Of a stretch of DNA of 64,000 nt, positions 1 through 64,000 are shown piece after piece (the first letter of the stretch is position 1; each line of letters opens with the position of its first letter). Where the stretch lies: positions 632,126 through 696,125 of the forward strand of contig CAZKAF010000001.1 in the NCBI GenBank assembly GCA_964550955.1. Direction: 5' to 3'. The DNA comes from an uncultured Candidatus Saccharibacteria bacterium (GTDB lineage: Bacteria; Patescibacteriota; Minisyncoccia; Phycocordibacterales; CAIZLB01). The notes beneath the pieces are model-generated. The model was given only the letters and a program-made list of their open reading frames with translations. It had not been told where the DNA came from and searched no databases. Position numbers and translations under genes: made by a program.

Positions 1-105
1 CCTGAGCGGACTTCTTGACGGCCGCGTATCTTTTCCTGGCTTCCCCGAGCGTCGTCGGATTCATTTTCCAATTCCCAACCAAAAGTACTTTTTTATTTTT
101 CTTCA
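1..105 (-). CDS. tpiA: triosephosphate isomerase, N-terminal fragment (runs off window)
   Basis: Reverse-strand translation from ATG at 103-105 gives MKKNKKVLLVGNWKMNPTTLGEARK..., and the VGNWKMN motif is diagnostic of the TIM N-terminus. Truncated by the window edge, so absent from the ORF track. Confidence 0.55.
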
Positions 106-147
106 TGGACTGAATTATATCAGCAAACTCGGAAATTCAAGCCTTTA

Positions 148-1962
148 CTATTGTGAAATTTCTTTCCAACTGTCGACGTTCCATGCTCCGGAAGGCCCGC
201 TTGAGAAATCGATGTCGGCCAAGCCGCTATCATACGTGACCGTTGATCCTCCGTTCATGTAAATTTCATGCGCGACTACCGCTTTGGCCGATGCACCGCC
301 GTCAAACGTCACCCTCCCGTATGGCGCGAGTATCAGGACTGTTCCCGCGGCTCCCGAAACCCGCACGGCCGAATTGGAAGTGCTTTTCGTGACGAGAATC
401 GCATAGCTGCCGGCCTGGCCGTTGCCGCCGAGGGCGCCGCTTGCGCCCAAATCGACAGTTCCCTGCACCACCACGGGCAATGATGCCCCTCCGACGGAGT
501 TATGAATCCGTATGAAGCCGGCACCAGAAAGAACCAGGTTCCCTCCGATATAGACCGGTCCGGATATGTAAAGCCGACCACCTGCGGATATGTTCACGTT
601 GCCGCTGACATATAGAGGCCCGTTCACGGCCAGCTGCGCGTCGCCGCTGATGGTCAAATCGCCGTTAATCCTGATTGAGCTCGTCGAAATGTTATTGCTG
701 CTGCTAAGGCTCCAGGAACTCGATCTTGTTTGGCCCGTCACGACGGAATCCTGCCAAGACTGTATGTTTCCGGCAGAAATAGGGAAAGACAAGGGTGAAG
801 GGCTCGACTGAGTCGTATCGCAAGGCTTGTTGTTGTTCGTCCCCGTCTGGCAGTATAAGTTGCCGGCAACCGTCGAGTCGGTGACGATGAAGGCTTTCGC
901 GTCGCCCGTGCCGCCCGATCCGACCGTCACGCCGCTGATGGAGCTGACATCGCCAGAAACGAGCTCGAACATCGCGTCATGCCCCGCATTGGGCGCCGTC
1001 CAAGTGCCGCTGCTGAGCTGGCCTGTATAAAATTTTGCATTGGCGTCGCCCGCAAGCATGGGCGAGTTGTTCGTGACCCCCGTCTGATAATATGCCCATG
1101 CCGCCGATGAGGAAACGTCGAAGACGATCCAGTACACGGTTCCGGGCACGAGCGTTACCGGCGAATTGAAATATGACCCGAGCCAGCTAAAGTTGTCCGT
1201 TATCTGGCCGGCGCTGAAAACCGTCGATGCGAGCACGGTATTGCCCGGCTTGCCGTTCGAGTTGTTTCGAATAGAAACCGTCACGTTTGCCGGCCAGCCG
1301 ACTTTCTTCACGTACAATCGAAGAAGGACCTGAGGAGACGAGGTCGAGGCCGTGAATGACTGCGCGAAGTCTTGCGTCGCGTTCGTCTCGCCGACCGAAA
1401 CAGTTATAGGATTCGCCGAGGTGTTTCCCACCGTCACTTCCGACTGAGCCGAGGCCGAAGCGACCGCGGTGCCAGTGATGGCAGGCCCGCCCGATCCGAC
1501 GATGTTGCCGTTCGAATACACGTTTCCGACAACCCGCGCGCCGCCGCTCATGTTCAGGCCGCCGTTTCCGACTTGGATGCCGTAGTTGATGGAAATGCCG
1601 TCGCCCTGCGAGAAGATGCTTTTAGAAACCCGGGAGAAGAAGCCGGAGATGCCCGTCGAGATGACCTGCTTGGCGCCATTGATGTCAGTGACCAGCGCCG
1701 TAGAAGTGCCGCTTGCAAAGCCCAGAATGAGAGTTGCGGGCAAGGTTCTTCCCTTGTTCAATCTGTATAGCGCCTCCTCGTTCAGGGTGTCCGAAGAGAT
1801 GAATCCCTGCTTTGACTGAACGAAGTCGGCCGCGTTTCGAATCTGATACGCGACCGGAGAAGCCATTCCGACGAGCACTATTACCGAGATAACGAGAAAG
1901 AAGATGACCGCGAGCATGATGGCCGCGCCCGACTGAGTGTTTGTCTTGTTTTTTTGATGCAT
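148..1962 (-). CDS. large pilin-like/pilus-associated surface protein (N-terminal TM anchor, G/S/T/N-rich beta-rich body)
   Basis: 604 aa with an N-terminal hydrophobic helix (AIMLAVIFFLVISVIVLVGMA) but no canonical G|FTLxE prepilin cleavage site. Remainder is Gly/Ser/Thr/Asn-rich repeats typical of beta-helical adhesins. Sits at the distal end of a pilin-PilC-PilB operon. Confidence 0.4.
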   Translation of the reverse strand: MHQKNKTNTQSGAAIMLAVIFFLVISVIVLVGMASPVAYQIRNAADFVQSKQGFISSDTLNEEALYRLNKGRTLPATLILGFASGTSTALVTDINGAKQVISTGISGFFSRVSKSIFSQGDGISINYGIQVGNGGLNMSGGARVVGNVYSNGNIVGSGGPAITGTAVASASAQSEVTVGNTSANPITVSVGETNATQDFAQSFTASTSSPQVLLRLYVKKVGWPANVTVSIRNNSNGKPGNTVLASTVFSAGQITDNFSWLGSYFNSPVTLVPGTVYWIVFDVSSSAAWAYYQTGVTNNSPMLAGDANAKFYTGQLSSGTWTAPNAGHDAMFELVSGDVSSISGVTVGSGGTGDAKAFIVTDSTVAGNLYCQTGTNNNKPCDTTQSSPSPLSFPISAGNIQSWQDSVVTGQTRSSSWSLSSSNNISTSSIRINGDLTISGDAQLAVNGPLYVSGNVNISAGGRLYISGPVYIGGNLVLSGAGFIRIHNSVGGASLPVVVQGTVDLGASGALGGNGQAGSYAILVTKSTSNSAVRVSGAAGTVLILAPYGRVTFDGGASAKAVVAHEIYMNGGSTVTYDSGLADIDFSSGPSGAWNVDSWKEISQ

Positions 1963-1971
1963 GTTTTTATG

Positions 1972-2514
1972 TTAGTACGATCCCCTGAGTACCGAAGTCG
2001 TATAAAACTTTTCATTGACATTATACAAGCTCGTGCTTGCGCTTGAAAGGTTGAGCTCGATCTTGACCGCGGAAGAAGTCGTCGTCGAGAAGGACCTGAA
2101 TACCAGCGACGTCACGGAAACATCCGACGAAGTAATCGGCCCGAGATTCACGCCGTTCTCCTGAAGCATCAGCCTGCCGCCCTGGACATGGAATCTGAGA
2201 TTCAGAGGATTGCCCGCGCCGTCGGTCGTGATCAGCGCCAGCGAGCCGGGACTATTGTTAAATGTCGTCTGCGACGCCTCAATCGCAGTGGCGTTCCTTA
2301 TTTCGCGCGTCATTCTGTCTATGGCCTGAATGGCTGACGATTCGACGGAACGAACGGAGCGCACGCTCCTGTAGGAAGAAGAGAGCAGCACCACGGCCTG
2401 AACGATGCCCGCGAACAGGACGACCAGAAGCGCCATATAAACCATCGACTCAACCAGCGTGAATCCCCTTGCGAATCTTTTTTTAGCGTGCGGAGCCTGG
2501 TAAAAAGCATTCAT
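1972..2514 (-). CDS. type IV prepilin-like protein (pseudopilin/minor pilin)
   Basis: N-terminus MNAFYQAPHAKKRFARG|FTLVESMVYMALLVVLFAGIV matches the class III signal peptide (G-F-T-L-x-E plus a hydrophobic helix). Confidence 0.7.
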   Translation of the reverse strand: MNAFYQAPHAKKRFARGFTLVESMVYMALLVVLFAGIVQAVVLLSSSYRSVRSVRSVESSAIQAIDRMTREIRNATAIEASQTTFNNSPGSLALITTDGAGNPLNLRFHVQGGRLMLQENGVNLGPITSSDVSVTSLVFRSFSTTTSSAVKIELNLSSASTSLYNVNEKFYTTSVLRGSY

Positions 2515-2519
2515 ATGGC

Positions 2520-3068
2520 TTAATTATTAAACGTATTATAAATATAAAGCTCGACCTTCTGGGTCGTAGTGGCGCCCTTGCTGTTCCATGCAACATTCAC
2601 CGTGGCTTTTTTGGTGCCCGGATCCATGACGCCGCCTGAGGCGACGATGTTATACGATGTCGAGTCTCGGTAAACTGAAGATAAGGTAAAATATCTGTCG
2701 AACCTTGAATCGATGAGCGCGGAAGACGTCGTGGCCCTCCACTGATTATTGTTCCATGCAAGGCGATACTGAACGCCGTCGCCAAGCGAAGCGATCTGGC
2801 TTGTCCACCCCGAATCCCTCATCAAGCGAAGCGCTTCCGCCCCTTCCTCAAGAAGCATCGCCGCCTGAACTCTCGGGGTATTGTTCAGGGAAAGCGAGGT
2901 CAGTCCGCCATACGCGCCGATGATGCTCACGACGGAAGTCATGATGATCGCGGAGGCAATCAGGACTTCGACCAAGGACATCCCTCTGCGTTCCCTGGTC
3001 CGGAAACGCGCGGCGCATGCGTATTTTTTTATGAAATTTTTTTTGAACATTTTAGCGTATTTCAGCAT
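2520..3068 (-). CDS. type IV prepilin-like protein
   Basis: N-terminal ...RERRG|MSLVEVLIASAIIMTSVV is a prepilin-type leader with Glu at +5 and a hydrophobic helix. Leader is long, so the true start may be an internal Met. Confidence 0.6.
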   Translation of the reverse strand: MLKYAKMFKKNFIKKYACAARFRTRERRGMSLVEVLIASAIIMTSVVSIIGAYGGLTSLSLNNTPRVQAAMLLEEGAEALRLMRDSGWTSQIASLGDGVQYRLAWNNNQWRATTSSALIDSRFDRYFTLSSVYRDSTSYNIVASGGVMDPGTKKATVNVAWNSKGATTTQKVELYIYNTFNN

Positions 3069-3105
3069 CCGCGTTTTCTAACCAGCCCGGCCAAAGCTCG
3101 CGACG

Positions 3106-3585
3106 CTACTGAACTTCGATCAGGCCGCTTCCGTATATGATAACAGTTTTTGCCATGTCTGGCTTCGCCTTTAATCTCAGCCGGACAGTTCCGGTCGCGT
3201 TCGGCTTGCCGTTCAGCTGCTCGAACAATATCCGGTTCGCATTGCCGGTGAGAGACAGGCCCTGAATCTCGACTTTTGCCGACAAGGGATACACGATGTT
3301 CGACGGCGCGCCCGGAGCATATGTCGCGCCCTCATAGATAGTGAGGGAAGTGCTGGCGTAATGAATGCCGAACTGATTTCCATTTTTTGCGTTCACGGTC
3401 TGATTGCGCGCCTTCTGCGTATACGCGATCAGGACGTCCGTCTCCTTGTCGAGAGACTGCAGGTCCGAGAATCCCGAGAACGTCGTGTATGTCAGGCCGA
3501 ACAGGATGGCTGAGAGGCCGATGACCACGAGCAGTTCGACAACCCCGAAACCTGAGCGCAAGTTTCCCTTAAGCTTAAGATGCAT
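3106..3585 (-). CDS. type IV prepilin-like protein
   Basis: MHLKLKGNLRSG|FGVVELLVVIGLSAILFGLTY is a G|F-x-x-x-E prepilin motif. The ORF-track start at 3657 adds 24 aa that are probably not translated, so the start is trimmed to the internal Met. Confidence 0.55.
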   Translation of the reverse strand: MHLKLKGNLRSGFGVVELLVVIGLSAILFGLTYTTFSGFSDLQSLDKETDVLIAYTQKARNQTVNAKNGNQFGIHYASTSLTIYEGATYAPGAPSNIVYPLSAKVEIQGLSLTGNANRILFEQLNGKPNATGTVRLRLKAKPDMAKTVIIYGSGLIEVQ

Positions 3586-3649
3586 ATTGCTTCTTGCCGG
3601 CAATTCCCCGAACGATTCGCGATGGTCATCAAGAAGACGCATGCCGTTA

Positions 3650-4864
3650 TTATACATTATTCATTATCGAATAAATCGGCTTGATCATCGAGATGGCGAA
3701 GAATCCGACGGCTGAACCGATAAACACCATGAGCACCGGCTCGATGATGGTCGAAAGGTCTTTCGTCTTCTGCTCGACCTCGTTTTCATAGAAATTCGCG
3801 ACGCCGGCGAGCATCGGCGCCATTCGCCCGGTTTCCTCGCCCACGCTCATCATTTCGCCCACGAATATCGGAAACAGCTTCTGCTCCTCGACAAAGATAG
3901 TCGAGAGCGGCTCGCCTTTTTCGACCACCTTTTCGCTTCTGGCCAGGACATCCTTGTACCATGAGTTCTGAAGCACTTCGCCCGTAATGCGGACGGCGAG
4001 CACCAGGTCAACGCCGGAAGACAGAAGCGACGAGAGAGTTCGGGAAACTTGGGCAGCATTGCCCTCCTTTACGATCGTTCCGATCACCGGAATTCTCACG
4101 ATTATGAAATCGACGGCTTTCTTTCCCAACCGAGTCTTGAGTATGTAAACGAACGCGATGACGAAGCCGACGAGCATGAAGAATGCAAGGACATAATTGT
4201 TCGTCACGAAATTGCTGACGGATATGACGGCCTGGGTTGAAGCAGGAAGAGGCACTTTCAAATCTTCGAACGTCTTGGTAAGGCCCGGGACGACGAATAT
4301 CATCATGAGAATCGCGATGATGATCATTACGCCGATGATTACCGACGGATACATCATCGCGCCCTTTATTTTCTTCTTAAGCAGATACGTCTTTTCCATC
4401 TGCACCGCCACTTGCCGCAAAGTCTCGGCCAGGCTTCCTCCCTCCTCCCCCACTTTCGCCATGGCGACGAACAGCTTCGAGAACGTCTTTGGATGCATCT
4501 CCAGCGCTTCATGGAAGCTCTTTCCGGCAGAAATGGCCTCATTTATGCTGACGTACGTTTTCTTGAGCTTGGGATTCGTGGCCTGCCGCTCCATCACGCT
4601 GATGGCCCGCGAAAGCGCCAATCCGGCTTCGAGCATATTTCCGAGATTCCGAGCGAACGTGATCTTGTCCATAGTCTTCACTTTCTCCAGGAACGTGAAT
4701 TTTACGTTCAGGGACTTCAGCCCTCCGCTTTTTATTTCGCGGACGCTGACAAGAGACTCGCCTGTTTTCTTTACTTGCGCGTAAAAATCGCTCTTGCTCT
4801 GCGCTTCAAGAACTGAGGTGCGCTTCTGGCCCTCGCTGTTTATGGATGTGTATGAAAATTTCAT
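3650..4864 (-). CDS. pilC: type IV pilus assembly platform protein PilC (GspF family)
   Basis: 404 aa with two T2SS-F-like repeats and three TM segments. Located immediately downstream of PilB in the same orientation. Confidence 0.85.
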   Translation of the reverse strand: MKFSYTSINSEGQKRTSVLEAQSKSDFYAQVKKTGESLVSVREIKSGGLKSLNVKFTFLEKVKTMDKITFARNLGNMLEAGLALSRAISVMERQATNPKLKKTYVSINEAISAGKSFHEALEMHPKTFSKLFVAMAKVGEEGGSLAETLRQVAVQMEKTYLLKKKIKGAMMYPSVIIGVMIIIAILMMIFVVPGLTKTFEDLKVPLPASTQAVISVSNFVTNNYVLAFFMLVGFVIAFVYILKTRLGKKAVDFIIVRIPVIGTIVKEGNAAQVSRTLSSLLSSGVDLVLAVRITGEVLQNSWYKDVLARSEKVVEKGEPLSTIFVEEQKLFPIFVGEMMSVGEETGRMAPMLAGVANFYENEVEQKTKDLSTIIEPVLMVFIGSAVGFFAISMIKPIYSIMNNV

Positions 4865-4943
4865 GCCTTCTTTGATGCCTGATCCCTATGCCCAATTATT
4901 ATCGCCGTGCCGTGACCGTCTTGATGATTTCGCGGAACCGCGG

Positions 4944-6728
4944 TTACTCCGAAACCACCCGAAGAATTTCCTCGATCGAAGTGTGGCCTTGCACCGCTTT
5001 CAGGATTCCGTCTTCTATCATGGTCATCATGCCCTCCGCGCGCGCCTGAGCCTCGATAGCGTCGCTCGTCGCGTCCTTCATGATCAGATCCTTGATTGCG
5101 GGCGAAAACTTGAGCACCTCGTGAATGCCGACTCGGCCATGATATCCGTCCTCGCTTTCGCCGTCAGCTTTCGGCTTGAAAAAGTTGATAGTGGTCCAAT
5201 CGTCTTTCGGGCCGACGATGTTCTCTTTCCTGAGAACGGCGAGCACCTTGTCCATGTCGATTTTTTTGCTGATGGAAGCGAGCTCTTCCTTGGTCAGCAC
5301 GTACTTCTCCTTCGCGTCTCCGAGCTTTCGCACGAGCCGCTGAGCGATGACCACCTTCAAGGTGGATACGAGAAGAAACGGCTCGCATTTCATGTCGATA
5401 AGCCGGGGAATCGCGCCTGCAGCCGAGTTGGTGTGAAGCGTCGAGAGCACGAGGTGACCGGTAAGCGCCGCGTTGATTGCGAGAGAAGCCGTTTCATTGT
5501 CTCGGATTTCTCCCACCATGATGATGTCCGGGTCCTGTCGAAGAAGCGAGCGAAGTCCTGACGCGAACGTGAATCCGATTTCCGCCTTGACCTGCGTCTG
5601 GTTCACGCGCTTCATCTGATATTCGACCGGATCCTCCACCGTCGAAATGTTCACGTCCGGCGTATTCACGATATCCAAAAGCGTATACAAAGTCGTCGTC
5701 TTTCCTGAACCGGTCGGTCCGGTCGTGAGAATCAAGCCTTCGGACATGTTCGTAGCCTCGTGAAGAATTTCCAGGCTGTCGCCGTGAAAGCCGAGCTTTT
5801 CCAGCGTGAACCCTGAAACCGTTTCTCGAAGGAGTCGCATTACGATCTTTTCTCCGAAGTACGTAGGAAGGATTGAAACTCGAAATGAGATCTTTTCTCC
5901 GTTCAGCTCGATTCTGAACCTGCCGTCCTGAGGCAGTCGCTTTTCATCGAGCTTGAGGCTTGAAAGCACCTTGATGCGGGCGATGATGCTTGATCCGGCA
6001 ACTTTCGGAAGAATCATGGCGTCGTGCAAGATGCCGTCGATGCGATACCGAACGACAACCTCGAATTCCATCTGCTCGATGTGAATGTCCGACGCGTCCT
6101 GAAGCACCGCATGCTTCAGGAGGGTGTCCACGATGCGGATGACGGGCAAATCTTCAGCGAGCTTTTTCAAGTCATCGCCGGACGCGTCATTCGAAGGGTC
6201 CTCGCCCGCGACCTTGAGGATAGCGGCTTCCTGCTGAATGATGTCGCCGAAATCCGCTTTCAGGCTTTTCTGGTATTGAACCAGAACCGATTTCATGGAT
6301 TCAGTATTCGTAAGCCTCGGAAGAATCCTGAGGCCGGTCTTTTTCTTGATGAAGTCGATGGCGCCGAGATCATCCGTGTCGAGCATGGCAACTTCCAGGC
6401 TCCCCTCTTTTTCTCCGCTGCCGCCCGAATTTTTCTTGAAGGCGACGATGTTATGGTTTCTGGCGATAGGCTCGGGAATGAGCGACAGGACTTCGAATTC
6501 AAGCTTCTGGTTCTTGAGATCGACAAACGGAATGCCGAGCATGTGCGCCTGCATCCTTCGATAATCATCCTCCGAAATTTTTCCCTGGGAGACGAGAACT
6601 TCTCCGAGATCCTGCTTCTTGTCGCCGCCCGTCGCCTCGGAGGTCTTTTCGGCGGCTAAAATATCTTTTGACGAAACGAGGCCGGACTCAAGGATATACT
6701 TCTTCAATTGTGATGATTCGATGTACAT
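4944..6728 (-). CDS. pilB: type IV pilus assembly ATPase PilB (GspE family)
   Basis: 594 aa. N-terminal GspII_E_N-like domain, Walker A LILTTGPTGSGKTTTLYT, Asp box, Walker B, His box (VLSTLHTN) and the tetracysteine-less CPR-like C-terminus. Confidence 0.9.
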   Translation of the reverse strand: MYIESSQLKKYILESGLVSSKDILAAEKTSEATGGDKKQDLGEVLVSQGKISEDDYRRMQAHMLGIPFVDLKNQKLEFEVLSLIPEPIARNHNIVAFKKNSGGSGEKEGSLEVAMLDTDDLGAIDFIKKKTGLRILPRLTNTESMKSVLVQYQKSLKADFGDIIQQEAAILKVAGEDPSNDASGDDLKKLAEDLPVIRIVDTLLKHAVLQDASDIHIEQMEFEVVVRYRIDGILHDAMILPKVAGSSIIARIKVLSSLKLDEKRLPQDGRFRIELNGEKISFRVSILPTYFGEKIVMRLLRETVSGFTLEKLGFHGDSLEILHEATNMSEGLILTTGPTGSGKTTTLYTLLDIVNTPDVNISTVEDPVEYQMKRVNQTQVKAEIGFTFASGLRSLLRQDPDIIMVGEIRDNETASLAINAALTGHLVLSTLHTNSAAGAIPRLIDMKCEPFLLVSTLKVVIAQRLVRKLGDAKEKYVLTKEELASISKKIDMDKVLAVLRKENIVGPKDDWTTINFFKPKADGESEDGYHGRVGIHEVLKFSPAIKDLIMKDATSDAIEAQARAEGMMTMIEDGILKAVQGHTSIEEILRVVSE

Positions 6729-6884
6729 GGATATAGATTGAGCTTCCGAAATGAATGCCTCTCAGGGCATCTTATTCACTCAAGTATATCACGAACTTTT
6801 TTTATAAAAGAAAAGCACGCTGTGCAAAACATCACGGAAAATCTGCTTTGCATCCCGCATGGGCAGCAAAGCAGATTGCCCTGA

Positions 6885-7265
6885 CTATTCGATATCCTGC
6901 CTTTCCAATTTTGCATGCGCTTCGCCGCGGGAAATCGGCTTGCCCATGACAATCAGCCTGATGATTGCCCAAGCCAGAACCCAGTAGACGAGCATCGCGA
7001 GCAGCGTGCTCCACTCGAAGACGCTTCCCGCAACTTCGGGAGTAGGAAGGACGAATCGGAAAGGTTCCATAAACACGCCGCTGACGTTGTTTATGAATCG
7101 CGTAAAGCCCGCGCCGGCATTTGCGCCCACGAGCTTGAGCAGGAATCTGAACGCAAGGAACGTTTCAATCGCATAAAATATATACCAGACGATTTGCGTG
7201 CTTCTGTATAGGGGCTTGGTCGCAGACGAAGCCCCCGAAGATGAATTGTTGTAAAGCGAGTTCAT
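6885..7265 (-). CDS. YggT-family small membrane protein
   Basis: 126 aa with two TM helices and YGGT-like motifs (FRFLLKLVG..., FRFVLP...). N-terminal Ser-rich extension. Confidence 0.45.
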   Translation of the reverse strand: MNSLYNNSSSGASSATKPLYRSTQIVWYIFYAIETFLAFRFLLKLVGANAGAGFTRFINNVSGVFMEPFRFVLPTPEVAGSVFEWSTLLAMLVYWVLAWAIIRLIVMGKPISRGEAHAKLERQDIE

Positions 7266-7418
7266 GTTTTTATTTAATTAACCTGGTAATTACTATATAA
7301 GACGTCTTGGCGCGAGGCGCCTTACCTTGATATTCCGCAGATTCATGTCGCAAGCGGCAATAAAAAAACCCGCAACCGTTAGGTGCGGGGAGGCGCTTGG
7401 CCTCTGGTTCTCGAAGGC

Positions 7419-7661
7419 TTAGAACTTTTTGATTTGGAGGGGTTTCCCTCCGGGAACCTGATGCGTGTAAGCCATCGGGTTCACGTAGTGGTACCAGGCC
7501 AGGAAGGCCAGATACAACATTCCGATCAGTCCCGCGACAAAAGTTACGGGGTGAATTCGGAACTCGGCAGCGATCCACATGCACATCGCTGATACCAGAA
7601 AACCTGTGAGGGCATCCTGGCGACGAAGGCATTTCGCCTTCTCTTGAACGTTTTTAGCCAT
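7419..7661 (-). CDS. small membrane protein (2 TM), hypothetical
   Basis: 80-aa ORF with two clear hydrophobic helices. The overlapping 120-aa ORF 7270-7632 reads as Arg/Pro-rich nonsense. Confidence 0.3.
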   Translation of the reverse strand: MAKNVQEKAKCLRRQDALTGFLVSAMCMWIAAEFRIHPVTFVAGLIGMLYLAFLAWYHYVNPMAYTHQVPGGKPLQIKKF

Positions 7662-7905
7662 AATTTTTTCATGGACCCCGTCAACTGACGAGGGTTTTGT
7701 TTATTTGACTGACTCTGACCGCCGCAACGAGCTTTAACGGGCCCGTTCCGGTTAACAAATGGTCCACTTGGACCATCAAACCTGGCATTCAGCCTAGGAT
7801 GTATTAATTATCTCATGTACTGTATTTATGTCAATAGCGTACCCATAAGAATGGCTATATACAAGGGTATTTAATGCAAATAAGTACCGAATAAGCCTCA
7901 GACAA

Positions 7906-7933
7906 TTGACTTTTACCCCTCTCTATATATAAT
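7906..7933 (+). promoter_or_regulatory. near-consensus sigma70-type promoter (TTGACT-16 nt-TATAAT) upstream of nusA
   Basis: TTGACT at 7906-7911 and TATAAT at 7928-7933 with a 16-nt spacer. Confidence 0.4.
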
Positions 7934-7950
7934 GTACGCATCAGAAACAG

Positions 7951-7978
7951 CGCGCCCAAAAGGCGGGCTCGTTTTTTT
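7951..7978 (+). terminator. intrinsic terminator-like hairpin plus T7 tract in the nusA leader
   Basis: cgcgccc-aaaaggc-gggctcg stem (7 bp, one mismatch) followed by TTTTTTT. Lies about 20 nt downstream of the promoter and 120 nt upstream of the nusA ATG, with no plus-strand CDS upstream. Confidence 0.45.
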
Positions 7979-8098
7979 GAGAACAACAGGACGGCGCTTA
8001 TTTTAAGCCATAATTTCAGCCAGACCCTTGAAAGGGCCGCGAAAAACTGAAAGAGGCCAAATCGGCAAAACTACCAATACAATTAAATACAAAACAAC

Positions 8099-9370
8099 AT
8101 GTTTGACCTTAAAGTAATACATTCAGTACTAGACCAGCTCGAAGAGGAACGAGGAATTCCCCGAGAACGCATCATTGAAGCCATAGAAATGGCTCTTGCT
8201 ACGGCATATAAAAAAGAATTTGGACGAAAAGACCAGTTTATACGGGCTCATTTTGATATTGCGAGCGGAAAGACTGAATTTTTCCAGGTCAAAACAGTTG
8301 TAGACCCGGAACAGATTGTTGAGACAAAAGAAGAGCTTCCTGAAGAACCGGCTCCGGGAGAGGAGAAGATTCTTTTCAACGAAGAGCGGCACATGCTTAT
8401 CAATAACGCCCGGATGATCAAGAAGGACGTTAAAGTCGGCGACGAGATAGTGTTCGATCTGGAGTACAAGGACGATTTCGGACGAATCGCGGCGCAGACC
8501 GCAAAGCAGGTCATCATCCAGAAAATTCGAGAGGCTGAAAAAACTTCCGTTCTGGCTGAATACGGAAAGAAAGAGGGCGAGATCATCTCGGGCACTGTCC
8601 AGCGAATCGAGCGAGGAAATGTCTTCATTGACATGGGACGAGCTGTCGGAATGCTTCCCTACGAAGAGCAGATTCCCGGCGAGCACTACAAGCAGGGCGA
8701 ACGGCTTCGAATGCTGCTCCTCCGAGTCGAAGAAACCCCTCGAGGCATCTTTGTTCGACTTTCGCGGTCCCATCCAAAATTCCTTGCCGAGCTTTTCAAG
8801 GTAGAAGTTCCAGAAATCATCGCCGGTACTGTTGAAATCAAATCCATAGCGCGAGAAGCGGGCCAGAGAGCCAAAGTTGCCGTTCATTCAACCGATGAGC
8901 ATATTGATCCAATCGGCTCAATGGTCGGGCAAAGAGGCGTGCGAGTAATGACGGTCATGAGCGAGCTCGGGAACAACGAGAAAATTGACATCATCGAATG
9001 GAGCGAAGATCCTGTTCAGTACATCGAGGACTCGCTTTCTCCGGCAAAAGTCGTGAACGTGACTCTTGACGAGGAGAACAAGACGGCTCGGGTGACAGTT
9101 ACGGACGATCAGCAATCGCTGGCGATCGGCAAAGGCGGACAGAACGTGCGGCTCGCGGCAAAGCTTACCGGCTGGAGAATCGACATCCAGTCCACAGGCA
9201 AGCCGATAGACGAATCCGAAGGCGTCGAAGCTGAAACAATGGCCGGCATAACTGAGCCGACTATCGCTGACGCGGTTGAAGTTACGGAGGAAGCTGCCGA
9301 TAACGAGGCGGCTGAAATCGCGAACGAGGCTGCGGCTGAAGAAACAGCAAGCGAAGAAGCGGTAAAATAA
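8099..9370 (+). CDS. nusA: transcription termination/antitermination factor NusA
   Basis: 423 aa. Canonical NusA N-terminal domain (MFDLKVIHSVLDQLEEERGIPRERIIEAIEMALATAYKK), S1 and KH domains, and an acidic C-terminal tail. Confidence 0.9.
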   Translation: MFDLKVIHSVLDQLEEERGIPRERIIEAIEMALATAYKKEFGRKDQFIRAHFDIASGKTEFFQVKTVVDPEQIVETKEELPEEPAPGEEKILFNEERHMLINNARMIKKDVKVGDEIVFDLEYKDDFGRIAAQTAKQVIIQKIREAEKTSVLAEYGKKEGEIISGTVQRIERGNVFIDMGRAVGMLPYEEQIPGEHYKQGERLRMLLLRVEETPRGIFVRLSRSHPKFLAELFKVEVPEIIAGTVEIKSIAREAGQRAKVAVHSTDEHIDPIGSMVGQRGVRVMTVMSELGNNEKIDIIEWSEDPVQYIEDSLSPAKVVNVTLDEENKTARVTVTDDQQSLAIGKGGQNVRLAAKLTGWRIDIQSTGKPIDESEGVEAETMAGITEPTIADAVEVTEEAADNEAAEIANEAAAEETASEEAVK

Positions 9371-9423
9371 TTCTCAAGAAAATCTTAAATCAGAGCTACT
9401 TATTAAATTAACTTAAATAAAAT

Positions 9424-9948
9424 ATGAATCTTTGGCATGACATTGCACCAGGCACGGCAGACGAAATGAACGTAATTATTGAAATCCCCAAAGGATCTAA
9501 AAATAAATACGAAATCGATAAGGAGACAGGCCTCATCGCGCTTGATCGAGCATCTTTTACTGGTCAAGATTTCCCTTTTGATTACGGCTTCGTTCCAAAA
9601 ACTCTCTGGGAAGACGGCGATGCGCTTGATGTAATCGTGCTTACGACGTATCCGCTCGCGCCCGGCATTCTCGTTCGAGTTCGACCCGTTGCGATCATGG
9701 ACATGGTAGACACGGGCGATTCCGATGCAAAAATAATTGCAGTGCCGATTGCAGATCCGCGATGGGCAAACGTCAAGGACTTGGCTGATGTTAATTCTCA
9801 TACGATCAAGGAAATCAAGCATTTCTACAGCACGTACAAGCAGCTCCAAAATAAAGTTGTCGAGGTCGGCGAAGTTAGCGGAGCAGACAAGGCAAAAGAA
9901 GCGTTTGAACGATCCCTCCAGATTTACAAGGACAAGTTCAATAAATAA
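9424..9948 (+). CDS. ppa: inorganic pyrophosphatase (family I)
   Basis: 174 aa. Motifs EIPKGSKNKYEID and DGDALDVIVL match family I PPase. Confidence 0.9.
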   Translation: MNLWHDIAPGTADEMNVIIEIPKGSKNKYEIDKETGLIALDRASFTGQDFPFDYGFVPKTLWEDGDALDVIVLTTYPLAPGILVRVRPVAIMDMVDTGDSDAKIIAVPIADPRWANVKDLADVNSHTIKEIKHFYSTYKQLQNKVVEVGEVSGADKAKEAFERSLQIYKDKFNK

Positions 9949-10020
9949 TTCACTGAAATAATTACTGGCGGAAGAATTTACAGAAATAATCGCGCAAGGC
10001 GCAAATAAAACGCAATACAT

Positions 10021-11085
10021 ATGGCATTCACTATCACAAAGCACGGACCGCTCGACGGAAACGAATACGAAATCGAGGGCGAAATCCGCGCGGACATCGT
10101 TACAAAATTTAGGGAAAAAGCTGTCGCTGACTTAAGCATGACTTCAAAGTTTGCAGGCTTTCGGCCAGGACATGTTCCGGAGAAAATCGTAGTTGACCGC
10201 TTCGGAGAGGTCGCGGTTACGGAAGAAGCAGGACGGCTGGCACTTGAAAATCACTACGGGGAAATCTTGGACAAGGCAATCGACAAGGCGAAAATCAAGC
10301 CGCTCGGCTCTCCTGCCGTGACGATTACAAAAGTGGCTCCGGGCGAGGCATTCGGTTTCAAGATCAAGACGGCGCTTATGCCTGAAGTTAAGATAAAAGA
10401 TTATTCAAAAGTGGCCAAGAAAGCGATGTCAGAAAAAGCTGACCTGAAAGTGACTGACAAGGAAGTTGACGATGCCGTCATCGATCTTCAGAAGCAGGTC
10501 GCGCACGCCGACTATCATCACGACAACCCCGATGATCACGGGCATGACCACGCGGACCTTCCCCTTCCGGAAGTAAATGAGGATTTCATCAAAAAGTTCG
10601 GTCCGTTTGAAACGATCGAGGCATTCAAGGAAAAAGTAACCGAGGGCGTGCTCGCGGAAAAGACTCGAAAAGAAAAGGAGAAGAAGCGGCTGACTATCAT
10701 GGAAGAGCTCATAAAGACAGCGGAGGTCAAGATGCCGAAGCTCCTTGTTGACTCCGAGCTCAGCCGAATGCTGAGCGAAATGAGCGCCAATATCTCTCAG
10801 ATGGGCCTCAACATCGAGACATACCTGAAGCATATCGGAAAAAACATTGACGAGCTCAAGAAGGACTGGCTTCCCGATGCCGAGAAGCGGGCAAAGACTC
10901 AGCTTATCTTGAATCAGATCGCGCTCGATGAAAAGATTACCGTATCCGAAGAAGAAATCAAAAAAGAAGTCGAGCAGATCATGGCAGCATACAAGGACGC
11001 CGATAAAACCCGGGCTGAGATTTATGTTGAGACAGTTCTACTGAATGAGAAGGTTTGGGCATGGCTGGAGGAGCAGGGCAAATAG
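10021..11085 (+). CDS. tig: trigger factor (short form, apparently lacking a full PPIase domain)
   Basis: Ribosome-binding signature GFRPGHVP (GFRxGxxP) in the N-terminal domain. Followed by clpP, matching the conserved tig-clpP order. Only 354 aa. Confidence 0.7.
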   Translation: MAFTITKHGPLDGNEYEIEGEIRADIVTKFREKAVADLSMTSKFAGFRPGHVPEKIVVDRFGEVAVTEEAGRLALENHYGEILDKAIDKAKIKPLGSPAVTITKVAPGEAFGFKIKTALMPEVKIKDYSKVAKKAMSEKADLKVTDKEVDDAVIDLQKQVAHADYHHDNPDDHGHDHADLPLPEVNEDFIKKFGPFETIEAFKEKVTEGVLAEKTRKEKEKKRLTIMEELIKTAEVKMPKLLVDSELSRMLSEMSANISQMGLNIETYLKHIGKNIDELKKDWLPDAEKRAKTQLILNQIALDEKITVSEEEIKKEVEQIMAAYKDADKTRAEIYVETVLLNEKVWAWLEEQGK

Positions 11086-11118
11086 AACCCCTTGCGCATA
11101 GCAAAAATGCTATATCGG

Positions 11119-11158
11119 AAAAAAACCGCATGTCGATTACGATGATGCGGTTTTTTTA
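11119..11158. terminator. bidirectional intrinsic terminator between tig (+) and rsmE (-)
   Basis: A7-ccgcat-loop-atgcgg-T7 hairpin flanked by an A-run and a T-run. Confidence 0.5.
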
Positions 11159-11189
11159 TTTTATTTGCGTGAGCGCTGATTGATTCAGA

Positions 11190-12164
11190 CTAGATGGCCT
11201 TCATCAAGGCAGCCGCGCTTATAGCCGCAGTTTCAGCCCGGAGCACATTCTCCCCTATCCTTATCTTTTGAATTTTTCGATCGTCAAAGAGTTTCATCTC
11301 GACATCCGACCATCCGCCTTCCGGGCCAATCAATATGCCGATTTTCCCCTTGAGATTCGGCTTAACTTTGCCGAAATCCGAACCATCCTGATGACACAAG
11401 AGCAACTTCCCGCCTTTTTCTTCTTGCATGAAATCCGAAATAGCCTGTTTTAGCTTTACCGGCTGGTGAATTTTTGGAATGGACACTCTGCCCGACTGTT
11501 CAGATGCTTCAATGGCAATTCTTTGCAAACGCTCAAGATTGACGTTCTTTTTAATAGTCCGATCGGATATAACCGGAATGATATGATCAACGCCAAGCTC
11601 GGTGGTCTTTTGAACGACCAAATCGAAGTTATCGCCCTTAATGATGCTCGCGAACAGCCAAAGTTCATTGTTGCTGCTATTGCCACCGTCATCAGCATCG
11701 ACAGATTCCGCCTCTTCAGCAGATTTTGCGGCCTTTTTTGTTTTTCCATATCGCATATTTGCTATATCACTTCCGGCTGCCTCTAAAACAGGCTTTTTCT
11801 TGTTACCAGCCTTGCGCTCTTTCCCCGCCTTTGCCTCAAACTTGCCTTTACCAACCTGTTCCGCGGGGCCAGAAGCCTTAGCCTTGGCAGAAGCCTTTCT
11901 CGGCGCTCGCTCGGCTTTTTTCAAGACCTCAAGAATGACAAGCTCTGCCCGGGTAGATGTCATGGATTCAATAATAGCCAGAGATTCGGTCTTGCTGTCA
12001 TCGAACATAATGACTTGGCTTCCGACCATATACCTGAACACGTCGCGCCACTGATGAATGAGCGGCTTGAACGTTTCATCATCAAGCGAGTCGAGAGAAA
12101 CCCGCTCTGACGGGCCTTTTTTAGCCAACCCCTTCCCTTTTATGTAAAATCTGTGCAATCTCAT
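11190..12164 (-). CDS. rsmE: 16S rRNA (uracil1498-N3)-methyltransferase RsmE with ~85-aa Lys/Ala-rich insertion
   Basis: N-terminal MRLHRFYI... PUA-like domain and C-terminal SPOUT motifs (GILIGPEGGWSDVE, IGENVLRAETAAISA). The true start is probably the internal Met, since the ORF-track start at 12218 adds 18 aa. Confidence 0.75.
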   Translation of the reverse strand: MRLHRFYIKGKGLAKKGPSERVSLDSLDDETFKPLIHQWRDVFRYMVGSQVIMFDDSKTESLAIIESMTSTRAELVILEVLKKAERAPRKASAKAKASGPAEQVGKGKFEAKAGKERKAGNKKKPVLEAAGSDIANMRYGKTKKAAKSAEEAESVDADDGGNSSNNELWLFASIIKGDNFDLVVQKTTELGVDHIIPVISDRTIKKNVNLERLQRIAIEASEQSGRVSIPKIHQPVKLKQAISDFMQEEKGGKLLLCHQDGSDFGKVKPNLKGKIGILIGPEGGWSDVEMKLFDDRKIQKIRIGENVLRAETAAISAAALMKAI

Positions 12165-12314
12165 ATATCTATAGTATAGTACGCATGAAAGGCTATCAGA
12201 ATACCTGAAAAACCACAAACTCTGCCCGTTTCAGCACTAAGCCTCGGAATTTTCAACAAAACATAACAAACCATTACAAGACCTTACTTTAAAAGCTTTT
12301 AAACTACTGAAACC

Positions 12315-12887
12315 ATGTTAATCCCTACCGTAATAGAAAAATCACAATTCGGCGAGCGAGCATACGACATTTATTCAAGACTTCTTCGAGATAACATCAT
12401 CTTTTTAGGCGGAGTCGTCGATGACAACGTTGCAAACATTGTCATCGCGCAGCTTCTTTTCTTGGAATCTGAGAATCCGAAGAAAGACATCCATCTTTAC
12501 GTCAATTCTCCCGGAGGAAATGTAAAAGACGGACTCGCCATCATTGACACCATGAACCATATAAAAAATGACGTATCGACTATTTGCGTTGGAATGGCTG
12601 CTTCTATGGGCGCGATGATTCTCTCTGCCGGGGCAAAAGGCAAGAGATTCGTGCTTCCAAACGCTGAGGTCATGATTCATCAACCGCTCGGAGGAGTTGA
12701 AGGACAAGCGACGGATATTGAAATCACGGCCAAGCACATACTTAAAACAAAAGAGGTTCTTGCCAAGATGCTTGCAAAGAACACGAGCCAAAGCCTATCG
12801 AAGGTAGAAAAAGATATGGACAGAGATTTCTACATGTCAGCTGACGAAGCAAAAAAATACGGCATTGTGGACAAAGTACTCTCATAA
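12315..12887 (+). CDS. clpP: ATP-dependent Clp protease proteolytic subunit
   Basis: 190 aa. Catalytic-triad context [15 protein letters not shown] and the [11 protein letters not shown]-terminal region. Confidence 0.95.
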
Positions 12888-12934
12888 AACACAGCCGGTT
12901 TCGGCAACAACCTTATAAATAAGCACAATCAATC

Positions 12935-14467
12935 ATGCTAACCGTACAAGCGGCTCTCATGCTCATGATTTTCGGAGTCGGCGTAGGCTTTGGAGCGGGA
13001 TATCTCATCAGAATACTGGTCGGGCTCAGCAAGAAGAACTCCATCGAACTCGATATCAAGAAAATGATGATGGAAGCCAAGGAAAAGGCCAAGGAGGTAA
13101 TTTTGGACGCGGAAAAGGAGGCGTCCGAAACATTAAGATCTTCGCGGGAAGAAACGAAGGAGCGAGAGGATCGGATACAGAGCAGCGAGGAGCATCTGCA
13201 TAAAAAAGAGCTGCATATCCAGGAACAGGAAAAAGACGTGCAAAAAGAAGCTGATGAGCTCAGGCTTCGCGCCTTGGAATTGAAGGATATTAAGGATAAC
13301 ATCGAGCAGAAAAGGCTTGAAATAGACCTTGCGCTGCAGGAAACTGCCGGCATGGACAAGGAAAAGGCGCTCGACAGGCTGCTTGAAACAGTTCAAAGGG
13401 AAAATGAAGAGGCGTTGCTATCAAGAATGCGAAAGCTCGATGCGTACAGCGAGGAAAAGATCGAGCAGAAAGCGAAGGAAACCTTAACATTGGCCATACA
13501 GCGGCTCGCGACATCTGTTCCGGCCGAACTGTTCACGACGCACGTATCAATAGAATCAGAGGACATAAAAGGCAAGATTATCGGAAAGGAAGGCCGAAAC
13601 ATAAAGACATTCGAGAAAATGACCGGGGTCGAGGTGCTCGTCGACGAAACCCAAGGTTCAATTACCCTTTCATGCTTTGACCCTATCCGTCGTCAAATTG
13701 CGCGAATCGCCCTTGAAAACCTCATACAAGACGGCCGCATCCAGCCGGCAAAGATAGAGAAAGAAATCGAACTGGCCGAGAAAGAAATTCAGAAAATTAT
13801 CAAGGCCGAAGGAGAGCGGGCCGTATACGATCTCGGCATAACGAACCTTGACCCGAAGCTCATGTTGATACTCGGCAGGCTCTATTTTCGAACAAGTTAC
13901 GGCCAGAACGTGCTGCAGCACTCGGTAGAATGCGCTCATCTGGCCGGAATGCTGGCTGAAGAGCTCGGAGCCAACGTGAACACGGCAAAAACAGCCGCCT
14001 TGGTCCACGACATCGGCAAGGCGCTTGACCACGAAGTGCAAGGAAGCCATGTCGAAATAGGGAGGAAGATCCTGCAAAAGTTTGACGTGCCGGAAGATGT
14101 CATTGTCGCCATGCAATCTCATCATGAAGAGTATCCGTACGAGTCCATCGAAGCCCGAATCGTGCAGACAGCTGACGCGATTTCAGGGGGAAGAACGGGG
14201 GCCAGGAAGGACAACATCGAGCAATACATCAAGAGGTTGACAGATTTGGAAGATATTGCGCTTTCTGAAAAAGGGGCGGAAAAGGCCTATGCCCTTCAGG
14301 CAGGGCGCGAATTAAGGGTTTTCGTGACGCCGAGAATCGTCTCGGATATCGATGCGAAAAATATGGCTATAAATATAGCTAAAAAGATAGAGCAGGAACT
14401 TAAGTACCCGGGCGAGATCAAAGTGACCGTCATACGCGAACTGAGAATTCATGAGCATGCAAGATAG
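12935..14467 (+). CDS. rny: ribonuclease Y
   Basis: N-terminal TM, a long coiled coil, a KH domain (GKIIGKEGRNIKTFE) and an HD domain (HSVECAHLAG...VHDIGK). Confidence 0.9.
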   Translation: MLTVQAALMLMIFGVGVGFGAGYLIRILVGLSKKNSIELDIKKMMMEAKEKAKEVILDAEKEASETLRSSREETKEREDRIQSSEEHLHKKELHIQEQEKDVQKEADELRLRALELKDIKDNIEQKRLEIDLALQETAGMDKEKALDRLLETVQRENEEALLSRMRKLDAYSEEKIEQKAKETLTLAIQRLATSVPAELFTTHVSIESEDIKGKIIGKEGRNIKTFEKMTGVEVLVDETQGSITLSCFDPIRRQIARIALENLIQDGRIQPAKIEKEIELAEKEIQKIIKAEGERAVYDLGITNLDPKLMLILGRLYFRTSYGQNVLQHSVECAHLAGMLAEELGANVNTAKTAALVHDIGKALDHEVQGSHVEIGRKILQKFDVPEDVIVAMQSHHEEYPYESIEARIVQTADAISGGRTGARKDNIEQYIKRLTDLEDIALSEKGAEKAYALQAGRELRVFVTPRIVSDIDAKNMAINIAKKIEQELKYPGEIKVTVIRELRIHEHAR

Positions 14468-14589
14468 GACTTTTTGCCCGAATTCCAAAATACCCAGCAA
14501 ACAGTTGCCTAAAATACACCTTCATATATAATTAGGGCCACGGAAAGATTGGTCGACCTTTAACAAGAAACAATTTACATTCATCCCAC

Positions 14590-14865
14590 ATGAACAAAGC
14601 AGCCATTGTTGAAAAAGTACACGAAGTACTCGGATCAACTAAAGTACAAGCAGAGCAGATCGTTGACACAGTATTCGACAACATCGTAGCTACCCTTAAA
14701 AAAGGTGACGAGGTTTCAATTGCTGGATTCGGCATCTTTTCTGCCAAGACTCGAGCAGCTCGAACAGCGCGAAACCCACGAACAGGAGAAATGGTCAAGG
14801 TTGCCGCTATGAAAGTTGCCAAGTTCCGAGCAGCTAAAGCGCTTAAAGACGCGGTCAACAAATAA
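14590..14865 (+). CDS. hup: DNA-binding protein HU
   Basis: 91 aa. MNKAAIVEKV...GFGIFSAKTRAARTARNPRTGE is a canonical HU/IHF arm. Confidence 0.9.
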   Translation: MNKAAIVEKVHEVLGSTKVQAEQIVDTVFDNIVATLKKGDEVSIAGFGIFSAKTRAARTARNPRTGEMVKVAAMKVAKFRAAKALKDAVNK

Positions 14866-14987
14866 CATTCTAATTCTTTAGATTGTATTTGCAGACATGC
14901 GCCCGCGCGTTTCGACGCATGCGAAACAGAGGATTCGGCATTAATCACCGATTCCCTTCCGCATAGGATAAATTGGTCTCACTTATC

Positions 14988-15026
14988 AAAATCCCCATCT
15001 CTTGCGAGTTGGGGATTTTGATTTTG
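14988..15026. terminator. bidirectional intrinsic terminator after hup
   Basis: A 10-bp perfect stem aaaatcccca/tggggatttt with T-rich flanks on both strands. Confidence 0.5.
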
Positions 15027-15116
15027 CTTGCCGCAATCAAGCAAATCGTAATTAACCTACTTTTTACTGGAACGATTCTTTCATCCTGCTTTTCTGAAGC
15101 GAATGCCTGTTTAGCA

Positions 15117-15950
15117 TCATTTATCAATATATAATTTCACCGCGTCCTTCAATAGACGAGGGTAGCGCTTGGTATCATCAAGAGATAAATTATTCTCTAA
15201 CATCTCAGTGCCCATGATCGTATCCGTCCATATCTTTTCCCCCTCAGTCCCCATCTGGCTTAACTTTTCAACAAAAAGCTTTCGATATTTCCTGATACCT
15301 CCGCCTGCATCCAGGTGAAACATTGATCCAAGGCTTGGCGACATATGCTCAGGCCTTTCGGGTTTGGCTTTCTGATATGCAAGTAGAGCCTCAATATCGC
15401 TTCCCCTTGGCGGTTCGCTATCAAACCATTTTTCCGTATCAGCTTCAAATTCCTCTTTCCTCTTATAGTAATCAAGGAGGGATTCTATTTCATCATTAAT
15501 AACTTTTTCTGATATTGGCATGCTTCTGATATGCTCGACAGCCTCATCCTCGAGGCCCGCTTTTTCCTTGAGGCCGCCTCTAAATTCAAGGGCATATTTT
15601 TTAGCCACATCTTTTGTGAGATGCGTTTGGTTGTCACCTGAATAATGTTCCAATATATTCTCTTCTGGAATTCCTTCTCTCTGTGCGGCAAGTTCAGAAT
15701 CTATATAAAGATAGGCGTCAATGTCACTACCTTCATGCGCTGTGCCTTTAACCATGGACCCGAACATGCAGAGAGAAAGCACCTCGGAATATTTTGCCTG
15801 CATTTCAGCCATTTCATCCTTTACCGCCCGAAGGCGTTCTTTTGAAAATTCTTCAGGAGAGAGAACGAACCGCTTTTCGGTCTCGTTTTTAGGACGATCC
15901 TTAGCCAAAGACTCAAGTTCTTCAGCAGTATATTCTTCAATCGACGCCAT
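15117..15950 (-). CDS. nucleotidyltransferase-domain protein (Pol-beta superfamily), function unknown
   Basis: GSMVKGTAHEGSDIDAY matches the GS-x9-Dx[DE] NTase motif. About 160-aa C-terminal region of unknown fold, and no partner gene. Confidence 0.45.
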   Translation of the reverse strand: MASIEEYTAEELESLAKDRPKNETEKRFVLSPEEFSKERLRAVKDEMAEMQAKYSEVLSLCMFGSMVKGTAHEGSDIDAYLYIDSELAAQREGIPEENILEHYSGDNQTHLTKDVAKKYALEFRGGLKEKAGLEDEAVEHIRSMPISEKVINDEIESLLDYYKRKEEFEADTEKWFDSEPPRGSDIEALLAYQKAKPERPEHMSPSLGSMFHLDAGGGIRKYRKLFVEKLSQMGTEGEKIWTDTIMGTEMLENNLSLDDTKRYPRLLKDAVKLYIDK

Positions 15951-16052
15951 TAGATTAAATTATACCTTGATATCACTTCTTAAAGGAGGTGCTCGATCTT
16001 AAGATCAGAAATCTGGCTCAAAATATAGAGCCTCAGCGCCTACCCCGCCTGT

Positions 16053-16123
16053 GCGGGATGAGAGAATCGAACTCTCACCCACAGTTTGGAAAACTGTTAT
16101 TCTACCATTAAACTAATCCCGCA
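16053..16123 (-). tRNA. tRNA-Gly (anticodon TCC)
   Basis: Folded by hand: 7-bp acceptor GCGGGAT/ATCCCGC, T-arm GAGAG-TTCGATT-CTCTC, anticodon stem ACAGT/ACTGT with loop TTTCCAA, 71 nt, no encoded CCA. Confidence 0.8.
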
Positions 16124-16246
16124 TATGTTGTTAGCCATGCCTGCGGAGCTTCATAAAGTGCATAAAGCAAAGGCGCGGCTGCCTGACCCAGACACTATAG
16201 CAGAGTCAGAAAACTCTATCAACTTTTCATATTTTGGTATATTGTA

Positions 16247-17515
16247 TTGGAAATGAAACATATAAACAGAAAACCTCTGCTTTTAGCCAGTGTTTTATGC
16301 CCAGTTTTAGCCCTCGGATTGCTCGCCGCAGCCAACCCCTCCTACCTGACAGCCCTGAACCCGGCTAATTTCCTTGCCGCCGTGTCATCGACCGCAAGCA
16401 AGACCGTGGACATATCCAGCCTTAAAATCAGGCAGAACAGCTTGAATGTCTTCAGCCTTTCCCCTCACCCGATATTCCAGCTCACGGCTCCGAACTTTTC
16501 TCATATCCCGCTCACTAAAAATCCGTATGTTCAGCCAAAAAAGCCCGTCGATATCCCTACGCTATTCAACAGCTTGCTGCCAAAGAGCAACGTTCCGACC
16601 GTATCAGTAGAAAAGACGATTGAAACAAAGCCTGCCGCCGTCCCAACGCCCCTAACTTCTCAAATACCTTTTCCGGCGCTCATCCAAAACCCGATAGCGG
16701 GCGGAGACACCCAAGGAATCATAAATATCCACTGCACGCAAAAGATAGGAAACCTCAGAAAAACTGTTACCGGAACCGGAATTCTCATAAACAATGACGG
16801 GACAATACTTACAAACGCTCATGTGGCGCAGTACCCGCTCGTTTCAGGCAAAGTCAGCACGGTTACATGCCTCGGAAGATCCGGGAAGGTTGCAAGCCAG
16901 GTATTGCCGCTTAAAACGGTCTTTATTTCCCCCACCTGGTCAGAACAGAATGCGCGATATATAAATACCGGCGGCACGCTTCAGACAGGGTCTTTGGACT
17001 ACGCATTGCTGAAAATCGACGCGAGAAATATGACTCAATTAGGCTTAAAGCCTGTCGATCTTTCCTTTGATTCGCCGAGAATCGGCTCCAGCATTCTGGC
17101 AAAAGCATACCCGGCCGACATCCTCGCGACCAACGCCAATGCTTCGCTCACGCTTGAAACGGAAGGATTAACTGTGAATCAGACAGATTCTCTGGGTCAC
17201 TCCGATAACAAAGTGCATATCATAGAGACATCGCCAAGCAGGCTTGCGCAGCGAGGCTCTTCAGGCGGCCTCATAAGCTCATTCGGCAATCAGATGATAG
17301 CGATGATTACAATAGTTCTCGAACCTCGTTCTCCGGGCCAAAATAGGACAATCAGAGCCATCACTCCGCATCACATCGATACCGACTTGCTTAAGTATGT
17401 TTCCGGCGGATTAGACGGCATCTCGCGAACAGGATCGCAGGTTCTCGAAACAAAATTCAACCAGGGCGAGAAGGCCAGGCTGATGAACCTGTTCGCACAA
17501 TACCTGAGCGTTTAA
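16247..17515 (+). CDS. secreted trypsin-like serine protease (S1/HtrA-like fold) with Pro-rich N-terminal region
   Basis: Signal peptide/TM at the N-terminus. GTGILINNDGTILTNAHV (His box) and RGSSGGLIS (GxSGG catalytic Ser). Confidence 0.6.
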   Translation: MEMKHINRKPLLLASVLCPVLALGLLAAANPSYLTALNPANFLAAVSSTASKTVDISSLKIRQNSLNVFSLSPHPIFQLTAPNFSHIPLTKNPYVQPKKPVDIPTLFNSLLPKSNVPTVSVEKTIETKPAAVPTPLTSQIPFPALIQNPIAGGDTQGIINIHCTQKIGNLRKTVTGTGILINNDGTILTNAHVAQYPLVSGKVSTVTCLGRSGKVASQVLPLKTVFISPTWSEQNARYINTGGTLQTGSLDYALLKIDARNMTQLGLKPVDLSFDSPRIGSSILAKAYPADILATNANASLTLETEGLTVNQTDSLGHSDNKVHIIETSPSRLAQRGSSGGLISSFGNQMIAMITIVLEPRSPGQNRTIRAITPHHIDTDLLKYVSGGLDGISRTGSQVLETKFNQGEKARLMNLFAQYLSV

Positions 17516-17615
17516 CAAGGTACCCAAACATGAATGTTTACCTAAGCCAATGTTTCACCTGAAACAGAAGTTTACTTAAGCGCCCTAAAATTAGTCAGCC
17601 AATTGGGTCAGAAGC

Positions 17616-17939
17616 CTACAACCTTATTCTTTTAATATAATCAGCTATAACCTTGGTTACCGTATCAATATCATCCGCATCTGCGAGCTTGTTTATCTTT
17701 TCATAACCGCATGTTTCGCATTTATGCAGGACTTTATATTTCCCCTCTTCCCCTTCAATCCTGACCGGCTTCATGAGGCCTCCGCAAGTCGAAAGCCTAT
17801 CGCCCGGGTTATTGTCCACATGCTTGCTATATAGACACTTCGGGCAATGATTCGTATATCCGTTTCCCTCAACAAAAAAACCGCATTTCTCGCACGTGAA
17901 ATCCTCTTTTGTCTTCTTGAATCGCTTGGCTTGCTCCAT
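17616..17939 (-). CDS. RNHCP-domain zinc-ribbon protein
   Basis: 107 aa. CEKCG...NHCPKC...CETCG arrangement with a literal RNHCP-like motif (TNHCPKC). Confidence 0.5.
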   Translation of the reverse strand: MEQAKRFKKTKEDFTCEKCGFFVEGNGYTNHCPKCLYSKHVDNNPGDRLSTCGGLMKPVRIEGEEGKYKVLHKCETCGYEKINKLADADDIDTVTKVIADYIKRIRL

Positions 17940-17971
17940 TCTGGCTCTTTTTAGACCGAAAGCTCTTTAAC

Positions 17972-18047
17972 TGGTCGGGGTGCCGGGATTCGAACCCGGA
18001 GTCACCTGTACCCAAAACAGGCATGTTAGCCGTTACACCACACCCCG
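17972..18047 (-). tRNA. tRNA-Pro (anticodon TGG), CCA encoded
   Basis: Acceptor CGGGGTG/CACCCCG, anticodon stem CCTGT/ACAGG with loop TTTGGGT (G37), T-arm CCGGG-TTCGAAT-CCCGG, 76 nt including the 3' CCA. The ORF 17869-18066 overlapping it is spurious. Confidence 0.85.
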
Positions 18048-18073
18048 ATACGTGAGAGCATAACATATGTTAT

Positions 18074-18670
18074 TCATGAAACCAAATCTTCGAAATGCCT
18101 AACTTTTATTGTTTTAACGGCTGAATCGTCCGCAAAGATGCGAACTGCGAATCCTTCAATTTTCACCTCGATTCCCCCGCCGTCATTTATCACAAGCGCC
18201 TCATGGCCCGGCCTCGCGTCATAATCAAGCAGATGCAGCAAAGGAAACGGGTATTTAGAGACGATTTCAGCGGCGATAGCCTTCAAGCGGGATATTTTCA
18301 ACTTAGTGAAGTTATTTTCAGGGCCAAATGCACCCGAAGCATCGTCAAATGTTTCATGAATAACATCCGCTCTCGGTCCGACTCTAATAAGACCAGTTTT
18401 CACCTCAATAATCCGAATAATGTTGTCTTTTAGAGCCAGAATATCAACTTCCCCTCTCTTGAATCGGATATTTCGGCCTATTACTCTGTAATTCTTCGTT
18501 TTTAGATGATATGCGGCGACAGATTCCCCGGCCTCGCCCAATGTCTTTGAACTAACCTTATTTCCAAGAAGCAACTCGTTTATTGACCCATTACCCTTTC
18601 CTTTTCTCGCCGATCGTATTGATACGACTTTCCTTGCAGCTTTTTTTCTCATCATGTTTGTGTCTCGCAT
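18074..18670 (-). CDS. YraN/UPF0102-family endonuclease-like protein with basic N-terminal and ~80-aa C-terminal extensions
   Basis: GEAGESVAAYHLKTKNYRVIGRNIRFKRGEVDILAL...IIRIIEVKT matches the YraN signature (GE..A..yL...GY.il.RN.r...GEIDli...vEVK). Confidence 0.6.
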   Translation of the reverse strand: MRDTNMMRKKAARKVVSIRSARKGKGNGSINELLLGNKVSSKTLGEAGESVAAYHLKTKNYRVIGRNIRFKRGEVDILALKDNIIRIIEVKTGLIRVGPRADVIHETFDDASGAFGPENNFTKLKISRLKAIAAEIVSKYPFPLLHLLDYDARPGHEALVINDGGGIEVKIEGFAVRIFADDSAVKTIKVRHFEDLVS

Positions 18671-19083
18671 GTTTTAGCTAGTAACGTTACACAAATAACA
18701 TTTCTAAATGATGCGAGCATAAAAAAGAAATAAAAACCGAAGATCCTGACAAAACTAAGCCTCGATTTTGCGGCTTTAAATAAGCTAATGAGCCCATGGT
18801 TTGTTACACGTGTACCAAAACATACAGAATAGTGCATGTTTCACGTGACACATATTTTAGGCATCCGAAAAAACCTTTATTTTACGTCTGTCTGTTAAAA
18901 TATGGCTATAAATATGACTCTAAGTACTAAAACGGCCCAAATAAAGGGTTTGCTCTAAGACAGGTAATTTTGTCTTTTATACACATATCCACCGAGTTAT
19001 CCACAGTTTTGTGAATGTATGGCTTTAATAAATAGCCTATCCGAAAAAATTATTGACCTGTCAGAAAAAGGATTTCTTACTAG

Positions 19084-19154
19084 TGCGGGTAGGGAGAATC
19101 GAACTCCCGTCTCGTCCTTGGCAAGGACGTATTCTACCACTAAACCATACCCGC
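19084..19154 (-). tRNA. tRNA-Gly (anticodon GCC)
   Basis: Acceptor GCGGGTA/TACCCGC, anticodon stem CGTCC/GGACG with loop TTGCCAA, T-arm GGGAG-TTCGATT-CTCCC, 71 nt. Confidence 0.85.
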
Positions 19155-19218
19155 ATTATTCTTTTATCAATGACGCGATTCAAAGAATGAATGATTCTTC
19201 GATGAAACCGTCATATTG

Positions 19219-19290
19219 TGCACCCACCAGGATTCGAACCTAGAATAACGGTTCCGAAGACCGTTGTGATATCCATTTCACCATGGGTGC
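19219..19290 (-). tRNA. tRNA-Arg (anticodon TCG)
   Basis: Acceptor GCACCCA/TGGGTGC, anticodon stem ACGGT/ACCGT with loop CTTCGGA, T-arm CTAGG-TTCGAAT-CCTGG, 72 nt. Confidence 0.8.
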
Positions 19291-19358
19291 ATGCGCTGCT
19301 GATAAATAGTACATGAAAATAGCAAAAAATCAAAGGTTATACTACTATTACTGAAATA

Positions 19359-20834
19359 ATGATTAATGAAGAGGTAAAAATCAATAAAACAAAGGTTCCG
19401 GACGACGTTCGAGAGGCAGTAAAAGTCCTTAAATCAAAGGGTTTTGAGGCCTTTTTGGTGGGCGGATGCGTTCGGGATCTCATCATGGGCAATGAGCCGA
19501 AAGACTGGGATATAACCACAAACGCTCGACCTGAAGAAATTATTGAGATTTTCCCAAAAACTTTCTATGAAAACTCGTTTGGTACCGTTGGCATAGTGAA
19601 TGAATTGACAGGAAACGTAGTGGAGGCAACGCCTTATAGAACGGAGGGCACATATACAGATAAAAGACATCCGGATCAGGTATCTTTCAGCACGGATATA
19701 AAGGACGATTTGCAAAGGCGCGACTTTACCATGAATGCCATCGCGTACGACGTTGAAAATGACGAAATCGTGGACATGTACGAAGGGATTGGAGACATTC
19801 GGACGAAAACTATCCGGGCGGTAGGGGACGCAAAAAGGAGATTTGAGGAAGACGGCCTCAGAATACTGCGCGCAGTAAGATTTTCAGCTCAATTAGGTTT
19901 CATGATTAACATTGAGACGGAAAAATCACTAATTGATTCACGTGAAACGCTGGAATACATAGCAAAAGAGAGAATCAGGGATGAATTTTCAAAAATCATA
20001 GCCTCAAAATCGCCAATGATAGGGCTGATATTGTGCCAGAAATATGGCTTGCTGAAATATATTGTCCCTGAACTGGAAGAAGGATTGCACACGAAGCAAA
20101 ACCAGGCCCATTCATATGGAGTTTTCGAGCACTTGCTCAGAAGCCTTCAATGCGCGGCAGACAAGGACTATTCGTTTGAAATACGGCTTGCCGCGCTGTT
20201 TCATGACATCGGAAAGCCTAAATCAAGGCGATATTCGAAGGAAAAAGGGGATTATACTTTCTACGGCCACGAGGTAATCGGGGCTGAAATGGCTAAAAGC
20301 ATCATGGAAAGGCTGAATTACCCCCGAAAGACGATCGACCTTGTCCACAAGCTGGTCAGATGGCACATGTTCTTCTCGGACACCGAGCAGATAACCTTAT
20401 CCGCAGTGCGCAGAATGATTGCTAACGTGGGGCAGGAACACATATGGGACTTGATGAACTTGCGAATCTGCGACCGAGTGGGGACAGGCAGACCGAAAGA
20501 AAATCCGTATAGGCTGCGAAAATACACCGCCATGATTGAGGAGGTTCTTCGGGACCCGATTAGCGTTGGAATGCTCAAAATAGACGGAAATACCCTTATT
20601 TCAGAGCTGCATATTGCTCCGGGCAGGAAAATAGGCCTTATTCTGAACGCCTTGCTGGAAGAGGTAATTGAAAACCCGACGTTAAACACTGCTGATTACT
20701 TGATCAAAAAAGCCAAAGAACTGGCCAGGCAGGATGAAATGTTACTTGTGAAACTAGCAGAAAAGGGCAAACAAGCGCAGCAAATCAAGGAAAAAGAGGC
20801 TTCGGATGCGATAAAAAGGAAATATCATATATAA
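19359..20834 (+). CDS. cca: CCA-adding enzyme / tRNA nucleotidyltransferase with HD domain
   Basis: FLVGGCVRDLIMG...DWDITT (PolA head domain), RRDFTMNAIAYD, and the HD motif LFHDIGKPKS. 491 aa. Located adjacent to the tRNA cluster. Confidence 0.85.
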   Translation: MINEEVKINKTKVPDDVREAVKVLKSKGFEAFLVGGCVRDLIMGNEPKDWDITTNARPEEIIEIFPKTFYENSFGTVGIVNELTGNVVEATPYRTEGTYTDKRHPDQVSFSTDIKDDLQRRDFTMNAIAYDVENDEIVDMYEGIGDIRTKTIRAVGDAKRRFEEDGLRILRAVRFSAQLGFMINIETEKSLIDSRETLEYIAKERIRDEFSKIIASKSPMIGLILCQKYGLLKYIVPELEEGLHTKQNQAHSYGVFEHLLRSLQCAADKDYSFEIRLAALFHDIGKPKSRRYSKEKGDYTFYGHEVIGAEMAKSIMERLNYPRKTIDLVHKLVRWHMFFSDTEQITLSAVRRMIANVGQEHIWDLMNLRICDRVGTGRPKENPYRLRKYTAMIEEVLRDPISVGMLKIDGNTLISELHIAPGRKIGLILNALLEEVIENPTLNTADYLIKKAKELARQDEMLLVKLAEKGKQAQQIKEKEASDAIKRKYHI

Positions 20835-20861
20835 GCGCATAGCGAAAAGCGACGGAAGAAA

Positions 20862-20898
20862 GGGTATGTTACATGTGTAACATACCCAAGCTTTTTTA
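20862..20898 (+). terminator. intrinsic terminator after cca: 26-nt perfect palindrome GGGTATGTTACA-TG-TGTAACATACCC followed by a T6 tract
   Basis: 12-bp perfect arms with a 2-nt loop, then aagcTTTTTTagg. Confidence 0.5.
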
Positions 20899-21395
20899 GG
20901 CCCTTAAGCCTTAAACCTTAAACCCGGATAACTGCAGATAAAAAATAGAATAAAAAAAGCCGACCTTGGGGAAGTACGGGCGGAGGAAAGATTAGGACCA
21001 ACCAAAGAACAAGTGTGATAATTAGTGGTGAAAAAGCGCCAGTACCCCAAAGTCGACTTTGGAGGATTGAGCGAACTTATATGCAGATATTCTTTAATCA
21101 TGTCTTTAAGACCCTACTCGGAATCTATGAGACAGAATCTCAACATAAAAGTTCACTCAAGCCTCGATGACCGGGAAACCTTTTGTTTGTTTGCTTGAGG
21201 AGAAAGCGGGAAATAGCATGGGGCAGAAATCCTGAAAAATAAAGATATGTGAGATTTTGTCCCTTAATCTAAATCTTGCTTATCCTTAGCGATGTGGAAA
21301 GAACAGTGCTTCAAGTCGAACGCTTACCTGTCCTTTATTCTATTTTTAAAAAGACATCGTGTAAAGGACAATTCGAGCGGACTCTGTGGATAACC

Positions 21396-22181
21396 CTAAA
21401 TACTGAGCGTCATGCTCACGGGACAGTGATCCGAACCGAGTATCTCGTCGTGAATTTCAACGTCTTTTAGCTTATTAAGCAGTCCTTTAGATATAAAGAA
21501 CGTATCAATTCTCCAACCGATGTTTCTTTCGCGGGCATATGTCTTCATGTCCCACCATGTATACCTGGCAACATCAGGATATAAGTGCCTGTACGCATCG
21601 GTAAGTCCTATAGACAGGAATTCGTCCAGCTTAGCTCTCTCTTCAGGCAAAAAGCCGATATTGCCCTGATTCTCCTTGAAACGAGTAGCGTCAATTTCAT
21701 TATGGACAATGTTGAAATCACCGCATACCACCAGCTCTTTTCCTAGTGCAAGGATGTCCTTAATATGGTTCATGAATGCTGCATAGAACTCAAGCTTATA
21801 GGACAGCCGTTCCGACGCACCTCCGCCGTTGGGGAAATAGCAGTTTATAAGGACAAAGTCCTCATACTCGACTTGATAGAATCGGCCCTCTTGGTCAAAA
21901 ATGTCTTTTGCAAGATTAAAGCTGTCCTTTGTATTCAAAATAGAATCTTCAGTTATATTTTTTGTATATATTGCAACGCCGCTGTAGCCTTTCTTCAGCT
22001 TTGAGTGGTCAAAAAATGTCCTATATCCCTCAGGATTGCGAATTTCCTCAGTCAACTGGTCAGGATGCGCTTTTGTCTCCTGAAAGCAAAGGACATCTGC
22101 ATTTTGTCCGATAACCCATTCAAAAGCGCCTTTCTTTGACCAAGCGCGAATCCCGTTCACGTTCCAAGTAATGATTTTCAT
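21396..22181 (-). CDS. xth: exodeoxyribonuclease III (AP endonuclease)
   Basis: MKIITWNVNGIRAW..., DVLCFQETK, and the C-terminal SDHCPV are canonical Xth/EEP motifs. The ORF-track start at 22196 adds 5 aa. Confidence 0.9.
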   Translation of the reverse strand: MKIITWNVNGIRAWSKKGAFEWVIGQNADVLCFQETKAHPDQLTEEIRNPEGYRTFFDHSKLKKGYSGVAIYTKNITEDSILNTKDSFNLAKDIFDQEGRFYQVEYEDFVLINCYFPNGGGASERLSYKLEFYAAFMNHIKDILALGKELVVCGDFNIVHNEIDATRFKENQGNIGFLPEERAKLDEFLSIGLTDAYRHLYPDVARYTWWDMKTYARERNIGWRIDTFFISKGLLNKLKDVEIHDEILGSDHCPVSMTLSI

Positions 22182-22230
22182 GAAACAATTATACACAAAT
22201 AACTCTTTTTCGAACCCAAAAGGCTTAAAT

Positions 22231-23184
22231 TTAGCTGCGCCCTTCGCTTGAACGTCTTTGCTTGCTGTGAAACGCCTTATGCACCTCTTTTAGATGCCTG
22301 TCAGTAACATGGGTATAGATTTGAGTGGTGGAAATGTTGGCATGGCCAAGCAGCGCCTGAACCGAGCGGAGGTCCGCGCCGTTTTGAAGCAAATCGGTGG
22401 CAAAACTGTGCCTGATGACGTGAGGAGTAACTTTTTTTGAGATTCCCGCCTTAATCGCGTACTCGCTCACAAGCCTTTCGACGGTGCGCGGCGTAATCTC
22501 AAAGAGGCGCCCGCCCGTAAGGTCTTTTCTCTGTGACAAATAGGCTTTCACGGCCGTTTTTGCCTCTTCGGTGAGGAAAACGACGCGCACCTTCTCGCCT
22601 TTGCCTCGAACAGAGAACTCATCCTTGGTAAGATCCAAATCACGAGGAAGCGAGCAAACCTCGGAGACTCGAAGACCTGTCGAAAACAGCATTTCGAGCA
22701 GCGCCTTGTCGCGAAAGCGCTTGGAATCGTCAGTTTCCTCGTCCGGACCACCCAACAGCCGTTCCAGCTCGTCCGAAGTTATGAGGTCCAGTGACCTTTC
22801 CGGGACCCGGGCAAGCTCTATATTGTCGGCAGCCAACGACTTGATGGACCTCTTCGTCAGGTATTTGAAGAATGAGCGCAGGGCGATGAGGTAGTAATTT
22901 TGAGTCCTTTTCTTGAGAGTTTGGTTATTTAAAGCATATTTTGAGCCGCTATCCCGGGACCCGACGACCTTTCTGTTCAGCCACAGGCGATATTCTCTCA
23001 AGATTTCAGGCGTAATCTGAGCTGGATCAAGGGAACCGAGGCCCTTGTCATCTTTCAAATACCCAAGAAACGTTGATATATAACGGTCATAATTCTCAAT
23101 GGTCTTGATGGACCGGCCTTTTTCAATCTCCGTATACTCAAGAAATTGCCTCTTAAGTTGATTTAAATCTAGATTTTGCGACAT
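22231..23184 (-). CDS. xerC: tyrosine site-specific recombinase XerC/XerD
   Basis: R...HxxR...Y catalytic motifs: GLRVSE, HVIRHSFATDLLQNGADLRSVQALLGHANISTTQIYTHV. 317 aa. Confidence 0.85.
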   Translation of the reverse strand: MSQNLDLNQLKRQFLEYTEIEKGRSIKTIENYDRYISTFLGYLKDDKGLGSLDPAQITPEILREYRLWLNRKVVGSRDSGSKYALNNQTLKKRTQNYYLIALRSFFKYLTKRSIKSLAADNIELARVPERSLDLITSDELERLLGGPDEETDDSKRFRDKALLEMLFSTGLRVSEVCSLPRDLDLTKDEFSVRGKGEKVRVVFLTEEAKTAVKAYLSQRKDLTGGRLFEITPRTVERLVSEYAIKAGISKKVTPHVIRHSFATDLLQNGADLRSVQALLGHANISTTQIYTHVTDRHLKEVHKAFHSKQRRSSEGRS

Positions 23185-23245
23185 GCTCGATACCAGTATA
23201 CCAGATATTGCCTTATTTGAGCTTGTGTGATAGTATCACGCCATC

Positions 23246-23521
23246 ATGCTTACAAAGACTAAGAAGCAAAAAGTTATCAAAGCCGTAGCCATGCACGACG
23301 AGGACACGGGCTCTGCCGCTGTTCAGATTGGCATCCTGTCTAAAAGAATCGAGGAACTTACAGGTCACCTCAAGACTCACAAGAAGGATCAGCATTCTCG
23401 AAGAGGCCTCCTGCAGCTTGTCGCGGACAGGCAGAAACATATGAAATATCTCCAGAAAAAGGACATGAAAGCATATGAGACTGTCATCAAGAAACTGGAG
23501 CTCAAGAAAAAAACTTCATAG
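23246..23521 (+). CDS. rpsO: 30S ribosomal protein S15
   Basis: 91 aa. GSAAVQIGILSKRIEELTGHLKTHKKDQHSRRGLLQLV is canonical S15. Confidence 0.95.
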   Translation: MLTKTKKQKVIKAVAMHDEDTGSAAVQIGILSKRIEELTGHLKTHKKDQHSRRGLLQLVADRQKHMKYLQKKDMKAYETVIKKLELKKKTS

Positions 23522-23530
23522 TAGCCCTGA

Positions 23531-23557
23531 AAACCTGCTGTCCGCAGGTTTTCGCTT
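23531..23557 (+). terminator. intrinsic terminator after rpsO
   Basis: aaacctgc-tgtcc-gcaggttt hairpin plus a T-rich tail. Confidence 0.5.
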
Positions 23558-23784
23558 TCATCGCTGAACCGCAGCGGCCAGCCGGGTTGTTAATAAGTCA
23601 GGCATGCAAGCATGAGTCAGGTGTATAATTAAGAAGCGCGAAGCCGAGAAAGCTTGGCGCGAAGAAGGCAAGCGAATTGCCTGCCGAACGCATTTTCATA
23701 AACTTTGACAGGACCAGGAAGAGAGTCGGAACGAACGGCGCATCTTTTTGAAGATTTTTAGCAAATTTAACTAATTTAAATATA

Positions 23785-24582
23785 ATGACAGTAATTAAAC
23801 ATAAGGAACAGCGAGTTGGCATCTTCATAGATACGCAAAACCTGTACCACAGCGCGAAGAACCTATATCACGGACGAGTGAACTTCGGAGCGATCATGAA
23901 GGAGGTGGTTGCGGGAAGAAGCCTCATTCGAGCCGTCGCATACGTAATAACGACGGAAAGCGGGGAAGAGAAGAACTTTTTCGAGGCGCTTGAAAAGATA
24001 GGCATTGAGACGAAGACGAAGAACATTCAGATATTCAATAGCGGCGCCAAGAAGGCGGACTGGGATGTCGGGCTTGCCGTTGACGCCATCAAGATGGCTC
24101 CGAAGCTCGATACGATCATAATCGCATCGGGAGACGGGGACTTCATACCGCTTGTCGAGTACTTGCAGACGAATGAAGGGTGTCAAGTCGAGGTGATCGC
24201 ATTCGGCAAATCATCGTCGGGAAGACTCAGGGAAGTTGCGGACGACTTCATCGACATGTGCCAGAATCCCAAGAAATACATCATCCAAGGCCATTCTCCT
24301 CAATATTCCGAAGAAATGCCGCCGCAAAGAATGGCGCAGGCATCTCAAGCAAATGGAAATCATCCGACGGCGCGACAGCAGAATTCGCAAGCGTCGACCG
24401 TTCAGCGTCCGGCTCAGCTGGCCGAAAAGGCAATCCGACAGCCAGTCAAAAGACAAATGGGTCCTGCGAAGAAGCCACTGACCAGGCCAACAAGAGCTCC
24501 GAAGAGTCAGGACGACGGGGAATTCATAACTTCAGCGGATTTAAATACAATTTTTGAAGGAAAAAAGAGAAGAAGAGGATAA
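23785..24582 (+). CDS. NYN-domain (LabA-like) putative RNase with Gln/Pro-rich C-terminal tail
   Basis: GIFIDTQNLYHSAKNL...RAVAYV...IIASGDGDF matches the NYN/LabA PIN-like fold. About 90-aa low-complexity C-terminus. Confidence 0.7.
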   Translation: MTVIKHKEQRVGIFIDTQNLYHSAKNLYHGRVNFGAIMKEVVAGRSLIRAVAYVITTESGEEKNFFEALEKIGIETKTKNIQIFNSGAKKADWDVGLAVDAIKMAPKLDTIIIASGDGDFIPLVEYLQTNEGCQVEVIAFGKSSSGRLREVADDFIDMCQNPKKYIIQGHSPQYSEEMPPQRMAQASQANGNHPTARQQNSQASTVQRPAQLAEKAIRQPVKRQMGPAKKPLTRPTRAPKSQDDGEFITSADLNTIFEGKKRRRG

Positions 24583-24615
24583 TGCACATAATGTTGAGAG
24601 AGAAGTTGGTGTATA

Positions 24616-25797
24616 ATGGCAAGGAACATTATGGACGATCGCTCAACAAATCCACAAAGCAAATATTCGTTTCCGAATTCTGACCAAAATATTCCGGGCG
24701 CGTCTAATGAGCGAAATCTGAATCCGTACATTCCTTCTCCTGACGAAATAAGAGATGCCATGGAACGAAAAAGGGCTGAGGAGCAGAAGCCCGTAGTGCA
24801 CATCTTTGACGCGCTTCGGCAAGAAAAGCAGGAAGAGGGCGGAGAAAGAAGAATAAGGACGTATCAGGCAGACATAGCCGATTCAATCAAGAATGACAAC
24901 GTCTCGATGATCAAGATCGCGATGTCTGAAAAGAACAGGCAGGACCAGCGAGGCACGCTTGACCAGGCAATCGAATCCCGAAAAATAAGCAGCTTTGTCT
25001 TGTTCGGGGGAATAGCAGTATTCTTTCTCCTAATCCTCATCGGGGTGGGCGTATATCTCATGCTCGGAATCGAGAAGCTGACGCCCCTTCAGATACAGAA
25101 TCAGCAATCGATGGAACCCCTGATTTATACCGAGGATCAAGTGCAGATCAGCATCGACGACAGGGAACGGGACGACATCATAAGCCTGGTCAAGAAAGGC
25201 AAGGATTCTGACGTTGAATACGGCGACACGAGAAGACTGAGCATGACTACGGGCCTTGGCACGAGCACCCGCTTCATAACGACCGCCGAATTCTTTGGCG
25301 TCCTGCGAGCCAGGGCATCCGACGCGCTAATCAGGTCGCTTGATCCGAATTTCTTGCTGGGAGTATACGCGTTCAGCCCGCCGGACCTCTTTTTAATATT
25401 CAGGACAAATTTTTATGACGGATCTTTCGCATCAATGCTTGAATGGGAAGCAAGCATCGAAAGCGACATCGGGCAGATGTTCATAAACAAGGTAATACCG
25501 AGAGAAGTAGTCCAGACAACTTCGCCGACAGCAATCACCGACGGAACATCCACGGACGCCACGAGCACCGTCGACAGCGTCGAATATACCGATCAGAATT
25601 CTCCTTTCTTCTTCTCGCGAAACAGGTTCGTGGACAAGGTGATACAGAATAAGGACTCAAGAGCGCTCGTTGACGAAAACGGCAACGTCTTGATGCTTTA
25701 CACGTTCATCGACAAGGAGACGCTCGTGATAGCGTCAAGCGAATCAGCCCTCAAGGAAGTCATGTTCAGGGTCACGACAGGGAGAATAATACGATAA
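24616..25797 (+). CDS. hypothetical bitopic membrane protein
   Basis: 393 aa with a disordered N-terminus, a single TM (FVLFGGIAVFFLLILIGVGVYLML) and a ~230-aa C-terminal domain of unknown function. Confidence 0.4.
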   Translation: MARNIMDDRSTNPQSKYSFPNSDQNIPGASNERNLNPYIPSPDEIRDAMERKRAEEQKPVVHIFDALRQEKQEEGGERRIRTYQADIADSIKNDNVSMIKIAMSEKNRQDQRGTLDQAIESRKISSFVLFGGIAVFFLLILIGVGVYLMLGIEKLTPLQIQNQQSMEPLIYTEDQVQISIDDRERDDIISLVKKGKDSDVEYGDTRRLSMTTGLGTSTRFITTAEFFGVLRARASDALIRSLDPNFLLGVYAFSPPDLFLIFRTNFYDGSFASMLEWEASIESDIGQMFINKVIPREVVQTTSPTAITDGTSTDATSTVDSVEYTDQNSPFFFSRNRFVDKVIQNKDSRALVDENGNVLMLYTFIDKETLVIASSESALKEVMFRVTTGRIIR

Positions 25798-25907
25798 ATC
25801 AACGCGCGCATGTACGCAGAGGATTTCCTCACGCTTGCCCGCAGGCCGGATACAGTCCTCATGCAAAATTCATTGGAATCTCATGCCCGGTTTGATATGA
25901 TAGATGC

Positions 25908-26267
25908 ATGAACCTAGACTTACACCATTTCAAAAATCTATTACTCGAGGAGAAGAAAGTTCTTGAAAAAGAACTGGAGCCCATTGCCGACTCCAAGGCT
26001 CCGGGCGAATGGGAAACAGAACCTGTCGAAGGAGTAGACACGGCGGACCGCGAAGACGTCGCGAATTCGATCGAGGAATACGTATCGAAAGATGAAACGG
26101 TGAGAATTCTGGAAACGCAGCTCAACGAAGTGCTGAACGCGCTGCAGAAAATTGAAGCGGGAACGTACGGCATTTGCGAAATAAGCGGAGAGAGCATCGA
26201 AGTCGACAGGCTTGAGGCAAACCCCTCGGCAAGGACGTGCAAGGAACACATGAACGCAGCGCATTAA
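25908..26267 (+). CDS. DksA/TraR-family C4-type zinc-finger protein
   Basis: 119 aa. Coiled-coil N-terminal part and C-terminal CEISGESIEVDRLEANPSARTCKEH (TraR/DksA C4 zinc finger). Confidence 0.6.
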   Translation: MNLDLHHFKNLLLEEKKVLEKELEPIADSKAPGEWETEPVEGVDTADREDVANSIEEYVSKDETVRILETQLNEVLNALQKIEAGTYGICEISGESIEVDRLEANPSARTCKEHMNAAH

Positions 26268-27940
26268 AAAAACGCTCGCATCTCCAAACATTGATTAAAA
26301 TATTTAGCATCGGTCACTTCAAGAGTGACGTTTTTCCCATTGAAATCGAAATTGACATTTCAAGGGGAATATTCAGGTTTGACATCATCGGCCTCGGAGA
26401 CAAGGCGGTGGAGGAATCCAAGCCGAGAATATTGTCCGCCCTGAAAAACTCCGGATTCAAGATAAACAAGGCAACGGAAAAAATAGTAGTCCTCCTCAGT
26501 CCGGCAAACAAGAAGAAGGAAGGCTCGCATTTTGATTTGCCCATTGCCATGGCTTTTCTTGAGAAAAAGAAATTGCTCGGCGGCGCATTGAAAAATAAGC
26601 AGGCGAAAAGCCTTGCGAGCGGTCCCGAGAGCGAGTTCGTCATTCTCGGAGAATTATCCCTGAACGCGCAAGTGAAATCCGTGCAGAGATGCCACGAGTA
26701 CGTATTCCATGCCCTTAAAAACAAATTCGAACAGATCATCATCTCCAAAGAAGACGAGGCGAGCGTCTCGAAGTGCACCGAGGCATACAGGGCGGTTTCG
26801 AGCAGGTTCAGCATTTATTCAGCAGACAATATCCGAGATGCGATTGCCGTGCTGAGCGGCGAAAGACCTTCGAAAGAAGCGTTCATGAGCCATGATTCGA
26901 ACATTGGTTCAGATGAGGAAACAGGCAGGATGTCGTCCGATGCCGAACCGCATGCCGACAGAAATCAGTCATTCAGGGAATCCTACAAGATCGATTCTGT
27001 CCGGGGCCAGCATCATGCCAAGAGAGCCTTGGAAATATCCCTTTCAGGAAACCATCACCTGCTCATCTGCGGAACGCCGGGCACGGGAAAGACGATGATC
27101 GCGCATTCTTCCGAAGATTTCATCGTGACGAGATCGCATTCAGACGACCGCGACGAAGAAGCGTTCGACAGTTTTAATGAGATATCGCGAAACTTGGATG
27201 CTGAAAAATCTTCGCTCGGAAGCGCAAGCCGTCCGCACCATACCGCAAGCTACAGCGAGCTTATCGGATCGAGGGCAAAGCAAGGCCTCATCGGCAAGCT
27301 TGCCGGCGGCATGCTCATCATGGATGAGTGGACCGAGTTCGACCGAAGAGCAATCGAAAGCTTGAGACAGCCCCTTGAGGAAGGGAGGCTGTTCGGCAAG
27401 GACGTGCATTTTATCTGCATAGCGACGGCGAATCCCTGCCCGTGCGGATATTTCAATTCCAGGAAAAAATGCAGCTGCGCGAAGCCGCAAACCGACAGGT
27501 ACAGAAGCAGGCTGTTCGGACCTGCTTCTCAAAGGTTCGACATGCTTGTCTACACGAGCGAATTCAGCCGCTCGAACTTCGATGCTGATTCGAAAAAGAT
27601 TGCCGCGGGCATGACGGACATCACAGGCAGAAGAATTCAGGGGTCCATCTATGCGGCGGGCAAAATCAGGAAGCTGAGACTCGACCGAATAAAATCCTCA
27701 AGGCCGAGCGTTTCAGGAAGAAAAGAAATCAGGAAGTGCGTCGCCGAAACGGCGCATGGCGAGCTGAGCGCCGACTCGAAAGAGTGTTTCCATGAGCTGG
27801 CCGCGGTCCACAAATTAAATCCGCGGCTTTCAGACGCGCTGATTCTTGTCGCCAGAACCATAGCCGACATCGAACGAAGCGAGACAATAGAAAAAGACCA
27901 CCTGCTTGAGGCGGCCGGCTTCATATTTAAATCGCAGTAG
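26237..27940 (+). CDS. comM: YifB/ComM-family Mg-chelatase-like AAA+ ATPase
   Basis: N-terminal Lon-like domain (EGSHFDLPIAMAFL), Walker A CGTPGTGKTM, RPHHTAS, Walker B IMDEWTEF, ANPCPCGY and RYRSRLFGP. The ORF-track start overlaps dksA; the real start is more likely the TTG near 26291. Confidence 0.85.
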   Translation: MQGTHERSALKKRSHLQTLIKIFSIGHFKSDVFPIEIEIDISRGIFRFDIIGLGDKAVEESKPRILSALKNSGFKINKATEKIVVLLSPANKKKEGSHFDLPIAMAFLEKKKLLGGALKNKQAKSLASGPESEFVILGELSLNAQVKSVQRCHEYVFHALKNKFEQIIISKEDEASVSKCTEAYRAVSSRFSIYSADNIRDAIAVLSGERPSKEAFMSHDSNIGSDEETGRMSSDAEPHADRNQSFRESYKIDSVRGQHHAKRALEISLSGNHHLLICGTPGTGKTMIAHSSEDFIVTRSHSDDRDEEAFDSFNEISRNLDAEKSSLGSASRPHHTASYSELIGSRAKQGLIGKLAGGMLIMDEWTEFDRRAIESLRQPLEEGRLFGKDVHFICIATANPCPCGYFNSRKKCSCAKPQTDRYRSRLFGPASQRFDMLVYTSEFSRSNFDADSKKIAAGMTDITGRRIQGSIYAAGKIRKLRLDRIKSSRPSVSGRKEIRKCVAETAHGELSADSKECFHELAAVHKLNPRLSDALILVARTIADIERSETIEKDHLLEAAGFIFKSQ

Positions 27941-28035
27941 AATCATTTGCGGCCCTCGCGGGGGCGGCGGACCTGAGTCCAGCCTCGCCGCTGGTCGAGC
28001 CCGGAGAGGCCGGCGCCGCATCGAACAACTAGAGA

Positions 28036-29115
28036 TTAGAACGGGTTTCTGCCTCCTCGAACCTCGAAGTGCACGTGCACGCCGGTTGATCGGCCCGTAT
28101 TGCCCATCTTTCCAATAGCCTGGCCCTTTGAGACAGTCTGACCGACGCTCGTATCAACCTTGTCCAAATGCGCATATAGAGTCTGCATGCCGTTAGAATG
28201 CTGAATCACGATATAGCTGCCGTACCCGCCGTTCCAGCCGCCTTCTCGGGCAATAACAACCTTGCCGGCAGCGGCGGCATAAATAGGAGCCCTAAGCGAA
28301 GAAGCGATGTCGACTCCGTTATTTCCGTGAATGCCCTGCGTTCTGATGCCTCCCGAAACAGGCCGAGTGAAGTAACCCGTTGAATCAACGATTTTCGAAG
28401 CGACAGTGCTTATTTTCTGCGACGAAGCCTTCTTGCTGTCAGCAAGCTTCTTGTCCTCCTCGGCCTTCTTCTTGTTTTCAGCCAATGTCAGCGAGCCTTC
28501 AGCGTCAGGAATGATGACGGCGTCTCCGACCGCGAGCTTCGCATCCTCCTCAAGGTTGTTGAACCGGGCAAGCTCGCTGATATCGCTTCCGTAAGCTTTT
28601 GCCACCGATGCCAAAGTATCGCCTTTTTTGACGGTATATTGAACGCTTGAGATAGGCATGATTACCAGAACCTGATCAGGCTGAAGGGCGACGCCCCGCT
28701 TCAGGTCGTTTGCCCAAAGAATGGTGCTGACATTGACGTTATACATGCGGGCAATCTGCTCAATAGTGTCGCCTCTCCTGACAGAATACAGACTTATCCG
28801 ATCTGAATTGATATTCTTGTCGAATAAGTCCGTTTCGCCCTTTACTGTAGCGGTATTTTCATTCGTTAAGGCCTTCCCGTCAACGATGGATGACTCCGCC
28901 TTGAGCTGCTGCCGAATCGCCACGGAAGTGGACGCCGAGACATCGGGGATGCGCGCCGCGCTCAGAAGGCTCATGGTCTGGATATTTCTGTCCACAAGCC
29001 GTATCTCGTCTATTTTCTCGACGCTCCTGCTCTCAAAAACCGAAGACAGGATGGAGAACATGTCAGCGGAAGACTCCTTCGGGAAAAAAGTTAATCCGAG
29101 AACCGAAACGGCCAA
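28036..29115 (-). CDS. M23-family peptidoglycan endopeptidase with two LysM domains
   Basis: Two LysM repeats (YSVRRGDTIEQIARMYNVNVSTILWAN; YTVKKGDTLASVAKAYGSDISELARFN) and an M23 core (HGNNGVDIA...YAHL...GNTGRSTGVHVHFEV). N-terminal signal/TM. Confidence 0.85.
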   Translation of the reverse strand: MAVSVLGLTFFPKESSADMFSILSSVFESRSVEKIDEIRLVDRNIQTMSLLSAARIPDVSASTSVAIRQQLKAESSIVDGKALTNENTATVKGETDLFDKNINSDRISLYSVRRGDTIEQIARMYNVNVSTILWANDLKRGVALQPDQVLVIMPISSVQYTVKKGDTLASVAKAYGSDISELARFNNLEEDAKLAVGDAVIIPDAEGSLTLAENKKKAEEDKKLADSKKASSQKISTVASKIVDSTGYFTRPVSGGIRTQGIHGNNGVDIASSLRAPIYAAAAGKVVIAREGGWNGGYGSYIVIQHSNGMQTLYAHLDKVDTSVGQTVSKGQAIGKMGNTGRSTGVHVHFEVRGGRNPF

Positions 29116-29382
29116 AACAGAACAGATGCCGACAGCGGATTTCGTTCGCCATAGAACATGTTTCGTATTTGTCGCCTGAGGATGTGGAAAAGAGGAGTTA
29201 TCCAGAGGGTCTTGAGGGGGTTTTAAAATGCGTTTTAGGTTAAGTTGTAAGCTCTGATTTCTGAAATACAGCCTAAAATAAAGGCTTTATTGGAACTGGA
29301 TATGCGGTTACAGTACATGGTATTGGATAAAGGGCCTATTTGTCAATATCTTGCTAAGGGGGTAAAATATTGGGGAATATTT

Positions 29383-32163
29383 ATGTCTGAACGACCACCT
29401 CACAACCCTGGATTAAAAAGCTTCCAAGAGCTGGATTTGGACCTCGCGGACAGCAAGGAAAAGAAGGGTCAAGCGTCTCTCGAAGAGGTCGCGGAATCGC
29501 TCGGGGCGCTGAATGACGCCATTGAAGGGCAGGATTTTTACTCAGCTCAAAATCTCGCAGAATCAATGCGAAAGCTTCTAAGCCAGGAAATCGTGGCCGC
29601 CATGGCCGCGGAAAGCGAAGACGAGGAAAGCAAGGCGGACGAGGAAACCTTGAAAGACCTGCGGAAAGGGCTTCAGGAGGCCGTATCCAAACTGCCAAAG
29701 CCGGAAAAGGAGGGCGAGCTCCAAGACGTGCGGGAAATAGAGCAGGCACTGGAAGACATCGCGGGCCGAGGACTGTCCCTTGACGACAAAAGGAGCTTGG
29801 GAGGAAAAGTTGAGGGCGTTCTCGCAAAGGGATTAGTTTTCAACGGCGAAACTCTCATTTCCAAGAAAAAACTCAACGCGCTCACCAGAAGAATGACCGG
29901 ATTGAGGAATGTGGTCAAAAAAGCAGTCGAAGATGCCGAGAAGAAGGGCAATCGTGCAAAGACAGACCCAAGTTCTGGCAAGCCGGCAAAAAACGAAAGC
30001 GACAAGAAGAAAGCCCTGAATCCGTATGAAGGAATGCCCATGGTCCAAGGCGAAACGGCGGAAGCTCGATTGGCAAGAGAAGAGAAATATTTGAAGATGC
30101 CAGGCGCTGACAGACCGTCTTTCAAGGGACCGGATTTTGGAGGCGATGAAAAGAAATACCTCAAAAAGGCCAGGAAAGTTGGGGCCGGACAGGGTTCTGA
30201 TGCCGTCGATCAAGTTCCCATGCCTGTAATCGAACAGTCGGACCGATCGATGGAAATATCTCCACTTTCAAGTCCCGAGGGAGCTGAGACGCTGGCCAGC
30301 ATGGGATATAAAACTCCGCGCAAAATCAAAAACGAAAATAGGGGAATCGGGGTAGAAAGACCTATAGGGCTTCAGCCTGAGAATGACCCTGCAATGAACG
30401 AAGCGCTTGAGGCTGCCGGATTCAGAAACATCGCAAAGGAAGAAAAGCAGAAACAAGAAGAGGAGCGACAAAAGCAGGAAGAGGAACAGCGGAACAAGAA
30501 AATCGAAAGGGAAATCGAGCTTGAGAGAGAGCGGGAGAAAGAAAGGGTCAGGCAAATAGAGCAAAGGGAAAAGGCCGAGACCGAGGAAAGAATCTCAGTA
30601 TTCTTGACGCCATACTCAAAAGGCGCGGAAGGATATGCAAGCGTGCAGGAAGCGCTTGACGACGACGGCTTCGTCTCATACTTGCAAATCATGGACGGGC
30701 AGAGGGAGAACACCGAGAACATGGACGCCGTAGAGGCGATCGGAAAAGGAGGAGAGGCGATAATCGCGGAAAGGGCGGAGAAATATGCTCAGGCGCGGTT
30801 TGTTGCCGAAGAAATTACAAGCATCCACAACGAGGACATCGCCGAAAAGATAGGAAGCGGGTTCAAGCTGCCGAAAGCGGCCGAAAATGAAGTGCAGGCA
30901 TACGTAGGGGAATTGCTGTTCAGTTACCGGGGCGCGGCGGAACTCAAGCAGCTGCACGATTCGATCAAGCTTTTCGCGGAACTCCCTGAAAATATCAAGG
31001 CTGCCGAGGAGAATATTCAGAGCGAAATCGAGGCTCATAAAAAGAAAATGGGCGCCGGCGCAGACGCCGACATAAATTCTGTCAGAGAAAATTTGCAAAA
31101 GGAAATTGAGAAGAGGGAGAAGCACATATCATACGCCGACAAGATGGGACAAAAGCCCAAAAGCAAAGCCGGACCGGCAAGACAGGCCGGAATCCAGGAC
31201 GGGAGAGCGGGCGAGAGGGAAGAAAAGTTCGGCTATTTCGGCAAATTGAAAAAGATCAACGAGCTGATCGAGGACGGATATCTGACCAAGAAGGAGGCTG
31301 CGGGCGAATCGAAGATATTCGGCAAGACATTCGGATGGGGAATCATAGGAAAGTCCCTCTTCATGACAGCGACCATCAAGCGCGCCGCGGAAAGAATTCG
31401 TCATGAAAGAAATCAGCACCGGCACGCGCTCGAGCAGCTTGACGAGAAGGAAAGATACGAGATTCAGACAAGGCAAGACTACGAGCTTCTGCGAAAGAAC
31501 CTGCTCGTGCACCTGAAACCGAGCAGGGAGATACGGAGGCTGTTCAACGAGGACCTCGCGAATCAGATCAGGAACAAGATAGAGGAAGTGAGCGGAGTGG
31601 AAGGCGACCCTAAAAAGCTCGGAACGGAGAAAATGGAAGATCTCGACCGGCAGCAGGAGCTTCTCAAGAAGATAAAGCGAAGCAAGGAAGAGGAGAGAAA
31701 GAGAGTGAGAGGCATCGGGTACACGAATCCGACAGCGCCAGGGGACGCCTTCGCGCGAAGCCAGAACAACAAGGAAATATCCGGACTTTTGGATGACGAC
31801 TCGATTGATGAGATTCAATCTCAGATAGACGAGTCTTTCAAGGTCACGCTGCATCGAAAAATTGCCCGGATGATCGACAAGGAAGCAACGCACACGAGCA
31901 AGGGATACGCGAATTTCGAGGGAGAGCTTATCAAGATAGCGAGAGATCCGTTCAACGGGGACACGACCTACGGATCAAGGCAGAGCAAGGAAGCTCGGGA
32001 CATGATCGCTCAAATCCTGAAGGACAAGCGCGACAAGATCAAGGCGGAGCATGAAGCCGGCAAGAAGAAAGGGAAAGAGGAAAAGGGCTATCAGAAGACG
32101 CCGGTCGACCTCAGGATTGTCCGAATCAGTCAGATACTAAGCAAGCTCGAGTCAATCAAGTAA
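29383..32163 (+). CDS. giant hyper-charged coiled-coil protein, unknown function
   Basis: About 926 aa from the RBS-supported Met (ggggaa, 8 nt upstream). Extreme E/K/R/Q content with long heptad-like stretches (KEEKQKQEEERQKQEEEQRNKKIEREIELEREREKERVRQIEQREKAETEERI). No TM and no enzymatic motifs. Confidence 0.5.
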   Translation: MSERPPHNPGLKSFQELDLDLADSKEKKGQASLEEVAESLGALNDAIEGQDFYSAQNLAESMRKLLSQEIVAAMAAESEDEESKADEETLKDLRKGLQEAVSKLPKPEKEGELQDVREIEQALEDIAGRGLSLDDKRSLGGKVEGVLAKGLVFNGETLISKKKLNALTRRMTGLRNVVKKAVEDAEKKGNRAKTDPSSGKPAKNESDKKKALNPYEGMPMVQGETAEARLAREEKYLKMPGADRPSFKGPDFGGDEKKYLKKARKVGAGQGSDAVDQVPMPVIEQSDRSMEISPLSSPEGAETLASMGYKTPRKIKNENRGIGVERPIGLQPENDPAMNEALEAAGFRNIAKEEKQKQEEERQKQEEEQRNKKIEREIELEREREKERVRQIEQREKAETEERISVFLTPYSKGAEGYASVQEALDDDGFVSYLQIMDGQRENTENMDAVEAIGKGGEAIIAERAEKYAQARFVAEEITSIHNEDIAEKIGSGFKLPKAAENEVQAYVGELLFSYRGAAELKQLHDSIKLFAELPENIKAAEENIQSEIEAHKKKMGAGADADINSVRENLQKEIEKREKHISYADKMGQKPKSKAGPARQAGIQDGRAGEREEKFGYFGKLKKINELIEDGYLTKKEAAGESKIFGKTFGWGIIGKSLFMTATIKRAAERIRHERNQHRHALEQLDEKERYEIQTRQDYELLRKNLLVHLKPSREIRRLFNEDLANQIRNKIEEVSGVEGDPKKLGTEKMEDLDRQQELLKKIKRSKEEERKRVRGIGYTNPTAPGDAFARSQNNKEISGLLDDDSIDEIQSQIDESFKVTLHRKIARMIDKEATHTSKGYANFEGELIKIARDPFNGDTTYGSRQSKEARDMIAQILKDKRDKIKAEHEAGKKKGKEEKGYQKTPVDLRIVRISQILSKLESIK

Positions 32164-32169
32164 AGCGAT

Positions 32170-32499
32170 ATGCCAAAACACCTCAAAAAAATCAATTCGG
32201 TCGCGCTGAAAGAATCCGTCGCAAAGGGAGATTTTAAATCTGCGAAGAAGCTTATCGACGCGTTCCTGGACCAGGAGCCGACCAAGGAGGACAAGGGCAA
32301 GGTCTTCACTGAAACGGTCCACCTCTATGTAGACATGGTCAACTCGCTCAACAGCTCCTACCTGATTCAGCTCAACAAGACAGCCGAGGCGCTGAAAGCT
32401 ATCGACGCGGGAGAGAAGGAAGTCGACGATGCCATGCAGATAATAAAGACGAGGAAAAAGCTCAGGTCCGTGGTCCAAGAAGACGATCTGGACGAATAG
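32170..32499 (+). CDS. hypothetical small protein
   Basis: 109 aa, starts 7 nt after the giant gene's stop. Helical and charged. Followed by a 10-bp perfect hairpin at 32503-32537. Confidence 0.35.
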   Translation: MPKHLKKINSVALKESVAKGDFKSAKKLIDAFLDQEPTKEDKGKVFTETVHLYVDMVNSLNSSYLIQLNKTAEALKAIDAGEKEVDDAMQIIKTRKKLRSVVQEDDLDE

Positions 32500-32556
32500 C
32501 AAAAGCTCCCTTTATCCGCGAGAGATGAAGGGAGCTTTTCAGCTGTGATATAGTGT

Positions 32557-34656
32557 GTGAACATTATGTCAGAAAGCACGAATTTCAATGCAAATCAGCA
32601 AGAATGGGACGGGAACAGAACGGGCCATAACGAAGCAAGCGTCCTGTCGAGCGATTCATCAGCCGAAGCGTCTTATCTAAAAGGCCTGAATCCGGAACAA
32701 AAAAGAGCAGTCCTGACTACGGAAGGACCGCTGCTTATCTTGGCCGGCGCGGGCGCAGGGAAGACCAAGACAATCACCCACAGAATACTTCACCTTATAA
32801 AAACAGGCGTTCCTGCGGAACAGATCCTGGCCATCACGTTCACGAACAAGGCTGCCAAGGAAATGCGAGAGCGAGTGATGAAGCTCATAGGCCAGGACAG
32901 CTTCCTGAACCTTCCCGTATATGCGTATGCGGAAGAGCGAGGCAGGCCGATGATGTCGACATTTCACTCCTTGGCCGTCCGCATTCTCAAAGAATCCGGA
33001 ACGAACGTCGGCGTGCATAAAAATTTTGTCATTTATGACCGAGGGGATTCGAAGTCGGCGGTAAAGCAAGCGCTTGTCGAGCTCAACCATGATCCGAAGA
33101 AGATCGAGCCGGGAAAGATACTGTCCATCATCTCGAAAGAAAAGGGGAATTTCATATCGCAGCAGGAATACGAGGCGCTGCACGGCGATGACTATATAGG
33201 AGGGATAGTTTCCGAAGTATGGAAAAAATACGACGCGGCGCTGGAAAAAGAGAAGGCTCTGGACTTCGACGACCTCCTGTTCAAGTGCGCCCACCTGCTT
33301 TCGACTCAGCCGAGCATTCGCGAATACTATCAGAACAAGTGGAAATACCTTCATATCGACGAATATCAGGACACCAACCAGGTTCAGTACAGGATCGCCG
33401 AGCTTCTGGTCGGAAAAGGCCAGAACATCGCGGTGGTGGGAGACGCGGACCAATCCGTATACGGATGGAGAGGCGCCGACATCAAGAACATCCTGAAGTT
33501 CGAGGAAGATTATCCGAGAGCGACTGTCATCCTGCTTGAGGAAAATTACAGGTCGACGCAAACGGTCCTTCGGGCCGCGAACAAGGTCATAGAAAAGAAC
33601 ATCTACAGGAAAAAGAAGAATCTGTTTACCAAGAATGAGGAAGGAGAGAAGATCAAGATATACACGGCATACGACGAAGGCGACGAGGCGAACTTCGTGG
33701 CGAACACGACAAGGGAACTTTTGGACAAGGGAAACAGGGGTGGAGAAATAGCTGTCCTGTTCAGGGCGAATTTCCAATCGCGGGCGCTCGAAGAGGCCTT
33801 CCTCCGAAAGAACATTCCGTACACGCTGCTTGGAACAAAATTCTTCGAGCGAAAGGAAGTGAAGGACACGCTTTCATATATCCGAGCAGGCCTTAATCCC
33901 GACTCGACTGCCGACATCAAGCGAATCATAAACATGCCGACCAGAGGCATCGGCAAGACGACGCTGCTCAAGATCCTGGAAGGCAGGGAGCACGATCTTC
34001 CGTCAGGCGCGCAAGCGAAGCTTCGGGATTTCAGGGCCATTCTCGGAAGCATCGCGAGCAAGGCGCAAAAAGACAAAGCTTCCGAAGTGGTCAAGTACGT
34101 GCTGCTCATATCCGGCCTGGAAAAATTCCTCAAGGAAGACGTGGACGAGGAGAGGCTCGAAAACGTGCGGGAACTCGCGACGCTGGCCATCAAGTACGAT
34201 GACATGCCCGCGCCGGCCGGCATCGAAAAGCTCCTTGAGGAAGCGGCGCTCGCAAGCGACCAGGACGACATGGACAAAAAAACGACGGCGAACAGCTCAA
34301 GGAAGAAGCAGGCTGATCCCGAAGACTCGGTCAAGCTGATGACCGTTCACGCTTCGAAAGGCCTCGAATTTGATACCGTGTTCATCACGGGATTGGAGCA
34401 CGACCTGTTTCCGCACGCGCGAAGGGCAAGCGAAGAAAACATGACGCCGGAACAAGAGGAAGAAGAGCGCCGCCTGTTTTATGTCGCCTTGACCAGGGCC
34501 CGAAAGAAACTGTACCTCTCTCATGCCAATGTCAGAACAATATTCGGCAGCAAGCAGGTAACGATGCCGTCCGAATTCCTCGCTGACATAGAGGCGGATC
34601 TTGTCGAGGAAGAAGCCCCGGTATCGGGCATCAAGTCCATTTTCATAGATTTTTAG
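32557..34656 (+). CDS. pcrA: ATP-dependent DNA helicase UvrD/PcrA family
   Basis: Motif I AGAGAGKTKTITHRI, motif II DEYQDTN, motifs III-VI (VVGDADQSVYGWRGA, TVHASKGLEFDTVFI, RLFYVALTRARKKL). Confidence 0.9.
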   Translation: MNIMSESTNFNANQQEWDGNRTGHNEASVLSSDSSAEASYLKGLNPEQKRAVLTTEGPLLILAGAGAGKTKTITHRILHLIKTGVPAEQILAITFTNKAAKEMRERVMKLIGQDSFLNLPVYAYAEERGRPMMSTFHSLAVRILKESGTNVGVHKNFVIYDRGDSKSAVKQALVELNHDPKKIEPGKILSIISKEKGNFISQQEYEALHGDDYIGGIVSEVWKKYDAALEKEKALDFDDLLFKCAHLLSTQPSIREYYQNKWKYLHIDEYQDTNQVQYRIAELLVGKGQNIAVVGDADQSVYGWRGADIKNILKFEEDYPRATVILLEENYRSTQTVLRAANKVIEKNIYRKKKNLFTKNEEGEKIKIYTAYDEGDEANFVANTTRELLDKGNRGGEIAVLFRANFQSRALEEAFLRKNIPYTLLGTKFFERKEVKDTLSYIRAGLNPDSTADIKRIINMPTRGIGKTTLLKILEGREHDLPSGAQAKLRDFRAILGSIASKAQKDKASEVVKYVLLISGLEKFLKEDVDEERLENVRELATLAIKYDDMPAPAGIEKLLEEAALASDQDDMDKKTTANSSRKKQADPEDSVKLMTVHASKGLEFDTVFITGLEHDLFPHARRASEENMTPEQEEEERRLFYVALTRARKKLYLSHANVRTIFGSKQVTMPSEFLADIEADLVEEEAPVSGIKSIFIDF

Positions 34657-34662
34657 GCATAC

Positions 34663-35694
34663 ATGAGGTATATTTCACGTATTGCGCGAATAGCCCAAAA
34701 TGCATTAATGTTTCAAAAAAAATCACTCGGTCAAAACTTTCTGAGGTCGGAAAAAGCCCTAAGCCAGATAACCGAGGCTGGCGATATTCAGCCTGGAGAA
34801 GACACCGTCATAGAAATTGGTCCCGGCGAAGGCGTGCTGACTGACAAGATTCTAGAAAAGAGGCCCAAAAACCTTGTTATTATCGAGAAAGATGACCGGC
34901 TTATACCCATGCTATGCGAGAAATTCGGGCTCAAAGCTTCGCCTGATGCAGAAAACCGGTACGAAAACGATGTTTCGGACCCGAAAGAACCTGTCAGCAC
35001 AGTCGAAGAGTCCGGCAAAACTGACAAAAAAGCGGCTCGGGCTGGCAGAAGCACGAAAATAATCTTGATTCATAAGGATACTACCGAAATAGAGTCGTTC
35101 AGCGACCTGGCAAGAGGCCTTTCGCATAAGCTTTCGAATAAAACCGATCAGACGGCGCGAGTCCCCCTAAAAGCCGCGGCAAAAAGCTACAAAGTCATAG
35201 CCAATATTCCATATTACATAACAGGACTCATCATCAGGCAGCTCTTTTCGCAAGAGACATTGCCGGAAAAGATCGTGCTTCTGATGCAAAAGGAGGTCGT
35301 GGACCGAATAGTTTCGCATGGAAGCTCGAACGAAGACAAGGAAAGCCTGCTTTCGGCCAGCATCAAGTTTTACGGAACGCCCAAAAAAGTGGCCGTGGTG
35401 CCGAAAGGCGCCTTTGTACCGGCGCCGACGGTAGACTCCGCCATACTTCTCATATCCGATATCAAAAAACCGGAGCCGAGGCTTGAAAAAGCTTATTTTG
35501 AAATAATAAAAAAGGGATTCGCGCATAAAAGGAAGCGCCTGGCCAAGAATCTCGAAGGCGTTTTTTCATACGATTCAAAAAAATGGGAATCCGTGCTCGC
35601 AAAAATGAACATCGGCACAAACGCGCGGGCAGAGGAAATATCATCCGAAACATATGCGCGAATCGCGCAGCAAGTCCTGAATGACAGTTTTTAA
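34663..35694 (+). CDS. rsmA: 16S rRNA (adenine1518/1519-N6)-dimethyltransferase RsmA/KsgA with ~45-aa insertion
   Basis: KKSLGQNFL, IEIGPGEGVLT, VIANIPYYIT. Insertion (ENRYENDVSDPKEPVSTVEESGKTDKKAARAGRST) sits between the SAM-binding segment and the NIPY motif. The true start may be Met16 (34708). Confidence 0.85.
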   Translation: MRYISRIARIAQNALMFQKKSLGQNFLRSEKALSQITEAGDIQPGEDTVIEIGPGEGVLTDKILEKRPKNLVIIEKDDRLIPMLCEKFGLKASPDAENRYENDVSDPKEPVSTVEESGKTDKKAARAGRSTKIILIHKDTTEIESFSDLARGLSHKLSNKTDQTARVPLKAAAKSYKVIANIPYYITGLIIRQLFSQETLPEKIVLLMQKEVVDRIVSHGSSNEDKESLLSASIKFYGTPKKVAVVPKGAFVPAPTVDSAILLISDIKKPEPRLEKAYFEIIKKGFAHKRKRLAKNLEGVFSYDSKKWESVLAKMNIGTNARAEEISSETYARIAQQVLNDSF

Positions 35695-35720
35695 TCTGGT
35701 TGCTATACTGATTCTTAGTT

Positions 35721-36569
35721 ATGGCTATCGTGCTTCCTCATAAAAAAGTCTTGGTGCTTGCATCCATATGCGCGTCAATAATTTTGATCGTCTTCTCATT
35801 TCAGCTGTCAAAGGAAAGAAAGGCTGTGGCGGCAAGAACCGCGTTCAACAGCGGGCAGATAGTGGCAGGAGAAAGCGTCGAAAACACAATTGCGGACAAG
35901 CGCATTCTCGAAGCGCTGCAATCCGCCCAGCTTGAGGCGCTCAAGGCAACCTCGACAAACCCCTTCGCGCCGGTGCCGACAGACACGCTCAGCGAGAGGC
36001 TTTCCAAAGATGTTTTTTCCACGTTCATGAGATACAGCACCGACGACAGCATCGACCTGGATGCGGTCTCGCAAGACGCAATCAACAACATCAACACGAG
36101 CGATTTGCCGAAATACAGGTACACGATGGCCGATATCAATATTTTTGTCGCGAAAGACACGAACGATGTTAAAAGATACGGCGACCAATTTGCAAATCAA
36201 TACATAACGGGATTAAAGCCCGTAGGTGAAAACCCGAGCAGATATGCCGTTTTGAGCAACCTGGTGCCAATATACGCCGATACGGCACGAAGAATACTCA
36301 GCGTGCCCGTTCCGGACAAAGTCGCGACGATACATCTCCAGCTCGCAAATACGTTCCAGCTTCTCAGCGAGCTGCTGCCCATTGTCGAAAGCCAGCAGAA
36401 AGACCCTCTCAAGTCGCTGCTCGCGCTCAGCATGGTTCAGCAAACCATGGAACAGCAGGTGTCCTTATTCACAGACATGAAATTATTTCTAAATCAGAAT
36501 GGTATAATCTATTCCAGCGAAGAGATGGGCAGAATCTGGAACGGCGGAACGCCCAATCAGCAACAATGA
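35721..36569 (+). CDS. bitopic membrane protein, first gene of T4SS-like island (VirB8-like topology, speculative)
   Basis: 282 aa. An N-terminal TM (VLVLASICASIILIVFSF) followed by a ~250-aa extracytoplasmic domain. Preceded by the TTGCTATACT motif 10 nt before the ATG. Confidence 0.35.
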   Translation: MAIVLPHKKVLVLASICASIILIVFSFQLSKERKAVAARTAFNSGQIVAGESVENTIADKRILEALQSAQLEALKATSTNPFAPVPTDTLSERLSKDVFSTFMRYSTDDSIDLDAVSQDAINNINTSDLPKYRYTMADINIFVAKDTNDVKRYGDQFANQYITGLKPVGENPSRYAVLSNLVPIYADTARRILSVPVPDKVATIHLQLANTFQLLSELLPIVESQQKDPLKSLLALSMVQQTMEQQVSLFTDMKLFLNQNGIIYSSEEMGRIWNGGTPNQQQ

Positions 36570-37795
36570 AAATAGCATCAAAAAAAATAATTGCAGGTTT
36601 TCTCACTTTTGGCCTTTTTTTCAGCCCTTTTTTAACTCCTTATGCGCATGGGCAAGGCGGTGATGCGCCGGCAAATACAAATACTCAGACAACGTCCCAG
36701 CAAAGCACGAGCCAGCAGAGCGGGGTGACAACATTTGGCACCGTGCAGCCAGGACAAGGAACCGCGTATCAGGGCGGAGCCCAAGCGGGAGGAACGACCA
36801 TCAGCGCTTCGGGCATCGCGACAAACCTGGCAGGCTGCTCAGCCGGAGCATTGCTCGGGCAGCTTGTCTCATACGGCATAAGCAATCTCCTAAGCAGCCT
36901 GACGGACGAAGTCGCAAGCATGCTGGGCGACAAGGTGCCGACAGATGAAAAAGGACAGGTCACGAAAGACATCAACTCGAATACGACAGCAAACACCTCG
37001 GCAGAAACGGGGCAGCTCATCATGGGAGTGCCGATTGGCGCCAGCTTCAACTCAATCGCATGGTGCCTCATTAACGGGACAATCGAAGCAATAGCTGACG
37101 CCACGATCGCCTGGGCGAACAGCGGCTTTAACGGCAGTCCGGCATTTCTTGAGAATCCAGAATCATTCTTTCAGGAATTAGCGGATATCGAGGCCCAGAA
37201 CTTCATTTCAAGCCTTGCATACAACACGGCCGGCTACAATGTCTGCGAGCCATTCAGGATAGAGCTCTCCATAGGCTTGGCCGAAGCATACAGCGCCAAA
37301 AACGGAACGAACCGATTCAACAAGGTCGCAAGCTGCTCGATGGATCAAATGCAAGCCGCCCTCATGAGCAGCTCTGTAGGATATGGCGTGAGTGTCGGCG
37401 GCGGACCAGGAAAGAACCCTAAAAACCTTGATGGATACTGGACAGCATGGAACAACGTAAGAAGAGACGAAAACAATGTATGGGGATCTTGGATCATGGC
37501 CAACGATTTTCTTTACGGGCAAATTGAAAAGAAGGGAAATACTGCAAAGTTCGAAATCGGCCTCAACAACGGCTGGCTGAACTTTTCAAAATGCGAGAAC
37601 CAGGATGCTGCAAAGAAAGGGGATCGAAGCAGCTGCAAGACATACACGCCGGGCAGCCTCATCCAATCAACCCTCGAGCAGAATCTTAAAATACCCAAGG
37701 ACAGGCTCGTAGCAGCGCAGAAGTTTGACCAAGTAATCGAAGCCGTAGTCAACAACCTTATCAAGGTCGCGCTCAATAAGGTGCTCGAACGATAG
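36566..37795 (+). CDS. secreted Gly/Thr/Gln-rich protein with Cys-containing C-terminal domain
   Basis: Signal peptide MKIASKKIIAGFLTFGLFFSPFLTPYAHG, then a low-complexity T/Q/G region and a C-terminal domain with about 8 Cys. Start overlaps the previous stop by 4 nt. Confidence 0.4.
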   Translation: MKIASKKIIAGFLTFGLFFSPFLTPYAHGQGGDAPANTNTQTTSQQSTSQQSGVTTFGTVQPGQGTAYQGGAQAGGTTISASGIATNLAGCSAGALLGQLVSYGISNLLSSLTDEVASMLGDKVPTDEKGQVTKDINSNTTANTSAETGQLIMGVPIGASFNSIAWCLINGTIEAIADATIAWANSGFNGSPAFLENPESFFQELADIEAQNFISSLAYNTAGYNVCEPFRIELSIGLAEAYSAKNGTNRFNKVASCSMDQMQAALMSSSVGYGVSVGGGPGKNPKNLDGYWTAWNNVRRDENNVWGSWIMANDFLYGQIEKKGNTAKFEIGLNNGWLNFSKCENQDAAKKGDRSSCKTYTPGSLIQSTLEQNLKIPKDRLVAAQKFDQVIEAVVNNLIKVALNKVLER

Positions 37796-37955
37796 CAACG
37801 TCCGACATGAATGTTTACTTAAGCCCAGATTCGGGCAGAACCAGTCTGAAATTCATTAAATAAGACCGCTTGTACACATAGAGTATGGGCGATTTTATTT
37901 TATTTTAATGTATAATATGTGCATATATTTCCAGGGAACCTGGTTGTAAACTCAC

Positions 37956-40193
37956 ATGAGCTTTTTCACAAAAAAAATCAAGAGAATCGCGGCCTTGGGA
38001 TTCTTGCTGGTCGGCTTTGCGATTTTGAGCATGGGTATTTTCAACCCCACGACAGCCGCTGCAGCAACATTCACCCCGGGCGGCAATGAACAAACCGCAA
38101 TGATAGACGGCAAGCAGGTTAAGCTTCTAAACAAGAAGATCAGCGCCGCCCCGGTTTCATTGGGAAGCGGGCCGGATACCCAGACGCATTATTTATATCA
38201 GGACGAACAAGGCACTGTATACATAGTCGGGCTTGATAATTACACGGGCAATAAAAGGTATTCGGCCGGCATAGCTTCAGACAAGGACAAGCAGGCTTTT
38301 ACGAGCCCCTCGACCGGATTTTTTTCAACAGGCCAAGTAGTTACCGATGCTAACGGAAACGTTGTTGCCGCAGCCACGACCGCAACAGGCATAATGGATC
38401 CGAATGCGGCACCTGACAAGGCCGAGGCTTTCAGATGCGTTATATGGGACTGGACCGGAGGTACATGGAATGCCTGCGTAGGGCTTGCAGCATATACGTT
38501 TCTCGGATTCTGTTCATGGTTCGTATTTTTCGCCGCTATCGCATTCAATGCCTCGATTGACTACGGATTGAACATGGCAAATCTTATTAACGACATTCCG
38601 ATTGTTGAATTGGGCTGGACAACATTCAGAGACCTCACGAGCATATTCTTCGTCTTCATAATCCTCTACATAGCAATCAACACCATCATTGGAAATAGCT
38701 CGTACGGCGCAAAGGCATTGCTTGGCAAAGTCATAATAGGGGCCATTCTCATTAACTTTAGTCTCTTTTTCACGAAGGTGATTATCGACGCATCCAACAT
38801 CGTTGCCTTGCAATTTTATGCAAAGATAACGCTTGATGCCAAGCTCGGATCAGCAAACACAGGGAACAGCGGACAAAGAGTCGGCATTGATAACCCTACC
38901 AACCATTGGGATAGCGGCATATCCGCGCAGTTCGCAGACGCCATGGGCCTTCAAACGCTTTGGAACGGTCCGGATAAGAGCCAAACCTCGGGAGTTAAGA
39001 GCCTGGCATTGAACTCGAAGAATTTGACCATCGTAGGCGTAATGGGAGGAACTTTCCTGCTCATAACGGCGACTGTCTTCTTGGCCGGAGCTATCATGTT
39101 TCTAATACGAAGCATAGTCTTTATATTCTTAATGGTGCTCTCGCCTCTTGCATTCATGGGATCAATATTGCCTTCAACCAAAGGCTATACGAAAGTATGG
39201 TGGGATAAGCTTTTTGCAAACGCCATCTTTGCGCCTGTGTATATGATTTTCATGTATGCGATTCTTTCAATGGTCTTGACGGCGGGCAAACAAAAAGTAA
39301 ATTTTATAGACATGTTTAAGGAGAATGTCGATTTTACGCAGACATTCATAACTTACTTCGTGCTCAATGCGCTGATGCTCGCGTCGCTGTTAATAGCGAA
39401 CAAGCTCGGCGCGGAGGGAGCAGGGTGGGCAACAGGCATAGCTTCAAAAGCCACGTTCGGAACAGCGGGTTGGCTGGGCAGAAACACATTCGGAAACATT
39501 GCCGGCAGAATGGCTCAAAGCGAAAGTACTTTCTTTGGAAAAAATGCACAGACCGGCATCGGCAGAGGGCTCTACAGGACGCTCAGCGGAGTGTCGAACA
39601 GGAGCTTCGATTTCAGAAACCTGAATAGCAACATGAATAAGAAGTTCAATCTCGGGGCCGGCGCGGAGGGAGGCTACAGCAAAGACCTTGATAACGCAAT
39701 AAAAAGAAAGACCGCATATGCCGAAACGCTCGGCGCGGAGGGAAGGAGGGCATATGCATCCAGCCTGCACAACCGTTCTTGGCTGCATGGCAAAGGCGCA
39801 AAGAAGTCGGCAGAAAAAGCAATGGGCTCCAGCCTAGCTGAGGGAGAGAAGGAAATCTCAGAAATGATAACTGAAATCGATCAGGATCCTGATATCAAGA
39901 AGTACAACAAGTACATGGAGAAAGTTGCAGCAAACAAGGCGCTTGGAACTGAGGAGCAAGCTGAGTTCTTTGGAGGCATAAGCCCGACGAGAGGGCCGTT
40001 GCGAGGACTTAAATCAGAGGTGGAAAGCCGCGACGAGATTAAGTACAAGAGGTTCGACGAAAAGACTGGTTCATGGACTGGAAAAAATTCAAGAGGCGAT
40101 GATCTTAAGGCGAAGCCGGCTGACGCTCTCAAGGCGATGAAAGCAGAGCGAGCGAAAGCTCAGCAGTACAAGAGATCCAAGGCTTGGAAATAG
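37956..40193 (+). CDS. VirB6/TrbL-like polytopic membrane protein with long basic C-terminal tail
   Basis: 745 aa. N-terminal signal/TM, a ~150-aa external segment, at least 6 closely packed TM helices (aa ~170-480), and a ~260-aa K/E/A-rich cytoplasmic tail. Topology and island context match VirB6/PrgH/TcpH-type channel subunits; no sequence motif is known for this family. Confidence 0.4.
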   Translation: MSFFTKKIKRIAALGFLLVGFAILSMGIFNPTTAAAATFTPGGNEQTAMIDGKQVKLLNKKISAAPVSLGSGPDTQTHYLYQDEQGTVYIVGLDNYTGNKRYSAGIASDKDKQAFTSPSTGFFSTGQVVTDANGNVVAAATTATGIMDPNAAPDKAEAFRCVIWDWTGGTWNACVGLAAYTFLGFCSWFVFFAAIAFNASIDYGLNMANLINDIPIVELGWTTFRDLTSIFFVFIILYIAINTIIGNSSYGAKALLGKVIIGAILINFSLFFTKVIIDASNIVALQFYAKITLDAKLGSANTGNSGQRVGIDNPTNHWDSGISAQFADAMGLQTLWNGPDKSQTSGVKSLALNSKNLTIVGVMGGTFLLITATVFLAGAIMFLIRSIVFIFLMVLSPLAFMGSILPSTKGYTKVWWDKLFANAIFAPVYMIFMYAILSMVLTAGKQKVNFIDMFKENVDFTQTFITYFVLNALMLASLLIANKLGAEGAGWATGIASKATFGTAGWLGRNTFGNIAGRMAQSESTFFGKNAQTGIGRGLYRTLSGVSNRSFDFRNLNSNMNKKFNLGAGAEGGYSKDLDNAIKRKTAYAETLGAEGRRAYASSLHNRSWLHGKGAKKSAEKAMGSSLAEGEKEISEMITEIDQDPDIKKYNKYMEKVAANKALGTEEQAEFFGGISPTRGPLRGLKSEVESRDEIKYKRFDEKTGSWTGKNSRGDDLKAKPADALKAMKAERAKAQQYKRSKAWK

Positions 40194-40233
40194 TAGACAT
40201 TGGAATTTTGTATTACAATAGTCTCATAAGGAC

Positions 40234-41229
40234 ATGTCAAAAAATATGAATAGACCTGATATCGATCAATTGATGGAAGAAAAAATCGAATCGCTGCCTG
40301 GAACAGTGAGAGAGATTATATTTTCTGATGAAATTGGCGACAAGGTCGATTCTATCGGCAAGAATTACGATTTGACCGAAGACCAGCATGATTCGCTCAT
40401 TGAAGAAATCGGCTACGTCCTCTTCCGGGTCTCGTCGTTGGCGTCATTCAAGAGAAACCTGCAAGACAACGTGGGGCTGGTTCCAAGCAAGGCGCTGGCT
40501 ATAAGCACGGAACTATATGGTTCGATTTTCCAGCCGGTCAAGAAATTCCTCAAGGACGTCGACGAGCCTGAACAAGAAACGGTGTCCATTCCGGTAAAGC
40601 AGGCGGGCAGCGTTGCGCCGAGCAGCCAGCCGACGAGCCAGCAAGAAGCATACGTCGATACGGGGTCCCTGAGCCATCATGACATATTGAGCGAAATCGA
40701 GAATCCATCTTCTTCAGTATTTAAAAGCGAGTCAAGAAACGGCGCTCCGGCCGCGCAAGCTTCGGAATCAGACGCGTCATTGCTTCCGGAAGAATCGCTC
40801 GTGGAAATAGAAAGCGAGAGCGGAAAGGGGGCAGCGCAGGCGCTCGCATCTGTCATGCCGACTTCAACGGCGAACTCGACTCCGGCCGAGGCGCCGCGAA
40901 ACATGATGAGCACGGCCGCAACCATCGCGCAGCAAAGGATTAACCTGTCTGACAGCCAGATGTACAGCCGCATATCTCAAAACTCCATTCATCACGATAT
41001 CGTGCCGAACCTGAACGGATTCAAGCCGATTATCGTCGGCAACCAGGAACCCATAACCGGAGTTCATCTCAACACGCCTGTCACGGACCCCCTCGCGAAA
41101 GCTTCGGATACTGCCGACAAGCTCAATGGAGCGCTTTCCGGACCGGTCACGAACACGCCGACAGAGGTCTATGTCTCGCAGAAACCCCAAGCATTGAAAA
41201 TGGATCCGTACAGAGAGCCGATCGAATAA
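40234..41229 (+). CDS. hypothetical protein with N-terminal helical domain paralogous to 41300-41638 and S/A/P-rich tail
   Basis: Residues ~25-105 align with the downstream 112-aa protein (Y-L-x-x-DQ-x-SL ... V-x-F ... L-x-x-x-A-x-x-I ... P-x-x-x-F). The remainder is low complexity. Confidence 0.4.
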   Translation: MSKNMNRPDIDQLMEEKIESLPGTVREIIFSDEIGDKVDSIGKNYDLTEDQHDSLIEEIGYVLFRVSSLASFKRNLQDNVGLVPSKALAISTELYGSIFQPVKKFLKDVDEPEQETVSIPVKQAGSVAPSSQPTSQQEAYVDTGSLSHHDILSEIENPSSSVFKSESRNGAPAAQASESDASLLPEESLVEIESESGKGAAQALASVMPTSTANSTPAEAPRNMMSTAATIAQQRINLSDSQMYSRISQNSIHHDIVPNLNGFKPIIVGNQEPITGVHLNTPVTDPLAKASDTADKLNGALSGPVTNTPTEVYVSQKPQALKMDPYREPIE

Positions 41230-41299
41230 CAAAAAGGGTTACGCAGACTGTCTGAAGGATACCGATAGTTGAAGTTAAAAATTTGCTATACTATATCGC

Positions 41300-41638
41300 A
41301 TGACAAATTCCCTTGAACAGATGAGCGAGAAGTTCCAGCAATTGCCGGATGACGCGCAGATAGCCATCAGCCAGTTCGACTACGACAAGGCGCTTCGGGA
41401 CGTTCACATGAAATACAAGCTCCACATAGACCAGGCATCTTCGCTCGAAAAGGCGGTTGCAAGCGTTGTTTTCGGAGAGATACGGCCGCAGACCCTGATT
41501 CAGATCATCCAAAGCGAGCTCAGGCTTGATGCCGAGCTGTCGAAATCCATCGCGTTCGACATCAACCAGTCCATTCTCTTGCCGATACAGGAACTCATGC
41601 GAAACATACAGCGTGAAAACATGGAAAGTGCTGTATAA
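41300..41638 (+). CDS. hypothetical small helical protein (paralogue of the N-domain of 40234-41229)
   Basis: 112 aa. A TGCTATACT -10-like element ends 7 nt before the ATG (leaderless-type arrangement). Confidence 0.4.
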   Translation: MTNSLEQMSEKFQQLPDDAQIAISQFDYDKALRDVHMKYKLHIDQASSLEKAVASVVFGEIRPQTLIQIIQSELRLDAELSKSIAFDINQSILLPIQELMRNIQRENMESAV

Positions 41639-41641
41639 TAA

Positions 41642-42115
41642 ATGCAAATGAAGTATCAAGTACCGCAATTCATCGAGGTCGAGGACAAGATTTTCGGCCC
41701 GTTCACGTTCAGGCAGTTCGTCTACATGGTCGGATCGCTTGGCATTTGCTTCATCGCGTACAGGACGCTCCCTTTCATCCTTGCGCTGCTCATCATGATT
41801 CCGGCCGGAGGGATGGGAGCCGCCCTGGCTTTCTACAGGCCGAACAAGAGGCCGTTCATCGAAACGGTCGAGGCCGCGTTCAATTTCATGCTGACAAGCA
41901 AGCTGTATATTTGGAAAAAGGAAGAGAAGAAAGCGGAGCCGAAGTCCGCCGAAGACATCATCAAGGCCGCGAAATCTTCCATCGTCGTGCCCCGGCTATC
42001 CGAAAGCAAGCTGAAGGACCTGTCATGGAGCCTCGACATCAACGAGACGGTTTACTCGAGGGAAACCGGAAAGCTCGAGGGCAGAAGGGAAGCGCAATCA
42101 AAAAGCCCTTTTTAG
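41642..42115 (+). CDS. PrgI-family (VirB3-like) small membrane protein
   Basis: N-terminus QVPQFIEVEDKIFGPFTFRQFVYMVGSLGICFIAYRTLPFILALLIMIPAGGMGAALAF is two TM helices with the F-x-x-RQ-F pattern seen in PrgI-type proteins. Located immediately upstream of VirB4-like ORFs. Confidence 0.5.
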   Translation: MQMKYQVPQFIEVEDKIFGPFTFRQFVYMVGSLGICFIAYRTLPFILALLIMIPAGGMGAALAFYRPNKRPFIETVEAAFNFMLTSKLYIWKKEEKKAEPKSAEDIIKAAKSSIVVPRLSESKLKDLSWSLDINETVYSRETGKLEGRREAQSKSPF

Positions 42116-42206
42116 CGCGCTTCCGGTCGTTCCGGCAATCGTGTCGCGTTTTGAAATACTTGGTATATAATGACAGCAAGCAAAGCAGGATAGAACATCT
42201 AAATCT

Positions 42207-42842
42207 ATGGCAATCGACGCAAAACCAACACAAGCATTCGTTCCTATAAAAGAAATCCGAGACGGCGTCATGGTGCTCAAGGATGGAGGCATGCGAACGA
42301 TACTCCTTGCCTCATCATTGAACTTCGCGCTCAAGTCAGCCGACGAGCAGCAGTCGATCATCTTCCAATTTCAAAACTTCCTGAACTCCCTCAACTTCAG
42401 CGTCCAGATTTACACGCAGTCGCGAAGGCTTGATATACGGCCATACTTGGCCCTCATGGAAGAAAAGCTCAAGGATCAGACGGGCGACCTCATGAAAATG
42501 CAGACTCGGGAATACATCGAGTTCATCAGGAGCTTCACGGAGTCGAGCAGCATCATGACGAAGAGCTTTTTCATCGTCATTCCGTACAGCCCGCCCATCG
42601 CGAGCGGAGTAAACGCCGTAAAAAAAGGTTTTTTTGGAAACAAGTCCAATGTCAGCGATGAAAAATCCACGTTCGAGGAGAACAGGAGCCAGCTCCAGCA
42701 AAGAACCGAGGTGGTAGAGCAGGGCCTGGTGCGCTGCGGAATCAGAATCGCGGAACTGGGCACCGAAGAGCTCATCGAGCTCTTCTACAAGACATTCAAT
42801 CCGGGCGACGTGGAGAAGCCGATCAATCTTGGTAACAAATAA
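42207..42842 (+). CDS. VirB4/TrsE-family N-terminal domain encoded as a separate ORF
   Basis: VPIKEIRDGVMVLKDGGMRTILLASSLNFALKSADEQQSIIFQFQNFLNSLNFSVQIYTQSRRLD matches the characteristic N-terminal region of Gram-positive-type VirB4 ATPases (IPIKDIkdGii.tKDG.y.kIlEv.piNF.LkSeeEQ..ii..f..fL), recalled from family knowledge. The ORF ends 29 nt before, and in a different frame from, the ATPase ORF. Confidence 0.55.
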   Translation: MAIDAKPTQAFVPIKEIRDGVMVLKDGGMRTILLASSLNFALKSADEQQSIIFQFQNFLNSLNFSVQIYTQSRRLDIRPYLALMEEKLKDQTGDLMKMQTREYIEFIRSFTESSSIMTKSFFIVIPYSPPIASGVNAVKKGFFGNKSNVSDEKSTFEENRSQLQQRTEVVEQGLVRCGIRIAELGTEELIELFYKTFNPGDVEKPINLGNK

Positions 42843-42871
42843 TTTTTGGTGCTATACTTTGAGGGAATATT

Positions 42872-44911
42872 ATGGGACTTTTAGATTTTTTAGCGCCAAA
42901 AAAACAGCACGACAACCCGATTGCCTCCGTCCTTCCTCAGGAAATTTACCAATCAGGCGTCCTTGAACTGCAGGACATCATCGCCCCATCGGCCCTTAAG
43001 GTAAGCCCCAGAGCGCTGAACCTCGGAGACAAGCTCGTCCGAACTTTTTTCGTAATTTCATATCCTCGGTTCCTCTCCGAAAGCTGGTTCGCGCCGATCA
43101 TCAACCTCGACAAGATTTTCGACATCTCGATCTTCATTCACCCGATCGATACGGCTTCAGTGCTCCGAACATTCCAGAAGAAGGTGGCGGAAGTACAGAG
43201 CCAGATTCACCTTCGAGAAGAGAAGGGACTTGTTCGAGATCCTGTTCTCGATACCGCATACCAGGACCTCGAAACTCTTCGAGACAGCCTCCAGCAGGCG
43301 CAGGAAAAGATTTTCGATGTAGGACTGTATATCTCCATTTATGGCGAAAATGAAAATGACTTGGACAAGATAGAATCTGAAATCAAGTCTATTCTCGAAT
43401 CAAGCCTCGTATACCTGAAACCCGCCCTTTTCCAGCAGGAACAAGGGTACAAGAGCGTTTTGCCTATCGCGGACGATCAGCTTAAAATCCACTCGAAGCT
43501 CAACTCCTCGCCGCTTTCCAGCATTTTCCCCTTTATCTCATTCGACCTTACCTCGGACAAGGGCATCCTGTACGGCATCAACCGGCACAACTCAAGCCTT
43601 ATTCTTTTTGACAGATTCTCGCTTGAAAACTACAACTCGATCACGTTCGCCAAGTCAGGTTCCGGAAAGTCATACATGACGAAGCTTGAGATTCTCAGGT
43701 CAATGATGTTCGATACGGACGTCATCATTCTCGACCCGGAGCGAGAATACGAATACCTGGCCGAAGCTACGGGAGGCAGGTTTTTCAATATTTCCCTCAC
43801 GTCCGAGCACCATATCAACCCGTTCGATCTTCCGGTGCCGAGAGAGGATGAGTCAGGCGCCGACGTCCTTCGGTCAAACATCGTGAGCCTCGTGGGACTT
43901 TTCCGAATCATGCTCGGAGGCCTTACGCCGGAAGAAGATGCCATCGTGGACCGAGCCATCACCGAAACATACGCCCTCAAGGACATCACGCCGGAGTCAA
44001 ACTTTGCCGCCGTGGAGCCGCCGCTCATGTCGGATTTCGAGCTTGTGCTCGCAGGAATGGAAGGAGGGGAGTCTCTCGTGCAGAGGCTTACGAAGTACAC
44101 GAAGGGAACCTGGTCAGGATTCATCAACAGGCCCTCGAACGTGGACATCAACAAGAAGCTCGTGGTGTTCTCGCTTCGAGACATGGAAGACGAGCTCAAG
44201 CCGGTAGCGATGTACATCGTGATGCACTTCATCTGGAACCAAATCCGAAAGGAGCTCAAGAAGCGGCTGATGGTCATTGACGAGGCCTGGTACCTCATGA
44301 AATCCGAAGATACGGCTTCATTCTTGCTCGGCTTGGCAAAGCGAGGACGAAAATACTATCTCGGCCTGGCAACAATCACGCAAGACGTCGAGGACTTCCT
44401 CAAGTCTCCCTACGGCCTGCCCATCATCACCAACTCTTCCATCCAGATTCTTCTCAAGCAATCGCCGTCGTCAATCGATGTCGTTCAGAAAACCTTCAAC
44501 CTGACGGATGAAGAGAAGTATCTTCTTCTCGAATCAGATGTGGGGGAAGGCATATTCTTCGCCGGACTCAAGCATGTCGCCATCAAGGTTATCGCATCGT
44601 ATACGGAAGACCAGATCGTAACGTCTTCGCCGTCTCAAGTGCTCAACATGAAGAGGGCCCGGGCAGACCTCGCAAACAAAGGTCTTGTCGGATCCCAAGG
44701 CATCAATCAGGCATTGGATCAGGGCAATTCAACGAGCGCTTCAAGCGTCAATCCCATAAACACAAGCAATGCTGACGCTTCGCCGCAGCAAGGCCAGACC
44801 CCGTTCATAAATCTCATGAATTCCGCGGCGGCCAATCCGGAAGAAGCGCCGCTGGATACCGACTCCATCGTTCAGCCGGATTTCCTCAACAAAATCAACC
44901 AGCAGGGATAA
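42872..44911 (+). CDS. VirB4/TraC/TrsE-family type IV secretion ATPase (central and C-terminal domains)
   Basis: Walker A FAKSGSGKSYMTK, Walker B RLMVIDEAWYLM, and the VirB4 motif RKYYLGLATITQDVEDF. The upstream region (YPRFLSESWFAPIINL...) resembles the VirB4 middle domain. Confidence 0.8.
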   Translation: MGLLDFLAPKKQHDNPIASVLPQEIYQSGVLELQDIIAPSALKVSPRALNLGDKLVRTFFVISYPRFLSESWFAPIINLDKIFDISIFIHPIDTASVLRTFQKKVAEVQSQIHLREEKGLVRDPVLDTAYQDLETLRDSLQQAQEKIFDVGLYISIYGENENDLDKIESEIKSILESSLVYLKPALFQQEQGYKSVLPIADDQLKIHSKLNSSPLSSIFPFISFDLTSDKGILYGINRHNSSLILFDRFSLENYNSITFAKSGSGKSYMTKLEILRSMMFDTDVIILDPEREYEYLAEATGGRFFNISLTSEHHINPFDLPVPREDESGADVLRSNIVSLVGLFRIMLGGLTPEEDAIVDRAITETYALKDITPESNFAAVEPPLMSDFELVLAGMEGGESLVQRLTKYTKGTWSGFINRPSNVDINKKLVVFSLRDMEDELKPVAMYIVMHFIWNQIRKELKKRLMVIDEAWYLMKSEDTASFLLGLAKRGRKYYLGLATITQDVEDFLKSPYGLPIITNSSIQILLKQSPSSIDVVQKTFNLTDEEKYLLLESDVGEGIFFAGLKHVAIKVIASYTEDQIVTSSPSQVLNMKRARADLANKGLVGSQGINQALDQGNSTSASSVNPINTSNADASPQQGQTPFINLMNSAAANPEEAPLDTDSIVQPDFLNKINQQG

Positions 44912-45019
44912 CGGGACGGGACAAAAAAAAGAGATTTCAATAAACTTTCCGCTTAAGGGCGGCTGGCTTAGACAAGCTCTTATGTAGAAAAAGCAGAAGC
45001 AGGTGTATAATACTGGCAT

Positions 45020-45517
45020 ATGGACGAAGAAGTACAAGAAGATGACAGCCTTGAAAGCAGAAAAATGCGCATGCAGGCGTACTACAAGTCTGGACAAAGG
45101 GTCAGCAGAAGGGAGTTTTTAAGAAACGGCGGCTTGGGCGAGACAAGAAAGCAGCTTGGACTGGACAAGGCGGGCGAGAAAAAGAAGGGTGATTTTTCAA
45201 GAACCGACTTCTTTTTCATGATGGGCATTGCCGGCTTTTATGATTTGCTGTCAGCCTTGCTGAATCTCATACCCTTCATCGGCGGCGTTTTTTCATCGGT
45301 TTTGGTGACGCCCGTCGCGCTGCTCAATCTCTATATCATGTATTCAAAAAGAGGAATCTCATTCAAGTCCACGAAATCAGTGATGAAATTCGGAGGGGCC
45401 AGCCTGATAGAATTCATACCCGTGCTGAATTTCTTGCCCGGATTCATGCTGAACGTCGTCTTGAACTACCCGCCTCCGATAGTTAAGAACACGCTCAATA
45501 AGGCGAAAATAAATTAG
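45020..45517 (+). CDS. small integral membrane protein (2-3 TM), possible pilin-like or VirB2-like subunit
   Basis: 165 aa with a hydrophilic N-terminus and then hydrophobic helices (FFFMMGIAGFYDLLSALLNLIPFIGGVFSSVLVTPVALLNLYIM). A TATAAT -10 element ends ~8 nt before the ATG. Confidence 0.35.
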   Translation: MDEEVQEDDSLESRKMRMQAYYKSGQRVSRREFLRNGGLGETRKQLGLDKAGEKKKGDFSRTDFFFMMGIAGFYDLLSALLNLIPFIGGVFSSVLVTPVALLNLYIMYSKRGISFKSTKSVMKFGGASLIEFIPVLNFLPGFMLNVVLNYPPPIVKNTLNKAKIN

Positions 45518-45535
45518 TTTTGATATACTGTACGC

Positions 45536-46651
45536 ATGTCACGGTTCTCATTCAAAAGAACAACTGCGCAGGCGCTGCTTCTTGGCTTGCTGGCAAGCGC
45601 AGCATACGTTTCACCGGCAAAGATAGGCAATGTCGCAAGCGCCCAAATAACCCCGAACTTTTCTGACACGGAAATGACCGCGGACAGCGCCCCGATGTCT
45701 TCAGTCATGCCCAATCAGCTCTCCATCGACGTGTATCCGGAATCGCCGATGCCGAACGACACCGTAACCATAACCGCGCGAACCTTCGGCATAGATACCA
45801 ATACGAATACGTATACCTGGATCGTGAACGGAAGGGAAGTCCTGAGAGGCGTCGGGCAGAACAGGTTCGCCTTTACCGTCGGAATCACGGGCACCGTCAC
45901 GAACGTGAAGCTCTATATTGATCCGGTCGACGGAAAGCGCATAGAGCGCGACTTCACGTACACGCCCCTCGACGTGGACATTCTTTGGCAGGCAAATACG
46001 TATACGCCTCCTTTCTATAAAGGAAAAGCCCTCTACACGCCTGAGTCCGAAGTAACTTTCACGTCGCTTCCCAACATTGTCGTGAACGGAGCGAGAATCA
46101 ATCCGTCCGATGTCGTATACAGATGGAAAGTAGGCTACAAGCTGCAAGATGAGCAGTCGGGATTCGGCAAGAACAGCTTTACATACAAGGGCACGATCAT
46201 CCTTCGAGAAGACCTGATCCAATCGGAGGTGTACAGCGCCCGCAATCCGACAGTCAAGGGCATCAACGGATATACGCTCAATCACGTGAACCCGCAGATT
46301 TTGACCTATGAAGACCATCCGCTGCTCGGAGTTCTCTTCAACAGAAATATTTCAGGCGAATACTATCTCAACCAGCAGGAGGTCAAGCTGGCCACATTTC
46401 CGCTGTTCTTCAGCGCGGAAAACAAGAACAGCGCGGTCACATACAAATGGGATTTGAACGATGGGCAAATTGACATACCTCAAAACCAAAATTCCGCCGT
46501 ATTTCGAAGGAACAACAACACGGCAGGAGCCTCATTCGTGGGCCTGACTGTCGGAAACCCTTCTCATATTCTCCAAAGGGCGCAGGCCGGCATCTCGGTG
46601 ATATACGAAGATGCGAGAACGGCGACGGCAATTCCGTTTGGCTCAAACTAA
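45536..46651 (+). CDS. secreted beta-rich surface protein, hypothetical
   Basis: Signal peptide MSRFSFKRTTAQALLLGLLASAAYVSPAKIG, then a T/V/N/Y-rich sequence suggestive of Ig-like beta domains. A TTGATATACTGTAC motif ends 2 nt before the ATG. Confidence 0.4.
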   Translation: MSRFSFKRTTAQALLLGLLASAAYVSPAKIGNVASAQITPNFSDTEMTADSAPMSSVMPNQLSIDVYPESPMPNDTVTITARTFGIDTNTNTYTWIVNGREVLRGVGQNRFAFTVGITGTVTNVKLYIDPVDGKRIERDFTYTPLDVDILWQANTYTPPFYKGKALYTPESEVTFTSLPNIVVNGARINPSDVVYRWKVGYKLQDEQSGFGKNSFTYKGTIILREDLIQSEVYSARNPTVKGINGYTLNHVNPQILTYEDHPLLGVLFNRNISGEYYLNQQEVKLATFPLFFSAENKNSAVTYKWDLNDGQIDIPQNQNSAVFRRNNNTAGASFVGLTVGNPSHILQRAQAGISVIYEDARTATAIPFGSN

Positions 46652-46672
46652 TTACAAGGTTACAATTAGCCC

Positions 46673-48169
46673 ATGCATAAATTTGCCTGCTCCATACTGC
46701 TCGGATTAATTTTCTGCTTGGCGCTTGGAACTCACATAGCTTCCGCTCAGACTGCCGAAGAGTTCGCGACCATAAGCGCCGGCATCAGGCTCAACGACAG
46801 CAGCAAGAAAACGAATACCATGCGGCAAATAGAGCAAGGCTTGCTTGAAATCAGCAATCTCAGAGGGGCCTTATACGAAAAGGGGGTGCAGGCCATCGAA
46901 GTGGCAAAATATGAAGAATCCCTTTTGAACAGCTTAAGGACAGTGGCTCAGGCAACGCATAGGCAAGAAAACATGAGCGTCATTTGGGATATATTTTCTC
47001 AGAACCAAATAAACAGCAATTTCGTGCAGTCGCTTGCGAACTTTCAAAACACGGTCGCCAACATATACATTCAAAACGGCATAGAAGACCAGGGGCAAAA
47101 TTATAAAGACGGAGCGGCGGCGCAAGCGGCACTAGCAAGCCAAGTGCAGCAAGGCAATTATCCGCAACCAGTACGAGATAGCGCCGTGAATCTCGAACCC
47201 TCCGGCACCGTCGGGTCGTCGAAGCCGGCAGCCACCACCTGCACCTGGAAGGCGGGCTCCGGGCCGGACGCCGGGAAGTACTGCCTCCTGGCGCCGCTCG
47301 GGGACCTCCTCGGGGGCGAGAGCGGCAGGATAGACATCGTCAACGGGGGCATGGCGGCGTACCTCGAGGGCATGTTCAGGGCGGGAATCGCCATCGCGAC
47401 GGGGCTGACCCTCATCATGATCGTGATCGGGGGGCTTCAGTACGTGTCCACCGACGCGTGGGGAGGCAAGAGCGAGGGAAAGGAGAAGATTACCCAGGCG
47501 CTCCTCGGGCTGCTCCTGGCCCTCGGGACCGTGCTCATCGTCCAGGAGCTCAACCCGACGCTCCTGCGGAGGGACCTGGACCTGAACGAGAAGATAACGC
47601 TGCAGAGGATCAGCGGGCCGAATGTCGAGAATCTAGGCGGTGATTTGCAGTACGTCCCCGATAGCGGGGTCTTGCAGAACTCGGTGAACCTTATAGATCC
47701 GGCGCGAATAGGCATAACAGGAAACCCGAACCTGAACGTGGCCGGCCGCATCGTCGAATCCGCAAGAAAGAACATCGGATTCGACACATGCCTTGTCGTG
47801 ACCGAAAACGGCAGAAAAGGCTGCGGATACGCGTTTGGAAAAATAATGAAAGACGCGGGGGTGGATATCGGCCTGTCAGACACCGCGGTTCTCGGAACTC
47901 GCGCAATTTACAATGCGCTGGCAAGCAGCAATAAGTTCTACCTGGTACCAGGAGGGCTGTTTACGTCCGTAGCAGGAGACATCGTCATATCCCCGACGGG
48001 AGAAAAGTCAGGTCATGTCGGAATAGTCGAGACAATGGCCGGATCATCCATCATCTCGAACAGCAGCGCAGCCGGCGAAGTCTCTCGAAACTGGACAGCG
48101 ACAAGATGGATCAGCTATTACGAGGGAACGCAGGGATTGAAAACGTATGTCTTCAGGGCAAAGATATAA
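46673..48169 (+). CDS. VirB1-like cell-wall hydrolase: signal peptide + two-helix hydrophobic module + C-terminal CHAP/NlpC-P60-like cysteine peptidase domain
   Basis: N-terminal signal peptide. Central module ...AGIAIATGLTLIMIVIGGLQYV...ITQALLGLLLALGTVLIVQEL. C-terminus contains Cys in DTCLVVTENGRKGCGYAFG and His in SGHVGIVE, consistent with a CHAP-type Cys-His hydrolase. Confidence 0.55.
   Translation: MHKFACSILLGLIFCLALGTHIASAQTAEEFATISAGIRLNDSSKKTNTMRQIEQGLLEISNLRGALYEKGVQAIEVAKYEESLLNSLRTVAQATHRQENMSVIWDIFSQNQINSNFVQSLANFQNTVANIYIQNGIEDQGQNYKDGAAAQAALASQVQQGNYPQPVRDSAVNLEPSGTVGSSKPAATTCTWKAGSGPDAGKYCLLAPLGDLLGGESGRIDIVNGGMAAYLEGMFRAGIAIATGLTLIMIVIGGLQYVSTDAWGGKSEGKEKITQALLGLLLALGTVLIVQELNPTLLRRDLDLNEKITLQRISGPNVENLGGDLQYVPDSGVLQNSVNLIDPARIGITGNPNLNVAGRIVESARKNIGFDTCLVVTENGRKGCGYAFGKIMKDAGVDIGLSDTAVLGTRAIYNALASSNKFYLVPGGLFTSVAGDIVISPTGEKSGHVGIVETMAGSSIISNSSAAGEVSRNWTATRWISYYEGTQGLKTYVFRAKI
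47228..47628. repeat. copy 1 of a 401-bp perfect direct repeat (GC-rich) shared with 48676-49076
   Basis: Sequence from gcagccaccacctgcacctgg... to ...gatcagcgggccgaatgtcga is identical in both genes, and the spurious antisense ORFs in the two copies translate identically. Strongly GC3-rich, unlike the flanks. Confidence 0.85.
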
Positions 48170-48246
48170 GGACACCGGTCCAATCTGTTAATCAGACTGT
48201 TAACAGACAGCAAGTGTACAGCTTTGTTTTTGATATACTATGAAAT

Positions 48247-49602
48247 GTGAATAAAGTTTTCTTAAAAATTGCCAAGCCCCTCCTTTGTCTGATTCTTTGC
48301 CTAACATTCATATTCCCGTTCTTCGCGAGCGCGGCCATCGGCGGCAATTTTAATGATCTGACGACAGGAACATACACGGCGACCATAGAAAACTATCCTG
48401 CGCCCGGCCAAAAACAGAGTTTTGACCTTGTCTTGATAGCTGATTATAACGGCCGGATATATGTCGACGAGGAGAAGTCAAAAATACCGGTAAAAGACAC
48501 GTATGACGAGCTGTTGCCCAGAGAATTAACCTATCTAGGACCGAACGGATCGAGCATGACCATCGACCTCATGTCGAGGCAGAAAGTAGGAGACGGGGTA
48601 ACAGGAGAAATCAAAAGCGATGGGCAAGGAAACACATTATCTCCAGCAATCGTGGCGACAAAGTCTGAAACCAAAGCAGCCACCACCTGCACCTGGAAGG
48701 CGGGCTCCGGGCCGGACGCCGGGAAGTACTGCCTCCTGGCGCCGCTCGGGGACCTCCTCGGGGGCGAGAGCGGCAGGATAGACATCGTCAACGGGGGCAT
48801 GGCGGCGTACCTCGAGGGCATGTTCAGGGCGGGAATCGCCATCGCGACGGGGCTGACCCTCATCATGATCGTGATCGGGGGGCTTCAGTACGTGTCCACC
48901 GACGCGTGGGGAGGCAAGAGCGAGGGAAAGGAGAAGATTACCCAGGCGCTCCTCGGGCTGCTCCTGGCCCTCGGGACCGTGCTCATCGTCCAGGAGCTCA
49001 ACCCGACGCTCCTGCGGAGGGACCTGGACCTGAACGAGAAGATAACGCTGCAGAGGATCAGCGGGCCGAATGTCGATTCTCTCGGAATCGACATAAGCCA
49101 ATACCCGACAGTAGATAACATCGTAAACAACGCTACGAATTATAACTATCAAGTGACAGGTACGACGAAGTTCGCCTTGAGCGACTTCTCGAACATGGAA
49201 TGGAGAGCATACGCCCTCAATCAGATAAACAACACGAGGCTGCCTTCCATGAAACCCATTGACGCTGACAAATTTTTTCCAGGCGGAGTGGTAACAGCCG
49301 AGGGATGGCTTAAAATAGTGGCCGGGATAGTGAAACTTGAGTCCAGCTTCAACCCGAGACTTGTCTTTCCTGAACCGCCTCCATTGAACAAGAACTCGGT
49401 TGGACTGATGCAATTATCTTATGATGATGCCGAGGTTAGGGCGCGAGGATATTCGGAAGAAGACTTGAAGAATCCATTAAAAAATCTTGAGGCCGGCATA
49501 AAGATACTCGAGAGGCAGCTCATAAGGCACGGCTGCATATCCTGCAAGTCGGCAGAAGGGTCATGGAGAGGCGGAGCCCAATACTGGTCTACCTTAAGAT
49601 AA
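48247..49602 (+). CDS. VirB1-like cell-wall hydrolase: same two-helix module + C-terminal lytic transglycosylase (SLT) domain
   Basis: GTG start directly after TTGATATACT. C-terminus has SLT motifs: catalytic E-S (IVKLESSFNPRLV), GLMQLSY and LEAGIKIL. Central module is identical to that of 46673-48169. Confidence 0.6.
   Translation: MNKVFLKIAKPLLCLILCLTFIFPFFASAAIGGNFNDLTTGTYTATIENYPAPGQKQSFDLVLIADYNGRIYVDEEKSKIPVKDTYDELLPRELTYLGPNGSSMTIDLMSRQKVGDGVTGEIKSDGQGNTLSPAIVATKSETKAATTCTWKAGSGPDAGKYCLLAPLGDLLGGESGRIDIVNGGMAAYLEGMFRAGIAIATGLTLIMIVIGGLQYVSTDAWGGKSEGKEKITQALLGLLLALGTVLIVQELNPTLLRRDLDLNEKITLQRISGPNVDSLGIDISQYPTVDNIVNNATNYNYQVTGTTKFALSDFSNMEWRAYALNQINNTRLPSMKPIDADKFFPGGVVTAEGWLKIVAGIVKLESSFNPRLVFPEPPPLNKNSVGLMQLSYDDAEVRARGYSEEDLKNPLKNLEAGIKILERQLIRHGCISCKSAEGSWRGGAQYWSTLR
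48676..49076. repeat. copy 2 of the 401-bp perfect direct repeat
   Basis: See copy 1; offset 1448 bp. Confidence 0.85.
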
Positions 49603-49708
49603 GGGGGTTTTCAATTTTTAAGTTTTAAGACGGCGCGGAAGCCGCGCATAAAAATCACGATTAGCCCTGTCTACAAGTGAAAAATATTTGATATACTGTA
49701 CCTAACGC

Positions 49709-51106
49709 ATGAACAGGAAAACCGCTTTCATTATTATCGTGGTGGCGCTCAGTCTCATCATCGGCGGCCTCATCGGCTTTTATTTTTATACCATAAGAAA
49801 TAATCCGACGGCCACTTTCTTCGGAAGGGACATCTCCGGAAGAAACTTCGCCAACTACGATCCTTCAAGCCCGAATACCGGAACCTCGACCGCGACGCAG
49901 GACACTCCGGTCATAGTCGGAACAAGCACGTCTCCGCAGGACATGCCAAGGCTCAGGAAAATAAGCGACAATCCGGTAGCCGGTTTCAGCTTTGTAAATA
50001 AGGACATTATCGCAACGAGCACGAGAAACATCGAGCCGCCGGACCTTTCCCAGACCGGAGGAAGACCTGTGGCAACGCCGGCGCCTCGGGTTATCGGAAA
50101 TGTTGAAGTCATCAGATACATCGAGAGAGCCACTGGACACATATTTGAAACGAGCACGTCGACGCCCATAACGACTCGTATCTCAAATACGACTATCCCC
50201 AAGATATACGAGGCCTTGTTCGCAGAAAGAGGAGATTCGCTTATCTTGAGAGACTTGATAGGCTCAACGGACATCATAAGAACGCAGTATGCATCATTGG
50301 TACGTTCCACTACGACAAACTCGGAGGAACTCGAAACTGTAACAAAAGACCTGACCGTCAATTTGCTCCAAGCAGTCTTGTCTCCGACTAAAAACCAGCT
50401 GTTCTCCATTCAAAAGGAAGGCGTTACGGGTTTCCTGTCGACGCCTGACGGAGGGGGAATACAGACCGTATTGGACATACCTTTCAAGGAATGGCTTGTT
50501 CAGTGGCCGGAAAGAAGGGCTATCGTACTGACAACAAAGCCGTCAGGTTTCTTCCCTGGCTACGCATATGTTCTAAACCCTGAAAACAGGTCATTTACGA
50601 GAATCCTGGGAAATATAAACGGTCTTACCACAAGCATGTCTCCTCAGGACACGAATAAGCTCATATACAGCAGAAGCGACGCGGGAACATTCAGCCTATG
50701 GGCTTTTGACAGAAGAACAAGCGAATCAACAAACCTGCAGGTCAGGACGCTGCCTGAGAAGTGCGTGTGGGCCAACACGGAAGCTGACACCATTTACTGC
50801 GCGATTCCGGACGACATCGCATTCAATACGTATCCCGATGTCTGGTATCAAGGAAGGATAACGTTCTCTGACAGCATCTGGAAAATCAACATATCAACAA
50901 GAGAAGCACGGCTCATATCAAGGCCTCAATCAGAGGTTTCGGAAATAATCGACGTGGAGAAAATAGAAATCAATCCAAAGGACGATTACCTTCTCCTCAC
51001 GAACAAGATCAACTACGATTTATGGGGACTAAGACTGGTCGAGCCAGCCAGACCGCCCGCAAACCCGTTGGATTCAATAGGAACATCGACCCCGAGCGAG
51101 ACTTAG
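49709..51106 (+). CDS. membrane-anchored Thr/Ser-rich extracytoplasmic protein, hypothetical (last gene of island)
   Basis: N-terminal TM FIIIVVALSLIIGGLIGFYFY, then a 440-aa T/S-rich domain with a beta-propeller-like feel. A TTGATATACTGTAC motif lies 12 nt upstream. Confidence 0.4.
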   Translation: MNRKTAFIIIVVALSLIIGGLIGFYFYTIRNNPTATFFGRDISGRNFANYDPSSPNTGTSTATQDTPVIVGTSTSPQDMPRLRKISDNPVAGFSFVNKDIIATSTRNIEPPDLSQTGGRPVATPAPRVIGNVEVIRYIERATGHIFETSTSTPITTRISNTTIPKIYEALFAERGDSLILRDLIGSTDIIRTQYASLVRSTTTNSEELETVTKDLTVNLLQAVLSPTKNQLFSIQKEGVTGFLSTPDGGGIQTVLDIPFKEWLVQWPERRAIVLTTKPSGFFPGYAYVLNPENRSFTRILGNINGLTTSMSPQDTNKLIYSRSDAGTFSLWAFDRRTSESTNLQVRTLPEKCVWANTEADTIYCAIPDDIAFNTYPDVWYQGRITFSDSIWKINISTREARLISRPQSEVSEIIDVEKIEINPKDDYLLLTNKINYDLWGLRLVEPARPPANPLDSIGTSTPSET

Positions 51107-51192
51107 ACAAGAGATGTCACCAAAGAAAAAGACCCTTCCAAGAGAGAAGGGTCTTTTTCTTGCGCATCATATAAAATCCCGAGAAACAATCC

Positions 51193-51927
51193 TTATAAGA
51201 CCTTTTTAAGCGTCTTCCTGAAGTAGAGTTCCTGACCGATAGTAAACAAGCTTCCAGTAATCCAGTACAAAGCCACGGCGCCAGACACTGTTAAGCAGAT
51301 CACGAACATTATGACCGGCATCACATATCTCATCTGCATGTTCATGTTTCGAGCCAGCTCTTCGGAAAAATCCCTTTCCCCCATCTTTTTCTTTTCGCTG
51401 CCTTCTTTCGGCTTATAAGCAGGGACAGAAAGCCTTATCTGCACGAACTGTGCGGCGCCGGCGAGAACGCCGAGCACGACGCTTACCTTGGTAATGTCAA
51501 TGAGGCCGAGAAAGAGGGTGTTTATCGAGCTTGGAATCTTGACGAATGAATAAAGCAATTCGGCATTTATTTCCGGAAAACCCCCTCTTGAGAAGATAAA
51601 GAACAGTCCGAGAATGATGGGAATCTGAATGAGCAGCAGGAAAAAGCTGGCAAAAGGGTTCAAGTTGTTCTTTTTATAGAAATCGAGAGTCTTTCGGGCA
51701 AATTCCTCTTTGTTTGCGCCGTATTTCTTCTTAAGCTCGGCCAACTCCGGCTCCAAAGCCTTCATGATGATTTGAGTTTTGGTGGCCTGCTTGGATAAGG
51801 GGAAGAGGATGAGCTTCACGATACAAGTGAGCGCGATCGTGGCCAGACCAAGGTCTCCGCCAGGAATATAATCAAGAAGAAGAACCAGACCGTTATATAA
51901 TGGGTTGTAGATGAGTGTTGCAAACAT
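51193..51927 (-). CDS. yidC: membrane protein insertase YidC/Oxa1 (short form)
   Basis: 244 aa and 5 TM. The N-terminal MFATLIYNPLYNGLVLL... and the conserved helix pattern match short-form YidC. Sits in the rnpA-yidC operon. Confidence 0.85.
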   Translation of the reverse strand: MFATLIYNPLYNGLVLLLDYIPGGDLGLATIALTCIVKLILFPLSKQATKTQIIMKALEPELAELKKKYGANKEEFARKTLDFYKKNNLNPFASFFLLLIQIPIILGLFFIFSRGGFPEINAELLYSFVKIPSSINTLFLGLIDITKVSVVLGVLAGAAQFVQIRLSVPAYKPKEGSEKKKMGERDFSEELARNMNMQMRYVMPVIMFVICLTVSGAVALYWITGSLFTIGQELYFRKTLKKVL

Positions 51928-51932
51928 GTTTT

Positions 51933-52271
51933 TTATAGCTTAAGCATACCACTTTTTGAAAAAAGATACCTCATTTCCGAGACCAAATCAGATTGCCTTA
52001 TTTTCAAAATGCCGTCAAAGCACGTGAACGTGACAAGCTGATTCTTATCCTTGAAAAGCGCCGCATCTTGTTTTTTAAGGACAGTCAGCGCGGATTTAAT
52101 CTTTCTTTTAGCCTTATTTCTCTGAACCGCCGTTTTGAAGATTTTTTTTGAGGCAATTACGGCAATATTTCGAGAAACCGGCTCGCCGCCCATAAAAACC
52201 TTCAACAAAAAAGAGCTTGATTTGTAAGCTCTTCCTTGCGTAATTACTTTTGTAATATCTCTATTGTTCAT
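51933..52271 (-). CDS. rnpA: ribonuclease P protein component
   Basis: 112 aa, basic, RNR-like motif region (AVQRNKAKRKIKSA). Position between rpmH and yidC. Confidence 0.8.
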   Translation of the reverse strand: MNNRDITKVITQGRAYKSSSFLLKVFMGGEPVSRNIAVIASKKIFKTAVQRNKAKRKIKSALTVLKKQDAALFKDKNQLVTFTCFDGILKIRQSDLVSEMRYLFSKSGMLKL

Positions 52272-52307
52272 AGGTAAGATAATACGAGACCGCCGAGTTC
52301 CTTATGC

Positions 52308-52466
52308 CTATTTTGAAAGCCGCTTTGAAGCTTTCACCGTAAGCTGAGCTCGTCCTTTTCGTCGTCGGGCCTGTAGAGTTCTTCTACCCCCGTGAGTTTT
52401 GGACCGAACCAAAAAACCGTGAGTTTTTGCTCGTTTTCTCTTTTTAGGTTGGTATGTTACTGACAT
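52308..52466 (-). CDS. rpmH: 50S ribosomal protein L34
   Basis: Hand-translated reverse strand: [52 protein letters not shown]. Below the ORF-track size cutoff. Canonical rpmH-rnpA order. Confidence 0.85.
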
Positions 52467-52540
52467 GCCGGCAATAGTACATTATATATTCATATAATTC
52501 AAGTTCTTTTATATGCCCCCCGTTATATAATGTTCGCATT

Positions 52541-53875
52541 ATGGATAGCAAAACTTTATGGGACACAGTCTTAATTCAAGTTGAATTAGAAGTTACTAAA
52601 GCTACCTACACCGCATGGTTCAAGGATACGTTCATCTCAAAGATAGATTCCGGTACGGTTTACCTCGCAGTTCCCAACACATTCGTTCGGGAATGGCTCC
52701 AAACCAAGTTTCATAAGGTTATTCTTCAAAATCTGAGAAACTCACTCGAAGGGGTGCGAGCCGTGGAGTATATAATCGCTCAAACTAACAAGAAAAAGGA
52801 GGATTATGTCACTGAAATACCCACCCAGACAAAAGAACTTCCTTTAAACACGCTCCTTATTAACCCGGAAGACAACCTGAATCCTCGCTATACATTCGAA
52901 ACCTTTGTTGTAGGCCCTTTTAACGAGCTCGCATATGCCGCTTCTCAAGCTATCCTGAAGAAGCCCGTTGCTTACAACCCCTTATTCTTTTATGGAAATA
53001 CAGGCCTTGGCAAAACGCACCTCATGCAGGCGATAGGAAATCATATAAAGACGCATCACAAAGACAAGCGTATTCACTATGTAGCATCAGAACGGTTCAC
53101 CATAGACTACATCAACTCGGTACAGGCTAACAAAGTCCACAACTTCAAGGAAAAGTACCGAAAATACGACGTTCTCATCATGGACGACATCCAATTCCTG
53201 TCGCAGAAAGAGAAGACTCAGGAAGAACTCTTTCACTTGTTCAACTACATGTATGACGGAAACAAGCAGATCATCTTTTCATCTGATCAGCACCCGAACT
53301 ACCTTCAAAACCTGGAAGACCGCCTAAAATCAAGGTTTATGGCCGGCATGATCATAGATATCTCGCCCTTGGACACCGAATCAAAAATCGCCATCCTTCA
53401 AACTAAGGCCAAGATGAACAATTTCAACCTGGAACCTGAAATTGCTTACTATATAGCATCCGTCGTTCATGGAAGCATCCGAGAGCTTGAAGGGACCTTA
53501 AACGCCGTTATTTGCCAAGCCCAGCTCAAAGGCAAGGACGTAACGCTTGCTGACGTGAAGCAGATAACAAAAGATTCCACCAAGCCCCAGAAGAGCATTT
53601 CCGTTAAGGACGTGGTCAAGGCCGTTTCAGCATTCTATAACATAGAGGAGGAGAGCATTTACAATAAGACAAGGAGACAGGAGGTTGTTAAGCCGAGACA
53701 GCTGACCATGTATATCCTGAGAGAGGATTACAACATATCCTTCCCAGCTATCGGACAAAAGCTAGGAAATCGCGATCACACGACCGTCATGCATTCATGC
53801 GAAAAGATTAGAAACGAGCTGAAAAACAACCCCGACCTGACATCCGAACTCAACCAAATTCGCTCCCTTATTTAA
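52541..53875 (+). CDS. dnaA: chromosomal replication initiator DnaA
   Basis: 444 aa. Walker A GNTGLGKTHL, the AAA+ box, and C-terminal domain IV (helix-turn-helix). Confidence 0.95.
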   Translation: MDSKTLWDTVLIQVELEVTKATYTAWFKDTFISKIDSGTVYLAVPNTFVREWLQTKFHKVILQNLRNSLEGVRAVEYIIAQTNKKKEDYVTEIPTQTKELPLNTLLINPEDNLNPRYTFETFVVGPFNELAYAASQAILKKPVAYNPLFFYGNTGLGKTHLMQAIGNHIKTHHKDKRIHYVASERFTIDYINSVQANKVHNFKEKYRKYDVLIMDDIQFLSQKEKTQEELFHLFNYMYDGNKQIIFSSDQHPNYLQNLEDRLKSRFMAGMIIDISPLDTESKIAILQTKAKMNNFNLEPEIAYYIASVVHGSIRELEGTLNAVICQAQLKGKDVTLADVKQITKDSTKPQKSISVKDVVKAVSAFYNIEEESIYNKTRRQEVVKPRQLTMYILREDYNISFPAIGQKLGNRDHTTVMHSCEKIRNELKNNPDLTSELNQIRSLI

Positions 53876-54193
53876 GACTCCATATAGGACTTTTTACATG
53901 TCTTATACACAGTGTGAATAAACCTGTGGATAACTGGTGAATACCGTTTAAAAAATGGTTGATAACCTGTTCAAAACCATGTGCTTTATCACTAATAAAG
54001 TGTGGAAATTTAAGCCCTTTTCCCCAACCAGGAAGTTATCCACTTTTACTTTCCATAGAAACTCCCCAGCATCCACAAACCAGCCTTCCAGCCCCAGCCT
54101 TTCCCCTCGTCAGATTTGACACTTATCCACTTATCCACCGTGCTAATAGTAGTAATAACTTTTTTATTAAAAATAAGATAAGATTAAGACACC
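53876..54193. promoter_or_regulatory. oriC candidate: DnaA-box cluster plus AT-rich unwinding element between dnaA and dnaN
   Basis: Perfect box TGTGGATAA (53925-53933, reverse complement of TTATCCACA). Near-boxes TTATCCACT (54035-54043, 54122-54130), TTATCCACC (54131-54139), TGTGGAAAT (54001-54009), CATCCACAA. AT-rich tract 54150-54190. Confidence 0.6.
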
Positions 54194-55300
54194 ATGAAGA
54201 TAGAGAGTTTAAAAGATAAGCTTCTTGCAGGCATCCAGAAAGCTGAGAAGGTCACATCGAAGAACACTTCGCTCCCTGTCCTTAAGTGCGTCTTATTGGA
54301 AGCGTCCAAGAGCAGTCTCATAGTCAGGTCGACAAACCTGGATGTTGGCCTTGAGATAACCATCCCAGTTAAGTTGGAGATGGAAGGAGTTCTTGCTGTT
54401 CCAGGCGGAATCGTTTCAAGCGTCATTTCCCAGCTGTCGTCAGACAAGTCCGTTACGCTCGAGTCGAAAGAGGGTAATCTTTGCATATCGTCCTCGAAAA
54501 ACAGCACCTTGATCAAGACGTTTCCTCCAGATGATTACCCTTCGATACCGAAAGTCGACGAAGATACCTCCAAATCCTTTAAAATTGACTCTGCAGCGCT
54601 TGTTTCCGGCTTGAAGGCTGTTTGGTATAGCTCTGCCAATTCGAACATCAAGCCGGAGCTTTCAAGCGTTCGGGTGTATCCTCAGAACGGTAAGCTTGTA
54701 TTTGTGGCGACGGACGGTTTCCGTCTGGCGGAAAAGAAGATTTCCATGAAAGAACTGCCCGATTTCACCCATGTCCTTATTCCGGTTCGAAATGCTACCG
54801 AGATAATAAGAATATTCGACGGCTTGGACGAGGAGCTGACTGTTCTTATTGATGATAATCAAATTGCGGTCAAATCAAGCAATATTTACCTGGTTTCAAG
54901 GACGATAGAGGGCAATTTCCCTGATTATAACGCCATTATCCCCAAGGAATTCAGCACTGAAGCTGTTATTTTGAAGCAGGACCTCGTTAATAGCCTGAAA
55001 GTCAGCACTATTTTTAGCGACGTTTATTATCATATAAAATTCCAGATAAATGCGGCTGGCGGCAAGTTTGAGATGATAACCAAGAATTCCGAAGTTGGCG
55101 AAAGCGTTACTGAGCTGCCAGCCGTCCTTTCAGGGCAAGACATGGAGGTTAATTTCAACTACAAATACATAAATGACTGCATATCCGTTCTTTCGACGGA
55201 CAGCATGACGTTCTCTTTTGGCGGCGGAAACAAGCCTCTTGTCATACGGCCCGTCAGCGACGAGTCTTTCCTGTACCTCGTGATGCCGATGAATAGATAG
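54194..55300 (+). CDS. dnaN: DNA polymerase III beta sliding clamp
   Basis: 368 aa with a three-domain beta-clamp pattern. Immediately downstream of dnaA/oriC. Confidence 0.9.
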   Translation: MKIESLKDKLLAGIQKAEKVTSKNTSLPVLKCVLLEASKSSLIVRSTNLDVGLEITIPVKLEMEGVLAVPGGIVSSVISQLSSDKSVTLESKEGNLCISSSKNSTLIKTFPPDDYPSIPKVDEDTSKSFKIDSAALVSGLKAVWYSSANSNIKPELSSVRVYPQNGKLVFVATDGFRLAEKKISMKELPDFTHVLIPVRNATEIIRIFDGLDEELTVLIDDNQIAVKSSNIYLVSRTIEGNFPDYNAIIPKEFSTEAVILKQDLVNSLKVSTIFSDVYYHIKFQINAAGGKFEMITKNSEVGESVTELPAVLSGQDMEVNFNYKYINDCISVLSTDSMTFSFGGGNKPLVIRPVSDESFLYLVMPMNR

Positions 55301-55360
55301 TGTTTAGCACGAGATTGATCCCGTTTTTAGTCTGCGGACGTCTGCTTAATATCACTGAAT

Positions 55361-55621
55361 ATGCAAAATTTATCCGACCTTCTCGCACGATTCAAAGCAA
55401 TCGAGAACCCTGTTGAAATAAAAAGGAAGGTAAAGGACAGCGTTGAGAGGGTTTTGATGTTTAAGATGAGGGAAGACAGCATAAAAATTCAGGAAGGGAA
55501 GGTTTATATCAAGACGAATCCGGTACAGAAAAACCTCATCTTCATGAGAAAAGATGAGGTTTTGACTGCTATTAATAAGGACTTTCCGGAAATTAGGGTT
55601 TCCTCTATCGTTTTTGTTTAA
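55361..55621 (+). CDS. hypothetical small protein in dnaN-downstream position (possibly DUF721/DciA-like)
   Basis: 86 aa. Position equivalent to the small genes that follow dnaN in many bacteria. No motif recognised. Confidence 0.3.
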   Translation: MQNLSDLLARFKAIENPVEIKRKVKDSVERVLMFKMREDSIKIQEGKVYIKTNPVQKNLIFMRKDEVLTAINKDFPEIRVSSIVFV

Positions 55622-55626
55622 GTTTT

Positions 55627-58107
55627 TTATTGGACTGCGAAGAATATGGTTGACTCTTGCGATTTTCCAATCGCGTCCGTCGTGACGGCTTTCAGGGTGT
55701 TTTCATCCTGTATGCCTGGAATGACGCCCGGTATGAATGAGAATGAGAAAGGAGCTTCTATTGATTTTCCTATGGATGAATCGTTTATGAAGTATTCCAC
55801 CTGAGTTGTTTCGCTTGTTATCCCGCTTACCGATATGACAGTCCTGTCATTTCTGCCAAGCAGGCCGCTTGAAATGGGGGATATGATCCGGAAACCGTCG
55901 CTTTGGCCTTGGTTTTGCTGGTTCGAGGCGCCTATCAGGTTGATGGCTTGCGCAGTTCCGAGCCAGCTCTGGACGCTGTATTCCCATAACCTGAACAGAG
56001 GATCGGTGGAGCTGTTTCCGGGCGCTTCTCCTCGGGGGTTGCTTTTGTTAATCCAATACAGTTCAGAGTGAACTTCGTTTTCTGGACCCCTCCAAACGCC
56101 CCGGAGGAACGGTTTCGTGCTGCTTGATGTTGGTTCCGGCTCTTCGAACCGCTCGTCCGGAACTCGGGAGAGCGCGAAGTCGGTGAATTCTTTCCATAAC
56201 GGGCCGACGATTCGAGCCGAGGCCTGCTGTGCCATGGGGGTATTGTTGTTATTTCCCATCCATGCGCCTATGGAGATGCTCGGAGTGTAGCCAACCATCC
56301 ATGCGTCCCTTGAGTTGTTTGTCGTACCTGTCTTGATGGCAACCTGCCTGTCGCCGAAATATCTTGATCCGAAGATGGCCGCCCTGGCATACTGGTCAGA
56401 TAATATGTCGTTTATGAGCTGGGCTGTCTGCTTCGGTATGACCTGATTGGTCGTGGTTGAATACGTCTCGAGCTCGACATCCTGGTTCGTCGTTATGTTC
56501 AGGATTGCGGTCGGCCGCGCTCTCAAGCCTTCGTTCGCAAAGACTCCGTATGCCGAAGTCATGTCGAGAAGCGAAACTTCTCCGCCTCCGAGGGCGAGAG
56601 ACAAGCCGTATTGGTTCGCTGAAGAAAGGTTCTGCACGCCCATGCTTTCCGCAAGCTTGAGCGTATCGTTTATTCCCACGATATGCAGCACTCGCACGGC
56701 CGGAACGTTTCTTGATTCAGCCAATGCTGACCTTACGCTCATCAGTCCTTTGAATCCTCCCTCGTAGTTTTGAGGGTTGTAGCAGTCTGCTCCCGAGCTT
56801 ACCGGCCTATTGTTCGTGCCGCAAGAGGCGTTGAATTGGGTAGGAAGGTCATAAACCGGCGTTTCCGGGGTAAAGCCTTTATTGAACGCTGTTGCGTAAA
56901 CAAACGGCTTGAACGCTGAACCTGGCTGTCTTCGGGCGGTCGCTACATTAAAATTTCCTTCAATCTCCTGGTCGAAGTAGTCACGAGAACCCACCATTGC
57001 CAATATTTGACCCGTCCTAGGGTCCGTGGCGACAACTGATGCATTGCTCGCCTTGTATCTTGTTTCGTTTGCCAGCACGTATTTTTTGGTGATTTCTTCG
57101 GCTTTCTGCTGAAGTTCCCAGTCCAAAGTCGTTATCACGTTGAATCCGCCCATTTCGAGCAGCTTTTCGCCGTATTTCTGTTCAAGATACTCTCGAACAT
57201 ACATCACGAAGTGCGGCGCTTTTATGCCCCCTACCGATCTTGGCTGGAATATGACTTCTTCCTTGAGCGCTTCGGAGTATTCGGTTTCAGAGATCATCTT
57301 GTTTTCGTACATCTTTTTCAGCACGAGATTTTTTCGCTCGACAAGAAGGTTCTTGTTTTTCCCGTACGGAGAATAAAGGGAAGGTGCTTGAGGCAGCGCC
57401 GCGATGTAAGCGGCTTCGGCAAGCGTTACATCGGAGGCTTTCTTGGCAAAGAATGCTTGTACTGCTTCTTCTACGCCGTATATGTTGCCTCCATATGGCG
57501 AATCGTTAAGGTATAGGTTCAAAATGCTGTCCTTGTCGGTACTTTGCTCGAGCTTCAGGGCGAGAATCCACTCCTTGAGCTTTCTTGAGATGTCCTTGTC
57601 TTTCGTCAGCAATGAGTTTTTGACAACCTGCTGCGTGATGGTCGATCCTCCTTGGCTGAATCTGAGGGTCGTGATGTTGGCAATGACCGCTCGGATTATG
57701 GAGGTCGGCTTGATGCCGTTGTGGCTGTAAAAATCAATATCCTCGATGGCGATAGTGGCTTTTTTGATGTGGGGGGAGATTGAATCGAAAGGAATGACCG
57801 TTCGTCGCACCTTCTGGCTCAGGTCATACAGGAGAATTTTTCCAGTTCGGTCATATATTTTCGCTGATTGTCCGAGGAGCCTGTCATCGAATGACTGCAA
57901 GTCGGGAGTCTTGAGGCTTGCCGCCCATAAAATAAAAACAGTGGCTACCAAAATAGCTATGATCGTGGCTAGAAGGAACAGGTCTCTGATGACATGCTTT
58001 TTAGCCTTGTTTTTCGTCACCTTCTTGAACAGATTTTGAAATTTCCACTCAATGAGCGACACCCCGCGGTCTAATAATTTGAAAAAGCCGGCTATTTTTT
58101 TGTACAT
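55627..58107 (-). CDS. class A penicillin-binding protein (glycosyltransferase GT51 + transpeptidase)
   Basis: GT51 motifs (EDIDFYSHNGI, RFSQGGSTITQQVVKN), transpeptidase motifs SAFKP, SRN and KTGT, N-terminal TM anchor, and a ~150-aa C-terminal extension. Confidence 0.9.
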   Translation of the reverse strand: MYKKIAGFFKLLDRGVSLIEWKFQNLFKKVTKNKAKKHVIRDLFLLATIIAILVATVFILWAASLKTPDLQSFDDRLLGQSAKIYDRTGKILLYDLSQKVRRTVIPFDSISPHIKKATIAIEDIDFYSHNGIKPTSIIRAVIANITTLRFSQGGSTITQQVVKNSLLTKDKDISRKLKEWILALKLEQSTDKDSILNLYLNDSPYGGNIYGVEEAVQAFFAKKASDVTLAEAAYIAALPQAPSLYSPYGKNKNLLVERKNLVLKKMYENKMISETEYSEALKEEVIFQPRSVGGIKAPHFVMYVREYLEQKYGEKLLEMGGFNVITTLDWELQQKAEEITKKYVLANETRYKASNASVVATDPRTGQILAMVGSRDYFDQEIEGNFNVATARRQPGSAFKPFVYATAFNKGFTPETPVYDLPTQFNASCGTNNRPVSSGADCYNPQNYEGGFKGLMSVRSALAESRNVPAVRVLHIVGINDTLKLAESMGVQNLSSANQYGLSLALGGGEVSLLDMTSAYGVFANEGLRARPTAILNITTNQDVELETYSTTTNQVIPKQTAQLINDILSDQYARAAIFGSRYFGDRQVAIKTGTTNNSRDAWMVGYTPSISIGAWMGNNNNTPMAQQASARIVGPLWKEFTDFALSRVPDERFEEPEPTSSSTKPFLRGVWRGPENEVHSELYWINKSNPRGEAPGNSSTDPLFRLWEYSVQSWLGTAQAINLIGASNQQNQGQSDGFRIISPISSGLLGRNDRTVISVSGITSETTQVEYFINDSSIGKSIEAPFSFSFIPGVIPGIQDENTLKAVTTDAIGKSQESTIFFAVQ

Positions 58108-58193
58108 AAATGTTGTTTTTATTTTTTCAAGGATGATGAGAAAATAGTAGTGTTAGGATACCAAAAATAGCCGGAATATGCTAGATTTAATAT

Positions 58194-59426
58194 ATGTTAT
58201 ATGGTCTGATAAAAAAAGAGAATAAACCAGCTAAAAATGAAGATTTGGTGAATTCCGTGCTGGCGCGCGGAGTGCAGGAAATCCTGCCTTCAAAAGGGCT
58301 GCTTGAGTCAAAGCTTGGCGATCAAAAACTCAAGGTTTATGCCGGCATAGATCCGACCGGCCCGACGCTTCATCTTGGTCACATGATCATTTTGAGAAAG
58401 CTGGCCCAATTCCAGGCTCTCGGACACGAGACGCTGCTTTTGGTCGGCGACTTTACGGCAATGATCGGCGATCCTACGGACAAGGCGGCTGTCAGAAAAC
58501 CGCTGACTGAAGCTGAGGTAAAGAAAAACTTGAGGCTGTATGTAAAACAAGCAAGCCGATTCATCAATTTTACGGGAAAGAACAAGACGAAGGTCGTTTA
58601 CAACTCATCTTGGCTCAAGAAGATGAACATGAAGAGCGTTCTTGATCTGACATCGCTCATGACGGTTGACCAGATGATGAAGAGGGACATGTTCGCGACG
58701 CGGGCGCAGGAAGGAAAGCCTGTGTACATGCACGAATTCATGTACCCCCTTCTGCAGGGATATGACAGCGTGATGCTGGACGTGGACGTGGAAATAGGCG
58801 GAAACGATCAGATGTTCAACATGATGGTCGGCAGGGATTTTCTGAAGAAGCTGAAAAACAAGGAAAAGGTTTGCGTGACAATGAAGCTCCTGACTGATTC
58901 ATCGGGCAAGAAGATGGGGAAGTCGGAGGGGAACATGGTTTCGCTCATGGATTCAAATTTTGAAATGTTCGGAAAAGTCATGAGCTGGAGCGATGACATG
59001 ATAATGAATGGCTTTGAGCTGTGCACTGACGTTTCACCGGGCGAATTGGAAAATATTCAAGGGCAGCTGGCTGACAAAAGCAGGAATCCTAAGGATTTGA
59101 AGCTGAGGCTTGCTCGGGAAATAGTGACCGTTTGCCACGGAGAGGACAAGGCGAAATCGGCGGAGGAAAATTTCGTGAACACGTTCTCAAAAAAGGAGGT
59201 TCCTCAGGATATTCAAGAAATAGGCGTTCATTTGAACACGCCTCTCGGCCTCATTCTTCAGAATGAAAAGATGGTCGCTTCTGCGGGCGAGTTCAAGCGG
59301 CTGGTAAAAGAGGGCGCTGTCGTGACGATGGAGGGGGAGAAGATAGAAGACTTTAATTTTCTCGTCGCGAAGCCGATGGTCGTCAAGGTGGGCAAAAGAA
59401 GATTCCTGGACATAAAGATTCACTAA
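58194..59426 (+). CDS. tyrS: tyrosine--tRNA ligase
   Basis: HIGH motif (PTLHLGHMI), KMSKS motif (KMGKSEGN), and a C-terminal S4-like domain. Confidence 0.95.
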   Translation: MLYGLIKKENKPAKNEDLVNSVLARGVQEILPSKGLLESKLGDQKLKVYAGIDPTGPTLHLGHMIILRKLAQFQALGHETLLLVGDFTAMIGDPTDKAAVRKPLTEAEVKKNLRLYVKQASRFINFTGKNKTKVVYNSSWLKKMNMKSVLDLTSLMTVDQMMKRDMFATRAQEGKPVYMHEFMYPLLQGYDSVMLDVDVEIGGNDQMFNMMVGRDFLKKLKNKEKVCVTMKLLTDSSGKKMGKSEGNMVSLMDSNFEMFGKVMSWSDDMIMNGFELCTDVSPGELENIQGQLADKSRNPKDLKLRLAREIVTVCHGEDKAKSAEENFVNTFSKKEVPQDIQEIGVHLNTPLGLILQNEKMVASAGEFKRLVKEGAVVTMEGEKIEDFNFLVAKPMVVKVGKRRFLDIKIH

Positions 59427-59446
59427 AGGCAAAGCGAAGAAACAAA

Positions 59447-59482
59447 AAAGCTGTCCGGCAAAGGATAGCTTTTTATTTAGAT
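59447..59482. terminator. bidirectional hairpin between tyrS (+) and the acidic-protein gene (-)
   Basis: aaaagct-14 nt loop-agctttt. Confidence 0.4.
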
Positions 59483-59497
59483 TCGGCTCGGTGCTTA

Positions 59498-59809
59498 TTA
59501 GTACGAGTCAGCCTCCAAGTCCTCCTCGAGAAGGTCGTCTTCCTCGTCCTCATCATCTCCGTAACCGACTGGCGCGCCGATGCCGTACGGGTCCAAGTGG
59601 GGATCTTCTTCCACTGTCGGAACTGCATTGAAGCTGCTGTGCGGATCCTCGTCTTCCGGCGAGACGCTGTCGTCGTCGAACGTTGATACGGGCGAGCCTA
59701 TTGCAAAATCCGCCTCGCCTTCGATTTCTTCGGCACCTCCTTCCGGTATGTCGGCTATCTCTTCGCCCTCAGTTTCCTTGTCCTCTTCTAGTTCGTCAGC
59801 GTCAGTCAT
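59498..59809 (-). CDS. hyper-acidic intrinsically disordered small protein
   Basis: 103 aa, about 45% Asp+Glu (…DDEDEEDDLLEEDLEADSY). Located downstream of ruvC in the same orientation. Confidence 0.4.
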   Translation of the reverse strand: MTDADELEEDKETEGEEIADIPEGGAEEIEGEADFAIGSPVSTFDDDSVSPEDEDPHSSFNAVPTVEEDPHLDPYGIGAPVGYGDDEDEEDDLLEEDLEADSY

Positions 59810-59908
59810 GTTTACGTTGAATTTGTTATCTTTAATGTATGGTCATATATGTAACATATGCGTAAAAATATGCAACTGTGTATAAGTTCATGAGCCCGAC
59901 CAAATTTT

Positions 59909-60385
59909 TTAAAATTTTTCGTATGCGAAAAAAGCCAGTCCGATGGCTATCGCATCGTACTCGTCATCAAGCGCTTTCTGCTTCAAGTCCTTCACGAGAA
60001 GCTTCACCATTCTGATTATCTGGTCTTTGGAGCTTTTTCCGTCTCCCGTGACGGCTAATTTTATCTGCAGGGGCGTGTATTCATGTATTCTTAATCCGTG
60101 CTTCATCGCGATGTATAAAAGCGCGCCGCGAACTTCGGAAACCCTCATGGCGGTCTTCTGGTTATTGGATATGAACAGATTTTCTATCGAGAGAATCGAC
60201 GGCTGGTGTTCCTGAATCAGGCTCTCCACCTGCGCGCCTATGCTCAGAAGCCTTTCGCTGAAAGGCGATTTTGCGGAAGTCCTGAAGCAATCTGAAAACA
60301 TGACCTTTTCTTTCTGGCCTTTTTCTTTTTCTAAAATTGCGACGCCTAGTCTTTCGTAGCCCGGATCGATTGATATGATTTTCAT
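59909..60385 (-). CDS. ruvC: crossover junction endodeoxyribonuclease RuvC
   Basis: MKIISIDPGYERLGVAI (catalytic Asp7/Glu), 158 aa. Confidence 0.85.
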   Translation of the reverse strand: MKIISIDPGYERLGVAILEKEKGQKEKVMFSDCFRTSAKSPFSERLLSIGAQVESLIQEHQPSILSIENLFISNNQKTAMRVSEVRGALLYIAMKHGLRIHEYTPLQIKLAVTGDGKSSKDQIIRMVKLLVKDLKQKALDDEYDAIAIGLAFFAYEKF

Positions 60386-60402
60386 TTTTGCAGACCGGAG
60401 TT

Positions 60403-61470
60403 TTATTCCAAGCTCATCTTCTTTTCATCCGGATATTCGACTCCGATATGCGAGTATCCGATTTCGGTCACGACTCGACCTCTCGGCGTGCGCTCTATGA
60501 AGCCGAGCTGGATGAGATACGGCTCGTTGAATTCCTCGATCGTCGCTTGGTCTTCGGAAAGCGAAGCGGCTATGGTGTTCAAGCCGACCGGGCCGCCGTT
60601 GTATTTCTGAACGAGCGTCTCGAGTATGGTCCGGTCTGAATGCGTGAGTCCTTTGTGGTCTATGCCGATGAGCTTCAACGCTCCCGTGACCGACTCCTTG
60701 ATGAGTTTTGTTTTTTGGATTTGCGCGTAGTCTCGGCATCTCTTGAGGAGATAGTTTGCCGTTCTTGGCGTTCTCCTGCTTCTTTTTGCAATTTCCTTCA
60801 GCCCCTCTTCATCTGCCTCTATGTTCAATATCTTTGATGATCTCTTGATGATCTCTTCGATTTCTTCTTCCGTATAGAATTCAAGCCTGAAGACTCCTCC
60901 TGAGAATCGGGATCGAAGAGGGGATGAGACCATCGCGATGCGCGTCGTGGCGGCGATGAGCGTAAAAGGGGGCAGGTCGAGCTGAATGCTTCGCGCCGAA
61001 GGACCTTTGCCTATGATGATGTCTATCTGGCCTGATTCCATTGCCGGATACAGAACTTCCTCGACGGTTTTGTTCAGCCTGTGGATTTCATCAATGAAAA
61101 GTATGTCGCCTGGGGAAAGGTTGGTAAGTATTGATGCGAGGTCGCCTACTCGCTCGATGGCGGGACCTGATGTCACCTTCATCTGAACGCCTGTTTCCTT
61201 TGCAATGAGATGGGCAAGCGTCGTTTTTCCAAGGCCGGGCGGACCATAAAAAAGAATATGTTCCGGCGGATGGCCTCGTTCCTTGGCCGCGGTCAGGAGT
61301 ATGTGGAGGTTGTCTTTTATGTTCTTCTGGCCGATATAATCGTCGAACCTTGAGGGCCTGAGGGTCTGGTCGAGCGAAATGTCGCCTGTCGTCTCTAATT
61401 TGTCACCCTCGTCACCATAAATAGAGTCATTTTCAGCCATATTTTGAGGGTCTTGAGAAGTGCTTGACAT
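60403..61470 (-). CDS. ruvB: Holliday junction branch migration ATPase RuvB
   Basis: Walker A FYGPPGLGKTTLAHLIA, Walker B ILFIDEIHRL, sensor motifs, and a winged-helix C-terminus. Confidence 0.95.
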   Translation of the reverse strand: MSSTSQDPQNMAENDSIYGDEGDKLETTGDISLDQTLRPSRFDDYIGQKNIKDNLHILLTAAKERGHPPEHILFYGPPGLGKTTLAHLIAKETGVQMKVTSGPAIERVGDLASILTNLSPGDILFIDEIHRLNKTVEEVLYPAMESGQIDIIIGKGPSARSIQLDLPPFTLIAATTRIAMVSSPLRSRFSGGVFRLEFYTEEEIEEIIKRSSKILNIEADEEGLKEIAKRSRRTPRTANYLLKRCRDYAQIQKTKLIKESVTGALKLIGIDHKGLTHSDRTILETLVQKYNGGPVGLNTIAASLSEDQATIEEFNEPYLIQLGFIERTPRGRVVTEIGYSHIGVEYPDEKKMSLE

Positions 61471-61598
61471 AAAAAGTATTTATGCTATGATATCAATCAG
61501 AATCGCACAGATGCAGGAAGTTCGGCCGCTACGTTTATGACGTAAAACTGAACGGACTGGCTATGTGCGATTATCTCTTTCGTCAGTCAGAGATATCT

Positions 61599-61772
61599 AA
61601 AATAGCCCCTTAAATCTCTAAGCAATAGAAACTGCAAAGTTTCAATCGGTTTTTCTTAAAGGACGCTTTGGTGCGAGCTCCTATGCCACGTTCCTGGGGC
61701 TATCCTCAAAGAACTGTCGGGCTTTCGATCTCAGGATTGAAAGCATTGCTTAGAGATTTAAAGGGCTATTTT
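61599..61772. repeat. 28-bp near-perfect inverted repeat (1 mismatch) flanking a 118-bp core: candidate structured RNA or miniature inverted-repeat element
   Basis: Left arm aaaatagccccttaaatctctaagcaat (61599-61626). Right arm attgcttagagatttaaagggctatttt (61745-61772). In the intergenic region between ruvB and pilB2. Confidence 0.5.
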
Positions 61773-61839
61773 TTTGTTTGATTCAATATCAAGTTACCCT
61801 ATAAGGATAAGCGCAGGGGGTAGCAAAGTCAATTGACAT

Positions 61840-63747
61840 TTACACCGTCGGAGTGTCTTGCTTAACAATAAAATCATCCAGATTAGGGATATTTTCCGCT
61901 CCAGTTTTTATATCGGATATTTCTGCCGGCATTTCGATTGGCGCCTCTTCTGTTTCAGTGAAGCCGCTCGCCGGGCCAGGTAAATTAGGCGAAAGCGCCT
62001 CGGAATCTTTCAAATAATCCGGGTTCTCAGCTACTTTCTGTTCTTCTGACATGACTTCTATTTCTTCGGCAAGGTCGACCACTCGTTCCAGCTCGTCGAA
62101 TGTCGTGATGCCTTGAAGCACCTTGATGAGCCCGTCCTGCTTCATGGTGATATTTCGCTGCGGAGCGGCGGCTCTTCGTATTTCTCTCTCGCTCGGATTT
62201 TCTCGAATGATGTATTCGATGTTTTTGTCAGCGAGAATTATTTCATATACGCCCATTCTTCCCCTGTAGCCCGTGTTATTGCATTTTTCGCACCCTACGG
62301 CTTCCCACATTTCAGTCGGCTTTTCTGGAAAATAGGCGGCTTCTTCATATCCTTTCAGCGAAGCCAGGAGCTCGTCAACGAGCGGAAGCCTTTCTGCCGG
62401 AATCGGAACTTTTTTCCTGCAATCCGTGCATACTTTTCTGAGGAGCCGCTGCGCCATGGCTACTCGGATGGCCGACGTGAGCACTTTCGGGTCCACTCCG
62501 AGGTCAACAAGTCGGGTAAATGTTCCGGCTGCGTTGTTGGTGTGAAGCGTCGAGAGAACGAGGTGACCGGTAAGCGCTGCCTGAATGGCTGTCCCTGCCG
62601 TTTCGCCGTCTCGAATTTCTCCCACCATGATAACGTCGGGGTCTTGTCGAAGCGCGGCGCGGAGGCCAGATTCGAAGTTGTAGTTTTTCCTTTCTTCCAC
62701 CTGGGTCTGGACGATGCCGGGAAGGTGATATTCCACCGGATCTTCGATGGTTATGATTTTCATTTCCGGGCTCTGAACTTTCCTGAGGAATGAATAAAGG
62801 GTCGTCGTCTTACCTGAACCGGTCGGCCCCGTCGTGAGGATAAGGCCGTTCGGCCTGTTGATTTCAACTGCGAGGATGTCGAGGAGCCTCTTTGAGAACC
62901 CGAGCTCTTCCATCGGAGTCGAGATGGCCTTCGGGTTCAAGATTCTCATCACGATGGATTCGCCGTACGTGCTCGGAACTGTCGAGGTACGAATTTCGAT
63001 GTCGCTCATGTAAATCTTTACCGTGAACCGCCCGTCTTGCGCCGCGTCCTTTATGTTCAATTTGAGGCCTGAAAGGAGCTTGATACGGGAGAGAAGGAGT
63101 CTGTATGTCTCAAGGTCGAATTTTGTGACCTGAATCAGCACGCCGTCGAGCCTGTATCGGATAACGGCATAGTCCGTCTCCGATTCTATGTGAATATCGG
63201 AAGCTTTCGTCGAGAGGCCTCCCGCCATCACGATCGCTATCAGCCTCGACACCTTGTGGCTTTTCTTGATGGTGAGGGCTTCCTCGACCAGGACTGAAAT
63301 GTCCCCGAGCTTCTTCGTCTTTTCGATAAGCTGCTCGATTTCTTCGTTGGAAATGTCGAGCGATCCGGCTTCGGTCTCGAAGGCGAACGAGAGGTCCTTG
63401 TACCTGTCCCATGCTTTTTCGATGCTGTGAATTGATGCGAGGAAAACCGCCGTCGCGTAGCCTTTTTCCTGCAGCTTCTTTATCGAGTCAACTACCGCCT
63501 GGTTGTTGATGGTGTGAACCGCGATGGAGATTCTTTTTCCGACGATGTCGAACACCGCCATCTTGTTCTGCCTCGCTTCAGCTTCCGGAATGAGCCTCAA
63601 GCCGTCGGTATTGATGGGCACCCTGCTCAGGTCGATGTAAGGCAGGCCGTATTTCTCGGCAACCATTTGAACGGATTTTTCCTCTTCTTCGCCGCGAAGC
63701 GCGCGAAGCCTCTGATTCTGCTTGTCTTCATCGAAATGTATGGTCAT
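61840..63747 (-). CDS. second PilB/GspE-family type IV pilus ATPase paralogue with acidic C-terminal tail
   Basis: GspII_E_N-like N-domain, Walker A LILTTGPTGSGKTTTLYS, Asp/His boxes (VLSTLHTN), CxxC...CxxC motifs (CTDC, CEKCNNTG), and a ~70-aa acidic C-terminal extension. Confidence 0.85.
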   Translation of the reverse strand: MTIHFDEDKQNQRLRALRGEEEEKSVQMVAEKYGLPYIDLSRVPINTDGLRLIPEAEARQNKMAVFDIVGKRISIAVHTINNQAVVDSIKKLQEKGYATAVFLASIHSIEKAWDRYKDLSFAFETEAGSLDISNEEIEQLIEKTKKLGDISVLVEEALTIKKSHKVSRLIAIVMAGGLSTKASDIHIESETDYAVIRYRLDGVLIQVTKFDLETYRLLLSRIKLLSGLKLNIKDAAQDGRFTVKIYMSDIEIRTSTVPSTYGESIVMRILNPKAISTPMEELGFSKRLLDILAVEINRPNGLILTTGPTGSGKTTTLYSFLRKVQSPEMKIITIEDPVEYHLPGIVQTQVEERKNYNFESGLRAALRQDPDVIMVGEIRDGETAGTAIQAALTGHLVLSTLHTNNAAGTFTRLVDLGVDPKVLTSAIRVAMAQRLLRKVCTDCRKKVPIPAERLPLVDELLASLKGYEEAAYFPEKPTEMWEAVGCEKCNNTGYRGRMGVYEIILADKNIEYIIRENPSEREIRRAAAPQRNITMKQDGLIKVLQGITTFDELERVVDLAEEIEVMSEEQKVAENPDYLKDSEALSPNLPGPASGFTETEEAPIEMPAEISDIKTGAENIPNLDDFIVKQDTPTV

Positions 63748-63824
63748 ATTCGAATAGTATTGTACCTTGTTTTTTAACTCGATGCATTAGATTTAGCTGT
63801 TAATTATTGTTATTATTCAGCCAA

Positions 63825-64000
63825 ATGATGCGGGAATCTGTCACATACAAAATAGCCGACCTCGGGAAGGTCGCCGGAGGCCTGATTGATTTTCTAAAAA
63901 GCGAAAGCGAGAACCGGGGCGCGGATCAGGCGGCGGTCGTCGTAGGCCTGCACGGAAACCTCGGGGCGGGCAAGACGACGCTTGCCAAGGAAGTCGGCAG
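63825..64000 (+). CDS. tsaE: tRNA threonylcarbamoyladenosine biosynthesis protein TsaE (N-terminal fragment, runs off window)
   Basis: MMRESVTYKIADLGKVAGGLIDFLK...VVGLHGNLGAGKTTLAKEV is the TsaE/YjeE P-loop (GxLGAGKTT). Confidence 0.6.
   Translation, partial: MMRESVTYKIADLGKVAGGLIDFLKSESENRGADQAAVVVGLHGNLGAGKTTLAKEVG

Follow-up and report, generated by a model that had tools for sequence, protein, structure and literature searches.

The thirteen genes between ksgA and yidC are near-certainly a chromosomal, vertically inherited type IV secretion system (T4SS) of the Patescibacteria clade, located beside oriC and descended, with the same near certainty, from monoderm MPF-FATA conjugation machines. 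Sequence comparison suggests that its VirB2-like pilin is a PF18895-type module lying inside both hydrolase genes of the locus, g11 and g12. On its predicted gene content, the likeliest role for the locus, at about even odds, would be that of a host-contact pilus-assembly machine. The system itself is already published, as are its lack of a relaxase and its position near dnaA, ksgA and rnpA (Wang 2023 Cell; Quinonero-Coronel 2025 Microb Genom). The preliminary description of a chromosomal, non-conjugative MPF-FATA-style apparatus in a CPR genome agrees with the published Patescibacteria T4SS.

Genomic setting and inheritance

Positions 35721-51106 of the window, the 64-kb stretch of DNA analysed here, are filled by thirteen intact, co-oriented ORFs (g1-g13), all on the + strand. 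UvrD (32557-34656) and KsgA (34663-35694) lie upstream, and YidC (51193-51927), RnpA (51933-52271) and L34 (rpmH, 52308-52466), all on the - strand, lie downstream, followed by DnaA (52541-53875) and DnaN. These ORF calls and flank assignments bear out the layout first reported, thirteen co-oriented genes between ksgA and yidC. Six clustered DnaA-box-like sites in the dnaA-dnaN spacer (53903..54139), 2.8 kb past the end of the T4SS cluster, mark the probable oriC. Type IV pilus genes and ComM are encoded elsewhere in the window, separate from the cluster.

Strong extended -10-like motifs precede six of the cluster genes. The extended -10 promoter-like sequence TGCTATACT occurs on the + strand 11 nt ahead of the g1 ATG (35701..35709), before g5 (41284..41292) and in the g7-g8 spacer before g8, virB4 (42850..42858); TGATATACT occurs on the same strand before g10 (45521..45529), g12 (48231..48239) and g13 (49689..49697). 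The window contains 8 occurrences of TGNTATACT against 0.55 expected, 6 of them directly upstream of cluster genes.

A scan of the 13 cluster genes and 35 other ORFs, the latter being nearly all those of at least 158 aa in the window, detected no relaxase, T4CP or transposase; the reported lack of a relaxase, VirD4-type coupling protein and transposase thus holds within the 64 kb scanned. One Xer-type tyrosine recombinase (22231-23184), the sole recombinase in the window, lies about 12-12.5 kb from the cluster. There were no direct repeats flanking the cluster and no compositional break across it, the GC-rich pilin repeat excepted.

Gene order was collinear, with the same housekeeping neighbours, in 77/80 related species-level genomes. 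These relatives are labelled Paceibacteria, Parcubacteria or Taylorbacteria, and many MAGs are labelled Saccharibacteria; the locus studied here is, near-certainly, the version of Paceibacteria/Parcubacteria-type genomes. The distinction of class is relevant, since S. epibionticum has a different architecture. VirB4 (g8, 76-91% identity across the 80 genomes, median 81%) is more conserved than DnaA (57%) and DnaN (48%), and the extracellular parts of the cluster show only 24-37% identity. High conservation marks the motor in the cytoplasm and membrane, in contrast to the extracellular parts. The cluster is a vertically inherited core locus, and the label "island" is not appropriate to genes that are collinear in most relatives and lack flanking repeats.

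Motor and envelope proteins

The PrgI/VirB3-like membrane protein g6 (41642..42115) scored above the curated cut-off for PF12666 (40.7 vs 27 bits), confirming the earlier assignment, and was present in 42/42 full-flank loci with 50% median identity. The VirB4 ATPase g8 (42872..44911), of MPF-FATA (CD1110) type, contains Walker A (AKSGSGKS) and Walker B (LMVIDE) motifs, and matched NF045971 (CD1110 family, 362.9 bits vs a cut-off of 325) and PF19044 (91 bits). The VirB4 claim passed the HMM cut-off, but its reading as one gene is amended: the N-terminus is split off as the TrsD-like g7 (42207..42842), a detached VirB4 N-terminal domain. g7 aligns with positions 2-114 of NF045971 and 103-233 of NF045975, matched the TrsD/TraD model NF041427 (E = 1.7e-4), has a precomputed PF26593 TraC-like annotation, and showed 63% identity in the conservation comparison. 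Its equivalent is an ORF of its own (206-228 aa) in 73/76 loci and occurs in all three relative frames vs virB4 across the loci compared. VirB4 is here a two-gene pair of g7 and the ATPase g8. A second VirB4-like ATPase or paralogue was absent from every frame of the 64 kb, and no VirB8-like protein was recognised.

VirB6 is probably represented by g3 (37956..40193), a polytopic membrane protein with several predicted TM segments and a long charged C-terminal tail, present in 42/42 full-flank loci. This assignment held for topology and through orthologues, 8/37 of the syntenic ones matching PF04610 (TrbL/VirB6, best 1.9e-7), but not for g3 itself, which had no Pfam or family match.

Besides g11 and g12, four proteins have predicted extracytoplasmic parts. 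The bitopic g1 (35721..36569) has an N-terminal TM segment (2-31) and about 250 aa outside, with no family or PDB match; it is fast-evolving, with 2 database homologues only and recovery in 18/42 full-flank loci at about 24% identity. g2 (36566..37795) is a secreted Cys-rich helical protein with a signal peptide, a conserved W..GF.G.P motif and conserved Cys residues; four of its 130 homologues are fused to SLT, and its poor AF2 model (pLDDT 60) gave no fold match, nor was there a PDB match. g10 (45536..46651) is secreted, with a signal peptide and weak Ig/PKD-like repeats (PKD, Ig and GldM matches all sub-threshold; Hoc Ig domains, E = 0.03), and g13 (49709..51106) is bitopic, with an N-terminal TM segment (1-30) and a possible TolB-like beta-propeller outside (weak profile matches, E = 0.008-0.04). 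Both are present in 42/42 full-flank loci.

The acidic cytoplasmic protein g4 (40234..41229), with no TM segment or family match, is paralogous at its N-terminus to the small cytoplasmic protein g5 (41300..41638; BLASTP E = 5e-4 across 103 aa). The small membrane protein g9 (45020..45517) has a cytoplasmic N-terminus and 2-3 TM segments (66-108 and 129-148). In 53/68 related loci the interval between virB4 and g10 holds an ORF of 60 aa or more; 52 of these 53 have one or more hydrophobic segments, usually 2-3. g9 had been proposed as the candidate pilin; it was rejected, having no pilin match at E up to 10 and no signal peptide.

Pilin modules in two hydrolase genes

The pilin module lies instead in g11 (46673..48169) and g12 (48247..49602). 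Each encodes a signal peptide, an N-domain, a VirB2-like module (aa about 186-319 in g11, identical in g12) and a C-terminal enzyme, a papain-fold hydrolase in g11 and an SLT lytic transglycosylase in g12. The modules correspond to an exact 401-nt repeat on the + strand (47228..47628 and 48676..49076) with sharp borders and 100% identity, the first copy having a GC content of 66.8% and GC3 of 93%. The copies are kept identical by gene conversion. PF18895 matched the g11 module alone at E = 0.053 (14 bits), and was matched by 50/60 and 91/120 module-family members; no solved VirB2 structure was matched in sequence by the module profile. A six-frame search recovered the g12 module and revealed no free pilin gene in the 64 kb, the module occurring only in hydrolase fusions.

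The SLT domain of g12 cleared the PF01464 cut-off (37 vs 21.3 bits) and carries ES and GLMQ motifs, in line with the original assignment. The CHAP assignment of g11 fell below the Pfam threshold (19.5-20.8 bits, cut-off 26), but holds at the level of a papain-fold hydrolase: the C-domain profile matched endolysin 8tw1 (E = 3.2e-5), the Cys and His residues falling in register, and the next matches were MepS/Spr at about 0.05. The domain is thus probably a papain-fold (CHAP/NlpC-P60-like) cysteine peptidoglycan hydrolase. AF2 modelled g11 poorly (pLDDT 59), and a fold search with the model found no match. The predicted topology of g11 and g12 fits extracytoplasmic hydrolase domains.

The CHAP-like and SLT C-domains are each orthologous across species, and the enzyme partners of the module family as a whole vary widely (SLT, 3D, NlpC/P60, CHAP, YkuD, M15). 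Among members of this family, 12/159 are pilin-sized, with <30 aa beyond the module. Five genomes carry at least two module genes, and in each of them the copies are 82-100% identical to one another (closest copies 93-100%), compared with 46-60% between genomes, a pattern consistent with copies that have to co-assemble or work in one machine.

Related systems and candidate functions

The T4SS of S. epibionticum ML1 (SEML1_0006-0019) has in common with this locus PrgI, VirB6 and a VirB4 of MPF-FATA type next to a TrsD-like gene, in a comparison that took in locus components other than g2, g10 and g13. Also shared with Patescibacteria-clade T4SSs are PF18895 pilin domains, peptidoglycan hydrolases adjoining virB4, a locus free of relaxase and T4CP genes, and proximity to dnaA. 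S. epibionticum has six free pilins of 103-185 aa and a lysozyme as a separate gene, whereas here the module is found only fused to SLT and papain-fold hydrolases, in two genes sharing an identical 401-nt block; an NTF2-like protein is annotated there and none was recognised here. The S. epibionticum T4SS, pilins included, is essential for epibiotic growth and has no recognisable coupling or relaxase proteins (PMC10633639).

Monoderm MPF-FATA T4SSs (CTn2/CD1110 type, pCF10 Prg/Pcf, pGO1/pSK41 Trs) resemble the locus in PrgI, SLT and CHAP-type wall hydrolases, and a VirB4 over the CD1110-family cut-off, and pGO1 also in its TrsD-like detached VirB4 N-domain. Unlike them, the locus is fixed in the chromosome and immobile, has no relaxase, T4CP, oriT-associated genes or adhesin, and contains VirB2-like pilin domains. 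PrgK (pCF10), TraG (pIP501) and TcpG also hold SLT and CHAP-type domains at the membrane within a T4SS locus, but by a plain N-terminal TM segment and combined in a single protein; here each enzyme stands behind a two-helix pilin module, and the partner enzyme varies across the family.

The functional subset of VirB/D4 T-pilus systems (VirB2, VirB3, VirB4, VirB6, VirB1) is kept here, with no outer-membrane core (VirB7/9/10), VirB5 or VirB11, with large domains flanking the pilin, and in a monoderm envelope. In A. tumefaciens, T-pilus formation does not require VirD4, and VirB2 is dislocated from the membrane by VirB4. By analogy, the T-pilus-like subset could work without a coupling protein. 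The locus would retain the subset sufficient in model systems for coupling-protein-free pilus biogenesis: VirB3/PrgI (g6), VirB4 (g7 and g8), VirB6 (g3), the VirB2-like module and wall hydrolases. In the proposed mechanism, g11 and g12 would leave the cytoplasm through Sec and lodge in the membrane as hairpins of two helices, the domain on either side of the hairpin lying outside. VirB4, docked on PrgI and VirB6, would then draw the modules out of the membrane and polymerise them as a surface filament or conduit, and the fused SLT and papain-fold domains, attached or cleaved, would open the cell's own and/or host peptidoglycan at the contact. The fast-evolving secreted or bitopic g1, g2, g10 and g13 would form the extracellular, host-specific part. 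Such an apparatus would act in attaching to or penetrating the host, perhaps also in exchanging macromolecules, but not in conjugation. Tubules extending into the host have been reported from a cultivated member of the phylum (bioRxiv 10.64898/2026.06.21.733656), in line with such a role. The 190-230 aa domain at each pilin end may be hard to pack in a VirB2-type helical filament unless cleaved; a T4CP or free pilins could be encoded elsewhere on the roughly 696-kb source contig.

A minority possibility, which overlaps with pilus assembly and does not exclude it, is a translocator that, like the Bordetella Ptl and Brucella VirB systems, needs no dedicated coupling protein to deliver proteins into or onto the host cell; its cargo might be the hydrolases or effectors encoded elsewhere. 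Protein-secreting T4SSs without a T4CP exist (PMC12102498; PMC12857230), Wang 2023 suggested that the system may "export proteins" (PMC10633639), and the peptidoglycan hydrolase domains look like antibacterial effectors. However, no effector candidate or secretion signal turned up, and the hydrolases, with their Sec signal peptides and membrane hairpins, do not need the T4SS channel to exit the cytoplasm.

It is unlikely that the hairpin is a mere membrane anchor, tethering VirB1-type hydrolases beside a Gram-positive-style channel that makes no pilus, in the manner of the N-terminal TM segment of PrgK/TraG. Monoderm conjugative T4SSs generally lack pili and have membrane-anchored SLT/CHAP hydrolases (PMC12102498), and both the absence of a free pilin in the 64 kb and the large domains on both sides of the module are in keeping with an anchor. 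An anchor would not be expected to stay 82-100% identical between paralogues in five lineages while its surroundings diverge, and the same module family supplies the free, essential pilins of S. epibionticum and the pilin-sized members noted above.

A nucleic-acid import conduit feeding host DNA or RNA to a nucleotide-auxotrophic symbiont, proposed as a candidate role (PMC11665869), is doubtful here. H. pylori ComB and archaeal Ced likewise use a VirB4-family ATPase without a relaxase, in uptake, g8 bears weak similarity to CedB, and a cultivated member of the phylum is reported to take up host RNA and to have tubular structures that extend into and penetrate the host (bioRxiv 10.64898/2026.06.21.733656). 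The link between these tubules and the T4SS is explicitly tentative in that report, however; the CedB model falls far short of its cut-off (40.5 vs 700 bits), neither ComB8-10 or Ced membrane partners nor a DNA- or RNA-binding component were recognised in the locus, and the genes for classical competence are encoded separately.

An ordinary conjugative element or remnant, its relaxase, T4CP and integrase elsewhere or decayed, is very improbable: VirB4 exceeds the cut-off of a conjugal-transfer ATPase family and in Patescibacteria the homologues of T4CP are often encoded away from virB4, but the Patescibacteria-wide survey detected relaxases in only 103 genomes vs 2,474 virB4 genes (PMC12102498), and the locus has intact ORFs, collinearity between the same housekeeping genes, a VirB4 more conserved than DnaA, no flanking repeats, unbroken composition save for the pilin repeat, and as sole recombinase an Xer-type enzyme 12.5 kb off.

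Within this already published system, the fusion of pilin domains to cell-wall-cutting enzymes is the one unreported detail.

Gene content and chromosomal setting

The thirteen co-oriented genes reported between ksgA and yidC (referred to as g1-g13) were recovered as + strand ORFs that fill positions 35721-51106. UvrD and KsgA are encoded on the 5' flank; on the 3' flank, the genes for YidC, RnpA and ribosomal protein L34 lie on the opposite strand, with those for DnaA and DnaN beyond them. The dnaA-dnaN spacer contains six DnaA-box-like sites (53903-54139; one exact TTATCCACA and five with one mismatch), which form a probable oriC; the distance from the end of the cluster to this probable origin is therefore ~2.8 kb.

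A scan for relatives of the VirB4 encoded by g8, using one genome per species, returned >572 relatives, and synteny was examined in the loci of the best 80. The order UvrD-KsgA-g1...g13-YidC-RnpA-DnaA-DnaN was collinear in 77/80. The three exceptions are g4/g5 cross-hits: the N-terminal 110 aa of g4 and g5 (40234-41638) are weak paralogues (E = 5e-4), and the matching of both to one ORF in relatives accounts for the apparent breaks. Median identity to the window proteins, calculated over the 42 loci with full flanks, was 81% for VirB4 (g8), 63% for g7 and 50% for PrgI (g6), compared with 57% for DnaA, 48% for DnaN and 44% for YidC; for g1, g2, g3, g10 and g13 it was 24-31%.

No direct repeats were found flanking the cluster, and no compositional break was found within it beyond the GC-rich pilin repeat. 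As stated in the preliminary description, neither a relaxase nor a coupling protein was detected in the cluster or the rest of the 64-kb window, and no second VirB4-like or T4CP-like ATPase was present in any frame of the window. The window encodes one tyrosine recombinase (22231-23184, - strand), which is of the Xer type (222.9 bits against the XerA model, threshold 220, with full-length XerC/XerD alignments) and is predicted to be a chromosome-dimer resolvase, not an ICE integrase. Given the conserved synteny and sequences, the lack of flanking repeats and a sole recombinase of the Xer type, an island or ICE was rejected, and the term "island" was abandoned. Of the marks of a conjugative element, a relaxase with a coupling protein and an integrase with att repeats were missing from the window, and variable presence was not seen among the related genomes.

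The relatives with a VirB4 at least 74% identical are titled Paceibacterota, Parcubacteria, Taylorbacteria, Kaiserbacteria or "uncultured Candidatus Saccharibacteria", and these mixed labels cannot all be right. The GC content of the window is 49%, versus ~38% in the nearest relatives (L001 and L002-type loci).

Profile searches confirmed the proposed VirB4 and PrgI genes. The g8 product scored 362.9 bits against NF045971 (monoderm CD1110 family, cut-off 325) and 91.2 bits against PF19044 (cut-off 25.8), and its Walker A and Walker B motifs are intact, which identifies it as a VirB4 of the MPF-FATA type. The earlier view of an MPF-FATA-style, chromosomal, non-conjugative apparatus is borne out. 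The PrgI/VirB3 gene g6, located in the same cluster as virB4, scored 40.7 bits against PF12666 (cut-off 27). The TrsD-like gene g7, which adjoins virB4, aligned to two VirB4 models over their N-terminal part only, and matched TrsD/TraD (NF041427) with E = 1.7e-4 (21.5 bits, under its 200-bit cut-off). Homologues of g7 are separate ORFs of 206-228 aa in 73/76 related loci, and all three reading frames relative to virB4 are represented. A frameshifted VirB4 was rejected as the cause, since the two genes remain separate whichever of the three frames g7 occupies relative to virB4, and the g7/g8 split is real. In one of the 80 related loci the g7 ORF is 829 aa long, with g7 and VirB4 apparently fused in one ORF. 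The single fused ORF is the ancestral arrangement. The g3 product is polytopic, as described for a VirB6-like protein, but has no family match of its own; TrbL/VirB6 (PF04610) was the sole recurring family among its 37 syntenic orthologues, matching 8 of them (best 1.9e-7).

The extended -10 motif TGNTATACT occurs eight times in the window (6783, 23195, 35701, 41284, 42850, 45521, 48231 and 49689), versus 0.55 expected, and six of the copies lie 12-20 nt ahead of T4SS gene start codons. None of the 50 starts has a Shine-Dalgarno-like GGAG, GAGG or AGGA up to 20 nt away. Together these features suggest mRNAs that are leaderless or carry very short leaders, with a separate promoter for most cluster genes. 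The motif precedes virB4 in 15/69 relatives, and is not conserved there in most. The Xer-type recombinase gene (22231-23184) has its own TGGTATACT motif.

The T4P and ComM genes previously noted for this genome are both encoded in the window, which is otherwise housekeeping in content; an Rfam scan detected four tRNAs only. The T4P genes form blocks at the two ends (148-6728 and 61840-63747, - strand). They include PilB-like ATPases (4944-6728 and 61840-63747), PilC (3650-4864) and an N-methyl pseudopilin (1972-2514), next to which two further proteins look pilin-like, all on the - strand. A 604-aa protein (148-1962, - strand) has an N-terminal hydrophobic segment and no family match. Directly upstream of uvrD lies a charged-residue-rich 957-aa ORF (29290-32163, + strand; TTG start, true start uncertain) with no Pfam or NCBIfam match. 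A 393-aa ORF (24616-25797) with one central TM segment was not assigned to a family.

A pilin module fused to cell-wall hydrolases

The genes g11 and g12 have in common an exact 401-nt block (47228-47628, identical to 48676-49076), which encodes a Cys-containing lead-in and a two-helix hairpin. On its own, this module matched PF18895 (T4SS_pilin) below threshold (E = 0.053, 14 bits). The evidence from the family is much stronger: PF18895 was matched by 50/60 syntenic homologues and by 91/120 nearest cluster representatives (best 3.1e-15), and a few family members match TrbC/VirB2 as well, pointing to a VirB2-like (PF18895) pilin domain near virB4. No further copies of the module were found in the window, and comparison of its profile with PDB sequences returned nothing meaningful.

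The pilin had previously been sought in g9, a small protein with two TM segments. This candidate was rejected, as g9 has neither a signal peptide nor a pilin match. At the g9 position (45020-45517, in the virB4-g10 gap), an ORF of 60 aa or more is present in 53/68 related loci, and 52 of these 53 ORFs have at least one hydrophobic segment, most often 2-3. Of 30 sequences from this position, many share a motif of the form D.L..L.LIP..G. The g9 product is a conserved, fast-evolving membrane component of the T4SS.

Both g11 and g12 encode, in order, a signal peptide, a variable N-domain, the pilin module and a hydrolase. At least 100 aa lie downstream of the module in 131/159 nearest representatives, and the module-plus-extension layout is the rule in this sub-family. 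Recognisable extensions are almost always predicted peptidoglycan enzymes: among 120 scanned members, SLT was present in 17, 3D in 4, NlpC/P60, CHAP, YkuD-type and Peptidase M15-type domains in 3 each, and Amidase_5 and phage lysozyme in 1 each. From one to another of the 80 related loci, these extensions are hypervariable.

Of the two hydrolases, the SLT domain of g12 scored above threshold, with the ES and GLMQ motifs present, as assigned in the preliminary description. The CHAP assignment of g11 holds at the level of a papain-fold cell-wall hydrolase, while the match to the CHAP family itself stays below threshold (PF05257, 19.5-20.8 bits, cut-off 26). A profile of the g11 C-terminal domain retrieved the endolysin Lys2972 (8tw1, E = 3.2e-5), with NlpC/P60 enzymes next. 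In six orthologues the catalytic Cys and His do not vary, and both residues align with 8tw1, so membership of the papain-fold hydrolase superfamily is supported, and the domain is a predicted peptidoglycan hydrolase. Four homologues of the secreted protein g2 (P0092, P0097, P0101 and P0109; 567-647 aa) each contain an SLT domain, which ties the g2 family to cell-wall work also.

Searches with the remaining proteins were less informative, and g1, g2 and g9 were not assigned to any family. Profile searches of PDB sequences returned a weak TolB-propeller signal for g13 and nothing meaningful for g1, g2, g3 and g10, with weak Ig-like signals noted for g10. A homologue search with g1 retrieved two proteins, and no VirB8-like (NTF2-fold) signal was found by sequence in g1 or g13. 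AlphaFold2 models of g2 (pLDDT 60, 85-sequence alignment) and g11 (pLDDT 59, 17 sequences) were poor, and Foldseek searches of the PDB with these low-confidence models gave no match at E below 0.9.

Concerted evolution of the module

Two or more module genes are present in five genomes (the window, L001, L005, L011 and L013). Module DNA identity is 82-100% within a genome (93-100% for the closest copies) and 46-60% between these genomes, and all five show the same pattern. The window, L001 and L005 nevertheless share orthologous CHAP-like and SLT C-domains, which argues that the duplication is old and that the module has been homogenised by gene conversion; on the same grounds, a recent duplication was rejected as the source of the identical 401-nt block. 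Neither the module-hydrolase fusion nor the homogenisation was found described in the literature searched.

The 401-nt repeat is compositionally extreme, with a GC content of 66.8% and a GC3 of 93%; no 400-nt coding stretch elsewhere in the window is as high, and the GC3 of the 50 window genes ranges from 0.38 to 0.75. General GC-biased gene conversion is unsupported as the cause, as no GC3 rise is seen in the four further genomes whose modules are homogenised. It is possible that the module was imported from a GC-richer relative, or is under extreme codon selection.

Relation to known systems and possible function

In S. epibionticum, a Saccharibacterium, the T4SS encoded by SEML1_0006-0019 is essential for epibiotic growth (Wang et al. 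2023, PMC10633639). This system is similar to the conjugative systems of Gram-positive bacteria, its pilins are essential, and it has no recognisable coupling or relaxase proteins (PMC10633639). A requirement of a Patescibacteria T4SS for growth on the host is known for this species only. A survey of Patescibacteria reported that VirB4 forms a monophyletic clade with a relationship to MPF-FATA, with TrsD, PrgI, VirB6 and VirB2-like genes close to virB4 and a near-absence of relaxases (Quinonero-Coronel et al. 2025, PMC12102498). In that survey dnaA, dnaN, rnpA, ksgA and rpmH were enriched around virB4, notably in Paceibacteria, where VirB1 homologues are also associated with virB4 (PMC12102498). 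A 2025 review regards the Patescibacteria systems as unique among monoderm T4SSs by their essentiality and potential pili (PMC12857230). Within the 64 kb, virB4 of our locus likewise has no relaxase or coupling protein near it, and is located with dnaA, ksgA and rnpA. As earlier publications describe the system, the finding as stated is already known: the locus is almost certainly a T4SS of the known Patescibacteria clade and adds no new system. The six pilins of S. epibionticum are free proteins of 103-185 aa, with the lysozyme in a separate gene, whereas in the window the pilin module is fused to hydrolases.

In model Gram-negative systems, a subset consisting of VirB3, VirB4, VirB6, VirB2 and VirB1, without the coupling protein, is enough for pilus assembly. 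The locus retains VirB3, VirB4, putative VirB6, VirB2-like and VirB1-like functions, and the coupling protein is missing within 64 kb. Because the retained subset suffices for pilus assembly in the model systems, we infer that the locus most likely encodes a machine for pilus assembly or host contact. In it, VirB4 would pull pilin modules out of the membrane and polymerise them, the hydrolases fused to the module would open peptidoglycan, and host specificity would come from the fast-evolving extracellular proteins.

Alternatively, the locus could export proteins, form a pilus-less channel with anchored hydrolases, or import nucleic acids. For import of the Ced/ComB type, the score against CedB (NF041017) was 40.5 bits versus a cut-off of 700, and no partner families were found in the cluster genes. 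Conjugation with the help of unlinked genes, or ICE status, is the sole rival clearly disfavoured by the present data.

A further reading for this Paceibacteria-type lineage, which we consider rather unlikely, is an "armed" modular pilin. A VirB2-like polymerisation module would here carry interchangeable heads that cut peptidoglycan (SLT, papain-fold, 3D, YkuD, M15 and others), giving an enzymatically active conjugative-type pilus that drills the host wall. As the module is kept identical among paralogues by gene conversion, different enzymes could co-assemble in one filament. No description of an enzymatically active conjugative-type pilus was found in the literature searched.

Among T4SSs, that of the Patescibacteria was the first to be shown essential for its own bacterium. 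The present locus presents it as a core, origin-proximal trait, with an ATPase more conserved than DnaA. In the lineage of the window, the pilin domain and the wall hydrolase are one polypeptide, with the module under concerted evolution. This fused pilin-hydrolase offers an experimental handle for distinguishing cleavage from display on a filament, and host from self peptidoglycan. The role of the Patescibacteria T4SS would help to explain the host-dependent life of a vast, mostly uncultured bacterial diversity.

Follow-up and report, generated by a model that had tools for sequence, protein, structure and literature searches.

We have found that two tandem genes of a T4SS locus share an exact 401-bp repeat encoding a pilin-like membrane module, and that this repeat is far richer in G and C at third codon positions (GC3) than the remainder of the same genes. 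The proteins are predicted to carry different cell wall hydrolases, and near-identical modules between unlike flanks recur in tandem in ten other genomes. Comparison of these sequences points to domain-limited concerted evolution by recurrent gene conversion and not to a recent foreign cassette. The full account, which combines a PF18895 module, a T4SS hydrolase pair, gene conversion and a GC bias of that conversion in two lineages, is in our judgment probable.

Results

An exact repeat inside two genes

The window, i.e. the whole 64-kb stretch of DNA that was analyzed, represents about 10% of a 696-kb genome. An exact direct repeat of 401 bp lies in frame in two genes, designated A and B, with both copies starting in codon phase 0 (Table 1). 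The match cannot be extended by even one base at either end, and 30-nt blocks of the flanks are 13-43% identical, which is the random level. When the window was compared with itself using BLASTN, this was the only long repeat. The base-for-base duplication with unlike surroundings described in the earlier note was thereby confirmed.

The GC content of the repeat is 66.8% versus 48.9% for the window. Its GC3 is 0.932, compared with 0.41-0.75 in 46 window ORFs, 0.52-0.61 (about 0.57) in the non-repeat parts of genes A and B, and a mean of 0.61 (SD 0.077, maximum 0.805) among 11,430 other 133-codon segments of the 64 kb. The segment is thus as GC-rich as had been noticed; the "AT-leaning genome" against which it had been set is not seen in a window with ~49% GC and a GC3 of ~0.6.

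Architecture of genes A and B

Gene A encodes, in order, a predicted signal peptide, a helical N-domain, the pilin-like module, a disordered linker and a CHAP/NlpC-P60-type peptidase domain. The N-domain aligns with those of proteins P0005, P0153 and P0007. Pfam CHAP matched the C-terminal domain at E 5e-4, under the gathering cut-off; CHAP was also matched in 9/10 homologues and NlpC_P60 in 4/10, and the peptidase profile matched the CHAP endolysin Lys2972 (PDB 8tw1) at E 5e-7. Together with the invariant Cys, His and Asn residues (Table 1), these matches indicate a CHAP/NlpC-P60 domain. Gene B encodes a predicted signal peptide, an N-domain, the module, a linker and an SLT lytic transglycosylase domain. 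Its N-domain is 47% identical to those of P0013, P0015 and P0026, proteins that bear other C-terminal enzymes. Pfam SLT matched at E 4.7e-10, over the cut-off, and PDB entry 6ta9 ("SLT domain-containing protein") at E 3.8e-14, as would be expected of a lytic transglycosylase or muramidase. The domain matches in both genes support the earlier note, in which the module forms the membrane portion of one CHAP and one SLT hydrolase.

Table 1. Features of the T4SS locus and its surroundings (window coordinates)
Feature	Position	Strand	Basis
PrgI/VirB3-like T4SS gene	41642-42115	+	Pfam PrgI, E 3.5e-10
VirB4/TraC-type T4SS ATPase, synteny anchor	42872-44911	+	Pfam P-loop_TraG, E 7e-26
Two conserved T4SS-locus genes (165-aa membrane protein, 371-aa secreted protein)	45020-46651	+	Synteny
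Gene A, 498 aa	46673-48169	+	ORF; AF2 model; own protein on record, P0004
Gene A predicted signal peptide, aa 1-25 (...IASA|QT)	46673-46747	+	Hydrophobic segment 1-26; cleavage inferred from A-x-A rule
Gene A N-terminal helical-bundle domain, aa 48-159	46814-47149	+	AF2 helices 48-159, pLDDT 85-92
Ten successive G/C-ending codons directly upstream of copy 1	47198-47227	+	Outside present identical tract
Repeat copy 1, pilin-like module of gene A (aa 186-319)	47228-47628	+	Exact repeat; GC3 0.93; family HMM, E 1.5e-38
Module transmembrane helix 1, AGIAIATGLTLIMIVIGGLQYV	47381-47446; copy 2, 48829-48894	+	Kyte-Doolittle peak 2.23; AF2 helix
Short basic loop STDAWGGKSEGKEK, predicted cytoplasmic	47447-47488; copy 2, 48895-48936	+	Sequence; positive-inside rule (inference)
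Module transmembrane helix 2, ITQALLGLLLALGTVLIVQEL	47489-47551; copy 2, 48937-48999	+	Hydropathy; AF2
Gene A C-terminal CHAP/NlpC-P60-type cysteine peptidase domain	47738-48160	+	Pfam CHAP; homologues; profile match; invariant C/H/N
Gene A invariant Cys384, His448, Asn463	47822-47824, 48014-48016, 48059-48061	+	
Gene B, 451 aa	48247-49602	+	ORF; own protein on record, P0003
Gene B N-terminal domain	48334-48675	+	Other fold type than, and unrelated to, that of gene A
Repeat copy 2, identical pilin-like module of gene B (aa 144-277)	48676-49076	+	Exact repeat; family HMM
Gene B SLT domain; putative catalytic Glu365 (49339-49341, motif LES)	49306-49521	+	
Conserved 465-aa membrane-anchored gene	49709-51106	+	Downstream of pilin gene(s) in all relatives
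yidC (-), rnpA (-), dnaA (+), dnaN (+): chromosomal origin neighborhood	51193-55300	.	Pfam

A VirB2-like module in a chromosomal T4SS locus

Each protein has three hydrophobic segments (aa 1-26, 233-259 and 272-298 in gene A), a layout of the PF18895 type, in which a signal peptide is followed by two hydrophobic helices with a short basic loop. AF2 predicted a hairpin of two long helices both in gene A (222-259 and 265-293) and in the module alone (43-74 and 80-108), and the loop residues K81/G84 are nearly invariant across the module family. Taken alone, the module matched PF18895 at E 0.05 (14.1 bits, under the gathering cut-off of 26.6). PF18895 was matched in 79/108 family members (E <= 1e-3, best 3e-15) and TrbC/VirB2 in 2/108. 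The module profile retrieved mostly PF18895 proteins carrying the NCBI name "pilin", and the family has 7,488 matches at E <= 0.001. The closest stand-alone homologue, P0001 (154 aa), belongs to PF18895 and occupies the same syntenic position. The two proteins differ from small stand-alone subunits (~100-230 aa) in that the domain is internal to 498 and 451 aa; many relatives of the module are likewise 300-600 aa long. No VirB2 match was obtained with the module profile against PDB sequences, or with the hairpin model against solved structures in Foldseek, which returned unspecific helical matches only (E > 2). A stand-alone pilin was found neither in the 64-kb window (BLASTN self-comparison and family HMM) nor, with this module, in three lossy protein searches. 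The matches among homologues, the predicted hairpin and the synteny identify the repeat as the probable coding sequence of a VirB2-like pilin domain of family PF18895, a two-helix hairpin of signal-peptide proteins, and so uphold the VirB2/TrbC-type reading of the earlier note.

The source is a tiny, symbiotic Paceibacteria (CPR) bacterium, and genes A and B belong to its chromosomal T4SS locus. They stand in tandem just downstream of virB3/virB4 and near dnaA, in the T4SS-cluster setting expected of PF18895 pilins. VirB4 is 74-91% identical in 80 Paceibacteria loci. The pair lies 1.8 kb downstream of virB4, a position conserved in 70 loci, and the preceding gene pair (45020-46651) lies upstream of the pilin gene(s) in all relatives.

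Homogenization of the modules across genomes

The tandem, homogenized pattern was found in ten genomes besides the window. The two modules of a genome are 90-100% identical in DNA in 11/11 cases, versus a best between-genome identity of 52-88%, and among 161 family proteins there are 15 module pairs that are at least 95% identical with unlike flanks. In eight of the 11 assemblies, identity is 100% over 388-508 bp; it extends to synonymous sites, so purifying selection alone is ruled out. Genes A and B of the window align with genes A and B of the relative L002 through module and C-domain (46% and 51%), and the gene pair is therefore older than the split between the two. Despite this, each genome's two copies match each other. 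Gene order and orthologous CHAP/SLT domains are common to the window, L002 and L092, and likewise to L094 and L095; in both groups the shared synteny and orthologous flanks place the pair before the split. L002 and L092 have identical VirB4 proteins and modules that differ by 12%, while the copies within each genome are 94% and 100% identical, respectively.

Recent duplications, or insertions of the domain, separately in each lineage and in place of ongoing conversion of an old pair, would suit the tandem arrangement, the varying domain pairing (the B-type N-domain accompanies SLT here and CHAP in L089), the different gene order in L006 and the single gene of some relatives (L091, L001 and L097). 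We consider them very unlikely, because the common order and orthologous C-domains of the two groups speak against them and eleven very recent, domain-precise insertions would be required; moreover, swapping a resident module for the neighbor's copy is gene conversion anyway.

Two differing copies, or one spurious one, might also have had a single consensus threaded through them during assembly, or a GC-rich insert might be chimeric. In a de Bruijn graph, an exact repeat of 400-500 bp gives a simple loop, and bubble-popping there would delete a few true differences; identity across assemblies is bimodal (100% or <=94%, with one exception at 99.65%). As graph simplification in a metagenome-type assembly can inflate the exact identity of repeat copies, the perfect match may partly be an assembler effect. 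An assembly artefact of either kind is highly improbable: all four junctions are in frame with unique flanks, a pilin gene is expected at exactly that syntenic position, and the same architecture occurs in 10 other independent assemblies (NCBI, JGI and ENA), several of which resolve mismatches between the copies. To produce a chimera, k-mers would have to be shared at either edge of each gene's copy in spite of the GC3 difference (0.93 vs 0.57), and the tract-limited GC3 step recurs in a second genome.

Diversity-generating retroelements (DGRs) are common in CPR genomes. A template with variable repeats would involve two near-identical repeats, as seen here, but we give this explanation practically no credence. 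The window copies are identical, and the 22 mismatches of L002 show no adenine specificity: every type occurs, and most fall on third codon positions. The 401 bp encode a conserved membrane hairpin with no variable ligand-binding tip, and a reverse transcriptase was absent among 31 window proteins scanned against Pfam. Recurrent gene conversion remains our preferred explanation for the identity of the modules.

Origin of the GC3 excess

At 65 single-copy loci, including 15 with a background GC3 of at least 0.45, pilin minus background GC3 was +0.006 +/- 0.05. At two-copy loci, the excess over flanks of the same genes was +0.36 in the window and +0.47 in L094, and only -0.03 to +0.11 at the nine others. 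In L094, the step falls exactly at the ends of the 508-bp identical tract in both genes, and the modules of its sister lineages reach a GC3 of only 0.24-0.32. Silent G/C enrichment is tract-confined in the window (0.93 vs 0.57) and in L094 (0.86 vs 0.39), as a GC bias of conversion that is independent of expression would predict. Within the repeat, A/G and T/C codon pairs are almost all G/C-ending, only CTC and CTG are used for Leu, and 7/8 Arg codons are AGG and none is CGC. ATA, in which A>G would alter the amino acid, is kept (2/11 Ile codons in the window repeat and 6/12 in L094); GC-rich relatives likewise keep ATA genome-wide and lose ATT.

Acquisition of the module from a GC-rich donor, followed by copying into the second gene, would account for the sharp compositional boundary and a GC3 far over the host level. 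It would also suit the GC3-rich run of 10 codons past the repeat in gene A (chance probability ~0.006 at GC3 0.6), as if a longer foreign patch had come first. However, amino-acid identities of the module to relatives (65, 60, 59, 56 and 45%) rank and level like those of neighboring genes. The best match outside the genome, among ~1.84 billion representative proteins, is 61% identical, metagenome contigs give <=52%, and known GC-rich Paceibacteria pilins are ~33% identical. L094 gained the enrichment on its own, with a module that still clusters with those of its AT-rich sisters, and the Arg codons differ from those of GC-rich relatives (AGG 12-24%, CGC 24-33%). Of the two origins offered in the earlier note, conversion is strengthened by the ten other homogenized genomes; a horizontal cassette, diverged like its neighbors and with no close donor among those proteins and contigs, is quite unlikely.

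Selection might have made the tract GC-rich, through the codons of a highly expressed pilin (perhaps with a third, master copy) or through mRNA stability or pausing over the hairpin. This explanation is favored by metatranscriptomes of Patescibacteria, where T4SS pilin-domain proteins rank with the most highly expressed genes of unknown function (PMC10936435). The analysis covered 10% of the genome, and a master copy could sit in the rest; the tract also has a very low raw folding energy (-182 kcal/mol per 401 nt). Nevertheless, we regard selection as unlikely. On either side of the module, the N- and C-terminal portions of these ORFs are translated just as often and have a GC3 of 0.39-0.57 (window and L094), the 65 single-copy pilin domains show no excess even in GC-rich genomes, and the usually disfavored ATA is retained or enriched. 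The fold is no better than that of dinucleotide shuffles (z -0.46), and the lossy protein searches argue against a separate master gene, although a third, highly expressed copy elsewhere in the genome may act as conversion donor. Regarding the earlier suggestion of an unusual codon or RNA-level constraint, the odd codon composition is real, codon selection is disfavored by the unaffected rest of the ORFs, and the RNA-level part is not supported. RNA structure, a DGR and whole-gene codon selection all lack support.

Since codons elsewhere in the two ORFs show no such shift, a recombination-linked G/C drive explains the codons better than codon selection does. We infer, with moderate confidence, that the excess stems from gene conversion that is GC-biased in the two GC-richest lineages. 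Conversion alone is insufficient, since only 2/11 genomes with homogenized modules are enriched; the nine other converting pairs have no clear excess, so a lineage-specific bias must be assumed. The ten G/C-ending codons beyond the tract in gene A also weigh against the account. The association of enrichment with GC-richer lineages has n=2 and is not significant by Spearman correlation, and substitutions (AT>GC vs GC>AT) are not polarizable because third and synonymous positions are saturated against all outgroups at hand.

Discussion

In the mechanism that we propose, genes A and B would be Sec-exported, each with its own N-domain and hydrolase around a common hairpin. Both end domains would be extracellular and the short basic loop intracellular; with this topology, the hairpin would tether VirB1-type wall-cutting halves to the T4SS or build them into the pilin assembly. 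Recurrent gene conversion between the two genes would keep the modules identical, and since the flanking domains are unrelated, the conversion tract would end where homology ends. If conversion is GC-biased here and, independently, in one other lineage, AT-to-GC changes would spread to both copies and GC-to-AT changes would be erased, bringing synonymous sites in the tract to ~90% G/C with the rest of the ORFs at background.

The module probably belongs to the same family as the VirB2-like pilins (PF18895) of Patescibacteria, and it has their position by virB3/virB4 and dnaA and their design of a signal peptide with two helices. Pilin genes often stand in tandem in that phylum (Quinonero-Coronel et al. 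2025, PMC12102498; Wang et al. 2023, PMC10633639). Published arrays consist of small, stand-alone and highly divergent pilins (mean 25%, maximum 54% identity between members of one array; PMC12102498; PMC10633639), whereas here the domain lies inside 451-498-aa enzymes and its copies are identical in DNA; neither study mentions hydrolase fusion or homogenization of pilins. The VirB1-type hydrolases PrgK (pCF10), TraG (pIP501) and CwlT (ICEBs1) likewise bring SLT/muramidase and CHAP/NlpC-P60 activities to a T4SS locus and are membrane-anchored with catalytic domains outside the cell, as predicted here. In those proteins a single chain combines both enzymes and is held by a plain N-terminal anchor (PMC12102498). 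In contrast, the activities are here split over two genes, with a VirB2-like hairpin as mid-protein anchor and an extra N-domain before it.

Long-lasting concerted evolution in prokaryotes is known from tufA/tufB, flagellin and mtrA, and a survey of full-length genes found only 26 cases; the affected paralogues mostly encode parts of complexes, and mtrA adds domain shuffling to conversion (Wang and Chen 2018, PMC6053082). The present modules resemble tufA/tufB-type cases in that similarity is greater within than between genomes, includes synonymous sites and recurs over speciation. They differ in that only one internal domain of otherwise unrelated genes is converted, that the lineage is a CPR one, and that two of the genomes combine conversion with an extreme GC3 shift. 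Bacterial GC-biased gene conversion was described from recombining sequence that is G/C-richer at synonymous sites, as the tract is here, with enrichment via non-optimal as well as optimal codons and independent of expression (Lassalle et al. 2015, PMC4450053). That study compared recombining with non-recombining genes, for recombination between strains, and makes no mention of paralogues or ectopic conversion; here, the contrast lies inside single ORFs, where its edges are sharp and GC3 changes by 0.36-0.47.

Conclusions

As a speculation that we hold to be a long shot, both proteins might be interchangeable subunits of one VirB2-type polymer, a T4SS pilus with tethered glycan- and peptide-cutting enzymes, in which co-assembly demands module identity and conversion reads out a GC bias. 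If this is true, the enzyme-bearing pilus would serve to breach the cell wall of the host or the symbiont's own. The tract would then also be an unusually clean natural read-out of bacterial GC-biased gene conversion, with a GC3 step of ~0.4 in single ORFs that has arisen twice.

The 401-bp direct repeat and its genomic context

The sequence at 47228-47628 recurs base for base at 48676-49076, and identity breaks off at the very next base at both ends. Each copy lies in one of two tandem plus-strand ORFs, genes A and B, and starts there in codon phase 0; the sequences flanking the copies show only random similarity (13-43% per 30-nt block). No other long repeat was found when the 64-kb window was compared with itself. 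The perfect duplication with differing flanks put forward in the earlier note was borne out exactly, and the observation is real and robust.

Genes A and B belong to a chromosomal type IV secretion system (T4SS) cluster (see table). A T4SS cluster adjoining dnaA is the placement reported for Paceibacteria (PMC12102498). Using VirB4 as the query, 80 syntenic loci (L-numbers below) were recovered from species-representative genomes at 74-91% identity, all of them in Paceibacteria/Parcubacteria-type CPR metagenome-assembled genomes. In the window (41000-55300) and at loci L091-L096, the whole T4SS operon lies on the plus strand and reads toward yidC-rnpA/dnaA. Replication would meet it head-on if the origin is at dnaA; the GC skew of the window shows no clear origin and is too faint to establish where the origin lies. 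In the window, Rfam and tRNA scans picked up four tRNAs only, all far from the locus, and between 41 and 52.6 kb no promoter or terminator prediction rose above chance.

A type IV pilus locus occupies 148-6728 on the minus strand. The ORFs at 3650-6728 were considered as EF-Tu and EF-G genes and this was ruled out, as they encode PilC and PilB. The two PilB paralogues were also rejected as a second conversion pair; their short DNA matches of 82-85% are conserved motifs, the only sequence they have in common, and not conversion tracts.

Positions of T4SS-cluster and type IV pilus-type genes in the window
Feature	Position	Strand
PrgI/VirB3-like gene	41642-42115	
VirB4/TraC-type ATPase gene	42872-44911	
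Two conserved genes, 165 and 371 aa	between the VirB4 ATPase gene and gene A	
Gene A, 498 aa	46673-48169	+
Gene B, 451 aa	48247-49602	+
Conserved gene, 465 aa	after gene B	
yidC, rnpA, dnaA, dnaN	after the 465-aa gene	
Three tandem ORFs, ~180 aa each, two of three with an N_methyl prepilin motif	1972-3657	-
PilC/T2SSF	3650-4864	-
PilB/T2SSE	4944-6728	-
Second PilB paralogue	61840-63747	-

The repeat has a GC content of 66.8%, against 48.9% for the window, which is compositionally balanced and not AT-leaning as had been claimed. Its GC3 is 0.932, compared with 0.41-0.75 in 46 window ORFs and 0.52-0.61 in the rest of genes A and B; other 133-codon stretches of the window ORFs reach at most 0.805 (mean 0.61, SD 0.077, n = 11,430). 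Genes for ribosomal proteins or elongation factors are absent from the window, and the comparison with highly expressed genes suggested in the earlier note was answerable by this sliding-window maximum alone. RNA-level constraint, another suggestion, is not supported: folding of the repeat gave a z-score of -0.46 and no structural signal. Directly upstream of copy 1, and in gene A only, ten codons in a row end in G or C (47198-47227). These codons fall beyond the tract as it is now shared and may be what is left of a once longer conversion tract. A 21-nt imperfect inverted repeat with 86% complementarity has one arm just within the start of gene B (48261-48281) and the other just past its stop (49602-49622), probably by chance.

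Pilin identity of the module

The proteins encoded by genes A and B each contain one N-terminal signal-type hydrophobic segment and two more, which AlphaFold models as two long helices that form a hairpin, with a basic loop, STDAWGGKSEGKEK, between them. Judged from its homologues, the module is a member of the VirB2-like T4SS_pilin family PF18895. PF18895 was matched by 79 of 108 module homologues and TrbC/VirB2 by two, and a module profile search retrieved mostly PF18895 proteins with the NCBI name 'pilin'. The module alone matches PF18895 at E 0.05 and falls short of the Pfam cut-off. Its closest stand-alone relative, a 154-aa PF18895 protein (P0001, 53% identical), is encoded in another genome between the 371-aa-type and 465-aa-type genes, the same slot as the module genes. 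In the syntenic loci the pilin-domain gene always follows the 371-aa-type gene and is mostly one gene of 140-480 aa; L097 is a single-gene locus. No stand-alone pilin gene occurs in the 64-kb window. Homologues, synteny and the hairpin model uphold the pilin-like part of the earlier interpretation.

An exhaustive search with the module returned 7,488 relatives. Structure searches, run with models of full-length gene A and of the module, gave non-specific helical matches only, and the sequence profile of the module matched nothing in the PDB, which leaves a fold-level link to VirB2 putative. A word-indexed protein search with the exact 133-aa module and with its profile missed the gene A and gene B proteins themselves, although both are in the collection, so the absence of matches from that search is weak evidence.

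Concerted evolution of the paired modules

Two tandem genes that share the module and nothing else were found in eleven genomes (the window, L002, L006, L012, L014, L089, L092, L093, L094, L095 and L098). Module DNA is 90-100% identical inside one genome, and the best match to another genome is 52-88%; the tract is 100% identical over 388-508 bp in eight of the eleven. The gene pair is old. Genes A and B of the window align with those of L002 across the module as well as the respective hydrolase domain (CHAP or SLT) at 46% and 51% identity, and the neighboring genes of these loci are 49-54% identical. L002 and L092 have identical VirB4 proteins and module DNA that differs by 12%, while their own module copies are 94% and 100% identical, respectively. 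Such a pattern marks repeated gene conversion between the two loci, with the tract ending where homology is lost. The earlier proposal of gene conversion holds, as within-genome module identity exceeds between-genome identity in all eleven genomes. A diversity-generating retroelement was excluded by the L002 mismatch spectrum. Assembly graph simplification may have inflated the perfect identity of the copies; the case for concerted evolution stands without it, as the pattern is also given by resolved pairs at 90-99.7%.

Among 161 family proteins, 15 pairs combine a module identity of 95% or more with differing flanks, and module homogenization is therefore common. The published survey of Patescibacteria T4SSs describes pilin arrays as highly divergent, with a maximum of 54% identity, and mentions neither hydrolase fusion nor homogenization (PMC12102498). 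A shared internal domain would be hidden by whole-protein identity measures.

Distribution and origin of the GC3 excess

High GC3 is not a property of the pilin domain, because it is lacking at 65 single-copy loci, 15 of them with a background GC3 of at least 0.45, where the domain differs from locus background by +0.006 +/- 0.05 (maximum +0.14). Nor is it a general result of homogenization, because 9 of the 11 two-copy genomes lack a strong excess (-0.03 to +0.11 over the flanks of the same genes). The exceptions, the window and L094, are the GC-richest of the two-copy set. At L094 (locus GC 0.44), a 508-bp identical tract has a GC3 of 0.858 against 0.30-0.44 in the flanks of both ORFs, and the step coincides exactly with the tract ends. 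The L094 module is 47% identical to that of the window and groups at 67-71% with the modules of its AT-rich sisters (L089, L093 and L095), in which GC3 is 0.24-0.32. The excess arose a second time, independently, in L094.

Import of the module from a GC-rich donor, the horizontally acquired cassette of the earlier note, is unlikely. Identity of the window module to related modules (L091 65%, L092 60%, L002 59%, L089 56%, L006 45%) ranks like that of the neighboring genes. No close donor was found in the databases searched, known GC-rich Paceibacteria pilins are distant, and in metagenomes nothing closer to the module than 52% identity turned up. Arginine is encoded by AGG at 7 of 8 positions and never by CGC, whereas among GC-rich relatives AGG accounts for 12-24% and CGC for 24-33% of arginine codons.

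Two facts contradict codon selection for high expression. First, the remainder of each ORF is unaffected; expression-level explanations are internally controlled because the tract is bounded by non-homologous sequence in the same ORF. Second, ATA, the one A-ending codon whose A>G change alters the amino acid, is retained at 2 of 11 isoleucine codons in the window module and 6 of 12 in L094. In the GC-rich Paceibacteria L008, L020 and L022 (whole-locus GC3 0.62-0.73), ATA likewise persists at 25-37% of isoleucine codons and ATT drops to 8-14%. This suggests that their genome-wide GC rise proceeded mainly via synonymous transitions, the signature of the GC3-rich modules. A hidden third master copy under selection may also exist elsewhere in the 696-kb genome, of which the window covers 64 kb.

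The most economical reading, which rests on two lineages and is unpolarized because third positions are saturated against relatives, is a lineage-specific, recombination-linked G/C bias. Such a bias would lift genomic GC modestly and the most often converted tract to near saturation. Recombination-linked bias of this kind extends the hypothesis of biased gene conversion in bacteria, in which paralogs were not treated (PMC4450053).

Hydrolase domains and domain shuffling

The C-terminus of gene B is an SLT lytic transglycosylase (Pfam E 4.7e-10; PDB 6ta9 E 3.8e-14). That of gene A is, on family-level evidence, a putative CHAP/NlpC-P60-type peptidase. Its direct Pfam CHAP match is weak (E 5e-4); 9 of 10 homologs match CHAP, the family profile matches endolysin 8tw1 (E 5e-7), and Cys384, His448 and Asn463 are invariant. 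The N-domain of gene A is a helical bundle in the AlphaFold model and is unrelated to that of gene B.

The B-type N-domain (48334-48675) also stands upstream of pilin and CHAP domains in L089 (8001-11116; P0015) and, in P0013, upstream of a pilin domain and a third enzyme type; its observed partners are SLT, CHAP or a 'DYDGSPGAY...ISPAAAKALG' domain. The A-type N-domain precedes pilin and SLT domains in L091 and L094, and its partners are CHAP or SLT (P0005 is among the shuffling examples). The shared module may act as a pivot for domain recombination. L091 has one N-pilin-SLT gene only, which we infer to be the expected product of recombination between two direct repeats.

Other arrangements were also observed. 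In one ORF of L014 (13882-15306), two pilin modules in tandem, 94% identical in DNA, precede an SLT-like domain, with a third copy in the next gene, and P0024 likewise has two, 100% identical at the protein level. Such double-module ORFs would yield four membrane helices per protein. In L092, a close relative of the window, the first gene of the pair (7107-7958) retains the homogenized module (388 bp, 100%) and has lost the CHAP domain, its C-terminus being Gly/Pro-rich and of low complexity.

Proposed function and implications

Genes A and B encode two Sec-type precursors in a T4SS operon, each with an N-domain, the pilin-like hairpin, a low-confidence linker of ~50 residues and a hydrolase domain. 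In VirB2-type pilins, the hairpin is inserted with its loop in the cytoplasm. Here, the signal peptide would be cleaved and the hairpin would then insert with its basic loop cytoplasmic, which would make both N-domain and hydrolase extracellular. Anchored in this way, a glycan-cutting and a peptide-cutting enzyme would be brought to the T4SS by the hairpin. The monoderm VirB1-type proteins PrgK and TraG carry two wall-cutting activities on one chain (PMC12102498), whereas here these would be supplied by two proteins. Module identity may be selected through a docking or polymerization interface common to both proteins, or it may arise neutrally, as a side effect of conversion that is frequent between tandem repeats of 400 bp.

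The VirB2-like pilin, the VirB1-like hydrolase and concerted evolution are known kinds, combined here. In the literature searched, domain-limited homogenization of hydrolase-fused pilin modules across Paceibacteria is undescribed, as is a GC3 jump confined to a conversion tract and arisen twice. GC-biased gene conversion in bacteria has so far been argued from genome-wide correlations, and the tract-confined jump provides an internally controlled test. The related genomes supply positive and negative cases, and the question of bias is testable via population metagenomes and DNA-repair gene comparisons.

Patescibacteria need T4SSs for growth on the host cell, and pilus building by monoderm T4SSs and the role of the 'pilin' are still debated (PMC10633639, PMC12857230). 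In Paceibacteria loci, fusions of pilin domains with peptidoglycan hydrolases are routine, and the fused genes swap N- and C-terminal domains around a module kept identical between paralogs. These identical modules contradict the published view of uniformly divergent pilin arrays and point to a common docking or assembly role.
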